NCBI GenBank assembly: GCA_963707955.1
Contig: OY970176.1
Span: 672,001-736,000 of the forward strand
Source: Candidatus Bathyarchaeota archaeon
GTDB lineage: Archaea > Thermoproteota > Bathyarchaeia > Bathyarchaeales > Bathycorpusculaceae
Length of the DNA: 64,000 bases
Reading direction: 5' to 3'
Shown here: piece by piece, positions 1 through 64,000 of the stretch
How positions within the stretch are numbered: the first letter of the stretch is position 1
Layout: each line of letters starts with the position of its first letter
Translations under genes and position numbers: made by a program
Notes under the pieces: generated by a model
The model's database searches: none
Told to the model about the DNA's origin: nothing
The model's input: only the letters and a program-made list of their open reading frames with translations

Positions 1-51
1 GACGGCGTCTTCCTAAGCGGCATAATCGCCGTACTCCTCGCTGGACTGTAA
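1..51 (+). CDS. C-terminus of DUF1614-like membrane protein (partial, runs in from the left edge)
   Basis: Frame 1 reads DGVFLSGIIAVLLAGL*, resembling the conserved DGIFL(S/T)GIIAVLL end of DUF1614 proteins. Confidence 0.65.
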   Translation, partial: DGVFLSGIIAVLLAGL

Positions 52-147
52 GGCTTGACTTACCAAGGTTGACTTCAGATCACAAGTGTACCTAGCACGT
101 ACTGGCGAATTCTCTCAGCTGCTTTTCGGTGAGTCCTTCTCCGCGCG

Positions 148-497
148 CGCTATAACTACTTGATTTTTGTCCGCTATTTGATGGGCACTGCTATCTGGTT
201 TCTCCATTTCATCGAATCGCGTAATATTTCTTTGCTTCTTTTGTGCCGAAATCAGATTTGATGTTCTTCCTAGATATTAGACCTCAAGAAGCCTTCAGAA
301 GAATACTGCAGACACGCAGAAAAAGGGAAATGTTTGAAAGCATGAATGAACTCCGCAAAGTCAGGGCAAAAGGGCTCTTGCTTCCGTTGATTGGCAAATG
401 GAAGATCATTGATGCAAACAAGTCAATAGAGGAAGTCGGAACGGAGATCCGCAAAAAGCTTGCGCTAGGAGATACCGCGCGCGCTCTCGTCCGCTGA
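148..497 (+). pseudogene. Thymidylate kinase-like remnant (5'-truncated, frameshift near 191, in-frame TAA at 222-224)
   Basis: RYNYLIFVRYLMGTA, shift, YLVSPFHRIA*YFFASFVPKSDLMFFLDIRPQEAFRRI...FE...IIDANKSIEEV matches the C-terminal half of dTMP kinases; the P-loop is absent. Confidence 0.65.
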
Positions 498-1625
498 TTC
501 GAAGCTGATTGCATTCTGTTTTCTATGTGACGCTTGGTAGTGAAGAGCCTGCACATGCTGTGAGTGGTTGTAGATCCAAGCTCCATTCTTGAAGAACTGG
601 TAAGGGATCGTCTCTCTTGACCATTTGCCCACTCGCAAGTCTTGAAGTACGTAGTCGTAACTCTCTAGGAGGTGTGCTCTCGCGAGGCTCGATAGGGCAT
701 CAATGAAGTTTCTGAATTCTTGTCGTGGAAGATAAATCTGTGAGACCAGCGAGTTTTCGTTCAATATCTTGCCCAGGATGAACACGAAGGGTTTGTTCAG
801 CAGAGATCGGGCAAACTTGCTCATTTTTTGTTTGTCGCTGAACTTGAAAGTGAAAAAGAGCATGTCGGAAGTTGCTCTATCAAACGGCAGTATGGCCATT
901 TGGAAAGTCTCGATCAGTCCATGTTTGACAACGTGTGTTTTGTAATGATAGCGTACATTCTGCAACGATGTTCCAAGTTTCCTGGCGATAGAGGCCAAGC
1001 TCACGGTTGCGTCTTTCTCCAGTTCCCCTATTATGAACATGTCAGTTTCATCAGCTCTCAAAGGAAAATCTCCAGGGTCCTTCAACGTGTAGGGCAATTC
1101 ATCATCCGCTGAAGAAACCTCCTCCAACCATTCTTTCCACCGAAAGAGCCAAGTCTCTCCTTCACCGTCAAACCAGTTTCTCGTAAGGTTAACCGTGTGA
1201 AAACAGGTAGACCAGGATAATTCAATGCTCTGTGTCACTCCCATTCTTTCTACCTCTTCGACGAAATCCTTGAATTCAGCCGTGTGCTCCACGGGAATCA
1301 CATAGATTCCCACGCATCCTTCAAACAGGCCGAAGCATCGGCTTAGGTAGATATAGAACTTGTTCACCTTCAGGCAGTTGAAAAGGAGATCCTCCTGCCC
1401 GGGAGTCGCTTTCGCAAAGACCACTGCCTTTTTCAGCCCGAGATTTGTGTGATAAACGGTCGTACCCAGATTCAGGAAAAAAAGCGAGGACATGCGTTCT
1501 ATCCTTGATACCACCGTTCCTCTCGGCATGTCGAGTTCTCTTGCGACCTTTGAGATGTTTCTTGGACCGTATTCTGCAAGACCCTCGAGGACTTTGATGT
1601 CACGGCTGTCAAGGTTAGCGGGCAT
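465..1625 (-). CDS. Tandem (double) Lrp/AsnC-like winged-helix transcriptional regulator
   Basis: Two HTH modules (DIKVLEGL..GPRNISKVARELDMPRGTVVSRI; DMFIIGELEKDATVSLASIARKLGTSLQNVRYH), each followed by a ferredoxin-like segment. Confidence 0.8.
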   Translation of the reverse strand: MPANLDSRDIKVLEGLAEYGPRNISKVARELDMPRGTVVSRIERMSSLFFLNLGTTVYHTNLGLKKAVVFAKATPGQEDLLFNCLKVNKFYIYLSRCFGLFEGCVGIYVIPVEHTAEFKDFVEEVERMGVTQSIELSWSTCFHTVNLTRNWFDGEGETWLFRWKEWLEEVSSADDELPYTLKDPGDFPLRADETDMFIIGELEKDATVSLASIARKLGTSLQNVRYHYKTHVVKHGLIETFQMAILPFDRATSDMLFFTFKFSDKQKMSKFARSLLNKPFVFILGKILNENSLVSQIYLPRQEFRNFIDALSSLARAHLLESYDYVLQDLRVGKWSRETIPYQFFKNGAWIYNHSQHVQALHYQASHRKQNAISFESADESARGIS

Positions 1626-1641
1626 TCTTTCCTCGCCTCTA

Positions 1642-1806
1642 TCAAGCTCGTTTGGACTTCGTTATTAACTTTATGGTCCAACTGGTGTGTTGATCGGATC
1701 TGCGTGTGCCTTCACAGAGGCAAGAGACAAGGCAACCAAGCCTATTTGAAGCACTATCACGATTGCCTTCCAGTGTCGAGTTACAAACGTTCTCCAGTTC
1801 AAGCAT
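1642..1806 (-). CDS. Small Cys-containing peptide (54 aa) directly upstream of the Lrp-like regulator
   Basis: Perfect anti-SD match GGAGGTGA just before ATG 1806; reads MLELENVCNSTLEGNRDSASNRLGCLVSCLCEG...; stop lies 16 bp before the regulator start. Confidence 0.55.
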   Translation of the reverse strand: MLELENVCNSTLEGNRDSASNRLGCLVSCLCEGTRRSDQHTSWTIKLITKSKRA

Positions 1807-1816
1807 ATCACCTCCT

Positions 1817-1860
1817 TTTATTTTTGTCGACAAATAAGCCTTAGCTTCGACAAAAATAAA
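1817..1860. promoter_or_regulatory. Perfect 14-bp inverted repeat (putative operator) next to a TATA box in a divergent promoter
   Basis: TTTATTTTTGTCGA-N16-TCGACAAAAATAAA, immediately followed by GCTTATATAT. Confidence 0.7.
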
Positions 1861-1893
1861 GCTTATATATGTTCTATTCTAGAACTAAACTCC

Positions 1894-2232
1894 ATGTCCG
1901 CCGACCCAGACGTCGAACAGAGAATTCTGCAGTGTGTTGATGAGGCCCTAGGGACACTTGGAAAGAGTGGAAGAAAGGCCCTCCTCCTCCATCTTGAAAA
2001 GAGCGCGGGTATCAAGAGAAAAGAGATTTCTACAAAGCCGGAACTGTTCTGCAATGAGTTGAACCTGATTCTGGGAAGACAGGGAGCAGTTCTGATCAGC
2101 AAGTTAATTGTCAAGAAACTACTCACAGGCTTTGGACTGCGACAGAAGTCAGACCTGACTGTTACCGAAACCATCAAATTGATCAAAGCAACGCAGGAGA
2201 AACCTCGCCATGTTGCAGGAAGCGGTCTTTAG
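1894..2232 (+). CDS. DUF3227/NitrOD5-like small helical protein
   Basis: VDEALGTLG...LLHLEK..GIKRKEI..KPELF...L..ILG..GA..I pattern of this archaeal family. Confidence 0.6.
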   Translation: MSADPDVEQRILQCVDEALGTLGKSGRKALLLHLEKSAGIKRKEISTKPELFCNELNLILGRQGAVLISKLIVKKLLTGFGLRQKSDLTVTETIKLIKATQEKPRHVAGSGL

Positions 2233-2417
2233 GAAAATAAAGCCTTCTCTTTCAAGAGAGGCCACGTAACCGCCCGGCTTCGAATGTTATACAGACCAAC
2301 ACTTCTTGGCCGCCCCTGCCTGCTCTGAACCAGAGAGTCTTTGTGATGAAAAACGATAACTTTGCAGAAGACGTATTTAGATTCAGCGTATTGGTTTTGG
2401 AGACAAGGTGAACATCT

Positions 2418-3149
2418 CTGAAGCATAAAAGAGGGTATAAGCGCGGCTATCCTGTGGCAATCCTAGGAGGATTAGAAGACGACCGAGCGGTCTTATGGAA
2501 GGTATTCAGCAATGTTGTCAAGCCTGAAAAGACCGTCTGGCTTGACGGAACCAGGAACGACCCGAAAGCCGTGTACAACTTTCATGAATCAATCGTCAAC
2601 GCGCTGAGACCCACGCTGAAAGAAGGCGTCAGAAGCGTCATCCTTGCATCCCCCGCGAGGACCAATTACGCCCAAAGATTCATCGATCACATTCACGGGC
2701 ACCACGCATGGCTAGTCCAAGGCCCAAACAAAGCAACATTCTCTGAGATAACTGGATCCGCTGGCACACTGCCTGAAGTAGCCGCCCTAACAAGGACTCC
2801 CACGTTCCACCGACTGATCTCCGAAACCACGTCAGAGGAGACCGAAGACCTCATTGACATGCTGGAAAAACATCTCAACTCTTCAAATCAGGACAAAGTT
2901 GCACTGTATTCGCTTATGGAAATAGAAGACCTGATCCTTGGGCCGCAGAAGCCCAGCAGATTTACGGCTGAATACCTAATGCTTACCGACGAGTACCTTT
3001 CAAACAGCCACGAAAAGAACAGAATACACAGGCTGATGCAGATCGCCACTAACAGAAATGTTAAAACAAGGATAGTTGACGCAGAATCAACAGCAGGTCT
3101 ACGCCTTAAGCAACTGGGCGGAATGGTCTGTCTTGCACACCTCAAATAA
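2418..3149 (+). CDS. Pelota/eRF1 domain 2-3-like protein lacking the N-terminal domain; probable CTG start
   Basis: VILASP motif and C-terminal IVDAESTAGLRLKQLGGMVCL resemble pelota; frame is open up to CTG 2418 behind AAGGTGA. Confidence 0.6.
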   Translation: MKHKRGYKRGYPVAILGGLEDDRAVLWKVFSNVVKPEKTVWLDGTRNDPKAVYNFHESIVNALRPTLKEGVRSVILASPARTNYAQRFIDHIHGHHAWLVQGPNKATFSEITGSAGTLPEVAALTRTPTFHRLISETTSEETEDLIDMLEKHLNSSNQDKVALYSLMEIEDLILGPQKPSRFTAEYLMLTDEYLSNSHEKNRIHRLMQIATNRNVKTRIVDAESTAGLRLKQLGGMVCLAHLK

Positions 3150-3625
3150 GCAGGCGTGGAATGTGCACATGCTCAAGTGCTTCAAGATTAGCCGCCTGCC
3201 ACCAATTGCACTTCTCTTGCCCCGTCGACGAATTCCGCTCCACAATCAATACGCTTCTGAGCGTACCAATGCATCTCTTGCTTCAACTTCCATTGGAGCC
3301 TCCCCCAATAATTAGCTTTACAGTCGTGCAGTTGCTAATAGTAATTATCCACGAATCGAGTGTTAAGGCCAACGTTTCTGGTAGGCGCCTCTTCTGCGGC
3401 AGAAGCAAAACAGACTTTCTCGACTTTGGCAAGAATGCTAGGTTGAAGAGTACTAGAGGTCAGAAAGCTCAATACAAATAGCAACATGTACTGGCGCGTG
3501 GCTGTTTTTCCGGCAAAAAGCTGAATAAGTCTTATCTCAAGTGTGCTCATTGAGTTACGAGCTGGCGTGCCGGTGAGGCTTATCGGCAACCACCAACACT
3601 GGAATACAGTTCGGCGGAGAGAGAA

Positions 3626-4605
3626 ATGTCAGACTGGGTCCGACAGCTGAGGTTCAACCCTATTCCCATCTTGATCAAATCTGAAAACAAGGCGATTTCC
3701 TACTTTGCAGGGCGAGACCTTTTGGAGCAGCCTGCAGAACCTGTTTATGCGCTCTGGAGGCTTCCAGAAGTGACTGAGCTACTTGACAAGCAGAAGATAA
3801 ACGGCTCATGGAAATATCACGGCGGAAAAGAAGCCATTCGTTCGCAGGAAAACTATGATCAACTTGAAACATACAGAACACTCGGAATACTCGTGGAAAA
3901 GTACGGTTTCACTTCCGAACATCTGCCATACAGGAAGCCGCCGATTTCCTCTTCAGCTTTCAAACTGCAGAAGGAGACTTCAGAGGAATCTACGCAAACC
4001 AGTACACTCCCAACTACTCAGCGGCGATAATGGAGCTTCTCATCAAAGCAGGATATTATGGTGATGAACAAATAGAAAAGGGATTCAAATGGTTGCTGGA
4101 CATGCGGCAGAACGACGGCGGATGGGCAATACCGACCAGAACGCTACGCGGAGAAGACGCTCCAACCCTCACGCAGGCCATGAGAAAGCGAGAACCGATT
4201 CAGCCAGACAAGTCAAAACCCTTCTCACACCTAGTAACGGGCATAGTCCTGCGCGCTCTCGCTGCACACCCAAGATACCGAAATACAGAAGAAGCCAGAC
4301 GCGCCGGGGAACTCCTGAAGTCGAGATTCTTTAAACCAGACACTTACCCAGACCGAAAAGCCCCAAGCTTCTGGACCAAGTTCACGTATCCCTTCTGGTT
4401 CACAGATTTGCTGTCTTCACTCGACTCGCTCTCCCTAATGGGGTTCACAAGCGAAGACCCACATGTAGAAGAAGCCGTCCGATGGCTCATTGACAGACAG
4501 CAAGAAGACAGCCTCTGGAGAGTCAAACTGCAAAAATCAGGGGGAGACAAAAACCTGAAACTCTGGGTCAGCCTGGCCATCTGCAGAGTCTTCAAAAGGC
4601 TCTAA
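3626..4605 (+). pseudogene. Prenyltransferase/squalene-cyclase-repeat (alpha/alpha barrel) protein split by a 1-bp deletion near 3923 (pseudogene or assembly error)
   Basis: QW-like repeats (Q..NGSW, RQNDGGW, QQEDSLW); restoring one C gives EHPAIQEAADFLFSFQTAEGDFRG...MELL and joins the two ORFs. Confidence 0.7.
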
Positions 4606-4832
4606 AAAGTCCTCCGGACTGGTCGTGGACGCTGAAAACCGAAGAGAGTAGGCGTGTTAGAGGAGGCAAAACACGAAACACAGGCGCTGTTAAACAGCGC
4701 GAGTATCGTCTGCGTTTGAGACAAGATTCTATTTGAGGCAGTTTTCAAGCCATTTTACGTTGTCTTTAACACGGACAGACTTTTATCTCCTAAAACCGCA
4801 TAAGAGATGCAGAACAAAATCACTCGCAGAGG

Positions 4833-5807
4833 ATGATAAGTCCGTTGAAAACCATAGGTGTTGTAACGAGCGGCGGTGACGCGCCGGGCATGAACGCTGC
4901 CATCCGGGCTATAACTCGCATAGCCTATTCGAAGAACCTTCAGGTTCTAGGTTTTGAGAGAGGCTGGGAAGGCTTGATAACGAACAGCTCTAGACCACTG
5001 ACCCCCAGATCCGTCGGCGGCATAATACAGCTCGGCGGCACGATTCTGCACACGTCAAGATCCTTAGAGTTCAAGACGCCAGAAGGCATCAACAAGGCCG
5101 CCGAAACTCTTGCTTCAAGAAGCATTGACGCACTCGTGGTCATCGGAGGAAACGGCTCCCTTCACGGAGCATTGGACTTGAGCAGGGAAACAGACAGTCT
5201 CATAGTCGGAGTGCCAGCGTCGATCGACAACGATGTCTTTGGAACAGACGAAACGATAGGCTTCGACACGGCTTTGAACACCGCAGTCAATGAAATCGAC
5301 AAGATAAGAGACACAGCCATCTCACACGAGAGGATCTTCATAGTTGAGGTCATGGGGCGAGCAAGAGGCTTCCTCGCAGCAACCGTGGGGCTGACGGTCG
5401 GAGCAGAGATAATCTTGGTTCCGGAGGTTAAGGTTGAAACGAAAAAAATCGTCGAAAGACTAGAAGAGAACAGCGCCAAAGGAAAAAAATCGGGCATAAT
5501 AGTTGCAGCAGAGGGAATCGGAGACACACGCAAGCTCGGAGAAGACATCGAGAAAGAAACGCGAACAGAGGTCAGGCTGACCGTCCTAGGCTACGCTCAA
5601 AGAGGAGGAAGCCCTTCGGCCAGAAGCCGACTTCTAGCTAGCCTCTTTGCAAACGAGGCCGTTGAGCTGGCCACGAAAAATCGAGGAAACAGAATAGTCG
5701 GACTCCAAAACGGCAACGTAACGAGCATGGACCTCGAAAAATCATGCAGCAAAGAGAAGCCTCTAGACTTGAACCTGTTGAGTCTGGCAAACGTGCTGGC
5801 AACTTAA
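4833..5807 (+). CDS. pfkA: ATP-dependent 6-phosphofructokinase, PfkA family
   Basis: TSGGDAPGMNAA, GGNGS (Gly at the phosphoryl-donor position), PASIDND, EVMGR, LGYAQRGG. Confidence 0.9.
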   Translation: MISPLKTIGVVTSGGDAPGMNAAIRAITRIAYSKNLQVLGFERGWEGLITNSSRPLTPRSVGGIIQLGGTILHTSRSLEFKTPEGINKAAETLASRSIDALVVIGGNGSLHGALDLSRETDSLIVGVPASIDNDVFGTDETIGFDTALNTAVNEIDKIRDTAISHERIFIVEVMGRARGFLAATVGLTVGAEIILVPEVKVETKKIVERLEENSAKGKKSGIIVAAEGIGDTRKLGEDIEKETRTEVRLTVLGYAQRGGSPSARSRLLASLFANEAVELATKNRGNRIVGLQNGNVTSMDLEKSCSKEKPLDLNLLSLANVLAT

Positions 5808-5908
5808 GACCTCACGAAATTTGCATCGACGCACAGTGTACAACGTTCGTCTGTGCCATCGAAGCTGCATGCTGTGGAAAGCAGCGTTGAGCACGAGTTG
5901 GCAAATTC

Positions 5909-6937
5909 TTAGCCAAAAAACAGGCTTGCTATGTCGTAGAGTTCCAGATCCACCGGTTTCCTCTTTCCGACGACTTCCTTAAGCGGAACGGACACTATCT
6001 TGTTTCCTTTGATGGCGACCATACGGTCAAACTTTCCCTCATGAACCAGGTCTATAGCTGCGATTCCGAATCTCGTGGCCAATATCCTGTCGAAGGCTGT
6101 CGGGGAGCCGCCCCGCTGAAGATGGCCCAGAACGACGACCCGTGTTTCGATGTTCAAGCATTTTTCGATTTCCTTGCCGAGGTAGTAGCCAACGCCTCCC
6201 AAGCGGATGTGGCCGAACTCGTCGACGCTTTCGCTGTAGACAATTTCAACGCCGCCTTTAGGTTTGGCTCCTTCGGCAACGACTATTAGGCTGAAGTTTC
6301 TGCCTCTCCTCTGTCTCTGTCTGATGCACTCACACACTTCGTCTATGTCGAAGGGTTTCTCAGGGATCAGTATGACGTCTGCGCCGCCGGCTAATCCAGC
6401 TTCTAACGCTATCCACCCGGTGTATCTGCCCATGACTTCGAGGATAATCACCCTGTGATGTGTCTCGGCCGTCGTGTGAAGCCTGTCCAGCGCCTCGGTG
6501 GCAACGCCGACCGCCGTCATGAAGCCAAACGTGTAGTCCGTCCCAGCCAAGTCGTTGTCGATGGTTTTGGGCACGCCGACACACTTGAGTCCAAGCTCGC
6601 CCATCTTCTGGGCTACGCTCAGAGTGTCGTCCCCACCGATGACAACAAGGGCTCCGATGCCAGCCGTTCTCGCGTTCTCCATAATTCTTTCAAATCCCTT
6701 TTCTCTCTTGAAGGGGTTCGTTCTAGAAGTGCCCAGAATTGATCCTCCCCTAGGGAGAATGCCTGAAGCTGCCTTAAGATCTAACGACAAGTATTCGCCT
6801 TCGATGAGTCCAGCCCAGCCGTCCTTTATGCCGATTATCTCGTAGCCGTAGTTCTGTATGCCCTTCTTGACCACGGCTCTTATGACGGCGTTGATTCCGG
6901 GAGCGTCACCGCCTCCGCTTAAGACTCCAACCTTCAT
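5909..6937 (-). CDS. pfp: PfkA-family phosphofructokinase, predicted PPi-dependent
   Basis: GGGDAPG, GGDDT (Asp) and PKTIDND (Lys) are the PPi-type signature; start reassigned to ATG 6937. Confidence 0.85.
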   Translation of the reverse strand: MKVGVLSGGGDAPGINAVIRAVVKKGIQNYGYEIIGIKDGWAGLIEGEYLSLDLKAASGILPRGGSILGTSRTNPFKREKGFERIMENARTAGIGALVVIGGDDTLSVAQKMGELGLKCVGVPKTIDNDLAGTDYTFGFMTAVGVATEALDRLHTTAETHHRVIILEVMGRYTGWIALEAGLAGGADVILIPEKPFDIDEVCECIRQRQRRGRNFSLIVVAEGAKPKGGVEIVYSESVDEFGHIRLGGVGYYLGKEIEKCLNIETRVVVLGHLQRGGSPTAFDRILATRFGIAAIDLVHEGKFDRMVAIKGNKIVSVPLKEVVGKRKPVDLELYDIASLFFG

Positions 6938-6953
6938 TCGGGCGGTTCTCCAT

Positions 6954-7871
6954 TCAAGCTCTCCCAGAGCTTCCGAACAAGCGCATCTTGCCCCTGACAA
7001 CCTCTTTCATAGCTTCTTTCGCTGGACCCAAGATCTTCCTCGGGTCAAACTCTTTCGGCAAGTTTGCGAGCACCTCGCGAACTGTTGCCGTGAAAGCGAG
7101 ACGCAAGTCCGTGTCGATGTTTATCTTCGCGATTCCCATCGAAATGGCCTTTTTTATCTGGTCTTCAGGGATGCCCTTCGCTCCGGCAAGCTCCGCCCCG
7201 TACTTACTCGCCTTCTCAATGAGCCAAGCTGGAACGCTCGAAGCTCCATGGAGAACGAGCGGTACGTACACCCTGTCGCTTATGGCTTTAAGTCTTTCAA
7301 AGTCAAGTTTGGGTTCAGCCTTGAACTTGTAAGCTCCATGAGACGTGCCGACTGCCACTGCCAGAGCGTCGACGCCGGTGCGCTCCACGAATTCTCTAGC
7401 TGAGTCAGGGTCCGTTAGAATAGCCTCTTTTTCCTCAACGGTTTTCTCCTCAACTCCAGCCAGTCTTCCAAGTTCCGCCTCAACCGCAACTCCTCTTGGA
7501 TGCGCAAGGTCAACCACACGCTTGGTCAATGCGATGTTTTCTTCAAACTTCAGATGAGAACCGTCGATCATGACCGACGTGAACCCTGCTCCTATACACT
7601 TGGAGACCGTGTCGAAGTCTTCGCCATGGTCAAGGTGAAGCGACATTGGAACTGCACACAATTCTGCTGCTGTTTTGACTATTTTTGAAACGTAAGGCAG
7701 GCCAGCGTATTTGACGGCGCTTGGCGTCACAGCAACTATGGCGGGTGATTTTTCTTCGACAGCTGCTTCCGAAACTGCCAGCAACGTTTCTAAGTTGTTT
7801 ATGTTAAAGGCCCCCACTGCATAGGCTCTCTGGCGTGCTGGAACCAGCAGGTCCTTGTTTGTGACAAGCAG
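6954..7871 (-). CDS. fba: Class II fructose-1,6-bisphosphate aldolase; probable CTG start
   Basis: YAVGAFN, HLDHG, FTSVMIDGS, VEAELG, GTSHGAYK, LVLHGAS, KINIDTD, FDPRK. Confidence 0.93.
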   Translation of the reverse strand: MLVTNKDLLVPARQRAYAVGAFNINNLETLLAVSEAAVEEKSPAIVAVTPSAVKYAGLPYVSKIVKTAAELCAVPMSLHLDHGEDFDTVSKCIGAGFTSVMIDGSHLKFEENIALTKRVVDLAHPRGVAVEAELGRLAGVEEKTVEEKEAILTDPDSAREFVERTGVDALAVAVGTSHGAYKFKAEPKLDFERLKAISDRVYVPLVLHGASSVPAWLIEKASKYGAELAGAKGIPEDQIKKAISMGIAKINIDTDLRLAFTATVREVLANLPKEFDPRKILGPAKEAMKEVVRGKMRLFGSSGRA

Positions 7872-8000
7872 GACTTTCCACCGTTGATGGAATATTGATT
7901 GCGAACGGTATAAATGGTTTGCACGTACAAACAGGTTAGTTTGGCCTTGCATTTCTTTTTAAACTCAAGAACACAACAAAACAATGTGCTCGACAAGAAC

Positions 8001-8909
8001 ATGGAGCGAACGGTTGTGAAAACAGTTAGCAGAGACAGAGTAATCTACAGCTTCAATCCTCAACACGACCCAGCTGAGCACGTAACTCCCGGCGAAATTA
8101 TTCTGATCGAAACCGAGGATGCCTTCAGCGGTCAGATCAGGAGCGAGAAAGATTCAGTAAATGTGCTCGACTGGTCCAGAGTTGATGGAGCTACGGGCCC
8201 CATATTCGTTGAAGACGCAAGACGAGGGGACACTCTTGTCGTTGAGATACTTGAAATAAAGGTTCCGAAGAAAGGCGTGATAGTCACCGTTCCCAAGTGT
8301 GGAATTCTGGCAGAAAAAAGGTTCAGACCTTCATCCAGAATCGTCAAGATAAGCAGGAATCACGTGAGTTTCGAAAGCGTTCAGGTCAGAGCAAACCCAA
8401 TGATAGGCACTATAGGTGTGACTCCTGAAAGCGGTGAAATCCCCTGTGGTTCTCTAGGCAAGCACGGAGGCAACATGGATGTTAAGGAGATGACCGCCGG
8501 CACCAAGCTGTACCTACCAGTTTTTGTCGAAGGCGCCCTGTTCGCACTTGGCGATGTTCACGCGGTCCAAGCAGATGGGGAGCTGTGTGTCTCAGCAGTT
8601 GAAGTGCCCGGAGAGATTCTGTTAAGGTTTAAACTCATAAAGCGAAAGAAGCCCCAATGGCCGATACTCGAAACAAAGGATTCGTACGCTTTTCTGGCGT
8701 GTGGAGAAACGCTGGATGAGGCGGCAAGGTTTGCAGCTGAGGTTGCGGTGGAGGCTTTCATGCGCGAGCACCATTGGTCCTTCGAGACTGCTTACATGTT
8801 TGGCAGTCTTGCCATAGATCTGAAGATAAGTCAGGTTGTTGATCCGAAGAAGGGTGTCAGAGCGGTGGTTTCGAAAGATCTCATAGACCTGAACAGCTTG
8901 CTCGTCTGA
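8001..8909 (+). CDS. Acetamidase/formamidase family protein
   Basis: TGPIFVEDARRGDTL, PMIGTIG, HGGNMD, GDVHAVQADGE, SQVVDP; exact start uncertain. Confidence 0.88.
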   Translation: MERTVVKTVSRDRVIYSFNPQHDPAEHVTPGEIILIETEDAFSGQIRSEKDSVNVLDWSRVDGATGPIFVEDARRGDTLVVEILEIKVPKKGVIVTVPKCGILAEKRFRPSSRIVKISRNHVSFESVQVRANPMIGTIGVTPESGEIPCGSLGKHGGNMDVKEMTAGTKLYLPVFVEGALFALGDVHAVQADGELCVSAVEVPGEILLRFKLIKRKKPQWPILETKDSYAFLACGETLDEAARFAAEVAVEAFMREHHWSFETAYMFGSLAIDLKISQVVDPKKGVRAVVSKDLIDLNSLLV

Positions 8910-8972
8910 GGAATGTATGTTGTCAGAAAATCTTGAACTCACGAAAGATCATTTAGGCTTTGGGGATTTGTT

Positions 8973-9176
8973 GTGACCTGCTATTTTAGGCATCTTCAAG
9001 AGGTTTTCAAGAAGGCAGGGATAAGAGTTACTGAAGAGAACAAGAGAGAAGTTGACAAGATTATTCATAGAATTGTAGGTGTCAAATACAAGGATTGTCC
9101 TGCAACTTGGAAAGAAGTGAAAAGGAGAGTCAGCGAAGACGAGGAAGGCTTCGCTTCACGGCTCAGGGATGAATGA
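8973..9176 (+). CDS. Small hypothetical protein
   Basis: 67-aa charged helical ORF (MTCYFRHL...CPATWKEVK) filling the intergenic gap. Confidence 0.65.
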   Translation: MTCYFRHLQEVFKKAGIRVTEENKREVDKIIHRIVGVKYKDCPATWKEVKRRVSEDEEGFASRLRDE

Positions 9177-9244
9177 ACAAGCATGGATAATCGAGCGCAG
9201 TCAAGAAAAAGCAAGCGCGCGACGAGCGCGCCGACGATCAAGTT

Positions 9245-9385
9245 CTACTTGCTTTTTACCTTTTTCATCGGTTGTTCGCAGCACATCAGCTCGCACGTTG
9301 GTTCGCATCCACATGGCTGATCAACGAGGACAACCAGACCGCACTCCTCGCACTTGTACTTCTCACCTTTAGCTTTCTTCGCCAT
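9245..9385 (-). CDS. Desulforedoxin-like small metal-binding protein (46 aa; not in ORF track)
   Basis: MAKKAKGEKYKCEECGLVVLVDQPCGCEPTCELMCCEQPMKKVKSK has YKCxxCG...LxCCxxPM; GGAGGTGG RBS. Confidence 0.8.
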   Translation of the reverse strand: MAKKAKGEKYKCEECGLVVLVDQPCGCEPTCELMCCEQPMKKVKSK

Positions 9386-9571
9386 TCAAACCCACCTCCC
9401 GCCTCTTTTCTACGTATGAACCCATACATTTTTTGAGGTATAAAACTATTTTCAAAACGTGTCGTTCGGCTGGGCTCTCTGCTTCAACAAGTAAAGTCAA
9501 ATTCTAGCGCGCGCGCTTGCACCAAATAACGCTCTGGACCGCGCGCGCCCCCTTGAGCTGCAGAACAAGAA

Positions 9572-9874
9572 CTACATCTGCGCAGAATCTTGATCTTGGC
9601 CCGCCTTTTTTGCGTGCCTAGTTTTCGTGCTTTGGTTGGCCAGTTCGAGTTTCTGCGTGTGGTTCAGTCTCTTGATTCTTTTCTCCCTCTTCATGGCCTC
9701 TGCCCTTGAGCTGTGCTTCTCGAAGTAGATGAGCTTTTGTGGCTTATGCATCCTCGTGTACCTGGCACCCTTGCCTTTCATGTGAAGGTTGATTCGCCTG
9801 TTCAGGTTTTTCGTGTAGCCTGTGTAGATGTTGTTGCCTTCGCAGAGAATGACGTAAACGTAAAAAGGCCTCAT
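9572..9874 (-). CDS. GIY-YIG nuclease family protein (UPF0213-like)
   Basis: YVYVI..IYTGYT.NL.RR..H..GKGARYT; A.KRE..IK. Confidence 0.9.
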   Translation of the reverse strand: MRPFYVYVILCEGNNIYTGYTKNLNRRINLHMKGKGARYTRMHKPQKLIYFEKHSSRAEAMKREKRIKRLNHTQKLELANQSTKTRHAKKAGQDQDSAQM

Positions 9875-10003
9875 ACTTGATCGTTGCTTTTCAGCAGGGC
9901 AGTTTTCCTTTTCAGTTAAGATATGATTTGCTTCCTGATCAAGGATAAAAACTTATAAGAAAATCTTGATGATAGGCTGTAAAATCGGTCTAACTGCTTT
10001 AGG

Positions 10004-10204
10004 ATGGTTCATGTGACGAAGCTGAACAAGGTAGATGAGCTTGTGGTTTCGACGTTGAAAGACGCTGGCAAGGGTTTAACGCTTGCGGAGATCGCTGAGA
10101 AAACTGGCGAGTCTCCGAAGAAGGTCTACAAGTCTCTGCGGAAGCTTTTTGAGAACGAGATGGTCGACTGTTTGAACCGCCAGTACAGACTCTTAAAGAC
10201 GTAG
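10004..10204 (+). CDS. Small winged-helix DNA-binding protein
   Basis: LTLAEIAEKTGESPKKVYKSLRKLFENEMV. Confidence 0.75.
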   Translation: MVHVTKLNKVDELVVSTLKDAGKGLTLAEIAEKTGESPKKVYKSLRKLFENEMVDCLNRQYRLLKT

Positions 10205-10221
10205 ACCGCGGGTTTCGTTGA

Positions 10222-10389
10222 CTATTTTTCTTCTTTCTTTTTCTCGGTGACGGCTTCTTTTGCCCCTTTTCCGAACGCTTTAACAACGCCGAATCCTTTC
10301 TTAATCCCTTTTCCGACGGTTTCGCCTGCTTTGCCGGCTGCTTCTTCGGCTTTTCCCTTCTTCTCTTCCTCTTTGGTTATGATGTCCAC
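10222..10389 (-). CDS. Small Lys/Glu/Gly/Ala-rich amphipathic (LEA/hydrophilin-like) protein, ~55 aa (not in ORF track)
   Basis: ...KGKAEEAAGKAGETVGKGIKKGFGVVKAFGKGAKEAVTEKKKEEK*; start uncertain. Confidence 0.6.
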   Translation of the reverse strand: MDIITKEEEKKGKAEEAAGKAGETVGKGIKKGFGVVKAFGKGAKEAVTEKKKEEK

Positions 10390-10790
10390 TTCTTGTAACA
10401 CCTTTTAATGGTTGGGGCTCAATTTTAATGTTTTTGGAGATCGTCTCCAGCTTGCTTAAGTAGTGTGGACGTTACTTGAGAGGTTACAATATTCCCTGTT
10501 TCGTGTTTCTCCTAGTCTAACAGGCTTACCTCCCCGGGTTTTTCGCGGCAGGTGCCGTTAGCGAGTCTTTGGCGGATAATGCTGAGGTGTTGCCGCTGGT
10601 TGGCACGCCGTTTCCAACATATAGTTAAGAGCGAGTTGATGCATCTGCGTCCAGTCAAAACATTTTCCTGGCGAAAGTTGTTTCACGGAGACTCCTGGTG
10701 GGGTGTTTGCGGAGTGAAGTTGGATTTCATGTCCAAGGAGAATTTTTAAAGCTTAATGATGCATAGAACTCGTTTGCAAGAGGGACAAAT

Positions 10791-11597
10791 GTGTCTTCTT
10801 CTCATGAAAATTCGGTGAAGAAGTATTATGATGATAAAGGTTCGACGTATGATGATTATTCCAAACAGTTGTGGAGCAGAGTGTATGATGCCGTAACGTG
10901 GAAGATTACAGAACCTTATGTTCCTAAGAATTCTGGAGCTCTTGTCTTTGATGCCGCCGGTGGAACTGGAAAATGGACTATTCCTATCGCAAAGTGCGGT
11001 CCAAGAGTGGTCTTAGGAGACATTTCTCGAGGGATGCTGAAGGTTGCGGAAGAGAAGATAGTCCAGCAGGGGCTGCAAGACCGAGTGCAAGTCAAAGAAT
11101 GCGATGTGCGTAAACTCGATTTTAGAGACGAGACGTTTGACCTCGTGTTCTGTGAACACGCTCTTTGTTTCATCAAGGAACAGGAAACTGTCATAAAGGA
11201 ACTGGTTAGAGTTCTGAAGAAAGGTCATCCCTTAATCTTGACCGGTCAGAACTGCTACGTGTTGGCGCTTTCATTAGTCTCGGAAGACGCTGATTATGCA
11301 TCCAAGGTGTTGTCAAAGGAAACCCCGTTTATCATGCGTAACAGTCTGGAAGTCTATGCCCTGTCACCTCAGGAGTTCATGCAGATGCTGGAGAACAACG
11401 GGTTGAGAGTAGACAGGATCGTGGGAAAACTCTTCACTATGCCCCTCGGTTTTTCCTGGGAGAGGTTGACAAGTGAAGAATTCACTGAGGAGCTCTTCGA
11501 CAAAATAGTGCGCGTTGAACTTGAGTTAGCTAACAGACCAGACACAGTCTGTCTCGGCTCACATTTTCAAGCAATAGGACACAAAAACCGTTCTTAG
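10791..11597 (+). CDS. Class I SAM-dependent methyltransferase
   Basis: VFDAAGGTG, GDIS.GML, FDLV, ELVRVLKKG. Confidence 0.9.
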   Translation: MSSSHENSVKKYYDDKGSTYDDYSKQLWSRVYDAVTWKITEPYVPKNSGALVFDAAGGTGKWTIPIAKCGPRVVLGDISRGMLKVAEEKIVQQGLQDRVQVKECDVRKLDFRDETFDLVFCEHALCFIKEQETVIKELVRVLKKGHPLILTGQNCYVLALSLVSEDADYASKVLSKETPFIMRNSLEVYALSPQEFMQMLENNGLRVDRIVGKLFTMPLGFSWERLTSEEFTEELFDKIVRVELELANRPDTVCLGSHFQAIGHKNRS

Positions 11598-11657
11598 TCA
11601 TACGTAAAATCCCCTTTGGGACGCTGAGCGCGCGCGCAAATGTAGGCTGCGAAGCGA

Positions 11658-11861
11658 ATGGTGACAGACAGCATGTCATCGATCACTATTTTGGTGCCGC
11701 CGCCTACTTTAGCTATTCTGGCGATCTTGACCTGTCTTCCAATAGTGCTTATTGAATTCAATGCTTTCAATTTCATTGCTGTAGCCGTTGGCATTATGAT
11801 TATGGGGTTATGTTTTTGGAGGCTGGCACTGAAGATTAAGCAATACGTATGTCGAGACTGA
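11658..11861 (+). CDS. Possible small two-TM membrane protein
   Basis: Two hydrophobic stretches; no recognisable family. Confidence 0.35.
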   Translation: MVTDSMSSITILVPPPTLAILAILTCLPIVLIEFNAFNFIAVAVGIMIMGLCFWRLALKIKQYVCRD

Positions 11862-11945
11862 TAGCGTGGCCATTGTTTTTCAAAAAAAGAATAGCCAGTG
11901 TGTGGGGTAAAGTTTTTTCCCGACGCAACAACGCGAATGCGAGGC

Positions 11946-12284
11946 TTAGATCAATCGGACTTCCGCGCTTGTCGGCAGATTAGTTTGTTTTCGTTTCTTT
12001 GCGGCTTGCCAAAGGTTTTGAATGGTGTTCTGAAAGATCTCCCTTTCCTTGGTAAGGATTTCGACAGAATCTACGAGTTCCTCCTTTTGAACACGCAACT
12101 TTTTCGTTTCTTCTCGAAGCTGCCAGATTCTTCGTTTGGACGCTTTCGTCTCCTTTCTTAACTCTGCAACCTCTCTTCGAAGCGTCTCCACCTGGCCAGT
12201 CAAGACATTCATGTACGCCTTTAACTCATCGTTCTGCTTCTGCAACTCTTCGTATTTGGACTTCCGAGCTAGACCGAAGACCAA
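11946..12284 (-). CDS. Coiled-coil protein
   Basis: Heptad pattern (YEELQKQNDELKAYMNVLTGQVETLRREVAELRKE); start reassigned to TTG 12284. Confidence 0.65.
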   Translation of the reverse strand: MVFGLARKSKYEELQKQNDELKAYMNVLTGQVETLRREVAELRKETKASKRRIWQLREETKKLRVQKEELVDSVEILTKEREIFQNTIQNLWQAAKKRKQTNLPTSAEVRLI

Positions 12285-12516
12285 AGCAGGTTCCCCCGAC
12301 ACGTAAGCATTGCAGCAAAAGATATAAAAATAGCGGGAGGGGGCTTTTGAGCAGAGTTTTATCTCAAACACGCACTTCTTTCTTTCCTTCTCACATTGTC
12401 TCTTTCTCTTTCCTTCTTTTCCTTACTACATACAAATAAACAAAAACAAAAAAGCGCGTGCAGAAAGTTTTAATCTCAAAAACTTTTTAGCTGTGAACGA
12501 TGCCCTGGGTTTTTGT

Positions 12517-13305
12517 ATGCCTGTGCGGGGATGTGAAACAACGAGAGGAAAACCAGCGTTTGGACTGCTTGTGCTATTTACAGTACTGATAATCTCTGCC
12601 GGAGCAGCTTCAATCCGAGCGCAGGGGGTGACGGCGGGTGTTCAAGCCGGAAACTACTTCACGTACAAGGTTAACTATGCATCAAGCAGTAGCACCCTGT
12701 ATGGTGTCGATAATTTCACGGAAACCGTAACCCAAGTAAACGAGACACTAGGTTATCATGTCGTCTGGTACAGTGAACTTTTACACTTCAGCAACGGAGC
12801 CAAGGAAACAAATTCAGGCAGCGTGATCCTAGAAAACGGGGGTAATATGGAAAGCAGTGATACGGCCCAAGAAGGCCTGTTCTTCAGTGCCAACCTGCAA
12901 GTCGGCGACCCAATCACCCCGGTCTCGACATTCGGCGTAAATGAAACGATATCTGTAAACGGAAGGCCGACGAATCATGCGAGCGGAGACTTGAACTATT
13001 CCGTCTCCAATACAATAATAACTGATACATATGAGTACTACATTGATCAAGTCACTGGAGCGGTAGTCAACGAAACGGGGAGCGCCGCAGTCACTGGACA
13101 ACCGACGACGTCTTACAGCTTCAGCCTGATAGCGACGAACGTGTGGAACGTCGTACCTGAATTTTCCCCGATAGCTTTGACGCTCACTATGCTACTGCTA
13201 ACCGCAAGCGCCGCAATAATTGTCTCCCGCAGAAAGGCAAAACAACCCTTCTGCAACCCGACAACATCCAAAGAAACGAAACGCGCGCGTCTCATTGCTA
13301 CCTAG
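12517..13305 (+). CDS. Secreted Thr/Ser/Asn-rich surface protein with PEF-CTERM sorting signal
   Basis: Signal peptide, several N-x-S/T sequons, C-terminal VPEF + TM helix + RRK. Confidence 0.8.
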   Translation: MPVRGCETTRGKPAFGLLVLFTVLIISAGAASIRAQGVTAGVQAGNYFTYKVNYASSSSTLYGVDNFTETVTQVNETLGYHVVWYSELLHFSNGAKETNSGSVILENGGNMESSDTAQEGLFFSANLQVGDPITPVSTFGVNETISVNGRPTNHASGDLNYSVSNTIITDTYEYYIDQVTGAVVNETGSAAVTGQPTTSYSFSLIATNVWNVVPEFSPIALTLTMLLLTASAAIIVSRRKAKQPFCNPTTSKETKRARLIAT

Positions 13306-13420
13306 TATCATCAGTAATTGTCTCTCAGACAATAACCTTTTCTCAGTAGCTGTTGCCGTGCCGATTTAAGTGTGTGTTTGAGGGCAAAGTTTTATAGTTC
13401 TGAAATGGTTGAGTCCTCTT

Positions 13421-13737
13421 GCGGTGGGTCTTAGGCGGGGGGCTAGGGGTCCCCTGTACCGTAAACCCTCTATAGGACGGGCCGAAAGCTGGGGCTGAGG
13501 CGTTTAAGGCTGCTGAGGCCTTCATTTCCGAAGCGAAGACTATCCGTCCCTTGGGGCTGGCGGTCATTAGGCGGGTTCCCGTAGGGGAGCTGTCTTTAGT
13601 GTTGACCAGGCGAACTTGGCCAGGACCGGGAGGGAGCAACCTAAGTCTGGGCGTTCAGCGCTCAGGGGGGTGCGGGTACGAGTGTAGGGTCTGAGGGTTC
13701 AGCGGAGTCTGAGCGTCGATCTCCTGTGGCCCACCGC
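13421..13737 (+). ncRNA. ffs: Archaeal signal recognition particle (7S) RNA
   Basis: Paired ends GCGGTGGG/CCCACCGC, Alu-domain GGGGGGCTAGGGGTCCCCTGTA, helix 6 CCC-GTAG-GGG, helix 8 CAGGACC-GGGA-GGGAGCA, upstream TTTATA, downstream T-run. Confidence 0.93.
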
Positions 13738-13850
13738 TCTTTTCTGTGAAACGATTCCGAATCCGTAATCAATCAAACTCGTTTCCATCGGCATCTAGAA
13801 AATGATAAATGCCGTGAAGGTTTATTCTGGTGTTAACAGGAAGCTTAGGC

Positions 13851-14888
13851 ATGCCTTTCAACGAGGTTCGCAAGGATTATCTGCTTGACCGCTGGGTTGT
13901 TATCGCCACTGGACGCGGCCGCAGGCCGACCGACTTTGTAAAGCAGCAAACACGGCCAGCCAAGGTCGGTGTTTGCCCGATGTGCCCGGGCAACGAGCAC
14001 ATGACTCCACCAGCCTTTCTGGTTTACCTCAGGTCAGGCAGTGGTATAAAGAAGACTGAGGACAGAGATGACCAGAAACACAAGAACTGGCTGATCCGCG
14101 TGATCCCAAACCTTTATCCCGCTTTTTCCCCTCCGCAGGGCAAAGTCGACTCAACGCTGATCAGCAAGAGTCAAAATCTAACCATGGCTGTAGGACATCA
14201 CGAAGTCCTCGTTGAATCGCCAATTCACGATGAACACCCAGCGAACGCAAGAATCACACAACTAGCACTAGTCATCAACGGCTATGTTGACAGGCTGTGT
14301 CAGCTCTCGTCGAAACCTTATATTCAGTATGTTTCAATCTTTCGCAACCACGGGCTAGAAGCGGGAGCCTCTCTCTCGCACGCTCACAGTCAGATAATTG
14401 CAACTCCATTTGTGCCAACGATCGTCAAAGAGGAGATTAAAGCGGCAAAGAAATTCTGGAAGGAAAACAGGAAATGTGTCTTCTGCGACATAATTGAGAA
14501 AGAAAGCAAAGGGCCAAGACTCGTCTTGGAGAACGCAAAGTTTGCGGTTTTCACGCCTTATGCGAGTATAAATCCTATGGAGTTCTGGATGTTTCCGAAA
14601 AACCACCAAGGCTCGCTGCTCGAGATGCAAAAAGGCGAAGTGAAAACGTTAGCAGAGACATTAAAAGAGTGCCTTGGCAGGCTGAAATGCCTAGTGAACG
14701 ATCCTCCGTACAATTTTGGTTTCCACCAGACCACGAGCAAGGAAGCGTCTGGCTACTATCATTGGCATTTGGAGGTCTACCCCAAGCTGGCAACATGGGC
14801 TGGATTCGAAAAAAGCACAGGTGTGTACATAAACACTATGACTCCCGAAACAGCCGCAGAAAGCATGAGAGAAGCCTCTTCACATTGA
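13851..14888 (+). CDS. galT: Galactose-1-phosphate uridylyltransferase family protein
   Basis: R..RP, CPMCPGNE, N.YP, GASLSHAHSQ (HxHxQ). Confidence 0.9.
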   Translation: MPFNEVRKDYLLDRWVVIATGRGRRPTDFVKQQTRPAKVGVCPMCPGNEHMTPPAFLVYLRSGSGIKKTEDRDDQKHKNWLIRVIPNLYPAFSPPQGKVDSTLISKSQNLTMAVGHHEVLVESPIHDEHPANARITQLALVINGYVDRLCQLSSKPYIQYVSIFRNHGLEAGASLSHAHSQIIATPFVPTIVKEEIKAAKKFWKENRKCVFCDIIEKESKGPRLVLENAKFAVFTPYASINPMEFWMFPKNHQGSLLEMQKGEVKTLAETLKECLGRLKCLVNDPPYNFGFHQTTSKEASGYYHWHLEVYPKLATWAGFEKSTGVYINTMTPETAAESMREASSH

Positions 14889-16961
14889 ACTCTGCAAGAC
14901 CTTCTTCTCGTATTTCGGCCTGACTTGCAGGAAATCTTCTGCATAAGCTCTGAGAGGTTCTGCCACGCTCCACGCTTGAGCGATGCATCCTCTAGGCGTG
15001 TACGGCGGTTCGCCATCAAAGATTTCTCCGAGGGTTCCAAGCCCTGCCTCAAAAACCTTCTGTGTAAACAACGGTTTCAGAAAGTTTTGAAACGCGTATT
15101 CGCGCTGCAATTCTGCATATCCGTTAACCTTAAGAAAAGCTGTCGTTAGCGGGCCCAGCAGCCAGGGCCAAACCGTGCCGTTGTGGTATGCTCTGTCTCT
15201 GCTTGCTCTGTCACCCGAATAGACTCCAACGTAGCGCGGGTCATTCCTTGCAAGAGTTCTCAAACCGCAGGGAGTTAGAAGCTCATTGTGAACAACGTCA
15301 ACGACTCTATGATCCTTAGCATCGTCGAGCATCGTGAAATCCAATGCGACCGCAATGATCTGGTTGGGCCTCAGAGAAGCGTCTATTTCATGCTCATCAA
15401 CCACATCGTACAAGCAGCCTCTTTCCAAATTCCAGAATTTGCTAACGAAACTTTTCTGGGCCGCTTCAGCCATTTGCCCGTATTCTTCAGCTCTGCTGCT
15501 CTCCCCGAACCTGGTTGCCAGCGCCTCCATGGTCTTCAGGGAATTAAACCACAAGGCTTGCACCTCAACAGCCTTTCCAGGCCTAGGCGTCACTGGCTTA
15601 TCATTAACTGCCGCGTCCATCCAAGTCAACTGTGGACCATGGCAGAGCAAGCCATCAGCATCCACGTGAATGCCGAAGAGAGTTCCTTCAACGTGGTTTT
15701 CGATGAAGGCTTTCAGATCTTGCCAGAGGTGTTGTTTAACAAATCCAAAATCGCCGGTGTACTTAACATATTGCAACACTGCGTTTATGTACCAAAGTGT
15801 AGCGTCAACCGTGTTGTAAGCTGGCGGTCCAACACCGTCTGGAAGAAAGTTCGGAATAAGCCCCCTATCGTAGTATTTTGCAAACTGAAGGAAAACTGCT
15901 CTCGCTTCTTCAAACCTTCCGGTCACAAGCATCAATCCGGGCAGGGAAACAAACGTGTCCCTCCCCCATGCACTGAACCAATGATAGCCCGCGATCACGG
16001 ACCTCTGCGTATCGTCCATACCTTTCGTTATGAATGCCCCAGTCGCTAGGACAAGCCAGTCTAGCCAATTGCTTGCAGGGCTGTTTTCATGGGAACCGTA
16101 GAATCCTGTTATTGCATCCTCACATCTTCCCGTTTCTTTTTCGAACAAGACCCTGAGGTCACTAACGGTCAAAGGGATTTCTTTCAAAACTTTTCCTGCC
16201 CGATCTTCATCTTCTTCTGCTACCGCAACTATTGCAAAGTCCTTGGTCTTGCCCGTGCTTACGCTTGTTTCGAAGTATCCAGGTTGGAAACAGTCGTCGA
16301 AGCAACTTTCTCCACGACTTGCTTCTTCACGAAAGTACAGTCTTTCAACCCATTTGCCTGCATCAAAGTACCCTCCGTCTGTAGCCCTCAGTAGAAGGGT
16401 CGCCTTAGGATTCTTGAAACTCAATTTGACCACGTTGCCTTCCTGCTTTTGGCTGAAATCGGAGGCCTTCGATCTATCAGTGACCGAGTGAAAATGTCTC
16501 CAGTTAACCAATGACGACACGCGCATTTTGGCTTCAAGACTACCCTTGTTTGAAACACTGTAAATTGCTATTACACAGTTCTTTTCGTATGGCATGCGAA
16601 TTGCTTTTTGAACGATCACGTTGTTTGCAACGTAAACATATTTTGGGAATGGCGAAATAGAAAATTCTTTCAGAAAATCAAATCCTCGAGGCAGAATTCC
16701 ACTCTGAAATTCGTTTGCACCAAGCTGGTAGGCATCGTCTCCCAAAACTATTTCCTCATCCAGCTTTGACAAGAACACTCTTCGGTCTTTCGGCGGGTGC
16801 ACAGTTCCTATCAGCAATCCATGGTATTTCCTCGTGTTTATGCCTAGGACAGTGGAAGACGCGTAGCCGCCTAAACCGTTTGTTATGAGCCACTCTTTCC
16901 GAATCGAGTTCTCAAAGTTGGAAAGACCTGCTCGGTCAAAGCTTATAGATGGCAGTCTCAT
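14880..16961 (-). CDS. Glycogen debranching enzyme, archaeal type (amylo-alpha-1,6-glucosidase)
   Basis: EWLITNGLGGYASST, AGYHWF..WGRDT, TWMDA, LRPNQ, YHNGTVWPW, QAWS. Confidence 0.92.
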   Translation of the reverse strand: MRLPSISFDRAGLSNFENSIRKEWLITNGLGGYASSTVLGINTRKYHGLLIGTVHPPKDRRVFLSKLDEEIVLGDDAYQLGANEFQSGILPRGFDFLKEFSISPFPKYVYVANNVIVQKAIRMPYEKNCVIAIYSVSNKGSLEAKMRVSSLVNWRHFHSVTDRSKASDFSQKQEGNVVKLSFKNPKATLLLRATDGGYFDAGKWVERLYFREEASRGESCFDDCFQPGYFETSVSTGKTKDFAIVAVAEEDEDRAGKVLKEIPLTVSDLRVLFEKETGRCEDAITGFYGSHENSPASNWLDWLVLATGAFITKGMDDTQRSVIAGYHWFSAWGRDTFVSLPGLMLVTGRFEEARAVFLQFAKYYDRGLIPNFLPDGVGPPAYNTVDATLWYINAVLQYVKYTGDFGFVKQHLWQDLKAFIENHVEGTLFGIHVDADGLLCHGPQLTWMDAAVNDKPVTPRPGKAVEVQALWFNSLKTMEALATRFGESSRAEEYGQMAEAAQKSFVSKFWNLERGCLYDVVDEHEIDASLRPNQIIAVALDFTMLDDAKDHRVVDVVHNELLTPCGLRTLARNDPRYVGVYSGDRASRDRAYHNGTVWPWLLGPLTTAFLKVNGYAELQREYAFQNFLKPLFTQKVFEAGLGTLGEIFDGEPPYTPRGCIAQAWSVAEPLRAYAEDFLQVRPKYEKKVLQSSM

Positions 16962-17843
16962 CTAGGGCATCAGCTTGGCGACGTTCTTTTCTCTTGCCAC
17001 ACCGAAGAAGTCTGCCACTGGAGTGCATTTAGCTCTGAAAAGCAAAAAGTGCGGTTTCTCGAGTTTGCATTCAGTCAAGGTTTCAGCGTAACCCATACCT
17101 TTGGCAAAGACGATGTCAACTGAATCGTACGCGCTGATAAACTCTGCCGAAACCTCTTTTAGTGCTAGTCCCACAGAATCTGTTCCCGTAGTAATCACCC
17201 TGTCAGCGACCTTGCTCATTCCAGAAGCCTCAGCATCTTCCAGAGTCGCATCGTTGATAACCGGCACACCTTTGACAGCGATTGTCACTGTTAAACCCAT
17301 GTTTTTCAATTGTTCAACAAGCAGCGTGTCAAAGACGATTTCGCCAGCGTTGTCCGTCAAGTAGAGAACCGTACGAGCCTTCTTTGCCAGCTCGTAAGCG
17401 TTGTTGATGTCGTCGACAGCCAGGTCTTTTGACGCCTCTCTGAAATTCTTCTTCAGACTGCTGAACAAGGCCTTGTGGCCTGGAATGTCGAATTCAATGA
17501 TGTTGCCAACGATGGCACAGAGGCAGGCTCTCTTAAACCGATCCTCCTGCGCGTAGCCCTCTTCGACCAGTTTTCTCGCGTAGGACAAGAGTTTCAGAGC
17601 CTTCTCATTGCTTATCCTCTTGCTTCTCTTGTACGGATCATTGTTGCCAGTGACCCTTCTTATCACCCGGTCTCTTTTTGTGCCCAATTCTGCCGGAACC
17701 GCCGTCGGTCTAAACTCTTTTGTCAACAATCGCATCAGGTCGCTCATCGCTCTGAAACGCAACGCGGGGTTCGTTGTGGCCTCCTTAGCCTCTGCTGCGC
17801 CCCTGCTAACGATGCACGCTGCACATTCAGCTTCGACTTTCAA
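16962..17843 (-). CDS. ARMT1-like/DUF89 damage-control phosphatase
   Basis: CxxC, GN.I.F, DNAGEIVFD, NDAT, KGMG..E. Confidence 0.88.
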   Translation of the reverse strand: MKVEAECAACIVSRGAAEAKEATTNPALRFRAMSDLMRLLTKEFRPTAVPAELGTKRDRVIRRVTGNNDPYKRSKRISNEKALKLLSYARKLVEEGYAQEDRFKRACLCAIVGNIIEFDIPGHKALFSSLKKNFREASKDLAVDDINNAYELAKKARTVLYLTDNAGEIVFDTLLVEQLKNMGLTVTIAVKGVPVINDATLEDAEASGMSKVADRVITTGTDSVGLALKEVSAEFISAYDSVDIVFAKGMGYAETLTECKLEKPHFLLFRAKCTPVADFFGVAREKNVAKLMP

Positions 17844-17859
17844 ATGTTCTCAGACTCAC

Positions 17860-18582
<723 letters not shown>

Positions 18583-18623
18583 TTAATATCGTTTTGGAAT
18601 AGAAAAAGGGTTTGTGGATCTTG

Positions 18624-19220
18624 TTATGTCAGCGCAGTGTGTGAACTTCTGCTCTTTTTCGATGGCCGCTCATCTGTTCCTCTAACGAAGACCGCTGCTG
18701 CGATGGCCGTCGTCCATAAGCCGCCTTTGTCTCCGGTTGCAGACTGTGTCACGTTTGCCGTCTTGATAATCATGCCGCTGGTTTTGAAAAGCTGTTCTTT
18801 TTCGTGCCAATCGGTTTCTGGGTCAAACTGGATTCCCATGGTCGTGGCAAGCATCGTTGCAGCAAGGTCTTCTGAGTAGTCTCCAGCCTTATCGTCAGGC
18901 TGCCCGAAAGAGTGGTGTTCTGAAAGGTAACCGTAGTTGTGCTTGCCCGATGGAATGGCGACGCCTATGGATGATGCGATCAACCTGTGCGGTTCATTCG
19001 TCGAGTTTCTGGCAAGGACAACGAAAGTTATCTCTCCAGGCCTTATCATCTCCAACCCCCGCTCTCTTGAAATCATCTTGCAGCCTGGCGGTATGATGCT
19101 TGAGACACTGACTATGTTGCAATGCTGTATCCCTGCGTCCCTCAGGGCCAACTCAAAAGACTGCAGTTGTTCCTTGTGTGCTCCATTGCCCTTTGTTAGG
19201 AAGAAATATCTCGGGATCAT
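18624..19220 (-). CDS. pdaD: Pyruvoyl-dependent arginine decarboxylase
   Basis: [27 protein letters not shown]; start reassigned to ATG 19220. Confidence 0.9.
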
Positions 19221-19336
19221 TTTGCGAATAGATTGACATGTCCGCTTATTAGTCTTTTGTTTTTCCAGGAACACTTTCGTTTTGTTAGGGAAAAGGATAA
19301 CAGAGCTTTGCACGTAGTAGTTTTGAGGAAGACTAT

Positions 19337-20527
19337 TTGTCGCAGGGTCGAAGCGTGTTTAGGGACGAAACAAAACTCGACATCAACTACGTTCCCCGAA
19401 GGCTCCCTCACAGGGAACATGAACTAGGTCTGCTTAGAGAATTCCTTGGTTTTGCCCTGCAGTCTCCAGGAAGAATGGCCCAGAGAGTTATGATAACTGG
19501 AGACGTGGGAACCGGCAAGACGGCGCTTTCCCAGCGCTTCGGAGCTGACATCGGTCACGAAGCCAGCACGCGTGGAATAAACCTGCGTTACGTTCACGTT
19601 AATTGCCGAGAGTATAGTGGAAGCCTTTTTCTCATCCTTCAGCACGTAGTCTCGGTTTTTCATCCAAACTTTCCCAAGCGTGGCTACTCGGCCGAAGAAC
19701 TCCTGCGCACGCTTATGCAGATTCTGGACGAAGAAAATGCTTACATAATCCTGAGCTTAGACGAGTTTGAAAGCCTCGTTGAAAGAGAAGGCTCTGAAGC
19801 TGTATACAAGCTTACGCGACTCCAGGAGACGAGGCAAAACAAGCCTCAACGGCTGTCGCTCGTGTGCATCCTGCGAAATTTGGACGCAGTCAAACAGCTA
19901 GATGCCAGCACAAGAAGCACCCTGCAGTCCAACATCATAAGCCTTGACAGATACGCAAAACAGCAACTCGTCGACATTCTGAATGCCAGGGTTTCCCTTG
20001 CCTTCGAGCCCTTAGCCGTGCCTGAAGGAACCGTGGCGCTTATTGCAGAGCTTGCTTTTTCCGAAAGTGGGAATGCCCGTTTTGGAATTGAGCTGCTCTG
20101 GCGCGCTGGAAAATATGCAGACGCTGAGGACTTTGACACTGTAACACCAGAATGCGTGCGAGAAGCCGTTTCAAGCATATTCCCAGCTATGCGGAGAGGC
20201 GACCTTGCCACTCTCGGCCTGCATGAGAAACTTTTCCTGTTGGCTATAGCCAGAATCTTCAAGGAAAACCAAGTGGCCAGCGTCTCGCTGTCTGAAGCGG
20301 AGCAAACGTATACCGTTGTATGTGAAGAATTTGATGCGTCGCCAATTAGCCACACGCAGTTGTGGAAATACCTTAAGGACTTTTCAAACCTCGGCATAGT
20401 TGAAACACAGGTCTCCGGGACCGGCGGTCGCGGCAGGTCAACAACCATTTCTTTGCCCAGAATCCCTGCGCACGAACTGGAGAAAGAGTTGAGAAGCTTG
20501 TTCGAAAAGAGGCTTGAGAAGTCATGA
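19337..20527 (+). CDS. cdc6: Cdc6/Orc1-type replication initiator
   Basis: YVP..LPHRE, Walker [12 protein letters not shown], Walker B LDEFE, GNAR, C-terminal wHTH with G.RG. Confidence 0.93.
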
Positions 20528-20796
20528 ACGTAGAAGACGTTTTCTCTTCAAGGCTTCGCATGAAGATCTTAAAGATCCTGTTCAACGTCGGCGAGCTTAA
20601 CGTTTCCGAAATTGCTCGCAGGCTAAGAATCAACTACATTTCGGCAAGCAAACACTTGAAGATCTTGGAAGACGAAGGCATCTTGCAACGCAAGATGTTC
20701 GGCAGAATCCGCCTTTACAGAGTCAACGAGCAATCACCCAAGACTAAAGCGTTGCAAAACCTCATTGACGCTTGGGAACACCAAAACGAAAAATAG
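20524..20796 (+). CDS. ArsR-like winged-helix protein
   Basis: RMKILKIL..GELNVSEIARRL...SKHLKILEDEGIL; ATGA overlap with cdc6. Confidence 0.85.
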   Translation: MNVEDVFSSRLRMKILKILFNVGELNVSEIARRLRINYISASKHLKILEDEGILQRKMFGRIRLYRVNEQSPKTKALQNLIDAWEHQNEK

Positions 20797-20832
20797 ACCT
20801 CCAAACAGAACACAATATGGAGACAGTCTAGA

Positions 20833-21273
20833 ATGTCGATGGTTGACGTGTCTGATAAGCCCGAAATTCTTCGCGAAGCAACGGCAACGGGAACTGTTAA
20901 GTTGAAAAACGAGACTATACGGCTAATCAAAGAAGGAAGAGTTGCAAAGGGAGACGCGTTTCACACTGCGAAGATTGCCGGAATCCTAGCGGCTAAGAAA
21001 ACCAGCACCCTGATTCCTCTGTGCCACACTTTGCCTTTGACTAGCGTTGAAATCGACGTGAAAATTGAGGGCAAAACGAGAGTTAAAGTCACCGCAACCG
21101 TCAAGGCGAAAGCCCCAACGGGAGTTGAAATGGAAGCCTTAGCGGCCACTGCCACGAGTCTTCTCACGATATGGGACATGGTAAAACAGTACGAGAAGGA
21201 TGCTCAGGGTCAATATCCATCAACAACCATAGAAAACATTCATGTCGTGAAAAAAGTGAAGAAGACCAGTTAA
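20833..21273 (+). CDS. moaC: Cyclic pyranopterin monophosphate synthase
   Basis: MVDVS.K, AAK.T..LIPLCH, TGVEMEAL, DMVK. Confidence 0.95.
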   Translation: MSMVDVSDKPEILREATATGTVKLKNETIRLIKEGRVAKGDAFHTAKIAGILAAKKTSTLIPLCHTLPLTSVEIDVKIEGKTRVKVTATVKAKAPTGVEMEALAATATSLLTIWDMVKQYEKDAQGQYPSTTIENIHVVKKVKKTS

Positions 21274-21290
21274 GAGAAGGGATTCAAAAA

Positions 21291-21821
21291 ATGAGCGAAA
21301 GTGCAAGGAAGCACAAGGCTGAGGCACCAGCAAGACTGAGATTTGGCATTTTCACCTGCAGCACATCGCGTTATCTCCAATCGAAGAAAGGAGAAAAGTT
21401 TGAAGATGCTTCAGGAGACTTGATTGAGAAATCGTTGAAAAACGCAGGGCACCAAGTGAGTTTAAGGAAGCTGATTCCGGACGATAGAGTCCTGATCAGG
21501 CAAAGTGTGAAACGTGCACTAGCCTCGCCTGACCTGGACGCTGCGGTGTTCTGCGGAGGCACAGGAATCGCCCCATCAGACGTGACCATTGAAACGGTCT
21601 CAGCTCTTCTCGAAAAAACGCTTCCAGGGTTTGGGGAGATATTTAGGCGTCTGAGCTTTGACGAAATCGGATCCGCAGCAGTATTGTCCCGCGCAGTAGC
21701 TGGAGTGGCTAAAGGCAAAGCCCTTTTCTGTATTCCAGGCTCACCGGACGCTGTGAGAGTCTGCATGGAGAAACTGATCCTGCCCGAGACACCGCATGTA
21801 GTAAAGCATGCACGCGAGTAG
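21291..21821 (+). CDS. moaB: Molybdenum cofactor biosynthesis protein MoaB/MogA
   Basis: GGTGIAPSDVT.E, LPGFGEIFR, SRA.AG, PGS; start reassigned to ATG 21291. Confidence 0.92.
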   Translation: MSESARKHKAEAPARLRFGIFTCSTSRYLQSKKGEKFEDASGDLIEKSLKNAGHQVSLRKLIPDDRVLIRQSVKRALASPDLDAAVFCGGTGIAPSDVTIETVSALLEKTLPGFGEIFRRLSFDEIGSAAVLSRAVAGVAKGKALFCIPGSPDAVRVCMEKLILPETPHVVKHARE

Positions 21822-21825
21822 AGCC

Positions 21826-22125
21826 TCAAGGATTCGGTTTGCTCGCAATCACCTGCGAGATTTCATTCAGACCTTGGTACAATTCACGATTCGTGATTGC
21901 AGCTGGGGTTTTCAAAATCCCACGTCTCAATGCTTTCATTCTGTCGCCCACGCGTGAGGTATCATAAACTTTCACTTCCCGGCCTTCTTTTTTCGCCATC
22001 TCCAAAACTTGACGCAAAACCTCGACATCTTCCTCACAGAGTATACGACCCTTAAACTGGCCCTCCAGTTCATTATATGCCTGTTGAGCCAAACCGCATT
22101 CCTAGTAATAAGGCATCTCTCGGTA
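21826..22125 (-). pseudogene. Thioredoxin-fold-like hypothetical protein, apparently 5'-truncated, with in-frame TAG at 22102-22104; paralog of 56617..56982
   Basis: VKVYDTS...KA..RGILKTP aligns with VEVIDVS...KA..RGISKTP of the 56617 ORF; upstream frame reads YREMPYY*ECG. Confidence 0.5.
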
Positions 22126-22135
22126 GCGCGCGCTG

Positions 22136-22657
22136 CTACCCGGTAGCATCAAACGTCCTATGGAGAAAGTCAACCCTCATCTGTTGACCCCCACCATATT
22201 TGACCCACTTCTCACGCAAATCATCGACATCAACAAAAGGCAAAGTCGTAAGAATGTGCAAATGAGGTCGGTCTTTCTTGGTAATCTCTAAGACACAAAC
22301 ATAGAAGAACGCACCATACTTCTTTCTGAACCATCTATGTAAGGTTGCCCACCTTTCCTTCACGAAATAATACTCGTGATGCAATAAGGCAAACTTTGGA
22401 TCAACCGTGAACGTAATCAGAGTTTTGAAATCAACGAAATGCAACCACTTCGGTTTATCATTTAGCCGTTCTTTATAGACAGACTAAAAGCGATTAAACT
22501 GTCGAATCAGAAGCCACTTGTTTTCAGTCTTATGCTTGAGAACAACGTACTTGCCATGAACATAGGACACAACCCACCTGCGACACTGATCTTCTAAAAA
22601 GTTGAAATAGAATCTGTCCTTTCCACAATCAACAATCTTGCAGAACTCGATTGGCAT
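22136..22657 (-). pseudogene. Rolling-circle replication initiator (HUH Rep) remnant of a plasmid or virus
   Basis: Motif I LITFTVDP, motif II VLE.TK..RPHLHIL; in-frame TAG at 22484-22486; ends before catalytic motif III (YxxKY). Confidence 0.8.
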
Positions 22658-22738
22658 TCAAAGTAAAGGCTTCTTGACCGCAAATCCGAAGACATGCCAT
22701 GGGCAAGCAGTAGACCCTCAAACCGTCACAGCAAAGAA

Positions 22739-22792
22739 AGAAAAAGGGGACTTGTGCGGGAGATATCGCCAAGAGAATCACCTAAGGCTTTA
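22739..22792. repeat. Partial third copy of the 42915/45639 element between the Rep remnant and tbp
   Basis: AGAAAAAGGGGACTTGTGCGGGAGATATCGCCA vs AGAAAAAGAGGGGTTGCGCGGGAGACATCGCCA; CACCTAAGGCTTTA is in inverted orientation. Confidence 0.65.
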
Positions 22793-22834
22793 TAAAGGGT
22801 ATATAAGCACTTCAGTAGTGAGAAGTGGGTTTCC

Positions 22835-23395
22835 ATGCCGAAGAGCAAGGCCATAATAAAGATTGAGAACGTTGTTGCTTCTGCCACGTTGAACCAGAAG
22901 GTTGACTTGAACGCTGTCGTCAAGAGTTATCCGGGTGTCGAGTACCGTCCAGAACAGTTTCCCGGGCTAGTGTTTAGGCTCAAGAGGCCGAAGACGGCTA
23001 CTCTGATCTTCAACTCTGGGAAAATGGTCTGCACAGGCGCAAAATCGGAGCAGGAATCGCGCAGGGCAGTCATGAAAGTGATTAAAGAGTTGAAGAAGGG
23101 CGGAATAATCATCATCAGCAAGCCGGAGTTGAAGATTCAGAACATCGTTGCTTCAGGAATCCTCGGAGGAATGATAGACTTGGAGAAGGCTGCGTACAGT
23201 CTTGGAAAGACGATGTACGAGCCGGAGCAGTTTCCAGGCCTGATATACAGGATGGACGAGCCCAAAGTTGTCATACTGTTGTTTGCAAGCGGGAAGCTTG
23301 TCTGCACTGGAGCGAAGAAAGAACAGGATGTTTACGACGCTGTGTACAAGCTCCATGGGATATTGGAGGAGCAAACCCTAATTTTCTATGAATAG
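22835..23395 (+). CDS. tbp: TATA-box-binding protein
   Basis: Two repeats of NVVAS...Y.PEQFPGL...LIF.SGK.VCTGAK. Confidence 0.98.
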   Translation: MPKSKAIIKIENVVASATLNQKVDLNAVVKSYPGVEYRPEQFPGLVFRLKRPKTATLIFNSGKMVCTGAKSEQESRRAVMKVIKELKKGGIIIISKPELKIQNIVASGILGGMIDLEKAAYSLGKTMYEPEQFPGLIYRMDEPKVVILLFASGKLVCTGAKKEQDVYDAVYKLHGILEEQTLIFYE

Positions 23396-23417
23396 ACTTC
23401 TTTCCTTCCATTCTGAC

Positions 23418-24066
23418 CTATGTATCTGTCTTTCTCTGTCCTTTCTTGACCTGCTTCAACATGGTTTTCAGCTGATCCTGATCGATCGTTCCTGAGCTCG
23501 TGCAGGGTGCTGACTATTTCAGTGATGTTGAGCAGCGCATGAAGCTTCACGCCGGTCTTTGCAAGCTTTTCTCTTCCGCCTTCCTGCCTGTCTATGAGCA
23601 CAACAGCGTCGGTTACCACGCCGCCTTCTGCCATTATGGCCTTTGCCGCCTTCTGTAAAGACAAGCCGGTTGTCACAAGGTCGTCCATCAACAGAACGCG
23701 GTTTCCAGGAGCAATTATTCCTTCTATCCTCCTTTCTCTTCCGTGAAACCGCGCACCTTTTCGAGCGTACAGAAACGGTTTCTTCAAGTTGAAGGCAACT
23801 ACTGACGCGAAAGGTATCCCTGCAACGGGTATTCCTGCTATCCTATCGACATCCGCCGTTCCGATCTCACTCTTTATGAACTCCACACAATAATCGCAGA
23901 TTCTCTCAAAGGCGTCGGGAAAGCTTGGGACGACTCTGAGGTCTATGTAGTACGGGCTCATCTTTCCGCTTGTGAGCTTGAAGGCGCCAAACTTCAAGGC
24001 CCCTATTCTGTCCAGAACCTTGCTGATCTCAGCCTTCATTCCTTCGCTCTTTCTTTCAGTAAGCAA
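23418..24066 (-). CDS. pyrE: Orotate phosphoribosyltransferase (1-bp insertion near 23493 distorts the C-terminus; probably an assembly error)
   Basis: F.LTSGK.SPYYIDLR, RK, LMDDLVTTG; removing one base gives LGTIDQDQLKTML... ending at TAG 23418. Confidence 0.9.
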
Positions 24067-24070
24067 TGTT

Positions 24071-24769
24071 TCACACCTTCTTAGTAACCTGATAGATCTT
24101 CCCCGTCTCAGGTATCAGACACGTCGTCTTTGGCATTTCTTTTTTCAGAAGCTCAGCGAACTTGTTCTGCTCCGATGCTGAGCTGGTGTGGTAGGGCGCT
24201 GCCACTTTAGGCTTGGTCAACCTGACGATGTCAACGCCGCTTGCAGGCGAAGCACCGGGCGCGATGCCCACGGTGCAGAACACCAGGTCCAACTTCTCTC
24301 TGTCGCCGATTGCCACCATCTCAGGAAAAGGCAGACTGTCCGCTGTGTGGAAAACTTTCACGCCGTCCTCACTTGATATTACAAAGGACACTGGCGTCGC
24401 CGCCGGAGGATGATTGCTTCTCTCAACCTTCACAGAGACGTCGCCAAGCTTAACTTCAGAGCCCGGTTGCACTTCGTGGAGCTTTTCTGGGGGAATAGCG
24501 TTTCGCAGTCTTCTGGCAGACGTAGGGTCAGCGATTACCATGCACTGCGTCAGCTTGTGGATCTCTGCCACCAGCGATTGGTCTAGGTGGTCGTAGTGCT
24601 CGTGGGTAACTAGGATTGCATCAACATTCCTGAAGTCTCGCGCCTTAACATCAACAGGGTCTACGACAAGCGTCTTAGAAGGCGTCTTAACAGTGACCCC
24701 AGAGTATCGGTTGAACCACACAAACAAGATCTCGCTTTTAGACGGGTTCTCCGCGATCGACATTCTCAT
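24071..24769 (-). CDS. MBL-fold metallo-hydrolase
   Basis: VDP, THEHYDH, H.AD, PYH. Confidence 0.88.
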   Translation of the reverse strand: MRMSIAENPSKSEILFVWFNRYSGVTVKTPSKTLVVDPVDVKARDFRNVDAILVTHEHYDHLDQSLVAEIHKLTQCMVIADPTSARRLRNAIPPEKLHEVQPGSEVKLGDVSVKVERSNHPPAATPVSFVISSEDGVKVFHTADSLPFPEMVAIGDREKLDLVFCTVGIAPGASPASGVDIVRLTKPKVAAPYHTSSASEQNKFAELLKKEMPKTTCLIPETGKIYQVTKKV

Positions 24770-24944
24770 TTCCTCAAAGCTGATAATTACGACGTTTGAG
24801 TCTTAAGAATCTATGCTAATGCCAAATTATCAGGAGGGCCTGCGCGCAGACTTTGCGTGAGAGAATGGGCCTGCCAAATTTTTCTTGTCCTTAACAAGGC
24901 TTAATAGCTTCTGCCTAGGTTTTTCAGTATTCGAGTGATGCTGC

Positions 24945-26228
24945 ATGGTTGACGCTTGGCTGCCTTATGGAAAATCGATGGTCTGCGTGAGGATTCCGGC
25001 ACAGAATTTTTTAGGTTCTATAGAACCGAGAGAGAAACCGAGTGTATCAGACGCTCAAGCTGAGGTTGAGGGGGCACTGAAACAGCCTATTGGTTCGAAG
25101 AGGCTCGTTGAAATCGCTAAACCCGAAAGCCACGTGGCAATAGTTGTAGATGACGTGACTAGGCCGGCTCCAAGTTACCTCATCGTTCCATCGATACTTG
25201 ACGAGTTGAACGCTGCGGGAGTGAAACCCGAGAACGTGACGGTTGTTTTTGCCTGCGGGTCCCACAGGCCTGTCACGCGTGAAGAAGCGCTCAGGCTCCT
25301 AGGTGAAACCGTCCTCAACCGTGTAAAGACGGTGAGTCACGACTGCAAGGCTCAAGACTTGGTTCACGTCGGAACAACTCAAAAGCACGGAACAAAGGTG
25401 TACTTAAACCGGACTTTCGCGGAGGCGGATGTCAGAATCTTGACAGGAGACGTGTGTCTCCATTACTTTGCTGGCTACGGCGGTGGGAGAAAAAGCATCC
25501 TGCCGGGACTTTCGGGTGAGGAAACGATTAAGCACAATCATGCTATGCTCTTGGACGCCCGGGCAAAAACCGGCGTACTTAATGAAAACCCAGTCAGCGA
25601 GGACATGGCTGAGGCTGCAAAGATGGTTAGAGTCGATTTTGCGTTGAACGTTGTCATCAACAGCAAGCACGAGATTGTCAAGGCTTTTTCCGGAGACCTC
25701 GATCAAGTGTTTTCTGAGGGTGTTAAGCTTGTCGACGAGATGTACCGCGTGCAGGTGGAGCGCCGCGCAGACATCGTTGTTGTCAGCCCGGGGGGGAACC
25801 CTGCAGACCTGAACCTTTTCCAAGCCTACAAGGCGGTGGACAACGCTTTGGAAGCCGTTAAGCGGGGCGGCGTCATCGTTTTGGTCGCTGAACTTCCAGA
25901 AGGTCATGGAAACCAGGATTTCTACGATTGGATGGTTAAGTTTAAGGATTTGAAAGCCTTAGAGGGCGAGGTTAAGCGCAACTTTGTTATGGGCGGGGCC
26001 AAGGCGTACTACTACACGAAGGCTTTGCAGAAGGCTCAGATAATTCTCGTTTCCTCAATGCCAGACTATTATGCTGCGACGGTTTTCAGACTGAAGACGG
26101 CAAGGGCGGTGAACGATGCGCTCAATCAAGCCTTGACGATTGCTGGGAAGAATGCCAAGGTTTGGACCATGCCTCACGGAAATTACACGTTGCCAGAGGT
26201 CAGAGCGGTCGCCGAAGAGGGCCATTAG
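24945..26228 (+). CDS. larA: Nickel-pincer-dependent lactate racemase family protein
   Basis: DD.TRP, GSHR, HYFAGYGGGRKS..PG, D.NL.Q..K; substrate not inferable. Confidence 0.88.
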   Translation: MVDAWLPYGKSMVCVRIPAQNFLGSIEPREKPSVSDAQAEVEGALKQPIGSKRLVEIAKPESHVAIVVDDVTRPAPSYLIVPSILDELNAAGVKPENVTVVFACGSHRPVTREEALRLLGETVLNRVKTVSHDCKAQDLVHVGTTQKHGTKVYLNRTFAEADVRILTGDVCLHYFAGYGGGRKSILPGLSGEETIKHNHAMLLDARAKTGVLNENPVSEDMAEAAKMVRVDFALNVVINSKHEIVKAFSGDLDQVFSEGVKLVDEMYRVQVERRADIVVVSPGGNPADLNLFQAYKAVDNALEAVKRGGVIVLVAELPEGHGNQDFYDWMVKFKDLKALEGEVKRNFVMGGAKAYYYTKALQKAQIILVSSMPDYYAATVFRLKTARAVNDALNQALTIAGKNAKVWTMPHGNYTLPEVRAVAEEGH

Positions 26229-26229
26229 G

Positions 26230-27201
26230 ATGAGATTGTTGAAGCCGCCAAGGCTTAGTGGCGGCGACACCGTTGGCGTAGTTGCTCCTTCTTATCCTGT
26301 TGCACCTTTTCAGAAGCTCTACGATCAGGGAATCAGAAATCTGAAGGGCTTTGGCTTCAAAGTGAAGGAAGGCAAGACTGTGAAGCTTGAGCGCATGGGT
26401 TACATGGCGGGAACAGACGTTGAAAGAGCCGAGGACATCAACAAGATGTTTGGGGACAAAGAGGTCAAAGCGATCGTCTGTGCCATGGGAGGACAGGTTG
26501 CGATTCGAACTCTGCGCTATCTGGATTTTGATTTGATAAGGGCCAACCCCAAGATTTTCTCAGGCATGAGCGACATCACAACCTTTCACGTTGCCTTTCT
26601 TGCAAAGACAGGTCTCAGCGGTCTGCATCAGTCAGACGTCATTTTTGGCTTCGGAGCAGACCGGAAAAGCTTGGAAGCCAGTTACGAAATGGGGCTTTTC
26701 TTGAAAATCACCGAAAACGCGGAGCCTCTGGGGCTGTTGCCCAAGTTCACGCCGTGGGAGGTTTGGCGCGAGGGTGAGGCTGAAGCTAGGCTTTTCGGCG
26801 GAAACATCCCGTCATTGCAGACGTTGCTCTCGACGCCTTACTTCCCCAAAATCGATGAGCAGGTTATCTTCTTCTGGGAGTGCACGGCGAAGCCGCTTGA
26901 CAAGATAGACCAGGACCTGACTCAGTTCGGGGAAGTCGGCTTGTTTGACAAGACAAGTGGCATGCTCATCGGTAAGATCAGGGGCGAGGAGCCCGACCAA
27001 CCTGGCACGATAAGGGACATGACCGAAGAAGTCAAGAAAGTGATCTTGGAGATAGCTGAAGAATTTGATTTTCCCATCATCGCAAGCATGGATTTCGGTC
27101 ACTACACGCCTAATCTGCCGTTGCCGTTCGGGCTCAGGGTGAACATGAACACGGAAGGGGCAAGAGTCCGGATAGACGAGTCCTACGTGAACCTGCTTTA
27201 A
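26230..27201 (+). CDS. Peptidase S66 (LD-carboxypeptidase/MccF-like)
   Basis: Ser-Glu-His triad motifs G.SD.T, FFWE, DFGH; GGN. Confidence 0.9.
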   Translation: MRLLKPPRLSGGDTVGVVAPSYPVAPFQKLYDQGIRNLKGFGFKVKEGKTVKLERMGYMAGTDVERAEDINKMFGDKEVKAIVCAMGGQVAIRTLRYLDFDLIRANPKIFSGMSDITTFHVAFLAKTGLSGLHQSDVIFGFGADRKSLEASYEMGLFLKITENAEPLGLLPKFTPWEVWREGEAEARLFGGNIPSLQTLLSTPYFPKIDEQVIFFWECTAKPLDKIDQDLTQFGEVGLFDKTSGMLIGKIRGEEPDQPGTIRDMTEEVKKVILEIAEEFDFPIIASMDFGHYTPNLPLPFGLRVNMNTEGARVRIDESYVNLL

Positions 27202-27273
27202 CGTGGGAAAAGCGTTTAAGCTACGTTGGATTTTAGGCTTTAAGGTTTGCTGGAGTCGAAGGACTTGCAGGGC

Positions 27274-27756
27274 ATGTACAAACTGCGGAAATTCGGTGTG
27301 AACGACCTGGCAAGCGTCACGCACATCAATGAGCTGTGTCTGCCAGAAAACTACACCGACATCTTCTTCGTAGAGTTGTACCGCAAGTTCCCTGAGACTT
27401 TTATCGTGGCAGAAGAAGATGACAGAGTCGTTGGTTACATCATGTGCAGGGTTGAGGTTGGCTTTTCAAACTTCGGCCTCAGTGGCCTCGTCAAGAAGGG
27501 ACACGTCGTTTCCGTTGCCGTTCTGCTTGAACACAGGCGCAAGGGCATAGGAGAGGCTCTGGTAGCCCAAGCCATGGAGGGCATGCGAGCTTACAGCGCG
27601 AAGCAGTGCTATTTGGAAGTCAGAGTGACCAATGAAGAGGCAGTTGCTCTGTACAAGAAGCTGGGTTTCGAGGTCACCCGCACTGTTCACGGATACTACG
27701 CAGACGGAGAAGACGCCTTCGTGATGAGCCGAGACCTACAATCGAAAAACAAGTGA
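27274..27756 (+). CDS. rimI: N-terminal acetyltransferase, RimI/Ard1 type
   Basis: CLPENY, VGYIMCR, GHVVSVAV, LEVRVTN..A..LY, YYADGEDA. Confidence 0.93.
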   Translation: MYKLRKFGVNDLASVTHINELCLPENYTDIFFVELYRKFPETFIVAEEDDRVVGYIMCRVEVGFSNFGLSGLVKKGHVVSVAVLLEHRRKGIGEALVAQAMEGMRAYSAKQCYLEVRVTNEEAVALYKKLGFEVTRTVHGYYADGEDAFVMSRDLQSKNK

Positions 27757-27762
27757 GCAGGC

Positions 27763-28212
27763 CTAGACGAGCACGGGCTCCGCTCTTTCACTTACGTAGT
27801 TAATTGCCTGCAGAACAGACTTTGCTAGTCCTAACAGCCCCAGCATCATCGAAATGACGAGAAACAGTCGAAGGTCAACCGTCAGACTTAGGCTTCCAGA
27901 GGTGTACTCGAAGATTCCTGCGTTCAGGAAGAAGACCAGATAAATCATGACAAACAGGGCTTTTGCCGCGTTGAAAACATGCTGAAAAAGTGTGCCTGAA
28001 GCCAGATCGCTAATGATCATCAGCACGACGTAGACTATGGTGAAAGTTTGGATCATCTGCTGCAAGCTGGGGATTATCGATGAAACCGGCGCTAGAAACT
28101 GGATCAGAATGGCATAAATCACAATCACTATCGTGGCCTTGACTGCCGCTTTGACGACTTTGAGCACGTTTTTCCGCATTTTTCCTTTGGGACGGTTTTC
28201 TTCAGTCACCAT
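27763..28212 (-). CDS. Hypothetical four-TM membrane protein
   Basis: Hydrophobic helices; start reassigned to ATG 28212, overlapping the upstream stop. Confidence 0.7.
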   Translation of the reverse strand: MVTEENRPKGKMRKNVLKVVKAAVKATIVIVIYAILIQFLAPVSSIIPSLQQMIQTFTIVYVVLMIISDLASGTLFQHVFNAAKALFVMIYLVFFLNAGIFEYTSGSLSLTVDLRLFLVISMMLGLLGLAKSVLQAINYVSERAEPVLV

Positions 28213-28981
28213 GAACGGCGATCTCCTGTTCATAATTGAAAAAAGTGGTGACGAAATAGACTTCAAGACGTGCGATGGGCCCTGCTCCAGATGGGACATA
28301 GACTTCAAGGTTTCCATCGTACGGTGAATGTTGAGCCACTTGGATGCTAGTCTGACCTTGGCCAATGAGCTCATTAGCATTGCTGTAGGCGCGTAGCCAT
28401 ACTGTACCTGACAGGTCAAAGAATGCGTGGTTCTCAAAGGTTAGTTGAACAGTGGCAACGGAATAAGTGGCGTTGAACATGGCGAGTTGAGGCGTTCCCA
28501 GGGTCAGATTGTAAAGCGGTGCTCCCCATTGCATAGAAGAGTTCGATGAGGCCTGTACTGGGATCACTCCTGCGGCCAGCATGCTTATCCTCGTGTTTGT
28601 TGTGAGGTCAGTGTCGTTGTTCAAGAGGCTTTGATGAGTTTGCAGCAGGTCGGTGACGTTCAGCTTTACGTTTTGGGTGACGTTTATCGTTTGGCCTTGA
28701 CCTATTACAGGTATGAATATGGATGCTCCTGCGACCGCTGAGCCCTCTTCGTCTAGGAAACTTCTGGAGATGTTGAAATCAGCTATCTCGTAGAGACCGG
28801 TGTTGACGACAGACACTGGAAAAGAAAACAGCAATTCATGGTCTTCTGTCGTGCTGGTCTGCGGCTGTCCGAGGTTAACCTGAAAGTCTTTCATAGAATA
28901 GATTGCGGATGCAGAGAAGATGAGGAGAAAAATCCAGAAGGCGGAGGTAGCTATGCTTATGATTCGGATAGGTACTCTCAT
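28202..28981 (-). CDS. Membrane-anchored beta-rich extracellular protein (LEA_2/WHy-like repeats possible)
   Basis: N-terminal TM helix, two beta-rich repeats each with a central Asn, N-glycosylation sequons. Confidence 0.65.
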   Translation of the reverse strand: MRVPIRIISIATSAFWIFLLIFSASAIYSMKDFQVNLGQPQTSTTEDHELLFSFPVSVVNTGLYEIADFNISRSFLDEEGSAVAGASIFIPVIGQGQTINVTQNVKLNVTDLLQTHQSLLNNDTDLTTNTRISMLAAGVIPVQASSNSSMQWGAPLYNLTLGTPQLAMFNATYSVATVQLTFENHAFFDLSGTVWLRAYSNANELIGQGQTSIQVAQHSPYDGNLEVYVPSGAGPIARLEVYFVTTFFNYEQEIAVHGD

Positions 28982-29039
28982 GGCTGGTTGTTCTCCCGTG
29001 TTAGGCAATCTGTTAGACAAAGGATGCTGTTGGAGAAAC

Positions 29040-29558
29040 TCACTTCTTCTCTTTCTGATCCTGCTGTGACTCTTGCTTTGGTTCTTGTGGCTTTTGCTGT
29101 GTCTGTGGCACTTTTTCCGGGGTTAGGGCCACGATCTCTGGTTCGTACGGCTTGGCTTCAGCTTTAGGTTCTAGCGTAGTTTCCTGCTGCTTAATTTCAG
29201 CCTGCGATTTTTCTGTCTTGGGTTTCGCAGCAGGCTGTGGCGCTTCTTTAACTATTGTCGGTTCTTCCCTGAGAACTGCTGGTGTTTGACGCGCTTGGGA
29301 AATTATTGTAACTCCTCTTATGGTCAGAAGTGAGCCTACCCAGCCCATCACGCCTAGGTACATTATGCGTATGCACGTTGAGATCAGTGGAGCAAGAGTT
29401 GCGCCGAATGTGCTTGCAAGGTCGCTGGAAGTCAGTATTGACAAGTTTTGAGTTAGGAAGGCGTAAGCGCTGACGAAGGTGAATATCAGTAGGGCTACCC
29501 CTATCATAAGCACGGTTATCGCGGACAGGGCAATCTTATCCCTGAAAGTCTTGAACAT
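29040..29558 (-). CDS. Two-TM membrane protein with low-complexity Q/E/K/P tail
   Basis: Two hydrophobic helices followed by a charged disordered tail. Confidence 0.7.
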   Translation of the reverse strand: MFKTFRDKIALSAITVLMIGVALLIFTFVSAYAFLTQNLSILTSSDLASTFGATLAPLISTCIRIMYLGVMGWVGSLLTIRGVTIISQARQTPAVLREEPTIVKEAPQPAAKPKTEKSQAEIKQQETTLEPKAEAKPYEPEIVALTPEKVPQTQQKPQEPKQESQQDQKEKK

Positions 29559-29594
29559 TTCTTGTTTCCCGTTTTTAGTCGGGCCTGTGTAATA

Positions 29595-30290
29595 TTAAAT
29601 CTTCTTATACACGAAACACGATCTTGAATCCATATCAAACAAACTGAACAGCGTCATAAATGAGTAGAAAAATGATGGTTGAAACTGCGGCGTTATGCCG
29701 AGTTTCTGATAGATTCTCTGCTTGCTCTCTTCCACGCTCTTCTGCACGTCCGCGAACAGGTTGTTTCCGTGTGAGTCGATGGCGACTGCCAGCGGGCCGA
29801 ATTCTTCAGCTTCGAAGATCCACATGGCTTCGGGCATTCCCAAGTCGAACCATTCCACGCTTTTAATGTTCTTTATTGCCCTAGCGGCTAGCACTGCAGC
29901 TCCACCAGTGAACGCACCGTAAACGGCTCCGTACTTTGCCATCGCGTCTGTTGTCCTTTTTCCCATGCCGCCCTTGCCGATGACCACTCTGACTTTGAAG
30001 TCTTTGATGAACTCGTCTTCGAATATGTCCATCCGTGTGCTCGTCGTCGGGCCCGCGGCAACTGCGACCCACTTGTCCCCTTCTTTAGCCACAACCGGGC
30101 CGCAGTGAAACACAGCCAAGCCTTCAAGGCTGACTGGCAGGGGTTTGCCTTCCTTAAAGTATTCCAACGCTCTTCTGTGAGCCTGATCTCTGGCGGTCAC
30201 TATGGTTCCAGTCACGTAGAGCACGTCGTTGACTTTGAGTTTGCGAATTTGCTCCTCCGAGATCGGAGTCTTAAGCTTGTAAACTGTCAT
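29595..30290 (-). CDS. Fumarate hydratase/tartrate dehydratase beta subunit
   Basis: TARDQAH, HCGP, GPTTSTRM, GKGGM, LGMPEAMW, IDSHGN. Confidence 0.92.
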   Translation of the reverse strand: MTVYKLKTPISEEQIRKLKVNDVLYVTGTIVTARDQAHRRALEYFKEGKPLPVSLEGLAVFHCGPVVAKEGDKWVAVAAGPTTSTRMDIFEDEFIKDFKVRVVIGKGGMGKRTTDAMAKYGAVYGAFTGGAAVLAARAIKNIKSVEWFDLGMPEAMWIFEAEEFGPLAVAIDSHGNNLFADVQKSVEESKQRIYQKLGITPQFQPSFFYSFMTLFSLFDMDSRSCFVYKKI

Positions 30291-30300
30291 CTTTTTCACC

Positions 30301-31185
30301 TCACCACTCCAGCTTATGCGTTAAATACTCGACGTTTCCATCTGCGCCTATTCTTGCCGTCGCGTGTCTTGCTGCCCAGCAGTTGAAAGCGACGGCCGCT
30401 GGGAAAGACGCTGGGTGTCTGAAAGCGTAGTCGATGTGCACGCCGAGGACTGTTGTTTTTCCACCGAGGCCCATCGGACCTATCCCTGTCATGTTTGCGG
30501 CCTCGAAGATCTCTTTCTCAAGCTTGGCGATTTCTGGGTCCGGGTTGTGTTCAGTGAGAGGTCTGAGCAGGGCTTTCTTGGCCAGTTTCATCGACGTGTC
30601 GGCTCCGCCGCCCATCGCGACTCCCAGTATGTTCGGGGGACAGGGCTGAGCTCCAGCCTTGATCACGGCGTCCACCACAAACTTCTTCAAACCCTTGATT
30701 CCTTCGCCGGGAACGATCATTCCGCCGATGCAGACGTTTTCGGACCCTCCTCCCTTGGTCATCACCGTCATTTCCAAACCGTCTCCTCGAACGATTTCCC
30801 AGTTTAGAACAGGTATGTATCTTCCGGTGTTGTCTCCGCTGTTCTTTCCTGTGAACGGGTCAACCGCGTTCGGTCTCAGCGGAACTTCCTTCGTGGCCCT
30901 CTTCGTAGCGTTTATCAGCGCGGTCTCAACTCTGTCAAGGTTTTTTGCTTTGGCGCCCGCCTTGATGTAGAAGATAATTGTGCCCGTGTCTTGGCACACT
31001 GGAGCCTGGTATTTTTCCGCCAGTTCAATGTTGTCCAAGATCGCTTTCAACTGCGTTTTGCCCGTCTCGCTCGTCTCTTCAGCGTACGCTTTCTTCAAAG
31101 CCTGCTTTACGTCGTCTGGCAGGTAGATGACCGCTTGTTTCAGAATGTTGAAGGCAACGTTTTCCGCGACTTTTTCTGTTTCCAA
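30301..31185 (-). CDS. Fumarate hydratase/tartrate dehydratase alpha subunit (Fe-S)
   Basis: CQDTG, LRPN, KGGGSEN, PCPP, GIGPMGLGG, HPAS, CWA.R. Confidence 0.92.
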   Translation of the reverse strand: METEKVAENVAFNILKQAVIYLPDDVKQALKKAYAEETSETGKTQLKAILDNIELAEKYQAPVCQDTGTIIFYIKAGAKAKNLDRVETALINATKRATKEVPLRPNAVDPFTGKNSGDNTGRYIPVLNWEIVRGDGLEMTVMTKGGGSENVCIGGMIVPGEGIKGLKKFVVDAVIKAGAQPCPPNILGVAMGGGADTSMKLAKKALLRPLTEHNPDPEIAKLEKEIFEAANMTGIGPMGLGGKTTVLGVHIDYAFRHPASFPAAVAFNCWAARHATARIGADGNVEYLTHKLEW

Positions 31186-31385
31186 GGTTTCTTCCCCTTT
31201 TTGGCTTGTTTTATGGAAGAAGCGCGTACTTATACCTTGTCTTGCTCGTCGCAGATAGTGAAGAGGACTGTTTCGATTGTTCACTTTAACCTATCTCTCC
31301 GTGGAATGTGGGCTGTTAAGCTTCGCGTGTTTTAAATACGGCGTGTCTATCTGTTCTATCAACTGTGGAAGGAGACAAGGGTTTT

Positions 31386-32426
31386 ATGGCCTCGGAAGAA
31401 ACACCGGAAACATCTGAGGAAACCACTGAGGAAACCTCTAAGGAAACCACTAAGAAGAAGTACGAGTTTTTAGAGGACTTGCCAGGAGTCGGTCCTGCTA
31501 CTGCCCAGAAGATGCGAGAGATGGGTTTTCACACGATCGAGTCTCTGGCCATGGCGACCGCCCGGGAACTGGAGCCCGCCGGAATAAGCGAGAAGAAAGC
31601 CTTTTCGATAATCGAGACTGCGCGTGCAAATATCGGCGTCTCTTTCATTCGAGCAGACGAGCTCCTGAGGATGCGCAAGGACGTTTTGCGTCTGACGAGT
31701 GGAAGCAAGATTGTGGATAGGCTGCTTAATGGCGGAATGGAGACGCAGACCATAACGGAGTTTTACGGCGAGTACGGAAGTGGAAAAAGCCAGATCTGCC
31801 ACCAGCTCTGCGTGAACGTTCAGCTGCCTCCTGAGAGAGGCGGTCTAGGCGGTTCAGCGTTGTACGTTGACACTGAGAACACTTTCCGCACCGAACGCAT
31901 CGTTTCGATGTCCAAGCATTTGGGGCTTGACCCTCTTCAGGTCGTGAAGAACATAATCTACGCGGAAGCTTACACTTCTGACCATCAGATGTTCCTGCTT
32001 GACAATGCTGATGAGGTCATCAAGGCAAACAACGTGAAACTGATAATCGTAGACTCTTTGACAGCGCACTTCAGAAGCGAGTACATTGGACGCGAGATGC
32101 TGGCGCCTAGGCAACAGAGACTGAACAAGCACATGCACAAGCTCATCGGTTTGGCGAGAGCCTTCAACGCTGCGGCAGTCGTGACCAATCAGGTTATGGC
32201 GAGGCCCGACGTTTTCTTCGGAGATGCGATTCACCCCATCGGCGGCCACATCGTCGGACACACGAGTCACACGCGTGTTTACCTGAGAAGGGCTGCGCAT
32301 GGGCCCATACGCATAGCGCGGCTGGTCTCAAGCCCTTACCTGCCTGAAGGGGAGGAAATATTTAAAATAACAGAGAACGGCATAGAGGATGCTTCCGAAG
32401 AAGAGAAGAAGCCTCGTGGTCACTGA
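31386..32426 (+). CDS. radA: DNA repair and recombination protein RadA
   Basis: N-terminal HhH, GEYGSGKS, DTENTFR, VDS, TNQV, GGHIVGH. Confidence 0.97.
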   Translation: MASEETPETSEETTEETSKETTKKKYEFLEDLPGVGPATAQKMREMGFHTIESLAMATARELEPAGISEKKAFSIIETARANIGVSFIRADELLRMRKDVLRLTSGSKIVDRLLNGGMETQTITEFYGEYGSGKSQICHQLCVNVQLPPERGGLGGSALYVDTENTFRTERIVSMSKHLGLDPLQVVKNIIYAEAYTSDHQMFLLDNADEVIKANNVKLIIVDSLTAHFRSEYIGREMLAPRQQRLNKHMHKLIGLARAFNAAAVVTNQVMARPDVFFGDAIHPIGGHIVGHTSHTRVYLRRAAHGPIRIARLVSSPYLPEGEEIFKITENGIEDASEEEKKPRGH

Positions 32427-32428
32427 AG

Positions 32429-32890
32429 ATGCCTATTCCGTTAGCCCTCGTAACAAGATTTTTCCAGCTGCTAGTCAACAGACAGTTCACAGAAGCAGAG
32501 CGGGAGCTGGAGAGGCTGAAGCAAAAGATGCAGAAGACAGAGTGGAACAGAGGATACTTCAGGGCCCTGTACGGCATGTTTCTGTCCCGCAAAGCCAACG
32601 GCGACTCCTACGCGCTCTTCTCAACCATGGATTTGAACGATAAGCCAGCCCTGAACAGTTACAGACGAGAATTTCTCGAACACGTCAGGAACAAGCAGCA
32701 CGGAGACTTTGACCGCGGATTCTTTTCAGCGTGGGCAGACTGCATGCGCGTGCTAAGCAGAATAACCGTCCCCAACAACGTGGCCAGTCCAAGCCTCAAA
32801 GGTTCAGCAGCTCAAGAAGAGAATCCTGAGACCGGGAGCCCTGACGACCAAGCATCGATGGAAGACTTCCTCAAAGAGGAAACAGACTAG
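32429..32890 (+). CDS. Hypothetical protein downstream of radA
   Basis: 153-aa ORF coupled to radA; internal repeat WNRGYF/FDRGFF. Confidence 0.7.
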   Translation: MPIPLALVTRFFQLLVNRQFTEAERELERLKQKMQKTEWNRGYFRALYGMFLSRKANGDSYALFSTMDLNDKPALNSYRREFLEHVRNKQHGDFDRGFFSAWADCMRVLSRITVPNNVASPSLKGSAAQEENPETGSPDDQASMEDFLKEETD

Positions 32891-33189
32891 AGCCCAGCAA
32901 GCATCGTGTACAGCAGAGCGAAAAAAGTCATCCAAGAAAGAAAGTAGATTCCTATCCCCGTTGTAAACAGCTTCTGAGTTTTCTGCACTTTAAGCCGAAA
33001 TCCGGCCTTTATAACGTAGTAGGAGAGCACGTACACTATTATGGCAAGAGACACACTGTTTAGCAAGATGTTGACTGAGAACTGTGTGCTGGAAATCGCG
33101 TTTGCCGCCACACCATAACCTATACAGACCAAAGCGGCCAGGATGCCGAACCCAAATCTCAGCCAGTACACGGTTTCCAGAGGTTTCAA
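32887..33189 (-). CDS. Three-TM membrane protein, EMC6/Rab5ip-like
   Basis: YW.R...G..AA, three helices, C-terminal G...YF..W...LLYT. Confidence 0.55.
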   Translation of the reverse strand: MKPLETVYWLRFGFGILAALVCIGYGVAANAISSTQFSVNILLNSVSLAIIVYVLSYYVIKAGFRLKVQKTQKLFTTGIGIYFLSWMTFFALLYTMLAGL

Positions 33190-33612
33190 GGCTTTCCAAC
33201 CTTTCCAACCTATATTTTGAAACGAGATTTAAAGTTGCCTATTATCAACTATTTGGATAAAAATTGAATTCTAGAACAATGCCTTCTCACACGGAACGAG
33301 GCATGCGAGCCTACTCGTATCGAAGCAGATACAGTGGCTTGCTTGCTTCTATTTTCCTCTGTCTCTTAGAGCTTTTCTTCAACAGACAACCGCGCTCAAC
33401 AGGCTGAATTGCATTTTGTGTGTTCAATCTTCGCGACCCACCATTCTCAACGACGAGGATACATTTTTGGTTTATGAATCACTAATCCATATTTCAGGTT
33501 GCAAGATTCTTCAACATGCCAGAAGGAGAAAGACCGCCGCTCGGATGCTAGCAGATAGGACGAGAACGCGTATTTATAGTGTCTGAATCATTAATGTGTG
33601 ATGTGATTCGGG

Positions 33613-35673
33613 TTGTCCAGCAAGGAGTTCACAAGCTTCGACGTTGCCGCCGTGGTCAGAGAGTTGAAAACCGAAGGGCTATGCTCGATCGTGAGCAACA
33701 TTTACCAGCTGGACGCCAAGACCATAGTCCTCAAACTGCACAAGGCTGACAAACCACCGCTTTGGCTGATCCTGGAGGCCGGAAGACGGATGAACCTGAC
33801 GGTCTACGCGCCAGAGAAGCCTTCGACGCCTCCTGCGTTCTGCATGGCTTTAAGGAAGTACTTTCGGAACGCTCGATTGAGCTCCATCGAACAGTATGAG
33901 TTTGAGAGGGTAGTTGTGTTGTCCTTCAACGCTCAAGACGTTGATTTCCAACTGATCCTGGAGTTCTTCGGCGACGGAAACATCATCCTTGTAAGCGAAA
34001 ATGCCGAGATCCTCCAAGCTCTAGTCTACAAGCGCATGCGAGACAGGAACGTCGTCCGCGGTGAGCCTTTCAAGTTTGCACCTTCAAGCGGGAAGAACCC
34101 GTTCAGAGTGAACTACGGGGAATTCAACTTAAGCCTAAAATCTTTCGGTGATGTTCAAGTCGTCAGGGCACTCGCTCGTTTTCTAAGCATAGGCGGCATT
34201 TATGCAGAGGAGGTTCTAGCTCGGGCTGGTGTTCATAAAGCCAAAGTCTGCAACCTGTTGAGCGATGATGAGGTCAAAACCATCTTTGAAAGCCTTCAGG
34301 AGTTGTTGTCACAGGTTACGAATGGAGCCCTGGAGCCTCGTGTCGTCTTCGACAAGACCGACGTTCTCGTTGATGCTACGCCGCTAAGGCTCAAACGCTA
34401 CGAGAGTGAAACTTTTAGAATCCAGTCTTATGGCACATTCAACGAGGCACTGGATGAGTTCTTCGCCAAACTGTCAGCGCTTGAAAGTGCTGCGCAGGGG
34501 ACGAACGTTGAGGAGTTCAAAGCGGAAGCGGCAAGACTTGAACGCATCGTCGTTGAACAGCAGAAAGTAGTGGTCAGCGCTCGTGCCGAAGCGGAGCGAG
34601 ACAGACGCATCGGTGACTTGATTTATGCACACTTCAGTGAGTTGCAAGCCATAATGGAAAAATTTTTGGGAGACAAGAAGAGCGGCAGGGAATGGAAGAA
34701 CATAGTTTCTGAGGCCCTAAGCGAGAAGCAGGAGGGTGTCAAACCGTGGGTGTTTTTTGAGTCTTTCAACAACGAGGAATTCTCAATGAAAGTCTGTGTG
34801 AACGACTTGTCCTTCAACCTAGACTTGCGAAAGACACTCTTTGAAAGCGCGTCAGAGTTTTATCGGCACAGCAAACGTGCCAAGCAGAAAATGGAAGGCG
34901 CGCAGGTGGCCTTAAATGATTATTTGAGCAGAGTTCAGGAAGCTGAAGCAAAGATGGACGAGGCTCACGCGTTGGAGTTTGTCAAGCCAGCCGAAGCCTT
35001 GGGAGAGCTTGAGAAACGCAGGGTTAAGCGTAAGGAATGGTTTGAAAAGTTCAGGTGGTTCGTGTCATCCGACGGGTTTCTGGTTGTTGCCGGTAAGGAC
35101 GCCGTGACCAACGAGGTCTTGATCAAGAAGTACACTGACAGTGGAGACATCGTTCTCCACGCCGATATTGTCGGTGCGCCGTTTGTCGTGGTCAAGAGGG
35201 AAGAGCAAGAACCAGGAGAAGAATGCTTGCGTGAAGCAGGAGAGTTCGCCGCTGCTTTTTCGAGAGGGTGGCGGGAGGGCTTTGCGAGCGTGGACGTTTA
35301 CTGGGTTAAGCCGGAGCAACTGAGCAAGGGAGGGCCTTCTGGCGAATCCGTGGGCCGCGGTGCGTTCGTTGTTCGTGGCGAGAGAAACTGGATGCGCGGT
35401 GTTCCGCTCAGGATAGCGGTCGGCGTTGCTCTTGACGAGGGAACAGGCGTGGCCAGAATCGGCGGGGGGCCTGTTGAAGCGGTCAAGGCGAAGACAACTG
35501 CACACGTGGTAATCGTGCCTGGAGACTTGAGCGGGAAGGAACTTTTTAAGCGTGTTCTCAGGAGTTTGGCTGAAAAAGTGTCCAAGGAACTGCGTGAAGC
35601 CGTCTTGACCCTGTCAGTTGAGTCGGTTAGAGAGTTTATTCCCTTCGGAAAGGGCACGGTTTTGAAAGACTGA
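33613..35673 (+). CDS. rqcH: Ribosome quality-control factor Rqc2/NEMF (NFACT)
   Basis: F.M.LRK, ERVV, EFFGDGNIIL, coiled coil, WFEKFRWF.SSDG, G.DA..NE, HAD..GAP, G.F.VRG. Confidence 0.93.
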   Translation: MSSKEFTSFDVAAVVRELKTEGLCSIVSNIYQLDAKTIVLKLHKADKPPLWLILEAGRRMNLTVYAPEKPSTPPAFCMALRKYFRNARLSSIEQYEFERVVVLSFNAQDVDFQLILEFFGDGNIILVSENAEILQALVYKRMRDRNVVRGEPFKFAPSSGKNPFRVNYGEFNLSLKSFGDVQVVRALARFLSIGGIYAEEVLARAGVHKAKVCNLLSDDEVKTIFESLQELLSQVTNGALEPRVVFDKTDVLVDATPLRLKRYESETFRIQSYGTFNEALDEFFAKLSALESAAQGTNVEEFKAEAARLERIVVEQQKVVVSARAEAERDRRIGDLIYAHFSELQAIMEKFLGDKKSGREWKNIVSEALSEKQEGVKPWVFFESFNNEEFSMKVCVNDLSFNLDLRKTLFESASEFYRHSKRAKQKMEGAQVALNDYLSRVQEAEAKMDEAHALEFVKPAEALGELEKRRVKRKEWFEKFRWFVSSDGFLVVAGKDAVTNEVLIKKYTDSGDIVLHADIVGAPFVVVKREEQEPGEECLREAGEFAAAFSRGWREGFASVDVYWVKPEQLSKGGPSGESVGRGAFVVRGERNWMRGVPLRIAVGVALDEGTGVARIGGGPVEAVKAKTTAHVVIVPGDLSGKELFKRVLRSLAEKVSKELREAVLTLSVESVREFIPFGKGTVLKD

Positions 35674-35725
35674 ATTGAAGTGCAGAACTTTAGATGTTCT
35701 TTGTTGAATGAGAATGTTTTGAGGT

Positions 35726-37380
<1,655 letters not shown>

Positions 37381-37812
37381 CAATTCAGACCTAACCGATT
37401 AGTTTGTCAGGTCCACATTGCTGTCTCCGCAACTGGAGGCCAACAGTCCTCATTCCATATGGCGACTTTGCGCCGTTGAGGTCGGAGTTGAGCCGCCGCC
37501 GAAAAATTGCGGAGCTAATTGATTGCCAAAAAGACAATGAAGGCATCCAACCAGATATAAACGTTTCTTTCAACAGGGCGCTCCCATTTAATGCTTGGTT
37601 TAACATATTGGAAAAGGCATCAAAGCTTCTAAGTCCATAAGAAAGGCAGTACTGAACCATGACCGCTGAAAGGGAGAAAGTCTTGAAAGACCTTGAGCGC
37701 GCGCTAATAGGCCTAATTCTTGGGCTTGCCGCTATAGTTATTATGATCCGTACGCATCCAAACAAAACTGAAAGCACACGTAAACCCGTGTCCCTCAAGT
37801 TAACGGTGTTCT

Positions 37813-38598
37813 TTAACGCCTATGTGCTCTTGTTTGTTCATGTCCATAATTTTCAAGCAAGTCAAGTAACTCTCTTAAGCCCTTGATAACTCCGTCAGGC
37901 AGGACTTTCTCGTGTGCTTCTGGCAGTTCGTATGAAAGCGACAACGAATCTCGGGGCGACTGCTGTCTCTCGATTAGGACAGCTTTGAGTCCCACCGTTT
38001 TCGCACCTCTGATGTCTATTCCTGGTGTGTCGCCGACGAAAACGGCTCTGTCTGCCTCGATGTCTAGGGTGCTCAATGCTCTTTCATAGATTTCAGGACT
38101 GGGCTTTCGCTTGTTGATGGCGCCCGAAATGACGACAGCATCAAAAAACCCATTCATACCAAACTTCTCCAGCAGTCTTGAAGCGCATTCGGGAATGGAG
38201 AAGTTGGAGACAATCCCGAGCTTGTATTTTTTGTGCAGTCTCTCCAATACATAGAGTACGTCGTCGTCTGGTCGCGCGTACTTCATGAACTCTTCGCAGA
38301 AGGCTCCGGTGGCTCCCACAACAGTGGGGTGTGAAACTCCCAGTCTGTGTCCGAACTTTTCCAGCGTACGTGAAACCCTGATGTTGAAGTGCGGGTCTTC
38401 AAGACTCTCACTTGTTTCCTCGTAAAGCCTATCTCGCACCTCGAAGTAAACTCGAACGAAGTCTTCGAAAGAAATGTCAATTTCGTTATTGACCAAGAAA
38501 TTGTGGAGTCTCTTCAATGATGGCATGTAGAAGGCATCGTCATTTTCAAGCAAGACCAAGGTGTTAAATAGGTCAAAGAGTACCGCCTCCACGCGCAT
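37813..38598 (-). CDS. HAD-family hydrolase
   Basis: FDLFNTL, VSN, KP.PEI, VGD...DI.GA. Confidence 0.9.
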   Translation of the reverse strand: MRVEAVLFDLFNTLVLLENDDAFYMPSLKRLHNFLVNNEIDISFEDFVRVYFEVRDRLYEETSESLEDPHFNIRVSRTLEKFGHRLGVSHPTVVGATGAFCEEFMKYARPDDDVLYVLERLHKKYKLGIVSNFSIPECASRLLEKFGMNGFFDAVVISGAINKRKPSPEIYERALSTLDIEADRAVFVGDTPGIDIRGAKTVGLKAVLIERQQSPRDSLSLSYELPEAHEKVLPDGVIKGLRELLDLLENYGHEQTRAHRR

Positions 38599-39116
38599 TT
38601 TTGCACCCTTTACAGTAGCAGTTCGCGATAAAGATAAAGAGTTGTTGCACCGAGCAAATCAAACTTAATCCAACATCAAGGTGGACAGCGCACGACATTT
38701 CTGCAGGTGAAAACATGCGGCTATTCACGTGCAGCCCTTTCTTCGGCAACAAAAATTGGGCCGTGACTCTTTGATCATGGCGAAGGCAAGTGACATGTCG
38801 AACTGCAAAGGCTTCAGGTGTGATGTGAATCTCGCCTCTGTCTATGTTTTGCGGAACAAACTGCCGTTAAGCTTATATTGTGTATTGCTACATAATATAT
38901 GGGAAACGAGCCATGAAGCCCGTGTCGAAAAACGAAGAAATCCGATGGCAAGTCATGAAGGCTATGCTTGATGAATTTCCAACGTTGAAGGAGAAAACCA
39001 GAAAATATCTTGAAAGACAAGGTTCAAATCAATAAACGTCTTGTTTATTGTTCTGTGCCAGAACGTTATTTCTGGTAACTTTCAAGGAAGCTTTTGGGCA
39101 TTGAACGCGGGCTGAT

Positions 39117-39470
39117 TCACATCAGGTTTTGGTTCTTCTTGAGCAGGTGTTGCGGAGGAATTCTGATCCCATTCTTGCCGTTGTTGTCCTCTTCGGTCTT
39201 GAGAAGTTCGGTTATTTCATGGTAGCGCTGCAGAAAATCCACGCCCTTGTCTGTTGCCCTGTATGTTTCCCTGTCGTTCTGCAAGATTTTCTCCAGCAAA
39301 CTGATTCTCAACATGAAGTTAAGATAATCATTCAGCTGCGTGAAACTCAGGTTTGCCCGGTACATGATCTGAGTCTTCAGGGACCCATCCTTGGCGATTT
39401 CCAAGATTTCGGCCATGATGAAAAGCCTGTCCCTTCTCTTGGCAGACGGATTCGAACCCCAAGGATTCAT
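39117..39470 (-). CDS. Winged-helix protein (HTH_45-like)
   Basis: RRDR..I.AEIL...KTQIMYRANLS...YL, Y..T.KG..FL. Confidence 0.88.
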   Translation of the reverse strand: MNPWGSNPSAKRRDRLFIMAEILEIAKDGSLKTQIMYRANLSFTQLNDYLNFMLRISLLEKILQNDRETYRATDKGVDFLQRYHEITELLKTEEDNNGKNGIRIPPQHLLKKNQNLM

Positions 39471-39656
39471 TTTCTATATCCCTCTTTCAGAACTGTTTTC
39501 TGTAACAGAAGGAAGTGGCGCTTTTCTTAAGCAGTGTTTCGGAGACCAAGCTATTTCAGGAATCGAAATATTCTCTAGAACAAACTTCTAGAAGCCAAAG
39601 AGCCTCTTGCAAAGACCTTATTTCCTTCAGAAGAGAATCTTCAAAATGATGAGAAA

Positions 39657-40155
39657 ATGCTGATAGGACTAATGTCAGACACGCACGATAACCTTCCACA
39701 AGTTGACAAAGCAGTCAGAAGGTTTAACGAAGAAAATGTTGAGCTTGTGCTTCACGCCGGAGACTATGTTGCCGCTTTCGTGATCCCAAGGTTCAAGGAT
39801 CTGAAAGCAAGATTGATCGGCGTCTTCGGCAACAACGATGGTGATCACGAGCTCTTGAAGTTAAGGTTTAAGGAAAACAAACGGCTGGAAATACGCGGAA
39901 ACTTTGCGTACGTAGAAGTTGACGGCTTGAAAATTGCGTTGCTGCATGGAACCGACAGGGGAGCTTTTGGAGGCTTTGATCGAACGCGAGAGTTTTGACG
40001 TTGTGGTTCATGGGCACACGCACCTTAAAGGAGTGCACAAGAAAGGCAGGACGCTGGTCGTGAATCCAGGGGAAGTCTGCGGATATTTGACTGGGAAATC
40101 GACTGTTTCGCTGCTTGACACGGTCAAACGCAGAGCGAAAATAGTTAAACTTTAG
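39657..40155 (+). CDS. YfcE/MJ0936-family metallophosphoesterase, split by a 1-bp insertion near 39957-39961
   Basis: SDTHDN, HAGD, GNND, HG in ORF1; HGHTH and NPGE in ORF2. Confidence 0.85.
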
Positions 40156-40166
40156 TTGGGACTCAC

Positions 40167-41117
40167 TCAGAAGGCATCGAGGCGGCTCAGATAGAATCTG
40201 TCACCGTAGGTCTTCTTGAATGAGGCATCGGAGGTCAGAGGCTTGAACATCATGACTCCCCAGCTCCTGTTTTGAACCATGTAACCGCGGAATCTATAGA
40301 CTTCCAAAAGTCTGGCATTTAGAACTGCCCTGTCATAGACAGATCCTCTTGTTCTGCTCTCCAAGAAGTCTACTAGCTTGTGCATTTGTTCAGCATTTAA
40401 CGCAACAAGCTCTCTAATCCATATGCCCGTCTTGTCTTCCCTGAAGATGACATAACCTTCTTCATCAACTATGCACTGCTTAGGCTTTATTCCTTCAGTC
40501 TTCTTAAGCATCTTGATGTACGCCCTATCCCGAACGACAAAGCCTGTCCTCTCTTTCGAAAATTCGTTGTAGATTGCAAGAATCCTTTCTGGGTCAAAGC
40601 CCACGACATTCTCTTCTGGATAGTGCTTAGCTTTCTTGTCGTGAAAGACTTTGTACACGCTAGGACACTCGATCAGGTCAACGTAACCCAGCTTCTCGTA
40701 AAGAGCATGAGCCACGAGTGAATGGCCCGTGAACAGGAAGGAAAAACGGTACCCCTTATTCCTAAAGTATTCGTGTGCCTTGTTCATCAGAGTTGTGCAG
40801 ACGCCCTTCCGCGCGTAGCCTGGCAACGTCGCGACGCCGTACAATCCACCAACGTGTTCGATACTTCGGTCCACAGTTCGCGTTGCCAGATCCATCACGC
40901 CTACGTGTCCAATTATCCGTCCATATTCAACTGCGCAGAAGCTGACTGGGCCGTTCTTTAATCTTGGGTCGATCTTGACGAGATCGTCAGACTGGCTTTG
41001 ATTGAAAACCCATTTAAAAGCATGGTCTAGCAGCGGCAATAGCCCATCCTTCGATTCTAAGTCTCTGTACGGGATGATCCTCATTCTTGACTGCCCCTTT
41101 TGCGCTTTCTCACTCAA
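40167..41117 (-). CDS. GNAT acetyltransferase (Eis-like N-terminal domain)
   Basis: GVATLPGYARKG...LM, A..LYEKLGY. Confidence 0.8.
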   Translation of the reverse strand: MSEKAQKGQSRMRIIPYRDLESKDGLLPLLDHAFKWVFNQSQSDDLVKIDPRLKNGPVSFCAVEYGRIIGHVGVMDLATRTVDRSIEHVGGLYGVATLPGYARKGVCTTLMNKAHEYFRNKGYRFSFLFTGHSLVAHALYEKLGYVDLIECPSVYKVFHDKKAKHYPEENVVGFDPERILAIYNEFSKERTGFVVRDRAYIKMLKKTEGIKPKQCIVDEEGYVIFREDKTGIWIRELVALNAEQMHKLVDFLESRTRGSVYDRAVLNARLLEVYRFRGYMVQNRSWGVMMFKPLTSDASFKKTYGDRFYLSRLDAF

Positions 41118-41176
41118 ACGTGTGATAAAAATCTTGTTTTCAGGCGTATGCTCTGGTTGTTCAACGGGGCTTTTGC

Positions 41177-42106
41177 TCAGTTCTTGTTGTAGGGCTGTCT
41201 TTTCTGGTTGGCGAGCTTGAAAAGTTCTGCCAGTTGCTCGTCGTTCGCGCCCTTTCTCAGAGGTGTCAAGATGTCCACAAGGTTGTCATTTTTCATCAAA
41301 CAGGGCTTGAGTTTTCCGTCACTCGTTACTCGAAGACGGGTGCAGTGCAGGCAGAATTCAGTGTTCTCTATTGGGTGCACAACCTCAACTCTTGTGCCCG
41401 GTAAGTGGTAAACGCGTCGGTTATGCATATACGGTCTGCTTTCAACTTTCACCGCATTTTCCTTCAACACTGTTTCATACGCGTCCAAGGACTTGTGATG
41501 CATCGAATAAAATTCGCTGCTCATGTTTATCGGCTCAAGCTCGATCAACTGCAGAATCGCGCCAGTTCTTTCAGCAAACCTGATCATCTCTGGCACAGAA
41601 GCATCATTTGCCCCCTTAAGAATGAGCATGTTAAGCTTCACTGGACACAATCCAGCGTTGACGGCGGCTCTTACGCCTGCTAGCGCATGCTGCACTCGAC
41701 CGCCGGTCAGTTTGTGATAGACATCCGCATCCAGCGTGGGGAGGCTTACGTTCACACGGTTCAAGCCGCTAGAATGCAATTCCTCAGCAACTGAAGCAAG
41801 CAGGGTTCCGTTCGAGGTCATGGAAAGATCCGTCAAGCCAGGCGTGGACGCGATTCCTCGAACAATCTCCACAATGTCCTTGCGCATCAGAGGTTCCCCT
41901 CCTGTCAGCTTGACCTTGGAAATGCCCAACGTGAGAGCAACTCTCACGATGCGGACGATCTCGTTACTCGTCATTTCTCCATGGCAGAGTTCCGCAGGAC
42001 TCTCGTCGCCCTCACCGTGACAGTATGAGCAGTTCAAGTCACATCTTTTGGTGACTGCAATCCGCAGGTTGAGCAGCGGTCGCCCACACCCGTCTTTCAA
42101 AACCAT
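41177..42106 (-). CDS. moaA: GTP 3',8-cyclase (radical SAM)
   Basis: LRIAVT.RCDLNCSYC, TGGEP, K.N, FCxxCxRLR.T.DG.LKPCL. Confidence 0.95.
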   Translation of the reverse strand: MVLKDGCGRPLLNLRIAVTKRCDLNCSYCHGEGDESPAELCHGEMTSNEIVRIVRVALTLGISKVKLTGGEPLMRKDIVEIVRGIASTPGLTDLSMTSNGTLLASVAEELHSSGLNRVNVSLPTLDADVYHKLTGGRVQHALAGVRAAVNAGLCPVKLNMLILKGANDASVPEMIRFAERTGAILQLIELEPINMSSEFYSMHHKSLDAYETVLKENAVKVESRPYMHNRRVYHLPGTRVEVVHPIENTEFCLHCTRLRVTSDGKLKPCLMKNDNLVDILTPLRKGANDEQLAELFKLANQKRQPYNKN

Positions 42107-42323
42107 CGTTATTCCCGTGCGTGCCTAACGATGACAGAGATTAGCCATCATATAAAACTTGCTTGACGGGCTCGCGTCTTTTCAACATGAATCGACAAGC
42201 GCGCGCTATTAAAAACCATTTGCCCACACCCCTAAGAAACAAGAAATGGGATAATGAGAATGAACGAACGCGACTTGCGTTCCAATCGTGAAGTAGCATT
42301 TGTCGTCGTGCCATATGGTCCTT

Positions 42324-42428
42324 CTATAGGAGGAGAACTAAGATGACGACTTCGATAATGACTGCTATCATGAGCAGTGTATTCGTTCGCTCTATTCTTT
42401 TTACGGTATTTTCTGAGGGGTTTTCCAC
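42324..42428 (-). CDS. 34-aa tail-anchored microprotein (not in ORF track)
   Basis: AAGGAG RBS + GTG; MENPSENTVKRIERTNTLLMIAVIIEVVILVLLL*. Confidence 0.55.
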   Translation of the reverse strand: MENPSENTVKRIERTNTLLMIAVIIEVVILVLLL

Positions 42429-42483
42429 TTTTTCTCCTTCTTGACTGTTGAGCGTTTTCTGTTTTGGACCATGCTTGTCAGGG

Positions 42484-42741
42484 TTATGCGAAAAGGATGA
42501 CGAGTATGGCTACGGCTAAGCCTATTGCGGCGTAACTTAACAATTCAGATCTTCGGAGGGCTTTTTCTAGGCGCGTTGATAGGTCGCTGTTGTCGGTTCG
42601 GGTTGGCCATGTCGTTGAATTTGTCGACGTGGATTGAAATGGCGCAGGACTTGTCTGTGCGGAGTTTAAGGGTGGTCCACAGTAGCTGCAGGCGATGGCG
42701 CCTTCAGGCACTGTAGCTCCACATTTTGGACATGCGGGCAT
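42484..42741 (-). CDS. Zinc-ribbon protein with C-terminal membrane anchor
   Basis: CPKCG...CSYCG, Ser/Thr/Pro linker, terminal TM helix. Confidence 0.75.
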   Translation of the reverse strand: MPACPKCGATVPEGAIACSYCGPPLNSAQTSPAPFQSTSTNSTTWPTRTDNSDLSTRLEKALRRSELLSYAAIGLAVAILVILFA

Positions 42742-42914
42742 TTTTAGTCAACTTCCTGTTTTAACCTAAGTTTGACAAGTCAGTCCTTGTTCAGTGGTAT
42801 ATAAACATTAGCGCGCGCGTTTTATTTCAGAGAGAGTGCGCGCTTACCATGCTGATTTGTCAGTAGATTTTCACCCTAGAGTAAGTGAGACTTTTTATAG
42901 CGCGCGCTGCCTCA

Positions 42915-43022
42915 CGTCTGCAGAGAACAGAAAAAGAGGGGTTGCGCGGGAGACATCGCCACTGAAGCATGCTAAAGCCTTAGGTGGGTACTTTTCCGTG
43001 TAGGCAGGGTAATTTCATTTTC
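42915..43022. repeat. ~110-bp non-coding repeat, copy 1
   Basis: Aligns with 45639-45747 in direct orientation; the first ~45 bp are nearly identical. Confidence 0.85.
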
Positions 43023-43227
43023 TCCTATTCTTCCATGATTTTTTGCCAGCAGAGTGCCCTCTCTTTAATCTCTAGTAGATATACATCGTCGTGCGTGACG
43101 CGCGCGTCATGAGACACCTAGAGAACTTGATGAGGCTTTGGATAAAGCTGATGCCTATATCTTGGGAGCTCCATTGTACTGTTTGGAGGTAAATGGTTTA
43201 ACCAGGACTGAAGGAACGGGGATAAAC

Positions 43228-43521
43228 ATGATATCGTCTAAGGCGAAAAATCGAATGAAACGTGAGCTAAGCTTGGAGAAGCCAACAATATGGGTTGGTA
43301 AGGAGGGAGCGTCGCCGCAGACGGTGAATGAGATTTCTAGGCAGTTGGAGAAAAGGAAAATAGTGAAAGTTCAAATATTGAAAAACGCGCTTAAGGATGA
43401 GAGCGCCAAAGACATCGCGTCAAAAACAGCTCAGCAAACGGCATCCACCCTAATCGATGTTCGAGGACACACTTTCATACTGCATAAGCCTCGCAAAAAG
43501 AGAAGTGAAAAGCCTCTGTGA
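43228..43521 (+). CDS. yhbY: YhbY/CRM-domain RNA-binding protein
   Basis: KPTIWVGKEG, EI..QL, VKV.IL, RG.TFIL. Confidence 0.88.
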   Translation: MISSKAKNRMKRELSLEKPTIWVGKEGASPQTVNEISRQLEKRKIVKVQILKNALKDESAKDIASKTAQQTASTLIDVRGHTFILHKPRKKRSEKPL

Positions 43522-43787
43522 GAGGACCGTTTAGAGGTTTTGAAAGGGATGAGATTGGAATAATCTTGTTGAGGAAGGTTCAAAAACACCCATTTCCTTC
43601 ATGCCTTTAACCTTGCTTTCATGAACCTACCTCTGTCAAGAGATCCTAAAATGGCTGACGCATCCATTGACAAAGACGCGCGCATGGCCACTTCAAAATG
43701 ACTGCTTGATCCCTATGAGAGTTGTGTCAATTGCTGTTTGTAAGCGAAGAGCTCATTCAAGAATGAGATAACGCACAACGGTTGAGA

Positions 43788-43874
43788 CTACTTCTTTAAG
43801 CGTTTCTCCTTGTGCTTCTTTCTTCTTTCTTCCCTTTCCTTTTTTGTCATCGGTTTCTTCTCAGCACTTCCCAT
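43788..43874 (-). CDS. Possible 28-aa highly basic peptide
   Basis: MGSAEKKPMTKKEREERRKKHKEKRLKK*; no clear RBS. Confidence 0.4.
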   Translation of the reverse strand: MGSAEKKPMTKKEREERRKKHKEKRLKK

Positions 43875-44004
43875 GCTTAACAAAATCGCCATTTTGAATA
43901 GTCAAGGTTGAAAGCTAAATCTTGTGTGCACAGAAGCGCGCGCCAGTGTTAATGTTCTAAAAGTAATGTTGCTTCTGCTCTTCCTCATACTATATTACAG
44001 AAAA

Positions 44005-44613
44005 TCAGTCTGTAACATCGTCTTCATGAAACTCGTCTTTGAAGAATGACCCCTGCTCATCTTGTTCAATGCTTTCAATCTCATCAGCGTTAGCTTCCAT
44101 GAGTCTCTTCATCTTGCGGTCCTCAATTCGTTTCCGTACTTCCTTATGGGTCAAGTATCGAGACTGTGAATTGGTGCCTGAGACACCGTCGAACCATTCG
44201 CCGCCCAAGTCCAGTTTTTGTTCAGAAATCATGACTCGCGAGTCAGCGTTCTCTCGACTAGTTTTTTCATGATAATCGTCAATGTTCTTTGTGCCAACAA
44301 GATTGCCTTTGTCATCGTAGACTTCAATTGAACGAAGGCTTTGTTTTGGGTGTATTATGTGAAATGACGTTTCAAAACGGCAGTTTGGGCAATAGAACCG
44401 TATGTTGTTGAATTTCACGTCATGCCTAAGTCTGAAACTTTTTCCTGCGCATTGTGGGCAGCCATCATGTGCACATTTAGCTAGTGCGAGATTGTTTACA
44501 CTTGCCCATCTTAGGTATTGAGCTTCAAGTGAAGAATCATGCTCCATATCAGCGAATTCTGTCCAGCCATGTTTCCGTGGTCTGCCTCGATTTCTCGAAG
44601 TAATTATTGTCAT
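44005..44613 (-). CDS. Hypothetical zinc-finger protein with AT-hook-like motif and acidic tail
   Basis: RGRPRKH, CAHDGCPQC, YCPNC, D/E-rich C-terminus. Confidence 0.65.
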   Translation of the reverse strand: MTIITSRNRGRPRKHGWTEFADMEHDSSLEAQYLRWASVNNLALAKCAHDGCPQCAGKSFRLRHDVKFNNIRFYCPNCRFETSFHIIHPKQSLRSIEVYDDKGNLVGTKNIDDYHEKTSRENADSRVMISEQKLDLGGEWFDGVSGTNSQSRYLTHKEVRKRIEDRKMKRLMEANADEIESIEQDEQGSFFKDEFHEDDVTD

Positions 44614-44996
44614 CAACCCAACCGAGTGCCACCAATACCGAAGTCTGCTTGTCCAAGAGAGCATCAGTTAGCACTCTGGCCAAATCGACAATGGGGATGC
44701 TAAGAATATTAACTTTAGTGCAGATTGCGCGCGCATCTACGACGCTTTGATACTAGCAGCCAACTACGGAAAACAATGGACATAAAACTCAGGGTTCAAA
44801 CGTGGGCTTTGACCTAAGACAATCCACTAGGCTTTCATGATTTGGGCAATCTTCGATCTTTTTTGGGATAATAATATATCACGTGTGCGGATGAGGGACA
44901 AGAAATCCGAGAAACAAACAATATAAGGCACATATGAGGCGTTTTCACAGATGTGCGTATAGTTCATTTATCTCTTGCATAAGGGGATGGGGTTAG

Positions 44997-45551
44997 CTGA
45001 CAATAATTGTTGACGATGCAGGCATAGGCGACCTACTTTTTGGCGTGGTCATAGGTGCCTTTCGCTGCGAGACTCAGGAATTTAGATACGATATCGTGGA
45101 TGTTAAATACTTTAGATATCCGCGATTCCGATCAAAAGAGTATCTGAAGCAGGCTTCGAAAGTCGTGTTTCAACTGCTGAGTAAACTCCAAATCAAGAAA
45201 GACGAACAAATTCAAATCTGCAGAGGATACATCTTCGACGAAGCGGTAGATCGTTTAAGAGAGATATATGGCGGCAGTCAAGTCGACAGAATCACAGTCA
45301 CTGGGGAGCCGCAGAGGCTGACGGAGATAGCATACCTTGACGAAATCAGAAACTTGGGTTATGAGCCTGTGAAAGAGAGAGACGAAGAAAAGGCAAAGAG
45401 CTTCTTCCATATGATGAACTGGCTGAAGAAAAATCCAGAAAAACTAATTTATGCAAAGACTGGCTGGCCACGCCTGCAGAGATACAGTTTATTCAGATCT
45501 TACTGTCAATGTCAAAGGCGATCAACAGAAGATAGAGAAATTTGTTCTTGA
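44997..45551 (+). CDS. Hypothetical protein with RNase HII-like N-terminal motif; probable CTG start
   Basis: MTIIVDDAGIGDLLFGVVIGA resembles the RNase HII DEAG.G...G..V strand-loop; purine-rich RBS upstream. Confidence 0.55.
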   Translation: MTIIVDDAGIGDLLFGVVIGAFRCETQEFRYDIVDVKYFRYPRFRSKEYLKQASKVVFQLLSKLQIKKDEQIQICRGYIFDEAVDRLREIYGGSQVDRITVTGEPQRLTEIAYLDEIRNLGYEPVKERDEEKAKSFFHMMNWLKKNPEKLIYAKTGWPRLQRYSLFRSYCQCQRRSTEDREICS

Positions 45552-45638
45552 GTCTACAAAGTGCTCATTGGTCTTATGCAATTAGTAAGAAAATTGCCGA
45601 AGGCGTCTCTTTCAATGCGCACTTGTTTAATGCGCGCG

Positions 45639-45747
45639 CGTCTGCAGAGAACAGAAAAAGAGGGGGTTGCGCGGGAGACATCGGCACTTTACCATTCTAA
45701 AGCCTTAGGTAGGTAGTTTTTCCGTTTAGGTGGGTACTTTTCATTTT
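45639..45747. repeat. ~110-bp non-coding repeat, copy 2
   Basis: Aligns with 42915-43022. Confidence 0.85.
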
Positions 45748-45832
45748 TTCTTTCTAAATAGCTTGCCACGCGCGCTTCATCAATAGCGCAAACGCCAGAC
45801 AGACCCTCGACCACACAAGAGCGTGCATGCAT

Positions 45833-45893
45833 GTTCCTAAATCAGCGTGGGCTAACACATAACAAAAATCACCTCATGAGCGAATTTAGGAAC
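45833..45893. mobile_element. MITE-like element with 14-bp imperfect terminal inverted repeats
   Basis: GTTCCTAAATCAGC ... GCGAATTTAGGAAC; the same motif recurs at 47322/47449 and 62978. Confidence 0.45.
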
Positions 45894-46092
45894 GGTAATA
45901 CGCACCAGATGCACACGTAAGTCTCCTACGATATCCAAAAGAGTGTTCTTAAATGGTGCTGCTTGCGTTGGAATCTATTAATGATGCGTGAATTCATTAT
46001 GCCTAACATCGAGCGTGCTTTATGCTGGAATCACAAAAGCATTGATCTGCTTGAGCTCCCACGAAAAGGGTTTTGTCCAAGCAAGAAATGGT

Positions 46093-47253
46093 TCATGTAG
46101 GTCCGAAAGATGTTTGTGAACGTTGCGGTGCACCGTTCTCATTTTTCCTTCTTCGTCTTCGTCTGGCGTTGAGAAATAGAGCTAATCCCACTGCAAGGAA
46201 GACTATTATCATAGAGGTCACGATTGCTGGGATTACGTAAGGGGCCCAAGCGTATGGAATTTCCACCTGTCCAAACAGGGGCAACTCCCAGACGACCCAC
46301 ATGTTGGAGTAAGCATCCACGAAGTAGCCGTAGATGTTTTGAATCGAAGAGTCAAAAAGAACGAAACTCGCATCGTCACCATGATACAATTCTACTACGG
46401 TGGAGTTTGTCAAGCGAACATTAGAGTGCCCAAAGATATGGATGCCAGAGACAGTTGAGTTCGATATTTTCACACTCGAGAAATCGGGGCCGTCTATCTC
46501 AAGATATTCGAGTTTGGAAGCGTTAATGTCAATTGTACAATTCGACTGGTTGCTAGACGAGTTTACCTCCTGGTGAATAAAGGCACCGTCCAAGATTGAG
46601 TTTTGAACTTCGGCCTGCGATTGGTCCTCCATAATCAACCCACTCTTGGGGTACTCTCCATAATAGGACACCGGATAGAAGGTGCTCATAACGACATTTC
46701 TCATCCAGACTCTGGAATTGTTGCGACATATTATGTAATCTCCTAGCCCATCAGAGTACGAGATTTTGGAGTCCGTGATGTTTACGACGGCTTCGTCGCC
46801 AACGATGATGCAATGTTCGTCTGTGGGGTATGAAGCATTTGCGCTGAGAATCAATTCGCTGTTCACGATGGTTAGTTTAGCCTGATTCTGAAGTATCAAA
46901 TTATTTGTTCTCAAGTAAGGCTCGGCGGGTGTCTCGTTTGGATTCCAGTTTGAAATGAATGTGGCGTTGCTGATTGTCACTTCCGCATTGTCCTTTATGG
47001 TGAGTTTGCCGGCTTGGTTGAATTGGCAATCCTGTATTAGCAGAGTGTCATTATGTTCGACGACGATGTCTCCAAAGTGGCTAGTTGCATTTTGTTGCTG
47101 AACGTCAAGGGCCAAGGCATTCTTCACAACGAGGCTGGCAAACAACTGTGGATGAACAGCACTTCCAAAGGCCACTCCAAGAAGGGCAAAAAGAATCAGA
47201 GTCGCATTCAAAACAGACAAAGCTGGAGTGTGACAGGAGGCCTTCCTGTTCAA
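46093..47253 (-). CDS. Membrane-anchored surface protein with predicted parallel beta-helix
   Basis: Signal peptide, repeated (A/S).(V/L).I.(N/D)S.I strands, C-terminal TM + RRRRRRK. Confidence 0.75.
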   Translation of the reverse strand: MNRKASCHTPALSVLNATLILFALLGVAFGSAVHPQLFASLVVKNALALDVQQQNATSHFGDIVVEHNDTLLIQDCQFNQAGKLTIKDNAEVTISNATFISNWNPNETPAEPYLRTNNLILQNQAKLTIVNSELILSANASYPTDEHCIIVGDEAVVNITDSKISYSDGLGDYIICRNNSRVWMRNVVMSTFYPVSYYGEYPKSGLIMEDQSQAEVQNSILDGAFIHQEVNSSSNQSNCTIDINASKLEYLEIDGPDFSSVKISNSTVSGIHIFGHSNVRLTNSTVVELYHGDDASFVLFDSSIQNIYGYFVDAYSNMWVVWELPLFGQVEIPYAWAPYVIPAIVTSMIIVFLAVGLALFLNARRRRRRKNENGAPQRSQTSFGPT

Positions 47254-47321
47254 CCTTATCCCATATGCCTAGGAAGTTGGGACTTAGAGTTAAAGCTTGT
47301 CATATGCGTAGCGCGCTAGCG

Positions 47322-47462
47322 TGTTCCTAGATTGGCTTCTTCAAGTGCGGCCTGATTGATCCGTGCTTATGAACGATGCTTCACGCGTCTGGAGTCACAG
47401 GGCCATCATGTATCTGACAGAGCCAACGGCGGAAGCCAACATAGCAAACGAATTTAGGAACA
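47322..47462. mobile_element. MITE-like element, same inverted-repeat family as 45833
   Basis: TGTTCCTAGATTGG ... CGAATTTAGGAACA. Confidence 0.45.
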
Positions 47463-47476
47463 GCCATGCGCCTAAG

Positions 47477-47665
47477 AAGGGGAGACGGTCGAGCACATCG
47501 AAAAGTTACTACCCTTGCCAGATCCTTTGCGAAGCGCTCTGCACGCGCTCGGCTTCAAGCCCATACAAATCCAGTAGGGCCTTCACCAACGCCTACGTGC
47601 AGTACTAGCACCCTAGGGGGGAGGGTAAAATAGACGAGGCCAAAACGCGAACACAGGGATGTAGC
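47477..47665 (+). mobile_element. Degenerate IS-like remnant (transposase-like C-terminus plus right end), copy 1
   Basis: GETVEHIEKLLPLPDPLRSALHALGFKPIQIQ*, then ~90 bp ending GGGATGTAGC; homologous to 57061-57270 (inverted). Confidence 0.55.
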
Positions 47666-48370
47666 CCTCGCTGAAGTGGCCGTGGGACCTTCGGGTTCAG
47701 GAGCCTTTTCGACTTGCTTGTCCTTCTCATCCGCGGGTTTCTTGCCTGTGACCTCTGGAAGGGCAAATTCGACGACGATCAAGATCATTATGATGACAAG
47801 TATCACGATTATTCCGGTGGAGTTACGCATGAAAAGGGCAACGTGTCCGACCCATGGAATCCTCATTACGACCTTACCGATAACGTCTTGTACGGGAGTG
47901 TAACCAGCTACCGGCGAAGAGGGCGGTCCAGGCCCATCATTGGCGTCACCCTGAGTTATGAACGCCACGACCGTCCCGTTGCTTCCATACACATAGCTTA
48001 CGGCTCTGTGCACGATCAGTTCGTCGCTTCCACTGATACGAAACACGAGGATGTCGCCTGAGCGCCCGCTCGCATTGTATGGTGCTGCGTAAACGTCTTG
48101 TGGATTCACTCCCTCAACGATGATCAGGTCTCCAGTGTGAAGCGTCGGTCCAAACGGGTTGGACCACCCATCATCAACAACGCCTTTAGGAAGGCTCATG
48201 CTTCCAGAAGCCACAGCGAGCATCGGATACTGCGTGTCCAAAAAGAGACGCGAGCCGTACCAAAACCCGAAGACAACTGAGACTATGAAGAAAATCATCA
48301 CGACGGTCTGGAAAGAATCGCCTCTCCACAAACGCCCAGGTCTTGACGCTGACAATGATCGACCTTCCAT
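47555..48370 (-). CDS. Signal peptidase I (S26B/Sec11 type); C-terminus runs into the IS-like remnant
   Basis: VASGSM, GDLII, IVHR, TQGDAN, V.GKV...IPWVG. Confidence 0.9.
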   Translation of the reverse strand: MEGRSLSASRPGRLWRGDSFQTVVMIFFIVSVVFGFWYGSRLFLDTQYPMLAVASGSMSLPKGVVDDGWSNPFGPTLHTGDLIIVEGVNPQDVYAAPYNASGRSGDILVFRISGSDELIVHRAVSYVYGSNGTVVAFITQGDANDGPGPPSSPVAGYTPVQDVIGKVVMRIPWVGHVALFMRNSTGIIVILVIIMILIVVEFALPEVTGKKPADEKDKQVEKAPEPEGPTATSARATSLCSRFGLVYFTLPPRVLVLHVGVGEGPTGFVWA

Positions 48371-48481
48371 GGCTGAAGTTGTCTGTTGAACAAGAGCAGT
48401 GGAGCTTTAAAACTTAACGCTTTCGAAAAATGAAAAAGAGGGGAGAGGAGGATAGATGAAAGAGCCGTCAGAGTTTCGCGT

Positions 48482-48652
48482 CTAAATCTTTTTCTTGTTT
48501 AGAACTTCCCTGAACACTTTGTGATCCTTTGGACATTCGAAGAGTCCGATCTCCAGCTGAATCCTTTTTCCTGACTTGTCCGGGCGCCCAGCCATCGTCC
48601 ATGTTTTCTTTGGTTTTGAAACTTCAGTTCCGCATTTTGGACATTTAGCCAT
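48482..48652 (-). CDS. cren7: Cren7-like chromatin protein (56 aa; not in ORF track)
   Basis: MAKCPKCGTEVSKPKKTWTMAGRPDKSGKRIQLEIGLFECPKDHKVFREVLNKKKI has P.KTW, IGLF..P and FR; GGAGG RBS; pyrimidine terminator. Confidence 0.8.
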   Translation of the reverse strand: MAKCPKCGTEVSKPKKTWTMAGRPDKSGKRIQLEIGLFECPKDHKVFREVLNKKKI

Positions 48653-48888
48653 TTAATTTCCTCCGATATGTTTCCGTATCCATGGTTTCTCATGATGGTA
48701 GATAAATAACTTTCCATTGATCTTTGTCCAAGAAGCGCCTGTTCAACGACCATGCGCAAGTGCCTGCTTCCGCAAACTCCCACGTCAAGGTAAGTGAAGA
48801 CGCTGGATGAAAGCTGCCAAAACAGGCCGTGCGACTCAAACGTTTTATTCTTCCTCATTCTAGAATGTAGGCCTAAGGTTGGAAAAGC

Positions 48889-50307
48889 ATGGAACAGGAC
48901 ATCATAGATTACGCCTTAGAGTATGCACAGAGCAAGAAGGTCGAGTACGCCGAAGTTAGAAGCCAGAGCCAAGCATTGGACAGGATGGTGCTGAGAGACG
49001 GAATCCTAGAGGCATACGCTAAGGCTGTGGACAGCGGGTTCTGCGTGCGGATCATGGCAAACGGCGGGATCGGCTTCGCATCGACGAACAAGTGGTCGAA
49101 GAGCGAGACGAGAGACGTTGTGGACCTGGCGTTCAAATACGCGGGGGCTGCAAATCGAAAAGACAAGCTGTTTTTTGCCAAGGAGAAGGCGGTTAAGACA
49201 AGCTGGACTGCTGACCAAAAAAAGAAGATCGAGAACGTTCCAACTGAAGAAAGAGTGGCTACTCTCACTGAGGTCAACAGGGCTTTGGCGTCCTGCGGTG
49301 TCAAGATCGCGGCTGCAACGTCGCAGTGTTCGATAAACCTGATAACCAAGTATTTCGTAAACTCGGAGGGATCGCGCATATCATCCGTCGTTCCGAAGAT
49401 CGGGGCGTATTTCTTCATCGCAGTTGCAGAGAGTGGAAAGACTGAGCAGACTTCAGAACAGTTCGGCTACAGTGGCGGATGGGAAGCTTTTGATAAGTGG
49501 AAGATCGAAGAAAAAATGATTCACGATGCAAAAGTGCTCAGAGCCGTCATAACAAAGGCAAAAGTCCTGAAACCTGAAAAGATGGACCTGGTCTGTGGCC
49601 CCGAAGTTGCAGGAATAGCAGCGCATGAATCCTGCGGCCACCCCATGGAAGCTGACAGAATCCTGGGCCGAGAAATGAGCCAAGCTGGACGATCCTTCAT
49701 CTACGAGGGGGGCCCATACTGGATCGGCACAAGAATCGGCAGTGACGCTGTCACGGTCGTCGATGACCCTACGGTCGAGAACAGTTACGGGTACTATCTG
49801 TATGATGATGAAGGGGTCAAGGCTAGGCGCAGGTTTCTGTACAAGAAAGGCGTCATAAACGAGTTCTTGCACAACAGAGAATCAGCCGCGAAGATGGACA
49901 CGCGAAGCAACGGTTCTTCAAGATCCGAAAATTACGACCGAGAGGCCATAGTGCGCATGGCAAACACGTTCGTGCTTCCTGGAGAACTGACCGACGAGGA
50001 GCTGATTGAAGACGTCAAGTATGGCGTTTGCATGAAATCCTTCACTGAATGGAACATCGATGACAAGCGCTTCAACCAACGCTACGTTGGCAGAGAAGCA
50101 TACATGATAGAAAACGGTGAATTGACCCATCCTGTTGCGAGACCCGTTGTTGAAACCACTACGCAGAAGTTCTGGACCGCTGTCGACGGGGTATCCAAGA
50201 AAGTTGAGTTTGACTCGGCCACATGTGGCAAGGGCGACCCTGAGCAAGGGGCACAAGTGTACACAGGTGGCCCGTGGCTTAGACTTAGGGCGGTGTTCAT
50301 GAAATGA
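48889..50307 (+). CDS. tldD: TldD metalloprotease subunit
   Basis: HESCGHPMEADR, DDP, YDDEG, RMANT, CGKG.P.Q, GGP. Confidence 0.92.
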   Translation: MEQDIIDYALEYAQSKKVEYAEVRSQSQALDRMVLRDGILEAYAKAVDSGFCVRIMANGGIGFASTNKWSKSETRDVVDLAFKYAGAANRKDKLFFAKEKAVKTSWTADQKKKIENVPTEERVATLTEVNRALASCGVKIAAATSQCSINLITKYFVNSEGSRISSVVPKIGAYFFIAVAESGKTEQTSEQFGYSGGWEAFDKWKIEEKMIHDAKVLRAVITKAKVLKPEKMDLVCGPEVAGIAAHESCGHPMEADRILGREMSQAGRSFIYEGGPYWIGTRIGSDAVTVVDDPTVENSYGYYLYDDEGVKARRRFLYKKGVINEFLHNRESAAKMDTRSNGSSRSENYDREAIVRMANTFVLPGELTDEELIEDVKYGVCMKSFTEWNIDDKRFNQRYVGREAYMIENGELTHPVARPVVETTTQKFWTAVDGVSKKVEFDSATCGKGDPEQGAQVYTGGPWLRLRAVFMK

Positions 50308-51629
50308 TCGACGCAATGAGTAAAACGGAAGAGATCATCAAGAAAGCGAAAGTGCTAGGCGCTGACGAAGTTATCGCCAGTACAGTTTTTGGCAAGTACC
50401 GTCAGGTCCGCTTCAGCAACAACCAAATAGACATAACCGTTGCTTGGAACGATTATGCGACTGATGTGATCCTGGCCTGGAAGAAACGCGTGGTTGCAAC
50501 ACAGATACACAACTTCCGCGAATTCGATGCCAGCCTCAGGCAACTGATGAAGCTTGTGAAGGTTTCTAAAGAAAATCCGACCTTCGGAGGCTTCGCAAAA
50601 GGCACTTTTCGCTATGCGAAGAGCAGGGCTGACAAGAAGATTGAAAACCTAGAGAACCTGACGGATCACGTTTCTGCAGCGATAGAAGCCGCCAAGAAAG
50701 AAGCTGGATCAAAGGTCGAAAGCGGTGGCATACTCCTTGCCAAATTTGAGGACGTTTACTTCGCTTCTTCTGAAGGACCGGCCGGCGTGGACACGAGATC
50801 AGCGATCGAGCTTTCTATCAGGGCTTTTTCGGAGAGAGAAGCCTCGGGGCATGGTGTTGAATGCAGCTCAACGCTGAGAGAGTTTGAACCTTCTAGGGCA
50901 GGAGCAAAGGCTGGCGAGATTGCCAAGATGGCTAAGAACCCAAGTTTAGGCGATGAGGGCGTTTATGATGTTGTCTTTGACCCGTTGATTTTCGGTTCTC
51001 TGCTCGGAGTTTGGGCCGGGATGGCTTCGGCCTACTCGATTATGACGCGGACATCCATATTCGTTGACAAGCTCGGCAAAGATGTGGCGCCTGAAATCGT
51101 GACGTTGAAGGACAACCCTGCTCCCTACTCACTGTCCAACAGGGTCTTCGATGACGAAGGTGTTCCGACAAGAGAGAACATTTTCATAGACCACGGCTCC
51201 TTCAAGACCTATCTTCATAATGCGTCGACAGCGAAGATCTTCAAGACCGAGACAACTGGCAACGCGGGCTTGATTGCTCCAACTCCATGGAATGCAGAAA
51301 TGGAACCTGGAGACGCGAGCAGAGAAGAGCTCTTTAAAGAAATGAAGAGGGGGCTTTACCTGACTAACACGTGGTACACGCGCTTCCAAAACTCTGCGAA
51401 GGGTGATTTCTCAACTATTCCCAGGGACGGCGTCTTCCTCGTAGAAAAGGGAGAGATTAAACGGTCGCTTAAAGACCTGCGAATAAGCGATAACGCATTA
51501 GCCATGCTTGGCAACATTGCGGGTGTTTCAAGAGAGAGGCAGCACGTCCACTGGTGGGAGGAAGCAGACCCACCGTCGCTAAGCCCCTACGTCCTGATGA
51601 AAAACGTGCACATAACCAAGTCTAAGTAA
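50304..51629 (+). CDS. tldE: TldE/PmbA subunit
   Basis: FDDEG, TTGNAG, GDFS; lacks HExxxH; ATGA-coupled to tldD. Confidence 0.9.
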   Translation: MIDAMSKTEEIIKKAKVLGADEVIASTVFGKYRQVRFSNNQIDITVAWNDYATDVILAWKKRVVATQIHNFREFDASLRQLMKLVKVSKENPTFGGFAKGTFRYAKSRADKKIENLENLTDHVSAAIEAAKKEAGSKVESGGILLAKFEDVYFASSEGPAGVDTRSAIELSIRAFSEREASGHGVECSSTLREFEPSRAGAKAGEIAKMAKNPSLGDEGVYDVVFDPLIFGSLLGVWAGMASAYSIMTRTSIFVDKLGKDVAPEIVTLKDNPAPYSLSNRVFDDEGVPTRENIFIDHGSFKTYLHNASTAKIFKTETTGNAGLIAPTPWNAEMEPGDASREELFKEMKRGLYLTNTWYTRFQNSAKGDFSTIPRDGVFLVEKGEIKRSLKDLRISDNALAMLGNIAGVSRERQHVHWWEEADPPSLSPYVLMKNVHITKSK

Positions 51630-51788
51630 GCACTGACAGTTTTCCTATTCCATCTTGTCCAGAATGCTACGTCAGTTAGCACATGCTTGCAACATCAATC
51701 TTCTTGAATTCTTCCTGATTATGCTGTCCAAAATCCTTTTACCTGTGACTTCTTGCTTATTCCCTCTTGCGTTGGAGTTCAACTAGTC

Positions 51789-54668
51789 TTGAAAGAATCA
51801 GCTGCAAATGCTTTTGGTCTGCTTGTTAAACCTGTTCGAAGACTCGTTGAGGAGAGGGAGTTCTCGAAGCCTACAGAACCACAGGAGAAGACTATTCCTC
51901 TGATTCTTGAGGGAAAGAATGTTCTTCTGATCTCGCCCACGGCCACTGGGAAGACTGAAGCCGCCTTCCTTCCAGTTTTGAGCATGCTTCTTCAGGGACA
52001 GCAGGGAAAGCCCGGTATCAAGGTTTTGTACATTACTCCTTTGCGGGCTCTTAATCGTGACATGCTTGAGAGGCTCGAGTGGTGGTGCAATAAGCTAGAC
52101 GTGAAGTTGGCTGTAAGACACGGAGACACGGAGACCAAGGAAAGAGTTCGCCAGTCGAGAAGTCCGCCGGACATTCTGATCACGACTCCTGAGACTCTTC
52201 AGGCGATTTTGTCTGGTTGGATAATGCGGCAGCATCTTCAGCAATTGCGATGGGTGATAATTGACGAGGTCCACGAGATGGCTGACAGTAAACGTGGGAG
52301 TCAGCTTGCCTTGGCGTTGGAAAGGCTCCGGGTCATGATTGGAAAGGACTTCCAACTGATAGGCTTGTCTGCCACGATCGGCAGCCCGGACAAGGTGGCT
52401 CAATTTCTTGTCGGAAAGGGCAGGAGCGTCGAGATAGTGCGCGTTCCAGTCGGAAGAATGATGCACCTGAAGATCATCTTTCCAAGGCCTGGAGATGAGG
52501 ATTTGCAGCTTGCTTCTCAGCTTTACACGCACCCTGAGGTTGCGGCTAGACTTCGGATCATTCGGGACTACATCAACAGGGCCAAGTCGGTGCTCTTGTT
52601 CACGAACACGCGGGCTGTGTCTGAGGTTTTGGCGAGCAGGTTCAAGGTTTGGGATGTGAATTTTCCCGTTTCCATACACCACGGTTCGCTTGCTAAGCCT
52701 TCTCGCATAGCTGCTGAGAGGGGTTTAAAGAACGGTGAGCTGAAGGGGCTCGTTTGCACGAGCTCTCTTGAGTTGGGCATAGACGTGGGCAGGATAGACT
52801 TGGTCATTCAATACATGAGCCCACGGCAGGCGACGAGGCTCATTCAGCGTGTGGGCAGGAGCGGTCACAGAATCGGGCGGATCGCCGAGGGGATCATCGT
52901 CGCCTTGGATTCCGATGATGCTCTTGAGGCCTTGACAATTGCGAAGAAAGCGTTGAAGGAGGATCTGGAACCTGTGGTTATTCCTCCGAAGCCCTACGAC
53001 GTTCTCGCACACCAGATCGCGGGTTTGCTGATCAGGAACAGAAGGCTTGGGTTTAGCGAGATCGTGGAAATCTTCCGGAACGCCTACCCCTACGAGGATT
53101 TGACGGAGAATGACGTTGAAAAAGTGTTGAGGTACATGCATGGACGTTTTCCGCGGTTGGCATGGGTTTCGTTTGAGGACAAGATGGTCCTGAGGCCGCG
53201 GCAGACAAAGGCTCTTTTTGAGTACTACTTCGACAACTTGTCCATGATTCCTGAAGAGAAGCAGTTTCTCGTTGTTGACGAGTCAAGCGACTCCGCCGTA
53301 GGAGTCTTGGATGAGGCGTTTATGGCCGAGTTTGGTAAACCCGGCACGAAGTTCATCATCAGAGGGTCGCCTTGGATTATTCATAGCGTTTCTGAAGACC
53401 GAGTTCATGTCAGACCGATAGACGACCCTACTGGGGCTATACCAAGCTGGATAGGAGAGGAGATTCCTGTTCCTTTTGAGGTTTCGCAAGAAGTGGGCGT
53501 GATCAGGGGTTTCGTCGAAGAACAACGGCGAAAGAACGTTTCGCCCGAGGAAATCGCAGATGAGTTGAGTGAGCGCTATCCATCCGACAAGGATACGGTT
53601 CTAAGTGCCTTAGCCGAGACGATCGAGCACGTGGACGCTGGTTTTCCAGCTCCTACTGACAAGCGGATAATCGTCGAAGACTGGCAAGAGTTCGTTCTCA
53701 TTCACGTCAACTTCGGTTCGCTTACGAACAGGGCTTTGGCCTTGTTGCTGGGCGAGCTACTCTCCGAGAAGATGGGGTACACTGCGGTGGTTCAGCATGA
53801 TCCTTACCGTATCTTCTTGCAGACCATGGGCGCCGTGAACGCGAATCAGGTCGTAGCGCTGTTTGATGATGTCAAAGCGATGCAAGAAAAGACCGTGAGA
53901 GACCACTTGACGACGGCCACCGTGAAGACTGGACTCTTCAAGCGGCGGATGATCCACGTGGCGCATCGCTTTGGGGCACTGCAGAAGTGGGCGGACTTCA
54001 GCAGTGTTAGCCTTCAGAAGCTGGTGAAGAGCTTTGAAGACACGCCTATTTACGAAGAGGCCTTGAAAGAAGTGTTTACTAAAGACCTTGACGTTGAAGA
54101 ATTGATTGAGGTTCTCGGAAGAATGCGGCAAGGCAAAGTTCAGGTGACGAAGGTTGAAACTGAAGGGTCTTCAACTCCTATCGCTCGCCTGGGTATCGAG
54201 CGAATAAGCATGAAGACCGATCTGATCCCTCCTGAAAGGATGCGGGCTGTGCTCGTGGAGTCTGCTAAGGCGCGGTTGCTCAACGAGACGAGTGGTTTCC
54301 TCTGCACGAACTGTTGGAGTTACGTGGAGATGCTGAAGATTAATGACTTACCTGACAGGCTCAAGTGTCCAGGGTGCGGCTCGTCTGCCATAGGACTCGT
54401 CAGAGTTGAGGAAGAGAGGTTGCAGCCCATAGTGGAGAAGCAAGGTCAGAGGCTCACGAAGGCGGAGGAAAAGCTTCAGAGTCAAGCCGTACAGACTAGC
54501 AGGCTGATCGAGAAGTATGGAAAGGCTGCTGCGATAGCGTTGTCTGCGAGAAGAGTTCAACCTTCAGAAGTTAAAGAGGTTCTTGAGAAACAGCCTAGGA
54601 TGAATGACAGGTTTTATGAGCTGGTGCTCGAAGCTGAGCGCAAGGCCCTGAGCAAACGTTTCTGGTAG
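51789..54668 (+). CDS. lhr: Lhr-family SF2 helicase
   Basis: PTATGKT, PLRALN, TTPE, DEVH, SAT, HHGSL, TSSLELGID, QRVGRSGH, C-terminal CxxC...CxxC. Confidence 0.93.
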   Translation: MKESAANAFGLLVKPVRRLVEEREFSKPTEPQEKTIPLILEGKNVLLISPTATGKTEAAFLPVLSMLLQGQQGKPGIKVLYITPLRALNRDMLERLEWWCNKLDVKLAVRHGDTETKERVRQSRSPPDILITTPETLQAILSGWIMRQHLQQLRWVIIDEVHEMADSKRGSQLALALERLRVMIGKDFQLIGLSATIGSPDKVAQFLVGKGRSVEIVRVPVGRMMHLKIIFPRPGDEDLQLASQLYTHPEVAARLRIIRDYINRAKSVLLFTNTRAVSEVLASRFKVWDVNFPVSIHHGSLAKPSRIAAERGLKNGELKGLVCTSSLELGIDVGRIDLVIQYMSPRQATRLIQRVGRSGHRIGRIAEGIIVALDSDDALEALTIAKKALKEDLEPVVIPPKPYDVLAHQIAGLLIRNRRLGFSEIVEIFRNAYPYEDLTENDVEKVLRYMHGRFPRLAWVSFEDKMVLRPRQTKALFEYYFDNLSMIPEEKQFLVVDESSDSAVGVLDEAFMAEFGKPGTKFIIRGSPWIIHSVSEDRVHVRPIDDPTGAIPSWIGEEIPVPFEVSQEVGVIRGFVEEQRRKNVSPEEIADELSERYPSDKDTVLSALAETIEHVDAGFPAPTDKRIIVEDWQEFVLIHVNFGSLTNRALALLLGELLSEKMGYTAVVQHDPYRIFLQTMGAVNANQVVALFDDVKAMQEKTVRDHLTTATVKTGLFKRRMIHVAHRFGALQKWADFSSVSLQKLVKSFEDTPIYEEALKEVFTKDLDVEELIEVLGRMRQGKVQVTKVETEGSSTPIARLGIERISMKTDLIPPERMRAVLVESAKARLLNETSGFLCTNCWSYVEMLKINDLPDRLKCPGCGSSAIGLVRVEEERLQPIVEKQGQRLTKAEEKLQSQAVQTSRLIEKYGKAAAIALSARRVQPSEVKEVLEKQPRMNDRFYELVLEAERKALSKRFW

Positions 54669-54787
54669 GACAAATCTGCCACCAACAACCACGATAAACA
54701 ATGTTTAAATCAATGCTTGCCTACTTGAGCGTAAGCGACTGCTACTAGCCACGTGAGGAAAACGATTTGGAAATAACTCGAAAGAAG

Positions 54788-55093
54788 ATGCGAGAAGAAA
54801 TCCTTGAGAGAATCAAGTACGTGAAAACGTGTGTTCTGGCGAGGGAGGTTTGCCTGCTGGTTCGCACGAACCGCGCCGTGCTTGACCCTAAGGATGTCCG
54901 TGATGTTTGCATGTCGGTTTCGAAGCTGTGTAAGGAGGAGGGGTGTGAGGAGCCAAGCGAGATCTGTCGCAAGGCTGCTGAAGCCGTTGGTTCTGATGAG
55001 GAAGCAAAATACCTTGAACTGTGCGCCCAGAGCTGCCTCAAGTGTGGTGAAGCCAGACAGCCCACGCCTAAGAAGGCGACGTACGTCTCGTAG
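54788..55093 (+). CDS. Small Cys-rich helical protein (four-helix copper-storage-like spacing)
   Basis: Nine Cys including CxxxCxxC in helical context. Confidence 0.55.
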   Translation: MREEILERIKYVKTCVLAREVCLLVRTNRAVLDPKDVRDVCMSVSKLCKEEGCEEPSEICRKAAEAVGSDEEAKYLELCAQSCLKCGEARQPTPKKATYVS

Positions 55094-55168
55094 GCATGGA
55101 AAGTCTTTAAAGGACTCATGTCGTTGGTTAAGCAAGGTAACTCTGGTTGGTAACGGGGGCATAATGGT

Positions 55169-55645
55169 CTGTTCATAGCGCCTTTTGTTCCTAGTCCGCC
55201 GCAAGTGGTCCATCAGATGTTAGCCTTGGCCGATTTGAGGGCTGGCGAAGTCTTCTTTGACCTCGGGGCTGGAGACGGAAGGACGCTGGTTATGGCGGTG
55301 AAGGAGTACGGTGCCAGAGCCGTTGGTGTTGAGCTGAGAGAGGATCTCGTGAAGAAGGCGCTGGGCACCGTGTATGAGCAAGGTCTTCAGGACAGGATAA
55401 CGATAGTCAACGGTGACATGTTCACGGTAGACCTGAGTTCAGCGGACGTGGTTTTCCTCTACTTAACGACAAGCGCAAACGAGAAAATTAAGCCGAAGTT
55501 GGAGACTGAGCTGAAGCATGGCGTGCGGGTTGTTTCTCATGATTATGAGATCGTCGGTTGGAAACCGTTGAAGGTTGTGAATTTCTGTGAGAACCAGGCG
55601 CTGGGGTTTCCATCACACACCATTTACCTTTACAAGAGACTCTAG
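55169..55645 (+). CDS. Protein-lysine methyltransferase, aKMT/FAM173 type; probable CTG start
   Basis: APFVPSP..VV..ML, DLGAGDGR, GVEL, ADVVFLYL, N..IKPKLE.EL..G.RVVSH. Confidence 0.85.
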   Translation: MFIAPFVPSPPQVVHQMLALADLRAGEVFFDLGAGDGRTLVMAVKEYGARAVGVELREDLVKKALGTVYEQGLQDRITIVNGDMFTVDLSSADVVFLYLTTSANEKIKPKLETELKHGVRVVSHDYEIVGWKPLKVVNFCENQALGFPSHTIYLYKRL

Positions 55646-55654
55646 TGGCGTGGC

Positions 55655-56081
55655 ATGTCTGCGCGTTCTTTTAAGACTTCTATCAGAGTCACATGGGCTG
55701 ACACCGACGCGGCGCAGGTTGTGCATTTCTCGAACTACTTCAGGTTTTTTGAGAGGGCTGAAGAAGAGTTCTACAGGGCTTTAGGCTTCAGCTTCACGGA
55801 CTTCAGGAGCCGGGGGCTCTGGTTCCCAAGGGTTGAAGCATTTTGCCAGTACAAGAAGTCAGCAGGGTTCAACGATTTGCTCGATGTGGAAGTGACGGTT
55901 GAGGAGTCTGAGAGAGAAGTCTGTGAGACTGGGCTTCACGGTGTCCAACAAGGAGACGAAAGATCTGTTGGCGTCTGGCTACCTAGTCATCGTTGCGGCC
56001 GATAGGCAGACGAGAAGAGCAACGCAGATGCCTGCTGAGGCTTTTGAGAAGCTGAAACCGTATGCGAAGCAGGTTTTATAA
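55655..56081 (+). CDS. 4HBT/YbgC-family thioesterase, split by a 1-bp insertion near 55907
   Basis: V.WADTDAA.VVHFSNY.RFFE.A; C-terminal hotdog strands continue in the next frame. Confidence 0.85.
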
Positions 56082-56107
56082 GAGACGCGAGTCGTTGAGT
56101 TCGTTCA

Positions 56108-56620
56108 GTGATGGCTAAGTTGCAGTTTGTTCCGTGGCGGTACATAGCAGACTGGAAGTGTACGAGATGCGCCGACTGCTGCAGACTCTACAGCGTGGTC
56201 ATAAACTTTCATGAGTGGCTGAGGATTGTGAAGAGTTTCGGAGTTGAACACACAGCGGCGGGTCTGGACAAGCTTTTTATAAGGAGGAGAAGCGACGGGT
56301 CATGCGTCTTTCTGCAGAGCAGCTCAAGCGTCAATCTTTGCGCGCTGCAGCGTACGAAGCCAAGAGCGTGTCAGCTCTGGCCTTTCAAGGTTCTTATGAA
56401 GCCTGAGTTCGGTTATGCGAACGAGGCGGTGCTTCCTTGCGGTGAACACAAGCTTTTTGTCTACGCTGACCCTTTGTGTCGGGGTCTTAGGTACGGGTCG
56501 CCGACTTTGGAGTTTTGCAACTACAAGCTCAGGGAGTTTGTAGAGATTGCCCTCGGCCTGCGGTCGTATCAGTTGAAGACGACTTCAAGCATGGGTTTAG
56601 ACGGCGTCCCGCGGTTCTAA
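56108..56620 (+). CDS. YkgJ-family (CxxCxxCC) cysteine-cluster protein
   Basis: CTRCADCC, C.FL, C, KP.AC.LWPF, C.G. Confidence 0.88.
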   Translation: MMAKLQFVPWRYIADWKCTRCADCCRLYSVVINFHEWLRIVKSFGVEHTAAGLDKLFIRRRSDGSCVFLQSSSSVNLCALQRTKPRACQLWPFKVLMKPEFGYANEAVLPCGEHKLFVYADPLCRGLRYGSPTLEFCNYKLREFVEIALGLRSYQLKTTSSMGLDGVPRF

Positions 56621-56982
56621 GGGTTGGCTTGTTTGAAGTATGATTTTAGCTTCTCTTTAAGCCGTTCCATGTTGGACGGTGCTTCGATCCGTTCTTGGCC
56701 GATTGCTGTCGTCGGTGTTTTGCTGATTCCTCTCTCTGTGGCCTTCAGCTTTCCTTTTAGGCTTGAGACGTCGATGACTTCGACTTGAAGGTCTCTCTTC
56801 ACTTCGAATAGGTTCGCCAGTTCTAGAGCCCATTTGTCGGTTTCTTGCAACGCTTTTTCGTATTCGAGCATCTTCTTGGACAAGGAGGAGCAAGTCATCA
56901 CGCCGTCTGAGAACGGTGTGCTAACGTACTCGCGGGGGAGTTTCTTTTCTTTTCTCACGTAGACTTCGACCTTGTCGGCCAT
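56617..56982 (-). CDS. Thioredoxin-fold-like hypothetical protein without CxxC
   Basis: VEVIDVS...GISKTPT..IG (cis-Pro loop-like). Confidence 0.55.
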   Translation of the reverse strand: MADKVEVYVRKEKKLPREYVSTPFSDGVMTCSSLSKKMLEYEKALQETDKWALELANLFEVKRDLQVEVIDVSSLKGKLKATERGISKTPTTAIGQERIEAPSNMERLKEKLKSYFKQANP

Positions 56983-57060
56983 GAAGAGGCTTTCAGCAGT
57001 AGACTGTGCCTTGGCGATTGTTTATGATTGCTTCAAGGATGCAACTGTTTCGTGGAATAC

Positions 57061-57270
57061 GCTACATCCCTGTATTCGCGTTTTGGCCCCGTCTATTCCA
57101 CCCTCCCCCTCCCCCTAGGGTGTTAGTACTGCACGTAGGCGTTCGTGGAGGTCCTAGTGGATTTGTATGGGCTTGAAGCCGAGCGCGTGTCGAGGGCTCC
57201 GCAGAAGGTCTGGGCAAGGGTCGTAACTTTTCAATACACTCTACTGTCACGCCATTTTCTGGTTTCATGT
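57061..57270 (-). mobile_element. Degenerate IS-like remnant, copy 2
   Basis: NGVTVECIEKLRPL, shift, PDLLRSPRHALGFKPIQIH*; same terminus GGGATGTAGC as 47665. Confidence 0.55.
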
Positions 57271-57478
57271 GCTCGCTCAGAGCCGGGCTAACCCGCCTGT
57301 CCCTTTCCTCTTGGGTGCCAGTCCTCAGCTTTGCTACTCGAAAAGGACTTGACGAGGAAAACGTTGCGCCTGCGGGTTGTTGTAGGAGCCAGGGGGCAAG
57401 CGTGTCTAGGTTTGAGATTGTGTTATAAGGATGTGTGTCAACATGTAGACTCCATCCGAATACGGGTGGAACGTTTCC

Positions 57479-58255
57479 TTGGCGAATCCGAAGATTGGCT
57501 TGTCGATGCTCTTCACTATTGGCGAACCCTTCGAGAGAATGGTAGAGGAGATTCCTAAAACGGGGGCGAGGTACGTGGAGGTTGTGGATGACGGTGCTCA
57601 CGTCCTTGACGAGAAGAGAGTTTTGGCACTGAAGAGCGTTAGGGATTCTTATGACGTGGAGTACACGGTTCATGCGCCGTTCACTGGCATCAACATATCT
57701 TTGCAGGATAAGGCACTGTTGAACGCGACGATGGAGAGGTTGAAGGAGTCGATCGTTAACTCTGCCGGTTTAGATTGTAGACTTTGGGTCTTCCACCCTG
57801 GGATGAAAGCTGGCGTCAGCATGTTCTATCCAGGCATGGATTGGACTAGGAATCTAGAGGGCGTTCGGCTCTTGTCCAAGTTTGCGAATGAACATGGCGT
57901 GAAGACGGCGATAGAGAACGTTATGGAACCGTTTGTCTTAAGAAGCGTTGCCGAGTTCAAGCGGTTCTACAGTGAACTGAACGAAGACGTTGGGTTGGCC
58001 TTGGACACTGGGCACGCGAACCTCAGCGGAGAGGTGGATGGTTTTCTAACAGAGTTGTCGGACAAGCTTGTTCACGTGCACGCTCAGGACAACTTTGGGA
58101 AGGTGGACCAGCATCTTGGCATAGGCTACGGCAGCATCAACTGGGAAAGCTTTGCAGGCCTGTTGAAGAAGACGTCTTTCGACGGCATCGTGATTCTTGA
58201 GTCTGTTGAGCACATCGAGGAGAGCATGCAGAAGCTGAAGCAGCTGCTACTCTAA
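57479..58255 (+). CDS. Sugar-phosphate isomerase/epimerase (AP endonuclease 2 TIM barrel)
   Basis: VHAP, HPG, IEN, LDTGHA, HVH..DN.G..DQHL, LE. Confidence 0.88.
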   Translation: MANPKIGLSMLFTIGEPFERMVEEIPKTGARYVEVVDDGAHVLDEKRVLALKSVRDSYDVEYTVHAPFTGINISLQDKALLNATMERLKESIVNSAGLDCRLWVFHPGMKAGVSMFYPGMDWTRNLEGVRLLSKFANEHGVKTAIENVMEPFVLRSVAEFKRFYSELNEDVGLALDTGHANLSGEVDGFLTELSDKLVHVHAQDNFGKVDQHLGIGYGSINWESFAGLLKKTSFDGIVILESVEHIEESMQKLKQLLL

Positions 58256-59167
58256 AAGCGGAATCTCTACTTGCATGAAGTCTTCTGCCATCACAGTGTT
58301 CTTGAAAATCTTTCTCGCCTGTTTCAGCCACGTGCTCGTGTCTTCGTACCTTTGACTGATGTGTGTCAGTATCAACTGTTTGACTTTTGCCTTCTTTGCG
58401 CTCTCTGCGGCTTGGTCTACGGTTGAATGTCCATACTTCTCTGCTCTTTCAGCCAGCTCGTCGCCCAGCGTGGAGTCGTGTATTAGCAGGTCTGCGTTGG
58501 CCGCGAATTTTTCAAGACGCTTGAAAGGCCTTGTGTCGCCCGTGTAGACTATTTTTCTGCCCTGTCTAGGAGGGCCCATCACTTCTTCAGGTTTGATGGC
58601 ACGTCCGTTTGGCAGCTTGACTCTCTGGCCGCGCTGAAGCTTTGACCACAGAGGGCCCTCTTGCAAGCCTAAAGCCTTGGCCTTTTCAGGGTAGAATCTT
58701 CCAGGTCTTGGTTTCTCAACGTAAGCGTAGGCGAAGCTGGGTATCACGTGCTTCGACCGGACCGCCTGCACTGTGTACTCGTCTTCCTGGCAAACAACGC
58801 CTGGCCTTTCTATCTCGTGGATTTCTATTGGAAACGTCAGGACAAACTGGACTGTTTCCCTGATGCCATGCAGGAAATCATTGATCTTTGCCGGTCCGTA
58901 GACTTCGAGTTTTTTTTCTCTTCCAAGCAGGGCCATGGTTTGCAGTAGCCCTGGAAGTCCCATGAGGTGGTCTCCGTGCATGTGTGTTACGAAAACCCTT
59001 GTCGTCCTGTTGAGGCTTACTCCGGCCATCAGCATCTGTCTCTGGACGCCTTCACCACAGTCGAACATGAGCTGTTCACCGTCGCGTTGGACCAGTATCG
59101 CAGGTAAGCCCCTCTTGAGTGTTGGAACACCGGCCGCTGTTCCCAGGAAAACAACGCGCAGACTCAA
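58247..59167 (-). CDS. rnz: Ribonuclease Z
   Basis: FLGT...P..R, DCGEG, THMHGDH..GL.G, GDT, HST, THIS.RY. Confidence 0.95.
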   Translation of the reverse strand: MSLRVVFLGTAAGVPTLKRGLPAILVQRDGEQLMFDCGEGVQRQMLMAGVSLNRTTRVFVTHMHGDHLMGLPGLLQTMALLGREKKLEVYGPAKINDFLHGIRETVQFVLTFPIEIHEIERPGVVCQEDEYTVQAVRSKHVIPSFAYAYVEKPRPGRFYPEKAKALGLQEGPLWSKLQRGQRVKLPNGRAIKPEEVMGPPRQGRKIVYTGDTRPFKRLEKFAANADLLIHDSTLGDELAERAEKYGHSTVDQAAESAKKAKVKQLILTHISQRYEDTSTWLKQARKIFKNTVMAEDFMQVEIPLLE

Positions 59168-59171
59168 GGGG

Positions 59172-60209
59172 CTACACCTTTTCGAACACGATGACTTCTC
59201 TCGTTAAGCTTCTGTGAACATAGACGAAATGGGACTCTATATGCTTATAGCCTAGGCCCGTTCCGACTTGAACAATGTTCAGCTTTCTAGGCGCGGCCAT
59301 GCAGACTCTTCTTCCATTTTTCAGCAGTCCATAGACTGCGGTCAGCACTTCTTCGATGACTTGTGTTGTAGTGCGTTTCAGCGTGGTTGAAGACGTGCCG
59401 TAGGGTGGATCCGTCACGACGCAGTCGACTTTCTTCAGAGGTAGGCTTCTAGCGTCTGCGACGACCACGCCTTCAGGCTTGATGCTGAAGTACGTCACGT
59501 TTCTAAGAGTTCCCCTAGCCATGCGACGTTGCACGTCGAGACCCAGGGCGCGGCAGCCGACGAGGGCAGCTTCAATCAGCGTGGTTCCTGTTCCGCAGAA
59601 GGGGTCCAGAACCAGGTCTCCGGTCTTCGGTTGTGCCAAGTTTACCATGCATCTCGCAAGTTTCGCCTGCATAGCTGACGGATGGAAAAAGGGCCTCTTT
59701 CTGGGGCGCCTTTGGACGAACGGTGCAGCCGGGATTTCAGCAAGTTTTAGGCCGAAGATGAATTTCTCGCTTGTCAGTATCCCCACCAACGTTTTGTCAG
59801 GGTGCTTCAGTTTAACTCGAACTCTAGGCATGTTTCGGAGTATGAGTTCGCCGAGCTTCTTTTCGAGCATCATTCCGTCTATCTCTGAAGCGTGGGTCTT
59901 GACGTGTCTAACTCGAACTGCGAAGCTTTCGTTTTCCCTCAAAGCTTTGTCGAGCCCTGCTAAAGCTAAAGCTTTGATTATGCTGCTCGTTTCTGCCTCG
60001 CAAGTGAAGAGTTCCATTGCGCAGAGCCTTGTTAAGGCTGCTCTGCGTTTTAGAACTTCTATGCAGTTTGGGTCAGCTTCCAGTCTTAGAACTTGGTCAA
60101 GCTTCTCCCTGACCCTGTATGCGTAGCCCTCTGTCTCGAGTATTGCCTTCAGCTCAGAAACAGGTAGGTCTTCATGCTCGCCTGAAAGCAGGAAGAAGAG
60201 GTTGGCCAC
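59172..60209 (-). CDS. trm11: THUMP-domain tRNA (guanine-N2) methyltransferase, Trm11-like
   Basis: RPFFHP, LAR..VNL, DPFCGTG, TDPPYG, VH.SLTR. Confidence 0.88.
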   Translation of the reverse strand: MANLFFLLSGEHEDLPVSELKAILETEGYAYRVREKLDQVLRLEADPNCIEVLKRRAALTRLCAMELFTCEAETSSIIKALALAGLDKALRENESFAVRVRHVKTHASEIDGMMLEKKLGELILRNMPRVRVKLKHPDKTLVGILTSEKFIFGLKLAEIPAAPFVQRRPRKRPFFHPSAMQAKLARCMVNLAQPKTGDLVLDPFCGTGTTLIEAALVGCRALGLDVQRRMARGTLRNVTYFSIKPEGVVVADARSLPLKKVDCVVTDPPYGTSSTTLKRTTTQVIEEVLTAVYGLLKNGRRVCMAAPRKLNIVQVGTGLGYKHIESHFVYVHRSLTREVIVFEKV

Positions 60210-60211
60210 GC

Positions 60212-61105
60212 TCAGGCTCCTTCTCGCATGAGCACCTGGCTTATGAGTGGAGCGACTGAAACTTTGCTCACGGAGCTCTGGACGCAGTCTGTGCCTACTA
60301 TCTCTTCAGCGCCGTTCTCCATGATTCTTTTTTGCGAGTCGCCCATAAGCAACGGGTGCACGCAAGCCGCATAAACCTTCTTTGCCCCGTTGTCCTTCAC
60401 GAGCTTCACAGCGTTAGCCATCGTTCCCCCGCTGCTTATTATGTCGTCGAAGATTATGACATCCCGGTTCTTGACCGGTAAGGGTCTGTCTTCAAGCGTG
60501 ACGCTGCCTGTTACGACGTCTCTTTTCGACGCAACATAATCGTAGCCTCCGCGCAGAATGCTATCGGCTTCCTGGGCGACGCTTATGGCCTTTTTGCCCA
60601 TTGACAGCGAAAGCGGGTTTTGTATGAGCTTTTTTGTCTTGAAATACTGGGCTAAAAGCGAGATGGCTGATAGGTCCTGAACAAGGATTTCGAAGGTTTT
60701 CAGGACGGCTGGGTTGTGGGCGTTGACGGTTATGATTTTGTTGACGCCGCATTCCTCGAGCAGTTTTACTATGGTTTTTGTGCTGAAGGCTTCGCCGGGT
60801 AGGAATCGTTTGTCTTGGCGGCTGTAGGCGAAGTATGGAACGACTGCCGTGATGCTTTTGGCTCCCATGTCTTTTGCGTTGTCGGCCATCAGGAGCAGTT
60901 GGATCAGTCTCTGGTCTTGTGGTGGGCTTGTGGTTTGGACGATGACGATGTCTTCGTTCTTCAGTGATTGGGATTCGAAGCGGATGTAGGATTCTCCGTC
61001 TGGGAAGATTTTCAGGAAGACAGGTGTGACTTCCGCGTTCAATTGTTTGGCTAGTTTTTCGCCTAAATCTTTGGATGCAGGTCCGGGTATGACCTTCACT
61101 TTCAT
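60212..61105 (-). CDS. prs: Ribose-phosphate pyrophosphokinase
   Basis: FPDGE, PYFAYSRQD..F..GE, DDIISSGGT; start reassigned to ATG 61105. Confidence 0.93.
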   Translation of the reverse strand: MKVKVIPGPASKDLGEKLAKQLNAEVTPVFLKIFPDGESYIRFESQSLKNEDIVIVQTTSPPQDQRLIQLLLMADNAKDMGAKSITAVVPYFAYSRQDKRFLPGEAFSTKTIVKLLEECGVNKIITVNAHNPAVLKTFEILVQDLSAISLLAQYFKTKKLIQNPLSLSMGKKAISVAQEADSILRGGYDYVASKRDVVTGSVTLEDRPLPVKNRDVIIFDDIISSGGTMANAVKLVKDNGAKKVYAACVHPLLMGDSQKRIMENGAEEIVGTDCVQSSVSKVSVAPLISQVLMREGA

Positions 61106-61136
61106 CGCCGAGTTTAGATGCGTCTGCTGTGGCTTT

Positions 61137-62423
61137 TTAGATTTTTCCAGTTGCCTTGTACTTGTCCAGTAGTTCTTGGGCTCTGTCCATTCGAATCTTA
61201 CGCTCTTCAACCATCTTCGCTGCGACTTTGTCGATGAGTTCGCCTGTGGCACCTGCCATTACAGCTATGTTTCTCGCGTGGAGTGACATGTGTCCACGCT
61301 GTATTCCTTCATTAGCCAATGCACGAAGAGCTCCGAGGTTCTGTGCCAGACCAACAGCCGCACATACCTCGCCGAACTCGTTGGCAGTCTTCACTCCTAG
61401 AATCTTGACGGCGATTCTCGCAATCGGATGAGTTTTAACGGCTCCTCCTATGAGGCCGACTGCCATAGGCAGTTCAATTGAGCCTACGAGGTCACCGTTC
61501 TCGTTTTTCTCCCATGTTGACAGCGACGTGTAGTGGCCGCTGACAGCTGCGTAGGCGTGGGCCCCCGCTTCGATTGCGCGGTGGTCGTTGCCTGTTGCGA
61601 CTATCACGGCTATTATGCCGTTCATGATTCCCTTGTTGTGAGTCGCTGCACGGTATGGGTCTGCTGCTGCGAAGGCGTACGCGCTCACGATGGCGTCCAC
61701 GACTTCTTCGCCGCCCACGGATTTCTTCGGCACGACGCATGAGGCTCTGACCAAGCGTTTTGTCGCGAGGTTGGAGATTATTCGGAGGTAGACGCGTCCG
61801 CCTGTTATGCGTTCGATTAATGGCCCTACTGCTTCATTCATCGTGTTGACTGCGTTTGCTCCCATGGCGTCTCGGCAATCGACGTGCAGTTCGGTTATGA
61901 GCATGGGGCCTTGCGTGGTGCTGATTACTTTTGCGTCTAGGTCTCTTGCGCCGCCTCCGGCTGAGACCAGCACTGGGTCTTGGTCGTTGGCTTTTCTCAG
62001 GATTTCGTCTTTCGCTCGTATGACGCGCATCTTAGCGGCGTGGGGGTCTTTGATGCCTACGGCTTGTATTTGTCCGATCATGATGGGCGGTGTGCTGCTT
62101 GTGTGAAAGCCTCCTCCGTCCCTCACCATCTTCGCAGCGTAGCTCGCAGCTGCCACGACTGAAGGCTCTTCAATAGCCATGGGAATCAGGTAATCACGAT
62201 CGTTAATGAGGAAGTTGACGCCAATTCCCAGAGGTATCGGAATGGCGCCGACGACGTTTTCTATCATACGGTCAGCGAGGTCGAGAGGAAGAGAACCTGT
62301 GTTCTGCAGTAAAGCGGCTTCCTTCTCCGTCAGATCGGAGAATTCTTTAACAAACGCTAAGCGTTCTTTGGGACTCAGTTTGTAGAAGCCTGAAGCCAAG
62401 GATGATTTGTTCATACTTGCCAT
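61137..62423 (-). CDS. mvaA: HMG-CoA reductase, class II
   Basis: ENVVG, EEPSVVAAAS, DAMGAN, ISNL, THNKGIMNG, GND.RA.EAG, GIQRGHM.LH. Confidence 0.95.
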   Translation of the reverse strand: MASMNKSSLASGFYKLSPKERLAFVKEFSDLTEKEAALLQNTGSLPLDLADRMIENVVGAIPIPLGIGVNFLINDRDYLIPMAIEEPSVVAAASYAAKMVRDGGGFHTSSTPPIMIGQIQAVGIKDPHAAKMRVIRAKDEILRKANDQDPVLVSAGGGARDLDAKVISTTQGPMLITELHVDCRDAMGANAVNTMNEAVGPLIERITGGRVYLRIISNLATKRLVRASCVVPKKSVGGEEVVDAIVSAYAFAAADPYRAATHNKGIMNGIIAVIVATGNDHRAIEAGAHAYAAVSGHYTSLSTWEKNENGDLVGSIELPMAVGLIGGAVKTHPIARIAVKILGVKTANEFGEVCAAVGLAQNLGALRALANEGIQRGHMSLHARNIAVMAGATGELIDKVAAKMVEERKIRMDRAQELLDKYKATGKI

Positions 62424-62555
62424 CTTCTCCTCTTGTGCGATTCAAGACATGTTTACCATCGACCTTTAAAGCTTAGCGGAATTCAGGGTTTCTGTTGTTA
62501 ACCAGCCTGCGCGACAAGCTTGATTTTCCGCTTGGGTTGCAACTGTGTTCTATGG

Positions 62556-62909
62556 TCATTTGAGCATGTCTTCTGTTGGCTCTTCAAAGTAAGGTGGAAA
62601 CACCCATCTGCCGAAGAAGAACTCGTCAACGAAGACCAGTTTGTCTTCACTTATCCAAACGCAGGAGCATCTGTGCACGTTATCGAGCTTCGCCGAGGTG
62701 TCCAAATTGATGAGTCTGGCTAAAACAGAATGCAAGCCTTCGTGTTCCAACACGTTCAGCAGACTGTAAACCGTGAAGAATCCCCGTCGCCTGTGCCAGT
62801 AAACGTTGATGGTACTGAGCTCCAAACTGTCAACCCAGCCGCCTCCAAGAAAATCCCGACGCTTGGGATTCTTCAAGATTTCTCTTTCACTGGGAACTCT
62901 AACGTCCAT
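62556..62909 (-). CDS. Small hypothetical protein with HExxH motif
   Basis: VLEHEGLHSVL helix. Confidence 0.5.
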   Translation of the reverse strand: MDVRVPSEREILKNPKRRDFLGGGWVDSLELSTINVYWHRRRGFFTVYSLLNVLEHEGLHSVLARLINLDTSAKLDNVHRCSCVWISEDKLVFVDEFFFGRWVFPPYFEEPTEDMLK

Positions 62910-63007
62910 CGAACAGGCCTCCTTCGCTCAAGATACGCGGTTCTATAAAAATCCTCTCAACGTTGAGCGCGCTGGCTTGTCCCTAAATTCGCTGATAACG
63001 CATTTTC

Positions 63008-63046
63008 AAAAGCATATACAAAAAGCATATACATTTTGCATATACA
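63008..63046. repeat. Three tandem 13-bp direct repeats
   Basis: AAAAGCATATACA AAAAGCATATACA TTTTGCATATACA. Confidence 0.8.
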
Positions 63047-63239
63047 GTTAACTAGATTGTTGAAGGCGCCTCGGGCTAAGGTTGCATACGGAGCTGTTTG
63101 GCATGTTCAAGGACTTGGCTTCTGAGGGTTGGTGGACGTTACGAACGCTTGTTGTCGCGCGCGCGTTCGATTGCATGGGTCAGACAGCATGACGAGATCC
63201 AATGTCCGTTTCCTTAAGGTCGCGCGAGTAGCTGATGTG

Positions 63240-63647
63240 CTAGATGGAAAAAACCATTACTTTTAGCAGCTTTACTCCTTTTTTGGGTGTCAGTTGATCT
63301 CTGAGTTTTTGAACTTCTTCAGCTTTGCCCTTGACGGCTATTGTCTCAAGGCAGTCTGTTTTGTTCAGGTGGATATGCATGGTTGAGCAGATGATGTGGG
63401 CAAAATTGTGTTGCACGTGGGTGAGTGCGGTCTCAAGCCCTTTGACTTCATGGTCATAGAGCATCATCAAGAGCCCTGCTTGATTTCCTGTTCCTTGTTG
63501 AAGCGGTTTTTTCTCGGCTACAAACATTCTGACTGCGTCCTGAACAGCTTTAGACCGATTCGCGTATCCCATTGTTGCAATTGTCTCGTCAAAATCTTCT
63601 AGCAAGTCAGGAGGGAACGTTACTCCTACACGCTTGATTTTGGTCAT
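63240..63647 (-). CDS. nikR: Nickel-responsive regulator NikR
   Basis: RHH strand RVGVT, GY.NRS.A, YDH, QH, HIHL...CLE. Confidence 0.92.
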   Translation of the reverse strand: MTKIKRVGVTFPPDLLEDFDETIATMGYANRSKAVQDAVRMFVAEKKPLQQGTGNQAGLLMMLYDHEVKGLETALTHVQHNFAHIICSTMHIHLNKTDCLETIAVKGKAEEVQKLRDQLTPKKGVKLLKVMVFSI

Positions 63648-63699
63648 GCTCTCACGAATAAGTTCTAGTGTGTTTATGAATAAAGTTTTTATGCAGACA

Positions 63700-63727
63700 G
63701 TGTTACTATTTCATAAAAAAGTGTTAC
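63700..63727. promoter_or_regulatory. Putative NikR operator
   Basis: GTGTTAC-N14-GTGTTAC between nikR and the divergent transporter gene. Confidence 0.5.
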
Positions 63728-63730
63728 CTA

Positions 63731-64000
63731 ATGAACAAAAAGGGTGAAAACACTTATTTTTCAGCAGTGGACGTTGCGTTGACAGCCGTCTTCAGTGCTC
63801 TTTGGATAGCCGTGAACTTGACTTTGGGACCTCTCAGTTTTAGTCTTACTCACCTTCCGGTACTACATGCTTTTGGAATTTTCTTCACATTGCTCCTCGT
63901 GGCATGGGTGACTGGACGGTTCGGCACGAGCTCGATGGCCGGCATAATAGGCACAATATTTGCGTTACTCTTAGGGGCTAATGCCTTAGTAGTTTGTTTT
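63731..64000 (+). CDS. ECF-transporter S-component-like membrane protein (partial, runs off the right edge)
   Basis: MNKKGENTYFSAVDVALTAVFSALW...GRFGTSSMAGIIG; divergent from nikR. Confidence 0.6.
   Translation, partial: MNKKGENTYFSAVDVALTAVFSALWIAVNLTLGPLSFSLTHLPVLHAFGIFFTLLLVAWVTGRFGTSSMAGIIGTIFALLLGANALVVCF

Follow-up and report, generated by a model that had tools for sequence, protein, structure and literature searches.

The genome of a Bathyarchaeota archaeon (here G000; one closed contig of 2.35 Mb) carries hundreds of short tracts of alternating G and C, and these tracts lie at joints in the DNA, namely those left by deletions, both ends of an inversion, the borders of islands and the ends of duplicated segments. 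We give a probability of about one half to the reading that they are scars of GC-tipped transposon activity at DNA joints, possibly sealed by a Ku-LigD operon. The window referred to below is the stretch of 64,000 nucleotides from G000 that was analysed (contig OY970176.1, positions 672,001 to 736,000). G001 is a relative 95% identical to G000, G007 is more distant, and G024 belongs to another genus. A sequence-only reading of the window had suggested junction scars of a lineage-specific process, and the core of that suggestion is supported by tracts at breakpoints, at derived deletions and at inversion and duplication ends. It had also called the tracts undescribed; nothing matching appeared in the literature searched, and the claim is good to that extent only.

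Abundance and setting of the tracts

G000 contains 455 alternating G/C runs of at least 8 bp where ~50 are expected (~53 under an order-1 Markov model), which confirms the enrichment over a Markov background that had been suspected. By length there are 510 runs of 6 bp, 186 of 7, 267 of 8, 130 of 9, 56 of 10 and two of 11, so that the tract consensus, (T)A(GC)4-5T(A), has a length limit of 10-11 bp in this genome. Among 231 8-mers that start with G, A precedes the run in 166 and T follows it in 162. Intergenic A(GC)nT occurs 50, 92, 17 and 0 times for n = 3, 4, 5 and 6, a series that is predicted if two 6-nt tips join in register. The tracts are intergenic in 83% of cases. Intergenic DNA has about one in every 1.1 kb: 0.89 per kb in divergent spacers, 1.23 in convergent and 0.81 in tandem ones. 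In G000 they keep no fixed distance from gene starts or stops, and are slightly over-represented within 20 nt after stop codons (58 of 372 distances). Their flanks are unique: 910 of them gave just 15 small clusters. The excess marks the genus rather than the wider clade, and sister genera with the same gene set are nearly free of tracts; G024 is tract-rich, with 227 copies of GCGCGCGC. An assembly artefact is unlikely, given the closed contig and the same excess in all ten other assemblies of the genus. Logan contigs bridge seven window tracts with 0-1 differences, although the best run may come from the source sample and would then not be independent.

Within the window, GC content is 49.5% and the observed/expected ratio of CpG is 0.95. 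The earlier estimate of about one run of at least 8 bp per 64 kb was right, as the whole-genome order-1 Markov model gives ~1.4. All 16 runs of 8-10 bp that had been listed were found in place, and they are the complete set of runs of at least 8 bp. The nine intergenic runs of 6-7 bp are also present, and eight more, in coding DNA or the 16S rRNA gene, start at 4251, 20101, 34898, 35952, 35965, 38273, 40810 and 56340. Thirteen of the 16 tracts lie outside ORFs as called by a crude caller. As had been noticed, none falls in a conserved domain and three fall in ORF tails or a doubtful ORF. The 9-bp tract at 476..484 occupies the final codons of two convergent ORFs, beyond the Pfam domain ends; the 8-bp tract at 13282..13289 is in a 270-aa ORF without a Pfam match, within its last 8 codons; and the 10-bp tract at 11628..11637 is inside a doubtful 66-aa ORF.

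Tracts at the joints of rearrangements

Comparison with relatives places the tracts at homology breaks. Collinear position in G001 is conserved for only 19 of 378 intergenic tracts (5%), whereas 649 of 1500 random intergenic sites (43%) keep it. A break in homology lies no more than 3 nt from 88 of the 378 tracts and from 48 of the 1500 controls, so that the predicted coincidence with synteny breakpoints holds at roughly seven times the control rate. A tract sits at the short-allele joint of 22 of 97 simple indels, compared with 3.0% of random intergenic 40-nt windows, and of the 128 ends of intragenomic duplicates, 24 have a run within 5 nt, compared with 0.9% of random positions. At the three loci polarised by outgroups (window 9540, G000:2228399 and G000:2020237), the tract allele is a derived deletion. 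The long alleles of the 22 scarred indels have a GC run at a border in 8 cases and none in 14. This count speaks against cleavage at pre-existing GCGC/CGCG with fill-in, one of the routes proposed earlier, as a general route. A TIR is found at the long-allele border in 6 of 22 scarred and 9 of 66 unscarred indels, a difference without statistical significance (p=0.19). What separates tract from non-tract alleles is indels and replacements; the only substitutions seen are those by which existing tracts decay. Some replacements are small and free of any element (GGACG to (GC)5, CG to CGCGCGCG, 13 nt to 11 nt), and the A adjacent to the tract is often missing from the ancestral flank (339435, 1080221, 2203619 and 522495). 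The tracts are not conserved cis-elements.

The window illustrates these associations. The 9-bp tract CGCGCGCGC at 142..150 is intergenic, ~75 nt upstream of a fragment of a truncated thymidylate-kinase gene, and neither of its flanks was matched in G001. The 10-bp tract at 9507..9516 replaces 5-6 nt, which read GGACG in G001 and GGAAGG in G007. Close by, the 9-bp tract at 9540..9548 is the joint of a derived deletion: G001 still has ~3.3 kb at this place, and G003, G004 and G009 have 3.4-4.4 kb. Nested within this deletion is a smaller one in G007, which ends at the identical right border and has its own GCGCGCGC. Homology breaks at 11628, where G001 and G007 have 7.8 kb and 2.9 kb of other DNA. 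The tract at 13282 lies in a ~1-kb segment (12362-13377) absent from G007, and the 8-bp tract at 37697..37704 belongs to a variable stretch of 244 bp, to which ~2.9 kb correspond in G001. The DNA around the 10-bp tract at 63156..63165 has only weak, one-sided similarity to G001.

A segment of ~20 kb (22134..42198), which contains the 16S rRNA gene (35791-37284), is inverted relative to G001 and G007. Both of its ends carry 8-bp tracts, at 22126..22133 and 42199..42206; the inversion joint in G001 consists of 575 bp that include a small ORF but no tract. The right-hand tract is also the left border of a 5.3-kb island (42207..47479) that is absent from the compared part of G001. Between its small genes the island has tracts at 42811-42819, 42900-42907, 43099-43106, 43936-43943, 44727-44734 and 45632-45640, and runs of 6-7 bp at 42838, 43677 and 45769. 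It contains a 585-bp cassette with a gene for a CRS1/YhbY-domain protein (43099..43683), 100% identical to G000:1421017-1421601, and both copies have GC runs at both ends. Logan contigs show breaks and loose ends at the cassette borders. Two facing degenerate TIR-like sequences (45821..45905) are probably a MITE remnant. The island ends on the right in a 163-bp MITE (47311..47473) with the TIR GCGCGC-TAGCGTGTTCCTAGATT, whose initial 6 bp are the run listed earlier at 47311, and homology to G001 starts again at 47480. The listed 6-bp run at 62967 is likewise a tip, that of a solo TIR, GCGCGC-TGGCTTGTCCCTAAATT, on the plus strand (62967..62989), and homology to G001 stops at 62971, within it.

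GC-tipped elements as a possible source of the tracts

The resident IS5-family IS is 1080 bp long, and its transposase has the domains DUF772 and DDE_Tnp_1. It shares its ends, TA|GCGCGC-WW-GC-N-TGTTCCTAAATT, with non-autonomous MITEs of ~200 bp (range 130-320 bp), and the tracts share sequence and flanks with these ends, in line with the transposon-footprint option raised earlier. G000 and G001 together have 61 MITE pairs with GCGCGC tips. TA flanks the MITE on the left in 31 and on the right in 25, and base -1 is A in 44 of 61, as in solo tracts, in a tally that took in the six commonest left dinucleotides. Nearly all of the 122 MITE ends have a 6-bp tip, and solo tracts are 8, 9 or 10 bp. 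The IS is intact in G003 and G009, and the transposase copies are broken in G000 and G001. Empty sites free of GC runs face TIR-bounded elements at G000:723628, 378627 and 1008184; the first of these is window 51628..51632, where G001 has a 172-bp MITE with GCGCGC tips. At four loci a MITE in one genome faces a GC run of 7-9 nt in the other. The MITE at G000:256990 is present in the more distant G007 and missing from G001 (TGCGCACGC) and from G010 (GGGCAAC, which retains the decayed left tip); at this one locus, then, the alleles show a MITE lost in two lineages. The opposite order appears at two loci: at G000:1435565 a tract is found in G000 and G010 and, decayed, in G007, with a MITE in G001 only, and at G000:1936369 the MITE is in G000 only. 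Parsimony favours insertion of the MITE into an older tract at both.

These observations suggest how scars may arise. The IS5-type IS and MITEs would be active in the genus. Each insertion would deliver two palindromic GCGCGC tips, as seen at sites that had no GC run, and the two tips are inverted as well as direct repeats of one another. Loss of the body, as seen at one locus, would join the old flanks through an alternating GC run of 6, 8 or 10 bp, perhaps by way of excision by the transposase followed by end joining, or of microhomology or slippage deletion between the tips by the host. Pairing of tips from different copies, or of a tip with a distant site, could produce deletions, inversions and duplicated cassettes, each with a tract at its joint. 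Scars in genes would shift the frame and then be lost, which would explain the intergenic share of 83%. The likely sealer would be the NHEJ operon of G000, which encodes LigD_Prim-Pol, Ku, and a ligase with a 3'-phosphoesterase. Ku is found in 8 of 11 genomes of the genus and 2 of 30 outside it. G016 and G040 have Ku and almost no tracts, and neither Ku nor LigD polymerase was found in G024, a possibly incomplete MAG; by this pattern NHEJ appears to be neither enough nor required, though incomplete MAGs qualify this.

Several observations stand against the transposon-scar reading. Tract numbers are uncoupled from IS and MITE numbers across relatives: GCGCGCGC and the TIR motif number 359 and 1 in G009, 254 and 3 in G008, 128 and 0 in G004, and 227 and 1 in G024. 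No transposase homologue was found in G004, G008 or G024, the DDE IS of G024 has AT-rich ends without GCGCGC, and the runs in 86 kb of G024 and in 38 kb of G009 have no recurrent flank beside them. The longest runs of G024, at 13 bp, exceed what two 6-nt tips allow. In addition, the transposase copies of G000 and G001 are broken, insertion of a MITE into an older tract is favoured at two loci, 16 of the 22 scarred indels have no TIR on the long allele, complete-tract deletions without an element in any relative require two or three steps, and the A missing from ancestral flanks is unpredicted unless it is part of the element end. Because tract and MITE numbers are uncoupled and a tract-rich genus showed no such IS or Ku, we keep separate joining with GC filler as a possibility. 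Here a lineage-specific end-processing activity (a polymerase, nuclease or nucleotidyl-transferase) would cap or fill broken ends with A(GC)n, and the self-complementary tails would join; an IS or MITE that prefers palindromes as targets would acquire its 6+6 tips by duplicating the 4 bp GCGC at the centre of an 8-mer. We regard this as possible, with odds of about one in four. It would account for tracts at derived deletion joints whose ancestors had neither GC run nor element, for the GC run at just 8 of 22 long-allele borders, the extra A, the element-free replacements, the tracts of G024, and the two older tracts with younger MITEs, and G000 does have a LigD primase-polymerase. However, MITEs with GCGCGC tips face empty sites without a GC run, so that the tips arrive with the element and are not duplicated target, and tips are 6 bp though solo tracts are longer. 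Ku-LigD, the obvious candidate, has the distribution described above, and we know of no enzyme that makes alternating GC filler, nor did the literature searched give one.

It is improbable that the tract itself serves as a site of recombination or cleavage, at which a nuclease or recombinase reads the palindrome and joins any two copies. Such a directionless site would yield deletions, inversions and integron-like cassette movement, and would suit the tracts at both inversion ends, the cassette with runs at both ends of both copies, the nested deletions of G000 and G007 with one common border, and the island with a tract between almost all genes. Recombination between existing sites cannot, however, account for new tracts in the 14 of 22 cases in which neither ancestral border had one; the flanks hold no conserved sequence for a recombinase to bind, and G000 yielded no candidate enzyme, C5 methyltransferase or obvious partner. 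A selected cis-element (a protein-binding site, Z-DNA sink, boundary or terminator between transcription units) is very unlikely. The tracts are intergenic palindromes spaced about one per 1.1 kb with a slight excess after stops, and (CG)n is the classic Z-DNA-forming sequence, but the absence of a positional rule, the similar spacer densities, the 5% conservation in place and the nearly tract-free sister genera count against the conserved protein-binding or Z-DNA boundary role once proposed. Least credible of all is a HIP1-like palindrome iterated by methylation-linked biased repair or point substitution. The over-representation of a palindromic octamer in one lineage fits, and to this extent the earlier analogy stands; the alleles differ by indels and replacements, 83% of the tracts are intergenic, and a search for C5 methyltransferases (PF00145) had no match in the closed genome.

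Comparison with known systems

Eukaryotic cut-and-paste transposons (Tc1/mariner, hAT and P) leave terminal nucleotides of both inverted repeats on excision. The tracts resemble these footprints as short palindromic scars between target bases (TA..TA flanks in ~40%), with filled, empty and scar alleles all found. They differ in the archaeal host and the IS5-family element, for which excision by the transposase is our proposal, in scars that outnumber elements about ten to one, and in that many of these scars mark large deletions, inversions and duplications instead of simple empty sites. The IS5 family has eukaryotic kin in PIF/Harbinger-Tourist. The resident element is typical of the family in its two domains, its length of 1.08 kb, its terminal inverted repeats and its short TA-type flanks; it stands apart in that a perfect (GC)3 palindrome opens each of its ends. 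Neither ends of this kind nor a population of scars is described in the literature searched, which did not include ISfinder.

Bacteria and a few archaea have Ku-LigD NHEJ, and the operon of G000 is complete. This pathway is reported to yield deletions, fill-ins and capture of foreign DNA (PMC6379672). Outside the genus, the presence of Ku and the abundance of tracts are mismatched. To our knowledge, NHEJ joints carry single-nucleotide additions or duplicated overhangs, not a constant alternating GC filler of 8-10 bp. Cyanobacterial HIP1 (GCGATCGC) is also a lineage-specific, highly iterated palindromic octamer. HIP1 is frequent within genes, is linked to methyltransferases and spreads by substitution, whereas the tracts are intergenic and at indel joints. 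REP/REPIN sequences and small extragenic palindromes are, like the tracts, short, GC-rich, intergenic and present in hundreds of copies. REPs are imperfect hairpins of 20-40 nt, moved by RAYT and conserved as families, whereas the tracts have just 8-10 bp in common.

Tract census and placement

The window is bases 672,001-736,000 of the source genome. A script run over it recovered all 16 of the 8-10-bp alternating C/G runs listed by the sequence-only reading and no more, as well as all nine of the 6-7-bp runs that it had named. The window holds 17 runs of 6-7 bp in total, and the eight beyond those nine fall within coding sequence or the 16S rRNA gene. Its base composition is 49.5% GC, with an unremarkable CpG ratio of 0.95. 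We refer to alternating G/C runs of at least 8 bp as tracts and count the 6-7-bp runs separately. In the single-contig source genome (G000; 2,346,764 bp), maximal runs of 4, 5, 6, 7, 8, 9, 10 and 11 bp number 7871, 1774, 510, 186, 267, 130, 56 and 2, a distribution with a peak at 8 and an abrupt end after 10-11. The tract 8-mer GCGCGCGC is observed 464 times in G000, where 28 (order 1) or 34 (order 3) are expected, and the suspected enrichment thus holds against a Markov background.

Maximal 8-mers start with G in 231 cases and with C in 36. The G-started 8-mers are preceded by A at -1 in 166 cases and followed by T at +1 in 162; further out, T stands at -2 in 99 and A at +2 in 88. Therefore, the motif is the palindrome (T)A(GC)4T(A). 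The (GC)5 form is rarer than the (GC)4 form, and intergenic A(GC)nT is counted 50, 92, 17 and 0 times for n of 3, 4, 5 and 6. The 9-mers keep the canonical flank on a single side only and look like 8-mers with one irregular flank. Between close genomes, tracts decay mainly by transitions at CpG, for example from GCGCGCGC to GCGCACGC; decayed alleles in the close relative G001 include GCGCACGC, GCGCAGGC and CGTGCGCG. This pattern would fit cytosine deamination, despite the lack of any C5 methyltransferase match in G000 (PF00145 gave 0 matches). Logan contigs, data of a kind that is unable to reveal excision, confirm contiguity across the tracts, and an assembly artefact as their source is excluded for practical purposes.

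Gene calls were made with a crude codon-usage ORF picker, which misses overlapping genes (2415 genes, 82% coding). By these calls, 378 of 455 tracts lie entirely between genes, 13 overlap the end of an ORF and 64 fall within called ORFs. For comparison, four-base GC runs are 17% intergenic, equal to the genome average, and other GC-only 8-mers are 27% intergenic. Tract density per kb is 0.89 in divergent, 1.23 in convergent and 0.81 in tandem spacers, and the distance from starts or stops has no fixed value. A promoter or terminator element is ruled out by this absence of a positional rule. The tracts are dispersed around the whole genome, with only 14 pairs within 60 nt of each other, and close pairs acting as hairpins were rejected on that count. 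Their flanks are unique, with at most 1-2 nt in common: clustering the 910 flanks of tracts of at least 8 bp yielded only 15 clusters of 2-3. We therefore rejected the ends of one multi-copy element as an explanation; this clustering missed the miniature elements (MITEs) discussed below because their tips are 6 bp. Intergenic AGCGCT occurs 83 times against 128-192 expected, and TAGCGCTA 0 times against 5-7 expected, a depletion not interpretable as a consumed target because the tracts themselves raise the Markov expectation.

Tracts at rearrangement joints

The genome-wide comparison is with G001 (about 95% identity to G000), a metagenome-assembled genome (MAG) with 6% contamination, of which 24 contigs (C1-C24; 2,179,637 bp of about 2.4 Mb) were compared; G007 is about 93% identical. 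Only 19 of the 378 intergenic tracts (5%) are conserved, collinear and of the same length in G001, against 649 of 1500 random intergenic controls (43%; Fisher p=5e-54). A homologue is present for one flank only at 39% of tracts and 18% of controls, and for neither flank at 37% and 28%, respectively. With queries spanning each site, homology ends within 3 nt of 88 of 378 tracts and 48 of 1500 controls, which bears out the earlier expectation that breakpoints coincide with tracts.

The same association appears at the joints themselves. Among 97 simple indels of at least 50 bp between collinear blocks, the joint of the short allele carries a tract in 22 cases, a 6-7-bp run in nine and neither in 66; a tract is present in 3.0% of 40-nt windows drawn at random from intergenic DNA and in 0.6% of those drawn genome-wide. 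At replacement-type gaps, a G000 tract lies within 5 nt of the border in 25 of 130. Duplicated segments of at least 300 bp within G000 end within 5 nt of a run of at least 6 bp at 24 of 128 ends, compared with 0.9% of random positions. The clearest duplication is a 585-bp cassette at window 43099-43683, which matches G000:1421017-1421601 at 100% identity; each copy has a run at either end. The cassette carries a gene with a CRS1/YhbY (CRM) domain (window 43138-43521 and G000:1421056-1421439, 100% identical), and Logan contig depth is about double at this gene.

BLAST alignments of window 5001-25000 with five relatives are interrupted precisely at 9540, 11629 and 22126. At window 9507, (GC)5 stands in place of GGACG in G001 and GGAAGG in G007. 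At window 9540, CGCGCGCGC stands in place of 3.3 kb of gene-bearing DNA that G001 has; the length at this site is 3.4-4.4 kb in G003, G004 and G009, and G007 has a smaller deletion with an identical right border and its own GCGCGCGC. An inversion of about 20 kb that includes a 16S rRNA gene is bounded by the tracts at window 22126 and 42199, and the G001 joint is 575 bp long without a tract. Block borders of the window against G001 fall at tracts (9540, 11629, 22126 and 42199), at element ends (47480, a MITE end, and 62971, a solo tip of a terminal inverted repeat, TIR) and, without a tract, at 3295/3561 and 10454/10709. The segment inverted with respect to G001 and G007 (window 22134-42198) contains the one 16S rRNA gene present in the window, and an Rfam scan found no 23S rRNA adjoining it there.

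Outgroups allow the direction of change to be read. The long allele is present in G001, G003, G004 and G009 at window 9540, and in G001, G007, G009, G003 and G002 at G000:2020237; at G000:2228399 it measures about 295 bp in G001 and G007 and about 113 bp in G009. Since several relatives carry the long allele, the tract allele is a derived deletion at all three loci. At G000:1674349 the relatives are rearranged and polarity is uninformative. Ancestral borders are mostly free of a GC run, the long allele having one in only 8 of 22, and at four joints an extra A beside the tract is missing from the ancestral flank.

Two further segments lie between tracts. Window 225-497 (+), between the tracts at 142 and 476, encodes only the C-terminal third of thymidylate kinase (positions 117-185 of the 185-position Pfam profile); the DNA upstream encodes no N-terminal part, and the segment is therefore a truncated gene remnant. 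A 277-bp block at G000:1674076-1674352 (positions 127-403 of locus L139), with a tract on either side in G000, is 94-97% identical in G001, G004, G007 and G009, even though G004 and G009 elsewhere reach only about 70-78% identity to G000. It is possibly a small conserved RNA, or it may be mobile.

GC-tipped elements and a possible origin of the tracts

Beside many 6-bp runs, one sequence recurs, GCGCGC-WW-GC-N-TGTTCCTAAATT, which is the TIR of MITEs of 130-320 bp. MITE pairs number 28 in G000 and 33 on the compared G001 contigs, TIR-like hits in G000 number 99-124, and at least two TIR variants exist (GTCCCTAAATT and GTTGCTAAATY). The 6-bp runs that the sequence-only reading had noted at window 47311 and 62967 are TIR tips. 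A 1080-bp insertion sequence (IS) at G000:389080-390159 has a 23-nt TIR at each end and TA..TA flanks. Its broken frames match PF05598 DUF772 (42 bits) and PF01609 DDE_Tnp_1 (56 and 70 bits), all above cut-offs, which marks it as an IS5-family member. Both hallmarks of that family, a DDE transposase of the IS4/IS5 type with N-terminal DUF772 and TIRs with a short target duplication, are found in this IS. The transposase copy is frameshifted in G000 and interrupted by stops in G001; G003 and G009 retain uninterrupted ORFs (341 and 329 aa), and the left end of the G000 IS recurs in both.

The MITEs are flanked by TA on the left in 31 of 61 cases and on the right in 25 of 61, and by A at -1 in 44 of 61, as tallied from the six commonest left dinucleotides. 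This flank preference, which is not strict, is the same for MITEs and solo tracts. Elements have GCGCGC tips on both sides, and the presumed scars are (GC)3-5, never (GC)6, as fits a footprint made of the last nucleotides of the two element ends. A 2.2-kb segment of G001 (C1:139371-141572) has one good and one degenerate GC-tipped TIR and a 271-aa ORF, read by eye, not by Pfam, as a SAM-methyltransferase; G000 has only a 9-bp tract at this site. This segment suggests that GC-tipped elements are able to carry passenger genes. Another dispersed repeat family, with copies of about 210-280 bp (window 57057-57270, G000:378381-378589 and at least seven other copies; also in G001) begins GTGGAATACGCTACATCCCTGTATTCGCG and contains a C-rich CCCTCCCCC stretch. 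The one border inspected in this family, which may represent a MITE or an RNA, has no GC run.

Empty, filled and scar states are all observed, but at different loci. Empty sites without a GC run lie opposite TIR-bounded elements: G000:723628 (window 51628) faces a 172-bp MITE in G001, a G001 site faces 605 TIR-bounded bp at G000:378627, and G000:1008184 is opposite a 4.8-kb element. Therefore, the GC tips come with the element. At other loci a run faces the MITE: a MITE on G001:C3 faces CTA-GCGCGCGC-TAC in G000, and MITEs at G000:256990, 430607 and 1936369 face TGCGCACGC, GCGCACGC and CGCGCGC in G001, the second locus being uninformative in outgroups. G000 and the more distant G007 both carry the MITE at G000:256990; G001 and G010 lack it, and G010 retains GGGC of an already decayed left tip. 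At this site the filled state is the older one, and the element was lost with a remnant staying behind. At G000:1435565 the run is present in G000, G010 and G007 (decayed) and the MITE only in G001; at G000:1936369 only G000 has the MITE, and G007 has CGCGC. Parsimony makes the run older than the MITE at both loci; the alternatives are MITE insertion into a pre-existing run and repeated loss of the element. One contig of the Logan run X4 omits 110 nt within a MITE, a weak case with just 24 nt on one side.

We give a probability of about one half to the reading that the tracts are scars of GC-tipped transposon activity. The element tips are palindromic and are therefore direct as well as inverted repeats of each other. 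In-register joining of two tips would leave 6, 8 or 10 bp, never 12, and the transposase might remove the element body, or host slippage or microhomology joining might do so. For the larger tract-bearing deletions, inversions and cassette copies, tips of different copies may have paired, or several steps may have been involved. Outside the window, G000:957178-960233 (positions 9178-12233 of locus L179) holds a complete non-homologous end-joining operon of LigD primase-polymerase, Ku and an ATP-dependent ligase fused to a 3'-phosphoesterase (PF21686, PF02735 and PF01068+PF04679+PF13298). The donor-site rejoining implied by the transposon-footprint reading fits this Ku-LigD operon. Ku-LigD is uncommon in archaea; within the genus, 8 of 11 genomes yielded Ku, compared with only 2 of 30 relatives outside it.

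Distribution, rival readings and known systems

All ten other genomes of the genus carry GCGCGCGC, at counts of 29 to 434 that scale with size and completeness. Outside the genus, in the same family or order, 26 of 30 genomes have 0 to 14 copies; the exceptions are G024 (227), G030 (53), G019 (30) and G039 (19). G024, which belongs to another genus of the same family, has 40% GC, and its contig C1 (loci L143-L146) shows similar A/T-flanked GC runs of up to 13 bp. Tracts and TIR motifs per genome number 359 and 1 in G009, 254 and 3 in G008, 128 and 0 in G004, and 227 and 1 in G024. A transposase homologue was not found in G004, G008 or G024; for MAGs, absence means only "not found". No recurrent flank beside runs was seen in the sampled DNA of G024 and G009. 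In G024, no GC-tipped IS was found, its own DDE element having AT-rich ends, and neither were Ku and LigD polymerase; G016 and G040 have Ku and are nearly free of tracts. Transposase or TIR abundance thus failed as a predictor of tract abundance, and Ku or LigD marks the tract-rich genomes only in part.

Because tract numbers, transposase, TIR and Ku/LigD fail to match the transposon reading, a process independent of the elements that writes GC filler at breaks is a live rival, which we consider rather unlikely. It is favored by tract numbers that do not follow IS and MITE numbers in G009, G008, G004 and G024. In addition, a TIR is present in the long allele of 6 of 22 scarred and 9 of 66 unscarred indels, a difference that is not significant (p=0.19). 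Against these points are to be set the GC tips that come with the element. It is quite unlikely, in our estimate, that genus g1 and, independently, genus g15 (G024) possess an undescribed end joining that bridges or caps ends with a self-complementary A(GC)4-6, a "GC solder". An identical palindromic stamp would then mark each illegitimate joint (deletion, inversion, captured cassette or transposon insertion), and IS5-type elements would have acquired or would exploit the stamp rather than cause it. If true, new DNA-end chemistry awaits discovery. The protein-binding or boundary element proposed from the sequence alone, taken as a selected cis-site, is unlikely given the lack of a fixed gene position and the conservation of 5% versus 43%.

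The tracts account for gene truncations, for the borders of islands and for cassette-like arrays of genes here, and serve as practical markers of rearrangement joints in related MAGs. If they are scars, they would form a readable record of breakage and rejoining sites in an archaeal genome, with hundreds of events per lineage since the 95%-identity split, and the rate and kind of illegitimate recombination would be measurable from sequence in an uncultured archaeal group. Among the titles and abstract openings returned by our literature search, nothing concerned GCGCGCGC enrichment in archaea, GC filler at prokaryotic joints or genome-wide prokaryotic MITE footprints.

Known systems offer three comparisons. 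A HIP1-type palindrome is abundant inside genes as well as between them and has a cognate DNA methyltransferase. HIP1 was named earlier as a precedent; a HIP1-like process driven by substitution is unlikely here, as alleles differ by indels, 378 of 455 tracts are intergenic and no C5 methyltransferase was found. In an integron cassette array, every cassette ends in a conserved attC-type site tens of bp long, and an integrase lies adjacent; an integron-like array was rejected here since the tract flanks share 1-2 nt at most, with no conserved attC-type site. As scars of GC-tipped elements, the tracts would represent a rare prokaryotic case of transposon footprints, in which donor sites are rejoined rather than lost.

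Follow-up and report, generated by a model that had tools for sequence, protein, structure and literature searches.

GC palindromes at the joints of a variable gene island in a Bathyarchaeia archaeon, with a possible origin in the tips of an IS5-family transposon

Short alternating runs of C and G (hereafter, tracts) mark points where segments of DNA were lost, copied, swapped or flipped in the 2.35-Mb genome of a Bathyarchaeia archaeon, among them an island at 42199-47316 of the window, the 64,000-nucleotide stretch analysed here. The reading that we tentatively favor, at a probability of roughly 45%, is that this island, like many other variable regions of the genome, is built of segments joined at GC palindromes, which stem from the tips of an IS5-family transposon and of its MITEs.

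Organization of the island

Eleven alternating C/G runs of at least 6 nt, the threshold of the island list (density counts used runs of at least 7 nt), lie within 42199-47316. The original prediction of eleven tracts that interrupt no gene, with mixed gene orientation, was borne out, since all of them fall outside ORFs and the genes lie on both strands. In window coordinates, the features, preceded by the distant tract at the other end of the inversion, are:

22126-22133: far inversion breakpoint tract, GCGCGCGC; homology to L001-L003 ends exactly there
42199-42206: tract T0, GCGCGCGC, bounding the island on its left, 93 nt upstream of moaA; the nearer of the two inversion breakpoints
42207-42810, minus strand: unit U1, Zn-ribbon membrane protein gene (42484-42741) and a small ORF
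42811-42907: cluster of three tracts with short spacers (42811-42819, 42838-42843, 42900-42907)
42908-43098: repeat copy R1, similar to R2
43099-43683, plus strand: yhbY unit, including the tract at either end (43099-43106, 43677-43683); yhbY ORF at about 43229-43521
43684-43935, minus strand: unit B, ORF for a 28-aa basic peptide (43788-43874, minus strand)
43936-43943: tract T5, kept at the same position in the relatives G001 and G007
43944-44726, minus strand: unit A, Cys-rich protein with an AT-hook-like motif (44005-44613/44664)
44727-44734: tract T6, present in G001, decayed through point changes in G007
44735-45631, plus strand: unit H, 184-aa protein (44997-45551) of a Bathyarchaeota-only hypothetical family
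45632-45775: tract T7 (45632-45640), repeat copy R2 (45641-45768) and tract T8 (45769-45775)
45822-47473, minus strand: composite-transposon-like block of mini-MITE, beta-helix gene and MITE (tract 47311-47316)
47474-47665: repeat copy of about 190 bp, outside the tract system; one of 23 copies

Of the labels previously given to these genes, Zn-ribbon (Pfam Zn_Ribbon_1, E 2.8e-6), yhbY (CRS1_YhbY, E 7e-18), Cys-rich/AT-hook-like (Cys_rich_KTR, E 2e-4, below cut-off; AT_hook, E 0.35) and beta-helix surface protein (46093-47253; Beta_helix, E 1.9e-5, just under the Pfam cut-off) stood, and three others needed correction. The supposed RNase H-like protein of unit H had no Pfam hit and a poor single-sequence model, retrieved only Bathyarchaeota hypothetical proteins from the Atlas, and has one 28%-identical paralogue (genome 238804-239271); the supposed IS remnant is the 23-copy repeat at 47474-47665, which had no Rfam match and is not tied to tracts (a tract within 25 nt of an end in only 2 of the 23 blastn copies); and the supposed signal peptidase is an ORF without a Pfam hit at E<=0.01. 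No DNA match to unit U1 was found in the 12 relatives searched, 42201-42900 being covered by no hit. The two repeat copies (42915-43024 and 45639-45750) are 86.7% identical, and the right part of R1 is homologous to the region upstream of a TBP paralogue in G001 (C29) and G007 (C4). Unit B is conserved in both of these genomes and has paralogous stretches in two other islands (genome 868734 and 1415531).

The stretch 42199-45775 holds nine runs of at least 7 nt against 0.98 predicted from the genome-wide density (Poisson P about 9e-7), and tracts number 3.7 per intergenic kb in the island and 1.07 in the whole genome. Other tract-dense islands, proposed as a check on the original prediction, do exist, in the form of at least eight further 5-kb stretches of the genome with 9-14 tracts each; the tract-partitioned layout is common to many regions and not peculiar to 42199-47316.

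The tract motif in the genome and among relatives

A total of 641 tracts of at least 7 nt are present in the genome, with TA-(GC)4-TA as the canonical form, and GCGCGCGC was counted 464 times against 25-28 expected, an excess of about 17-fold. Run lengths have a mode of 8, with 6 and 10 as minor classes and only two runs of 11. Among the 8-mers, 231 start with G versus 36 with C, and A flanks 71% and TA 32% of them. Tracts are mostly intergenic and clustered in variable regions, 80-87% of the runs of 8-10 nt lying outside crude ORFs although ORFs cover 80% of the genome. The trait is common to all eight same-genus genomes counted (29-434 copies) and extends to some other Bathyarchaeia lineages. 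Across the order, 142 of 151 genomes have fewer than 10 copies of the 10-mer, and the tract-rich genomes are scattered over four families, as expected of a mobile agent.

Because the genome is a single metagenome contig with an estimated contamination of 5.8%, chance or an assembly artefact, e.g., a linker between concatenated contigs, was considered. It is refuted by orthologous tracts in independent assemblies of relatives and by short-read unitigs from four runs (one possibly the source sample) that span tracts and contain the island joints; the avoidance of ORFs and the excess of copies point the same way, leaving this explanation a negligible probability.

A functional or fragile cis-element, with TA-(GC)4-TA kept as a binding site, a transcription-unit boundary or a Z-DNA-prone site of supercoil relief, and prone to breaks, would agree with the strong intergenic bias, which is alike in all spacer types (0.6-1.0 tracts per kb in convergent, divergent and tandem spacers), with the palindromic motif and its preferred flanks, and with the retention of at least 6 nt in 11 of the 16 tracts inside blocks conserved between G000 and G001. 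However, no fixed distance from tracts to gene starts or ends was found, tracts are five times denser in strain-specific than in conserved DNA, the low 10-mer counts in most of the order would be odd for a core regulatory signal, and new tracts in place of deleted DNA would be left unexplained. We regard such an element as distinctly unlikely to be the origin of the tracts.

Rearrangements that end at tracts

A second copy of the yhbY unit, at genome 1421017-1421601, matches it at 100% identity over 585 bp, with limits exactly at the tracts and with unrelated flanks; the unit has doubled unitig depth, and 43099 and 43683 are branch points of the unitig graph. The same unit is also tract-bounded in G001 (C28) and G007 (C4), next to different neighbors. 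The slot that separates repeat R from the basic-peptide unit is filled differently in three close genomes, with yhbY here, a Zn-ribbon ORF in G001 and, in G007, a remnant of 36 nt between two tracts. Tracts 22126 and 42199 form the ends of a 20-kb inversion peculiar to this genome: homology to L001-L003, G001 (C21) and G007 (C6) stops at 42199, and the side of tract 22126-22133 is joined to the moaA upstream region in G001 and G007. Both joints of the inversion carry tracts, and the ancestral spacer there was lost. The outcome that would have refuted the original idea was not seen: gene order differs among relatives, and tracts mark several boundaries of indels and inversions.

Comparison with 360 kb of the closest relative gave 90 homology boundaries, 8 of them within 2 nt of a tract, about 36-fold above the 0.22 expected; of the 92 tracts in that sequence, 65 are in relative-specific DNA, which makes up 40% of it, 19 in conserved DNA and 8 at a boundary. 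Inside the genome itself, tracts coincide with 25 of 608 ends of non-TIR repeats (4.1% vs 0.32%), and 12 of 420 tract-bounded segments recur at another place, the copies aligning exactly tract to tract, in both orientations, with a MITE TIR in only one. Of 16 clean indels, 4 have a perfect tract as their short allele. The idea that DNA is captured or shuffled as tract-bounded units is partly supported by these data: the yhbY copy, the slot replacement and the inversion show that DNA here was gained, lost, copied and rearranged in pieces ending at tracts, but most homology boundaries (82 of 90) lie away from them. Moreover, three tract births replace 38, 517 or 803 nt, and since the long alleles show no element, simple excision is no explanation for them; upstream of the Cys-rich gene of unit A, G007 has GCGCGCGC in place of 38 nt.

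The layout had been described as integron-like, and integron cassettes are indeed one-gene units between short repeated sites, found at more than one locus and variable in content between strains. A recombinase encoded elsewhere that uses the tract as crossover to excise, insert or invert cassettes would agree with the copies in both orientations, the slot with differing contents, the inversion between two palindromic sites and the gain or loss of whole units between strains (as in the replaced slot and the permuted units of G000, G001 and G007), and two of the nine tyrosine recombinases of the genome (Phage_integrase matches) lie inside another tract-dense island (847.5 and 853.7 kb). Nevertheless, the nearest of the nine, at genome 655264, is about 59 kb from the island, none was found within the window, and the genome yielded no serine recombinases. 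attC sites are imperfect palindromes of 55-140 bp with conserved inner and outer repeats, whereas the conserved site here is just 8-10 bp without arm sequences, and no attC-like structure was found at the tracts, which are 6-10 bp long in all and, among 455 of them, have no conserved flank position beyond A at -1 and T at +1. Integron cassettes also share a single orientation, unlike the island genes, which lack a common promoter layout; occupied alleles are often without a tract on one or both sides (the segments of 803 and 532 nt, for instance), new tracts come with deletions, and tracts occur genome- and genus-wide. The integron label is not supported, a mechanism of this kind being improbable, and rearrangement at tracts may instead proceed via a transposon with tract-bearing ends.

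An IS5-family transposon with GC tips

New here is an IS5-family transposon that, like its MITEs, has (GC)3-4 at either tip. All 15 aligned MITE copies and 82+94 TIR ends start with GCGCGC; the TIR GCGCGC-ATGCNT-GTTCCTAAATT is common to the MITEs and to elements of two other genomes (G003 C204 and G140), and a second subfamily reads GCGCGC(GC)-CAGCTT-GTTGC. The elements are 1.0-1.2 kb long with terminal inverted repeats, some TIR-bounded ones having passenger genes (a cupin, a MEDS protein), and are accompanied by dozens of non-autonomous copies of 85-324 bp. The transposase (DUF772, E 2e-15; DDE_Tnp_1, E 3e-19) is present as a frameshifted copy at genome 1671432-1672550, and G003 has intact ORFs of 331 and 328 aa; no transposase copy was found within the window. 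The window does have TIR copies at 45822-45905, the mini-MITE, whose tips are decayed, and at 47311-47473, the right-hand MITE, whose left tip is tract 47311-47316. The beta-helix gene between the two is missing with them as a block in G001, in which 4 nt connect 45823 with 47472 and the empty site reads as a single degenerate tract. Four unpolarized presence/absence pairs of TIR elements have as their empty allele a perfect tract (two pairs), a near-tract (GCGCC; one) or a degenerate tract (one). Elements with transposases of this type have the GC tips also in four genomes that lack the 12-mer entirely.

These findings suggest that the IS5-family cut-and-paste transposon and its MITEs, with inverted repeats that start (GC)3-4 and adjoin A or TA, may be the tract source. 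Palindromic tips imply that the two ends are also direct repeats, which could collapse onto each other or rejoin, and the loss of an element would leave a single tract behind. Hundreds of identical GC-rich 8-mers might then serve as joints, either because breaks at or near tracts are rejoined or because replication switches template between tracts, and segments would be deleted with one tract remaining, copied tract to tract, replaced or inverted. The organism's full Ku/LigD end-joining operon is in keeping with such rejoining. Both the direction from element to scar and the mode of joining are what we infer from such patterns. The transposase is more frequent in tract-rich genomes (4/7 vs 13/144 others; Fisher P 0.003, related genomes not being independent).

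Several observations do not fit the scar model. The inner TIR sequence was not found beside solo tracts; TA stands on both sides in 19 of 231 tracts, with no correlation (about 10% expected if independent), and no subterminal motif shared by the tract-to-tract units was found. This genome has only three transposase copies, all decayed, despite events as recent as the identical yhbY copy and the genome-specific inversion. The transposase is absent from five of the nine genomes richest in the 10-mer, G008 (254 GCGCGCGC) and G004 (128) have no exact TIR pattern and no hit to the transposase query, and, conversely, 13 genomes have the transposase but at most three copies of the 12-mer. A transposon that inserts into tracts already present, with a 4-bp duplication (6+6-nt ends, 8-nt empty site), would account for the data just as well. 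A 4-bp duplication inside a tract is indistinguishable from element-owned tips; element flanks favor A or TA on both sides, and a co-varying direct repeat was not seen.

Host end joining may instead add self-complementary GC tails at breaks, e.g., by a LigD primase-polymerase, which are then annealed and ligated to leave about (GC)4 at every repaired joint, whether of a deletion, a captured fragment or an inversion, the IS5-like element merely targeting or mimicking the abundant palindromes. A repair filler of this kind would explain in one step several observations that the scar model does not: the births without an element in sight, tracts at both joints of the inversion together with the lost spacer, captured units flanked by tracts on both sides, tract-rich genomes without the transposon, and the sharply bounded run lengths. 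A full end-joining operon (LigD-PolDom, Ku, ligase+PE) is encoded in the genome, and Ku is found in six of the nine genomes richest in the 10-mer versus 17 of 142 others (hypergeometric P about 4e-4, related genomes not being independent). On the other hand, Ku is neither necessary nor sufficient, being absent from three tract-rich genomes and present in 8 of 12 genomes of genus g8, only one of which is tract-rich; 12 of 16 indel joints of the two closest genomes lack a tract; GC tips of transposons in tract-poor genomes would be unexplained, unless the element is strictly site-specific; and we know of no enzyme that adds alternating GC at breaks. We consider a repair filler unlikely, and the same can be said of a broader proposal, that these archaea join broken or foreign DNA via a self-complementary GC adaptor, a short (GC)n tail gained or kept by every end that would make all ends compatible and stamp the joints with TA-(GC)4-TA, and that these stamps let one-gene units be cut out, copied, flipped and inserted again at any place. 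The IS5-like element would then be the source or a parasite of the adaptor system.

Relation to known systems

IS5-family insertion sequences and their MITEs are the prokaryotic relatives of PIF/Harbinger-Tourist elements, and the elements described here resemble them in the DUF772 and DDE_Tnp_1 domains, TIRs, miniature copies, passengers, and a MITE-flanked gene block lost in a relative. They differ in the perfect (GC)3-4 palindrome tips, the roughly tenfold surplus of solo tracts over elements, the lack of a clear target duplication, the tract-to-tract units without TIR, and the appearance of tracts with deletions. To our knowledge, no IS family leaves such scars, and a full-text literature search found neither such scars nor self-healing palindromic tips or joint-stamping end joining. 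REPs are stem-loop-forming sequences of 20-40 bp tied to RAYT transposases; the tracts likewise are abundant short intergenic palindromes into which an IS family may insert (6+6-nt ends, 8-nt empty sites), but at 8-10 bp they are below that size, too short to fold, and concentrated in strain-specific DNA. With alternating CG of at least 8 bp at rearrangement joints, they agree in sequence with Z-DNA-prone CG fragile sites, and they also recall the engineered loxPsym sites of SCRaMbLE, symmetric and intergenic, at which one-gene units can be deleted, inverted or duplicated in both orientations. Unlike in these two systems, no recombinase or structure-specific nuclease was identified here, and tracts arise anew at deletion joints.

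If tracts are the joints of the flexible genome, they would provide a readable record of gains, losses and rearrangements in uncultured, globally abundant archaea, and would point to a simple modular reshuffling, either by a transposon whose palindromic tips let its donor site heal or by joint-stamping end joining; the GC-adaptor proposal, if true, would be the natural equivalent of genome scrambling at symmetric sites. In annotation, a tract-dense stretch is a flag for accessory DNA, and a pair of tracts for a candidate mobile unit.

Results

Eleven strictly alternating C/G runs of 6–10 nt, here called tracts, lie in 42199–47316 of the window, all eleven of them outside the listed ORFs. For tracts of at least 7 nt, nine are found in 3.6 kb of this island, against 0.98 predicted from the genome-wide density (Poisson P ~9e-7). 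The units that stand between tracts are the following:

Zn-ribbon membrane protein gene
Non-coding repeat, first copy (R1)
yhbY
28-aa basic peptide ORF (B)
Cys-rich gene with an AT-hook-like motif (A)
184-aa gene (H)
Non-coding repeat, second copy (R2)
Beta-helix surface protein gene with a miniature element (MITE) on either side

The layout of genes and units between tracts proposed in the original prediction was borne out except for three labels. The H protein, which had been called RNase H-like, has no detectable family, and a nuclease role was rejected, there being no Pfam match, a mean pLDDT of 43 in a single-sequence AlphaFold model, and Atlas clusters made up of hypothetical Bathyarchaeota proteins only. 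The supposed signal peptidase is an ORF without a Pfam match, and the supposed IS remnant (47474–47665) belongs to an unrelated repeat with 23 copies. This repeat of about 190 bp, seen again at 57061–57248 of the window and many times in the closest relative (G001) and in a further relative (G007), is not flanked by tracts, has no Rfam match and shows a unitig depth about eightfold that of its surroundings. An Rfam scan of 40000–50000 in the window gave no match, and a tRNA scan of 36000–52000 found none. Short-read unitigs of four public runs, from which rare variants are dropped, gave no circular or deleted form joined at a tract for 41000–49000.

The same architecture recurs throughout the genome, a single contig of 2,346,764 bp with 47.9% G+C, so that the island is an ordinary example and no special locus. 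There are 1151 alternating C/G runs of at least 6 nt, and the counts at 6, 7, 8, 9, 10 and 11 nt (510, 186, 267, 130, 56 and 2) peak at 8 and stop sharply at 10; GCGCGCGC has 464 copies, against 25–28 expected from base or dinucleotide content. The canonical tract is TA-(GC)4-TA: the 8-mers start with G in 231 cases and with C in 36, and the sequence just outside them is A in 71% of cases and TA in 32%, while tract ends beginning with C have no preference for A or TA, the pattern to be expected were odd lengths the result of chance extension. Tracts are clustered, 42% of them lying in 5-kb stretches with six or more, and eight stretches besides the island hold 9–14. Crude ORFs of at least 100 aa, which served as gene calls and cover 80% of the genome, contain 35 of the 267 8-mers, 22 of the 130 9-mers and 11 of the 56 10-mers. 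Spacers of all three kinds, convergent, divergent and tandem, hold tracts at 0.6–1.0 per kb, and genome-wide the tracts keep no preferred distance to gene starts. A functional or fragile cis-element is a reading of the tracts that we consider quite unlikely.

Among relatives the trait is common, and beyond them it is patchy. Copies of GCGCGCGC number from 29 to 434 in eight genomes of the same genus, and the 10-mer AGCGCGCGCT reaches at least 10 copies in 9 genomes out of 151 sampled across the order, belonging to 8 genera and 4 families, with fewer than 10 in the remaining 142. These nine rich genomes have 12–121 copies, against 0–6 for the reversed control, and the picture for a 12-mer is alike (at least 4 copies in 7 genomes).

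That DNA had been captured or shuffled as tract-bounded units agrees in part with what the relatives display, since their gene orders differ and several of the joints are at tracts. The yhbY unit (43099–43683) is 100% identical over 585 bp to 1421017–1421601 of the genome, from the first base of one tract to the last base of the other, with unrelated flanks, and in the unitigs it appears at double depth with branching at 43099 and 43683. The second locus is the ancestral one: compared with G001, its homology crosses the right tract into what reads as a putative AAA-ATPase gene and ends at the left tract. The yhbY unit of G007 is also tract-bounded and has different neighbours; G003, which is more distant, lacks the left tract and has a degenerate right one. 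Paralogous Zn-ribbon proteins of 56–65 aa, with a weak Cren7-like match, are encoded near both yhbY loci (genome 1419608–1419805; window 48482–48652), and upstream of the second copy there is a disrupted gene related to H.

Unit order is R1, yhbY, B, A, H, R2 in this genome and R, Zn-ribbon ORF, B, A, H, then a yhbY copy in G001. The slot between R and B is thus filled by yhbY here, by a Zn-ribbon unit of about 400 nt in G001, and in G007 by a 36-nt remnant of that Zn-ribbon unit between two tracts. Missing from G001 is the beta-helix block (45822–47473, comprising a mini-MITE, the gene and a MITE), whose flanks there are 4 nt apart and read as one degenerate tract. In both G001 and G007 the moaA upstream region adjoins the block ending at 22126 of the window, and 22781–36265 adjoins the R-B-A units; because the two relatives have the same alternative joins, a 20-kb inversion is derived in this genome. 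Its joints are now the tracts 22126–22133 and 42199–42206, the ancestral spacer having been lost.

Two other insertions in the window were observed. One of 250 nt relative to G007 (37577–37825) contains the ORF of a small membrane protein, and its reading frame passes through the tract at 37697–37704, which is therefore coding. The other, found against both G001 and G007 (12363–13376), is 1 kb long with a single gene and has a duplicated promoter-like stretch at its flanks; here the tract, at 13282, is just beyond the gene end, 90 nt inside the insertion and not at its edge.

Junctions were further examined by comparing one contig of G001 (360 kb out of about 2400 kb for that genome) with the whole of this genome, and selected regions of the other relatives. 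Of the compared G001 sequence, 60% is shared, in blocks about 90–96% identical, and its 92 tracts divide into 65 in G001-specific DNA, 19 in shared DNA and 8 at a boundary. Homology boundaries in these 360 kb fall within 2 nt of a tract in 8 of 90 cases, against 0.22 expected, the other 82 being away from tracts. Of 16 clean indels between the two genomes, four consist of a perfect tract in the short allele (long alleles of 803, 284, 2184 and 532 nt), and the others have direct repeats, attachment repeats of the tRNA type or neither. Sixteen tracts inside shared blocks comprise seven identical, four shortened to a length still at least 6 nt, four point-mutated and one absent; being mostly orthologous, they indicate that tracts can be old.

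Within the genome, repeat ends number 1292, of which 228 are no more than 2 nt from a tract, and after removal of everything near MITE-type inverted repeats 25 of 608 are still at tracts (4.1%, against 0.32% at random). Among 420 segments bounded by tracts, 12 match a copy elsewhere from tract to tract with the 150-nt flanks unaligned; as a counter-observation, 53 alignments in the same genome-wide comparison pass straight through a tract. The 12 copies occur in both orientations, only one contains the MITE repeat, and no subterminal motif common to the tract-to-tract units was found. Junction association and movement of tract-bounded units are directly seen. We hold it very improbable that a dedicated recombinase acts at the tracts.

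New tracts were also seen together with deletions. Upstream of gene A, G007 has GCGCGCGC in place of 38 nt that G001 and this genome keep. At 2018221–2019025 of the genome (803 nt), G001 has a 10-nt tract instead, while G007 retains both ends and has lost the middle 517 nt, where a degenerate tract is found; since G007 keeps both ends, presence is ancestral, and two independent deletions with CG filler took place. Neither an element nor flanking tracts were found in the long alleles of the 38-, 517- and 803-nt cases.

Discussion

A MITE family of about 205 bp has tips like the tracts, both of its termini being GCGCGC followed by six bases and then the core GTTCCTAAATT, usually flanked by A or TA. 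MITE-type inverted pairs number 40, spanning 85–324 bp, with 82 + 94 ends. The parent elements, of 1.0–1.2 kb, belong to the IS5 family and carry DUF772 and DDE_Tnp_1 domains, and no match to an IS630/Tc1-type transposase (PF13358) was found in the genome. All three parent copies here are decayed, an intact transposase being absent. Intact ORFs, of 331 and 328 aa and mutually 48% identical, occur in G003 and represent two subfamilies that both have (GC)3–4 tips. The tips are identical in the copies of four sampled genomes (G140, G052, G018 and G044) despite zero copies of the 12-mer there. Passenger genes in elements bounded by terminal inverted repeats (TIRs) include a cupin (524434–525305) and a MEDS protein with a Zn-ribbon ORF (1558996–1560758).

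In contrast to the junction association, the origin of the tracts is something we infer, and our preferred reading, held tentatively at a probability of about 0.45, is that they derive from the tips of this IS5-family transposon. Palindromic tips make the two ends of the element direct as well as inverted repeats, so that its loss, by slippage, annealing or rejoining, would leave a single tract with the element's A or TA flanks. Remnants of the tips could explain both tract lengths, one subfamily giving rise to 8-mers and the other to 6-mers. Many identical GC-rich 8-mers might then offer microhomology for end joining or template switching, and such joining would yield tract-to-tract copies, replacements, deletions and inversions. 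A complete end-joining operon is present at 957179–960231 of the genome, with a LigD primase-polymerase domain (PolDom), Ku, and a protein that combines an ATP-dependent ligase with a 3'-phosphoesterase domain. It counts against this reading that the transposase occurs in only 4 of the 9 genomes richest in AGCGCGCGCT, compared with 13 of the 142 others (hand-computed P ~0.01) or, by the 12-mer threshold, in 4 of 7 and 13 of 144 (Fisher P 0.003), related genomes not being independent in either comparison.

The same transposon may instead insert into pre-existing tracts with a 4-bp duplication, the tracts then having another source, and this fits just as well, given element ends of 6 + 6 nt and empty sites of 8 nt. 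In four cases of an element present in one genome and absent from another, the empty allele was a 9-nt tract twice, a near-tract (GCGCC) once and degenerate once. Against an origin from transposon tips stand two relatives, G008 (254 tracts) and G004 (128), without the exact TIR pattern or a match to the transposase query, the recent events in this genome although its transposase copies are all decayed, and solo tracts lacking an adjoining inner-repeat remnant; no residual inner TIR was found in the tract flanks of the genome. Tract births linked to deletions also need several steps under the transposon model, whereas a host process that marks the joins it makes with tracts as repair filler would account in one step for births, inversion joints and transposon-free rich genomes. 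This we regard as unlikely. Of the 9 rich genomes 6 have Ku, against 17 of the 142 others (23 of the 151 sampled in all); Ku is neither necessary nor sufficient. Across the 151 genomes the same holds for the transposase, both being enriched in rich genomes.

An integron-like island, as originally predicted, is hard to maintain. The array does resemble an integron in its one-gene units between short sites with contents varying between strains, but three of four defining features fail, namely an adjacent integrase, an attC-like site and a common gene orientation. The closest known system is an IS5/MITE system with solo scars and composite-transposon-like blocks, from which the present case differs in its tips, which are a perfect GC palindrome, in a tenfold excess of solo tracts, in showing no target duplication that can be seen, and in tract-to-tract units without TIRs. 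We found no paper linking such GC motifs to Bathyarchaeota or archaeal intergenic DNA, and the passages retrieved from a survey of IS elements in archaea published in 2026 (PMC13343696) gave no match for Bathyarchaeia, Harbinger or footprints. The present analysis contributes the link between tracts and the tips of an IS5 family, the statistics on units copied tract to tract, the deletion cases with known polarity, and the NHEJ operon.

Some other loci may be recorded. A multi-copy segment of about 3 kb lies in tract-dense islands at 870300–873700, 1415700–1418000, 1340800–1342300 and 1663300–1664000 of the genome, which have mosaic pieces in common in differing order. The copy at 870–873 kb was considered as an IS and rejected, its translations reading instead as putative Alba, GT4 glycosyltransferase, TBP and OB-fold paralogues. 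A tract-dense island outside the window (847–873 kb) contains a pair of paralogous genes for tyrosine recombinases (847513–847941 and 853708–854148). Finally, insertions of 3.5 kb (genome 2012439–2015975) and 9 kb (G001 contig C1, 107467–116535) beside tRNA-like 3' ends, with the attachment sequence repeated, look like classical integrase-type integration unrelated to tracts.
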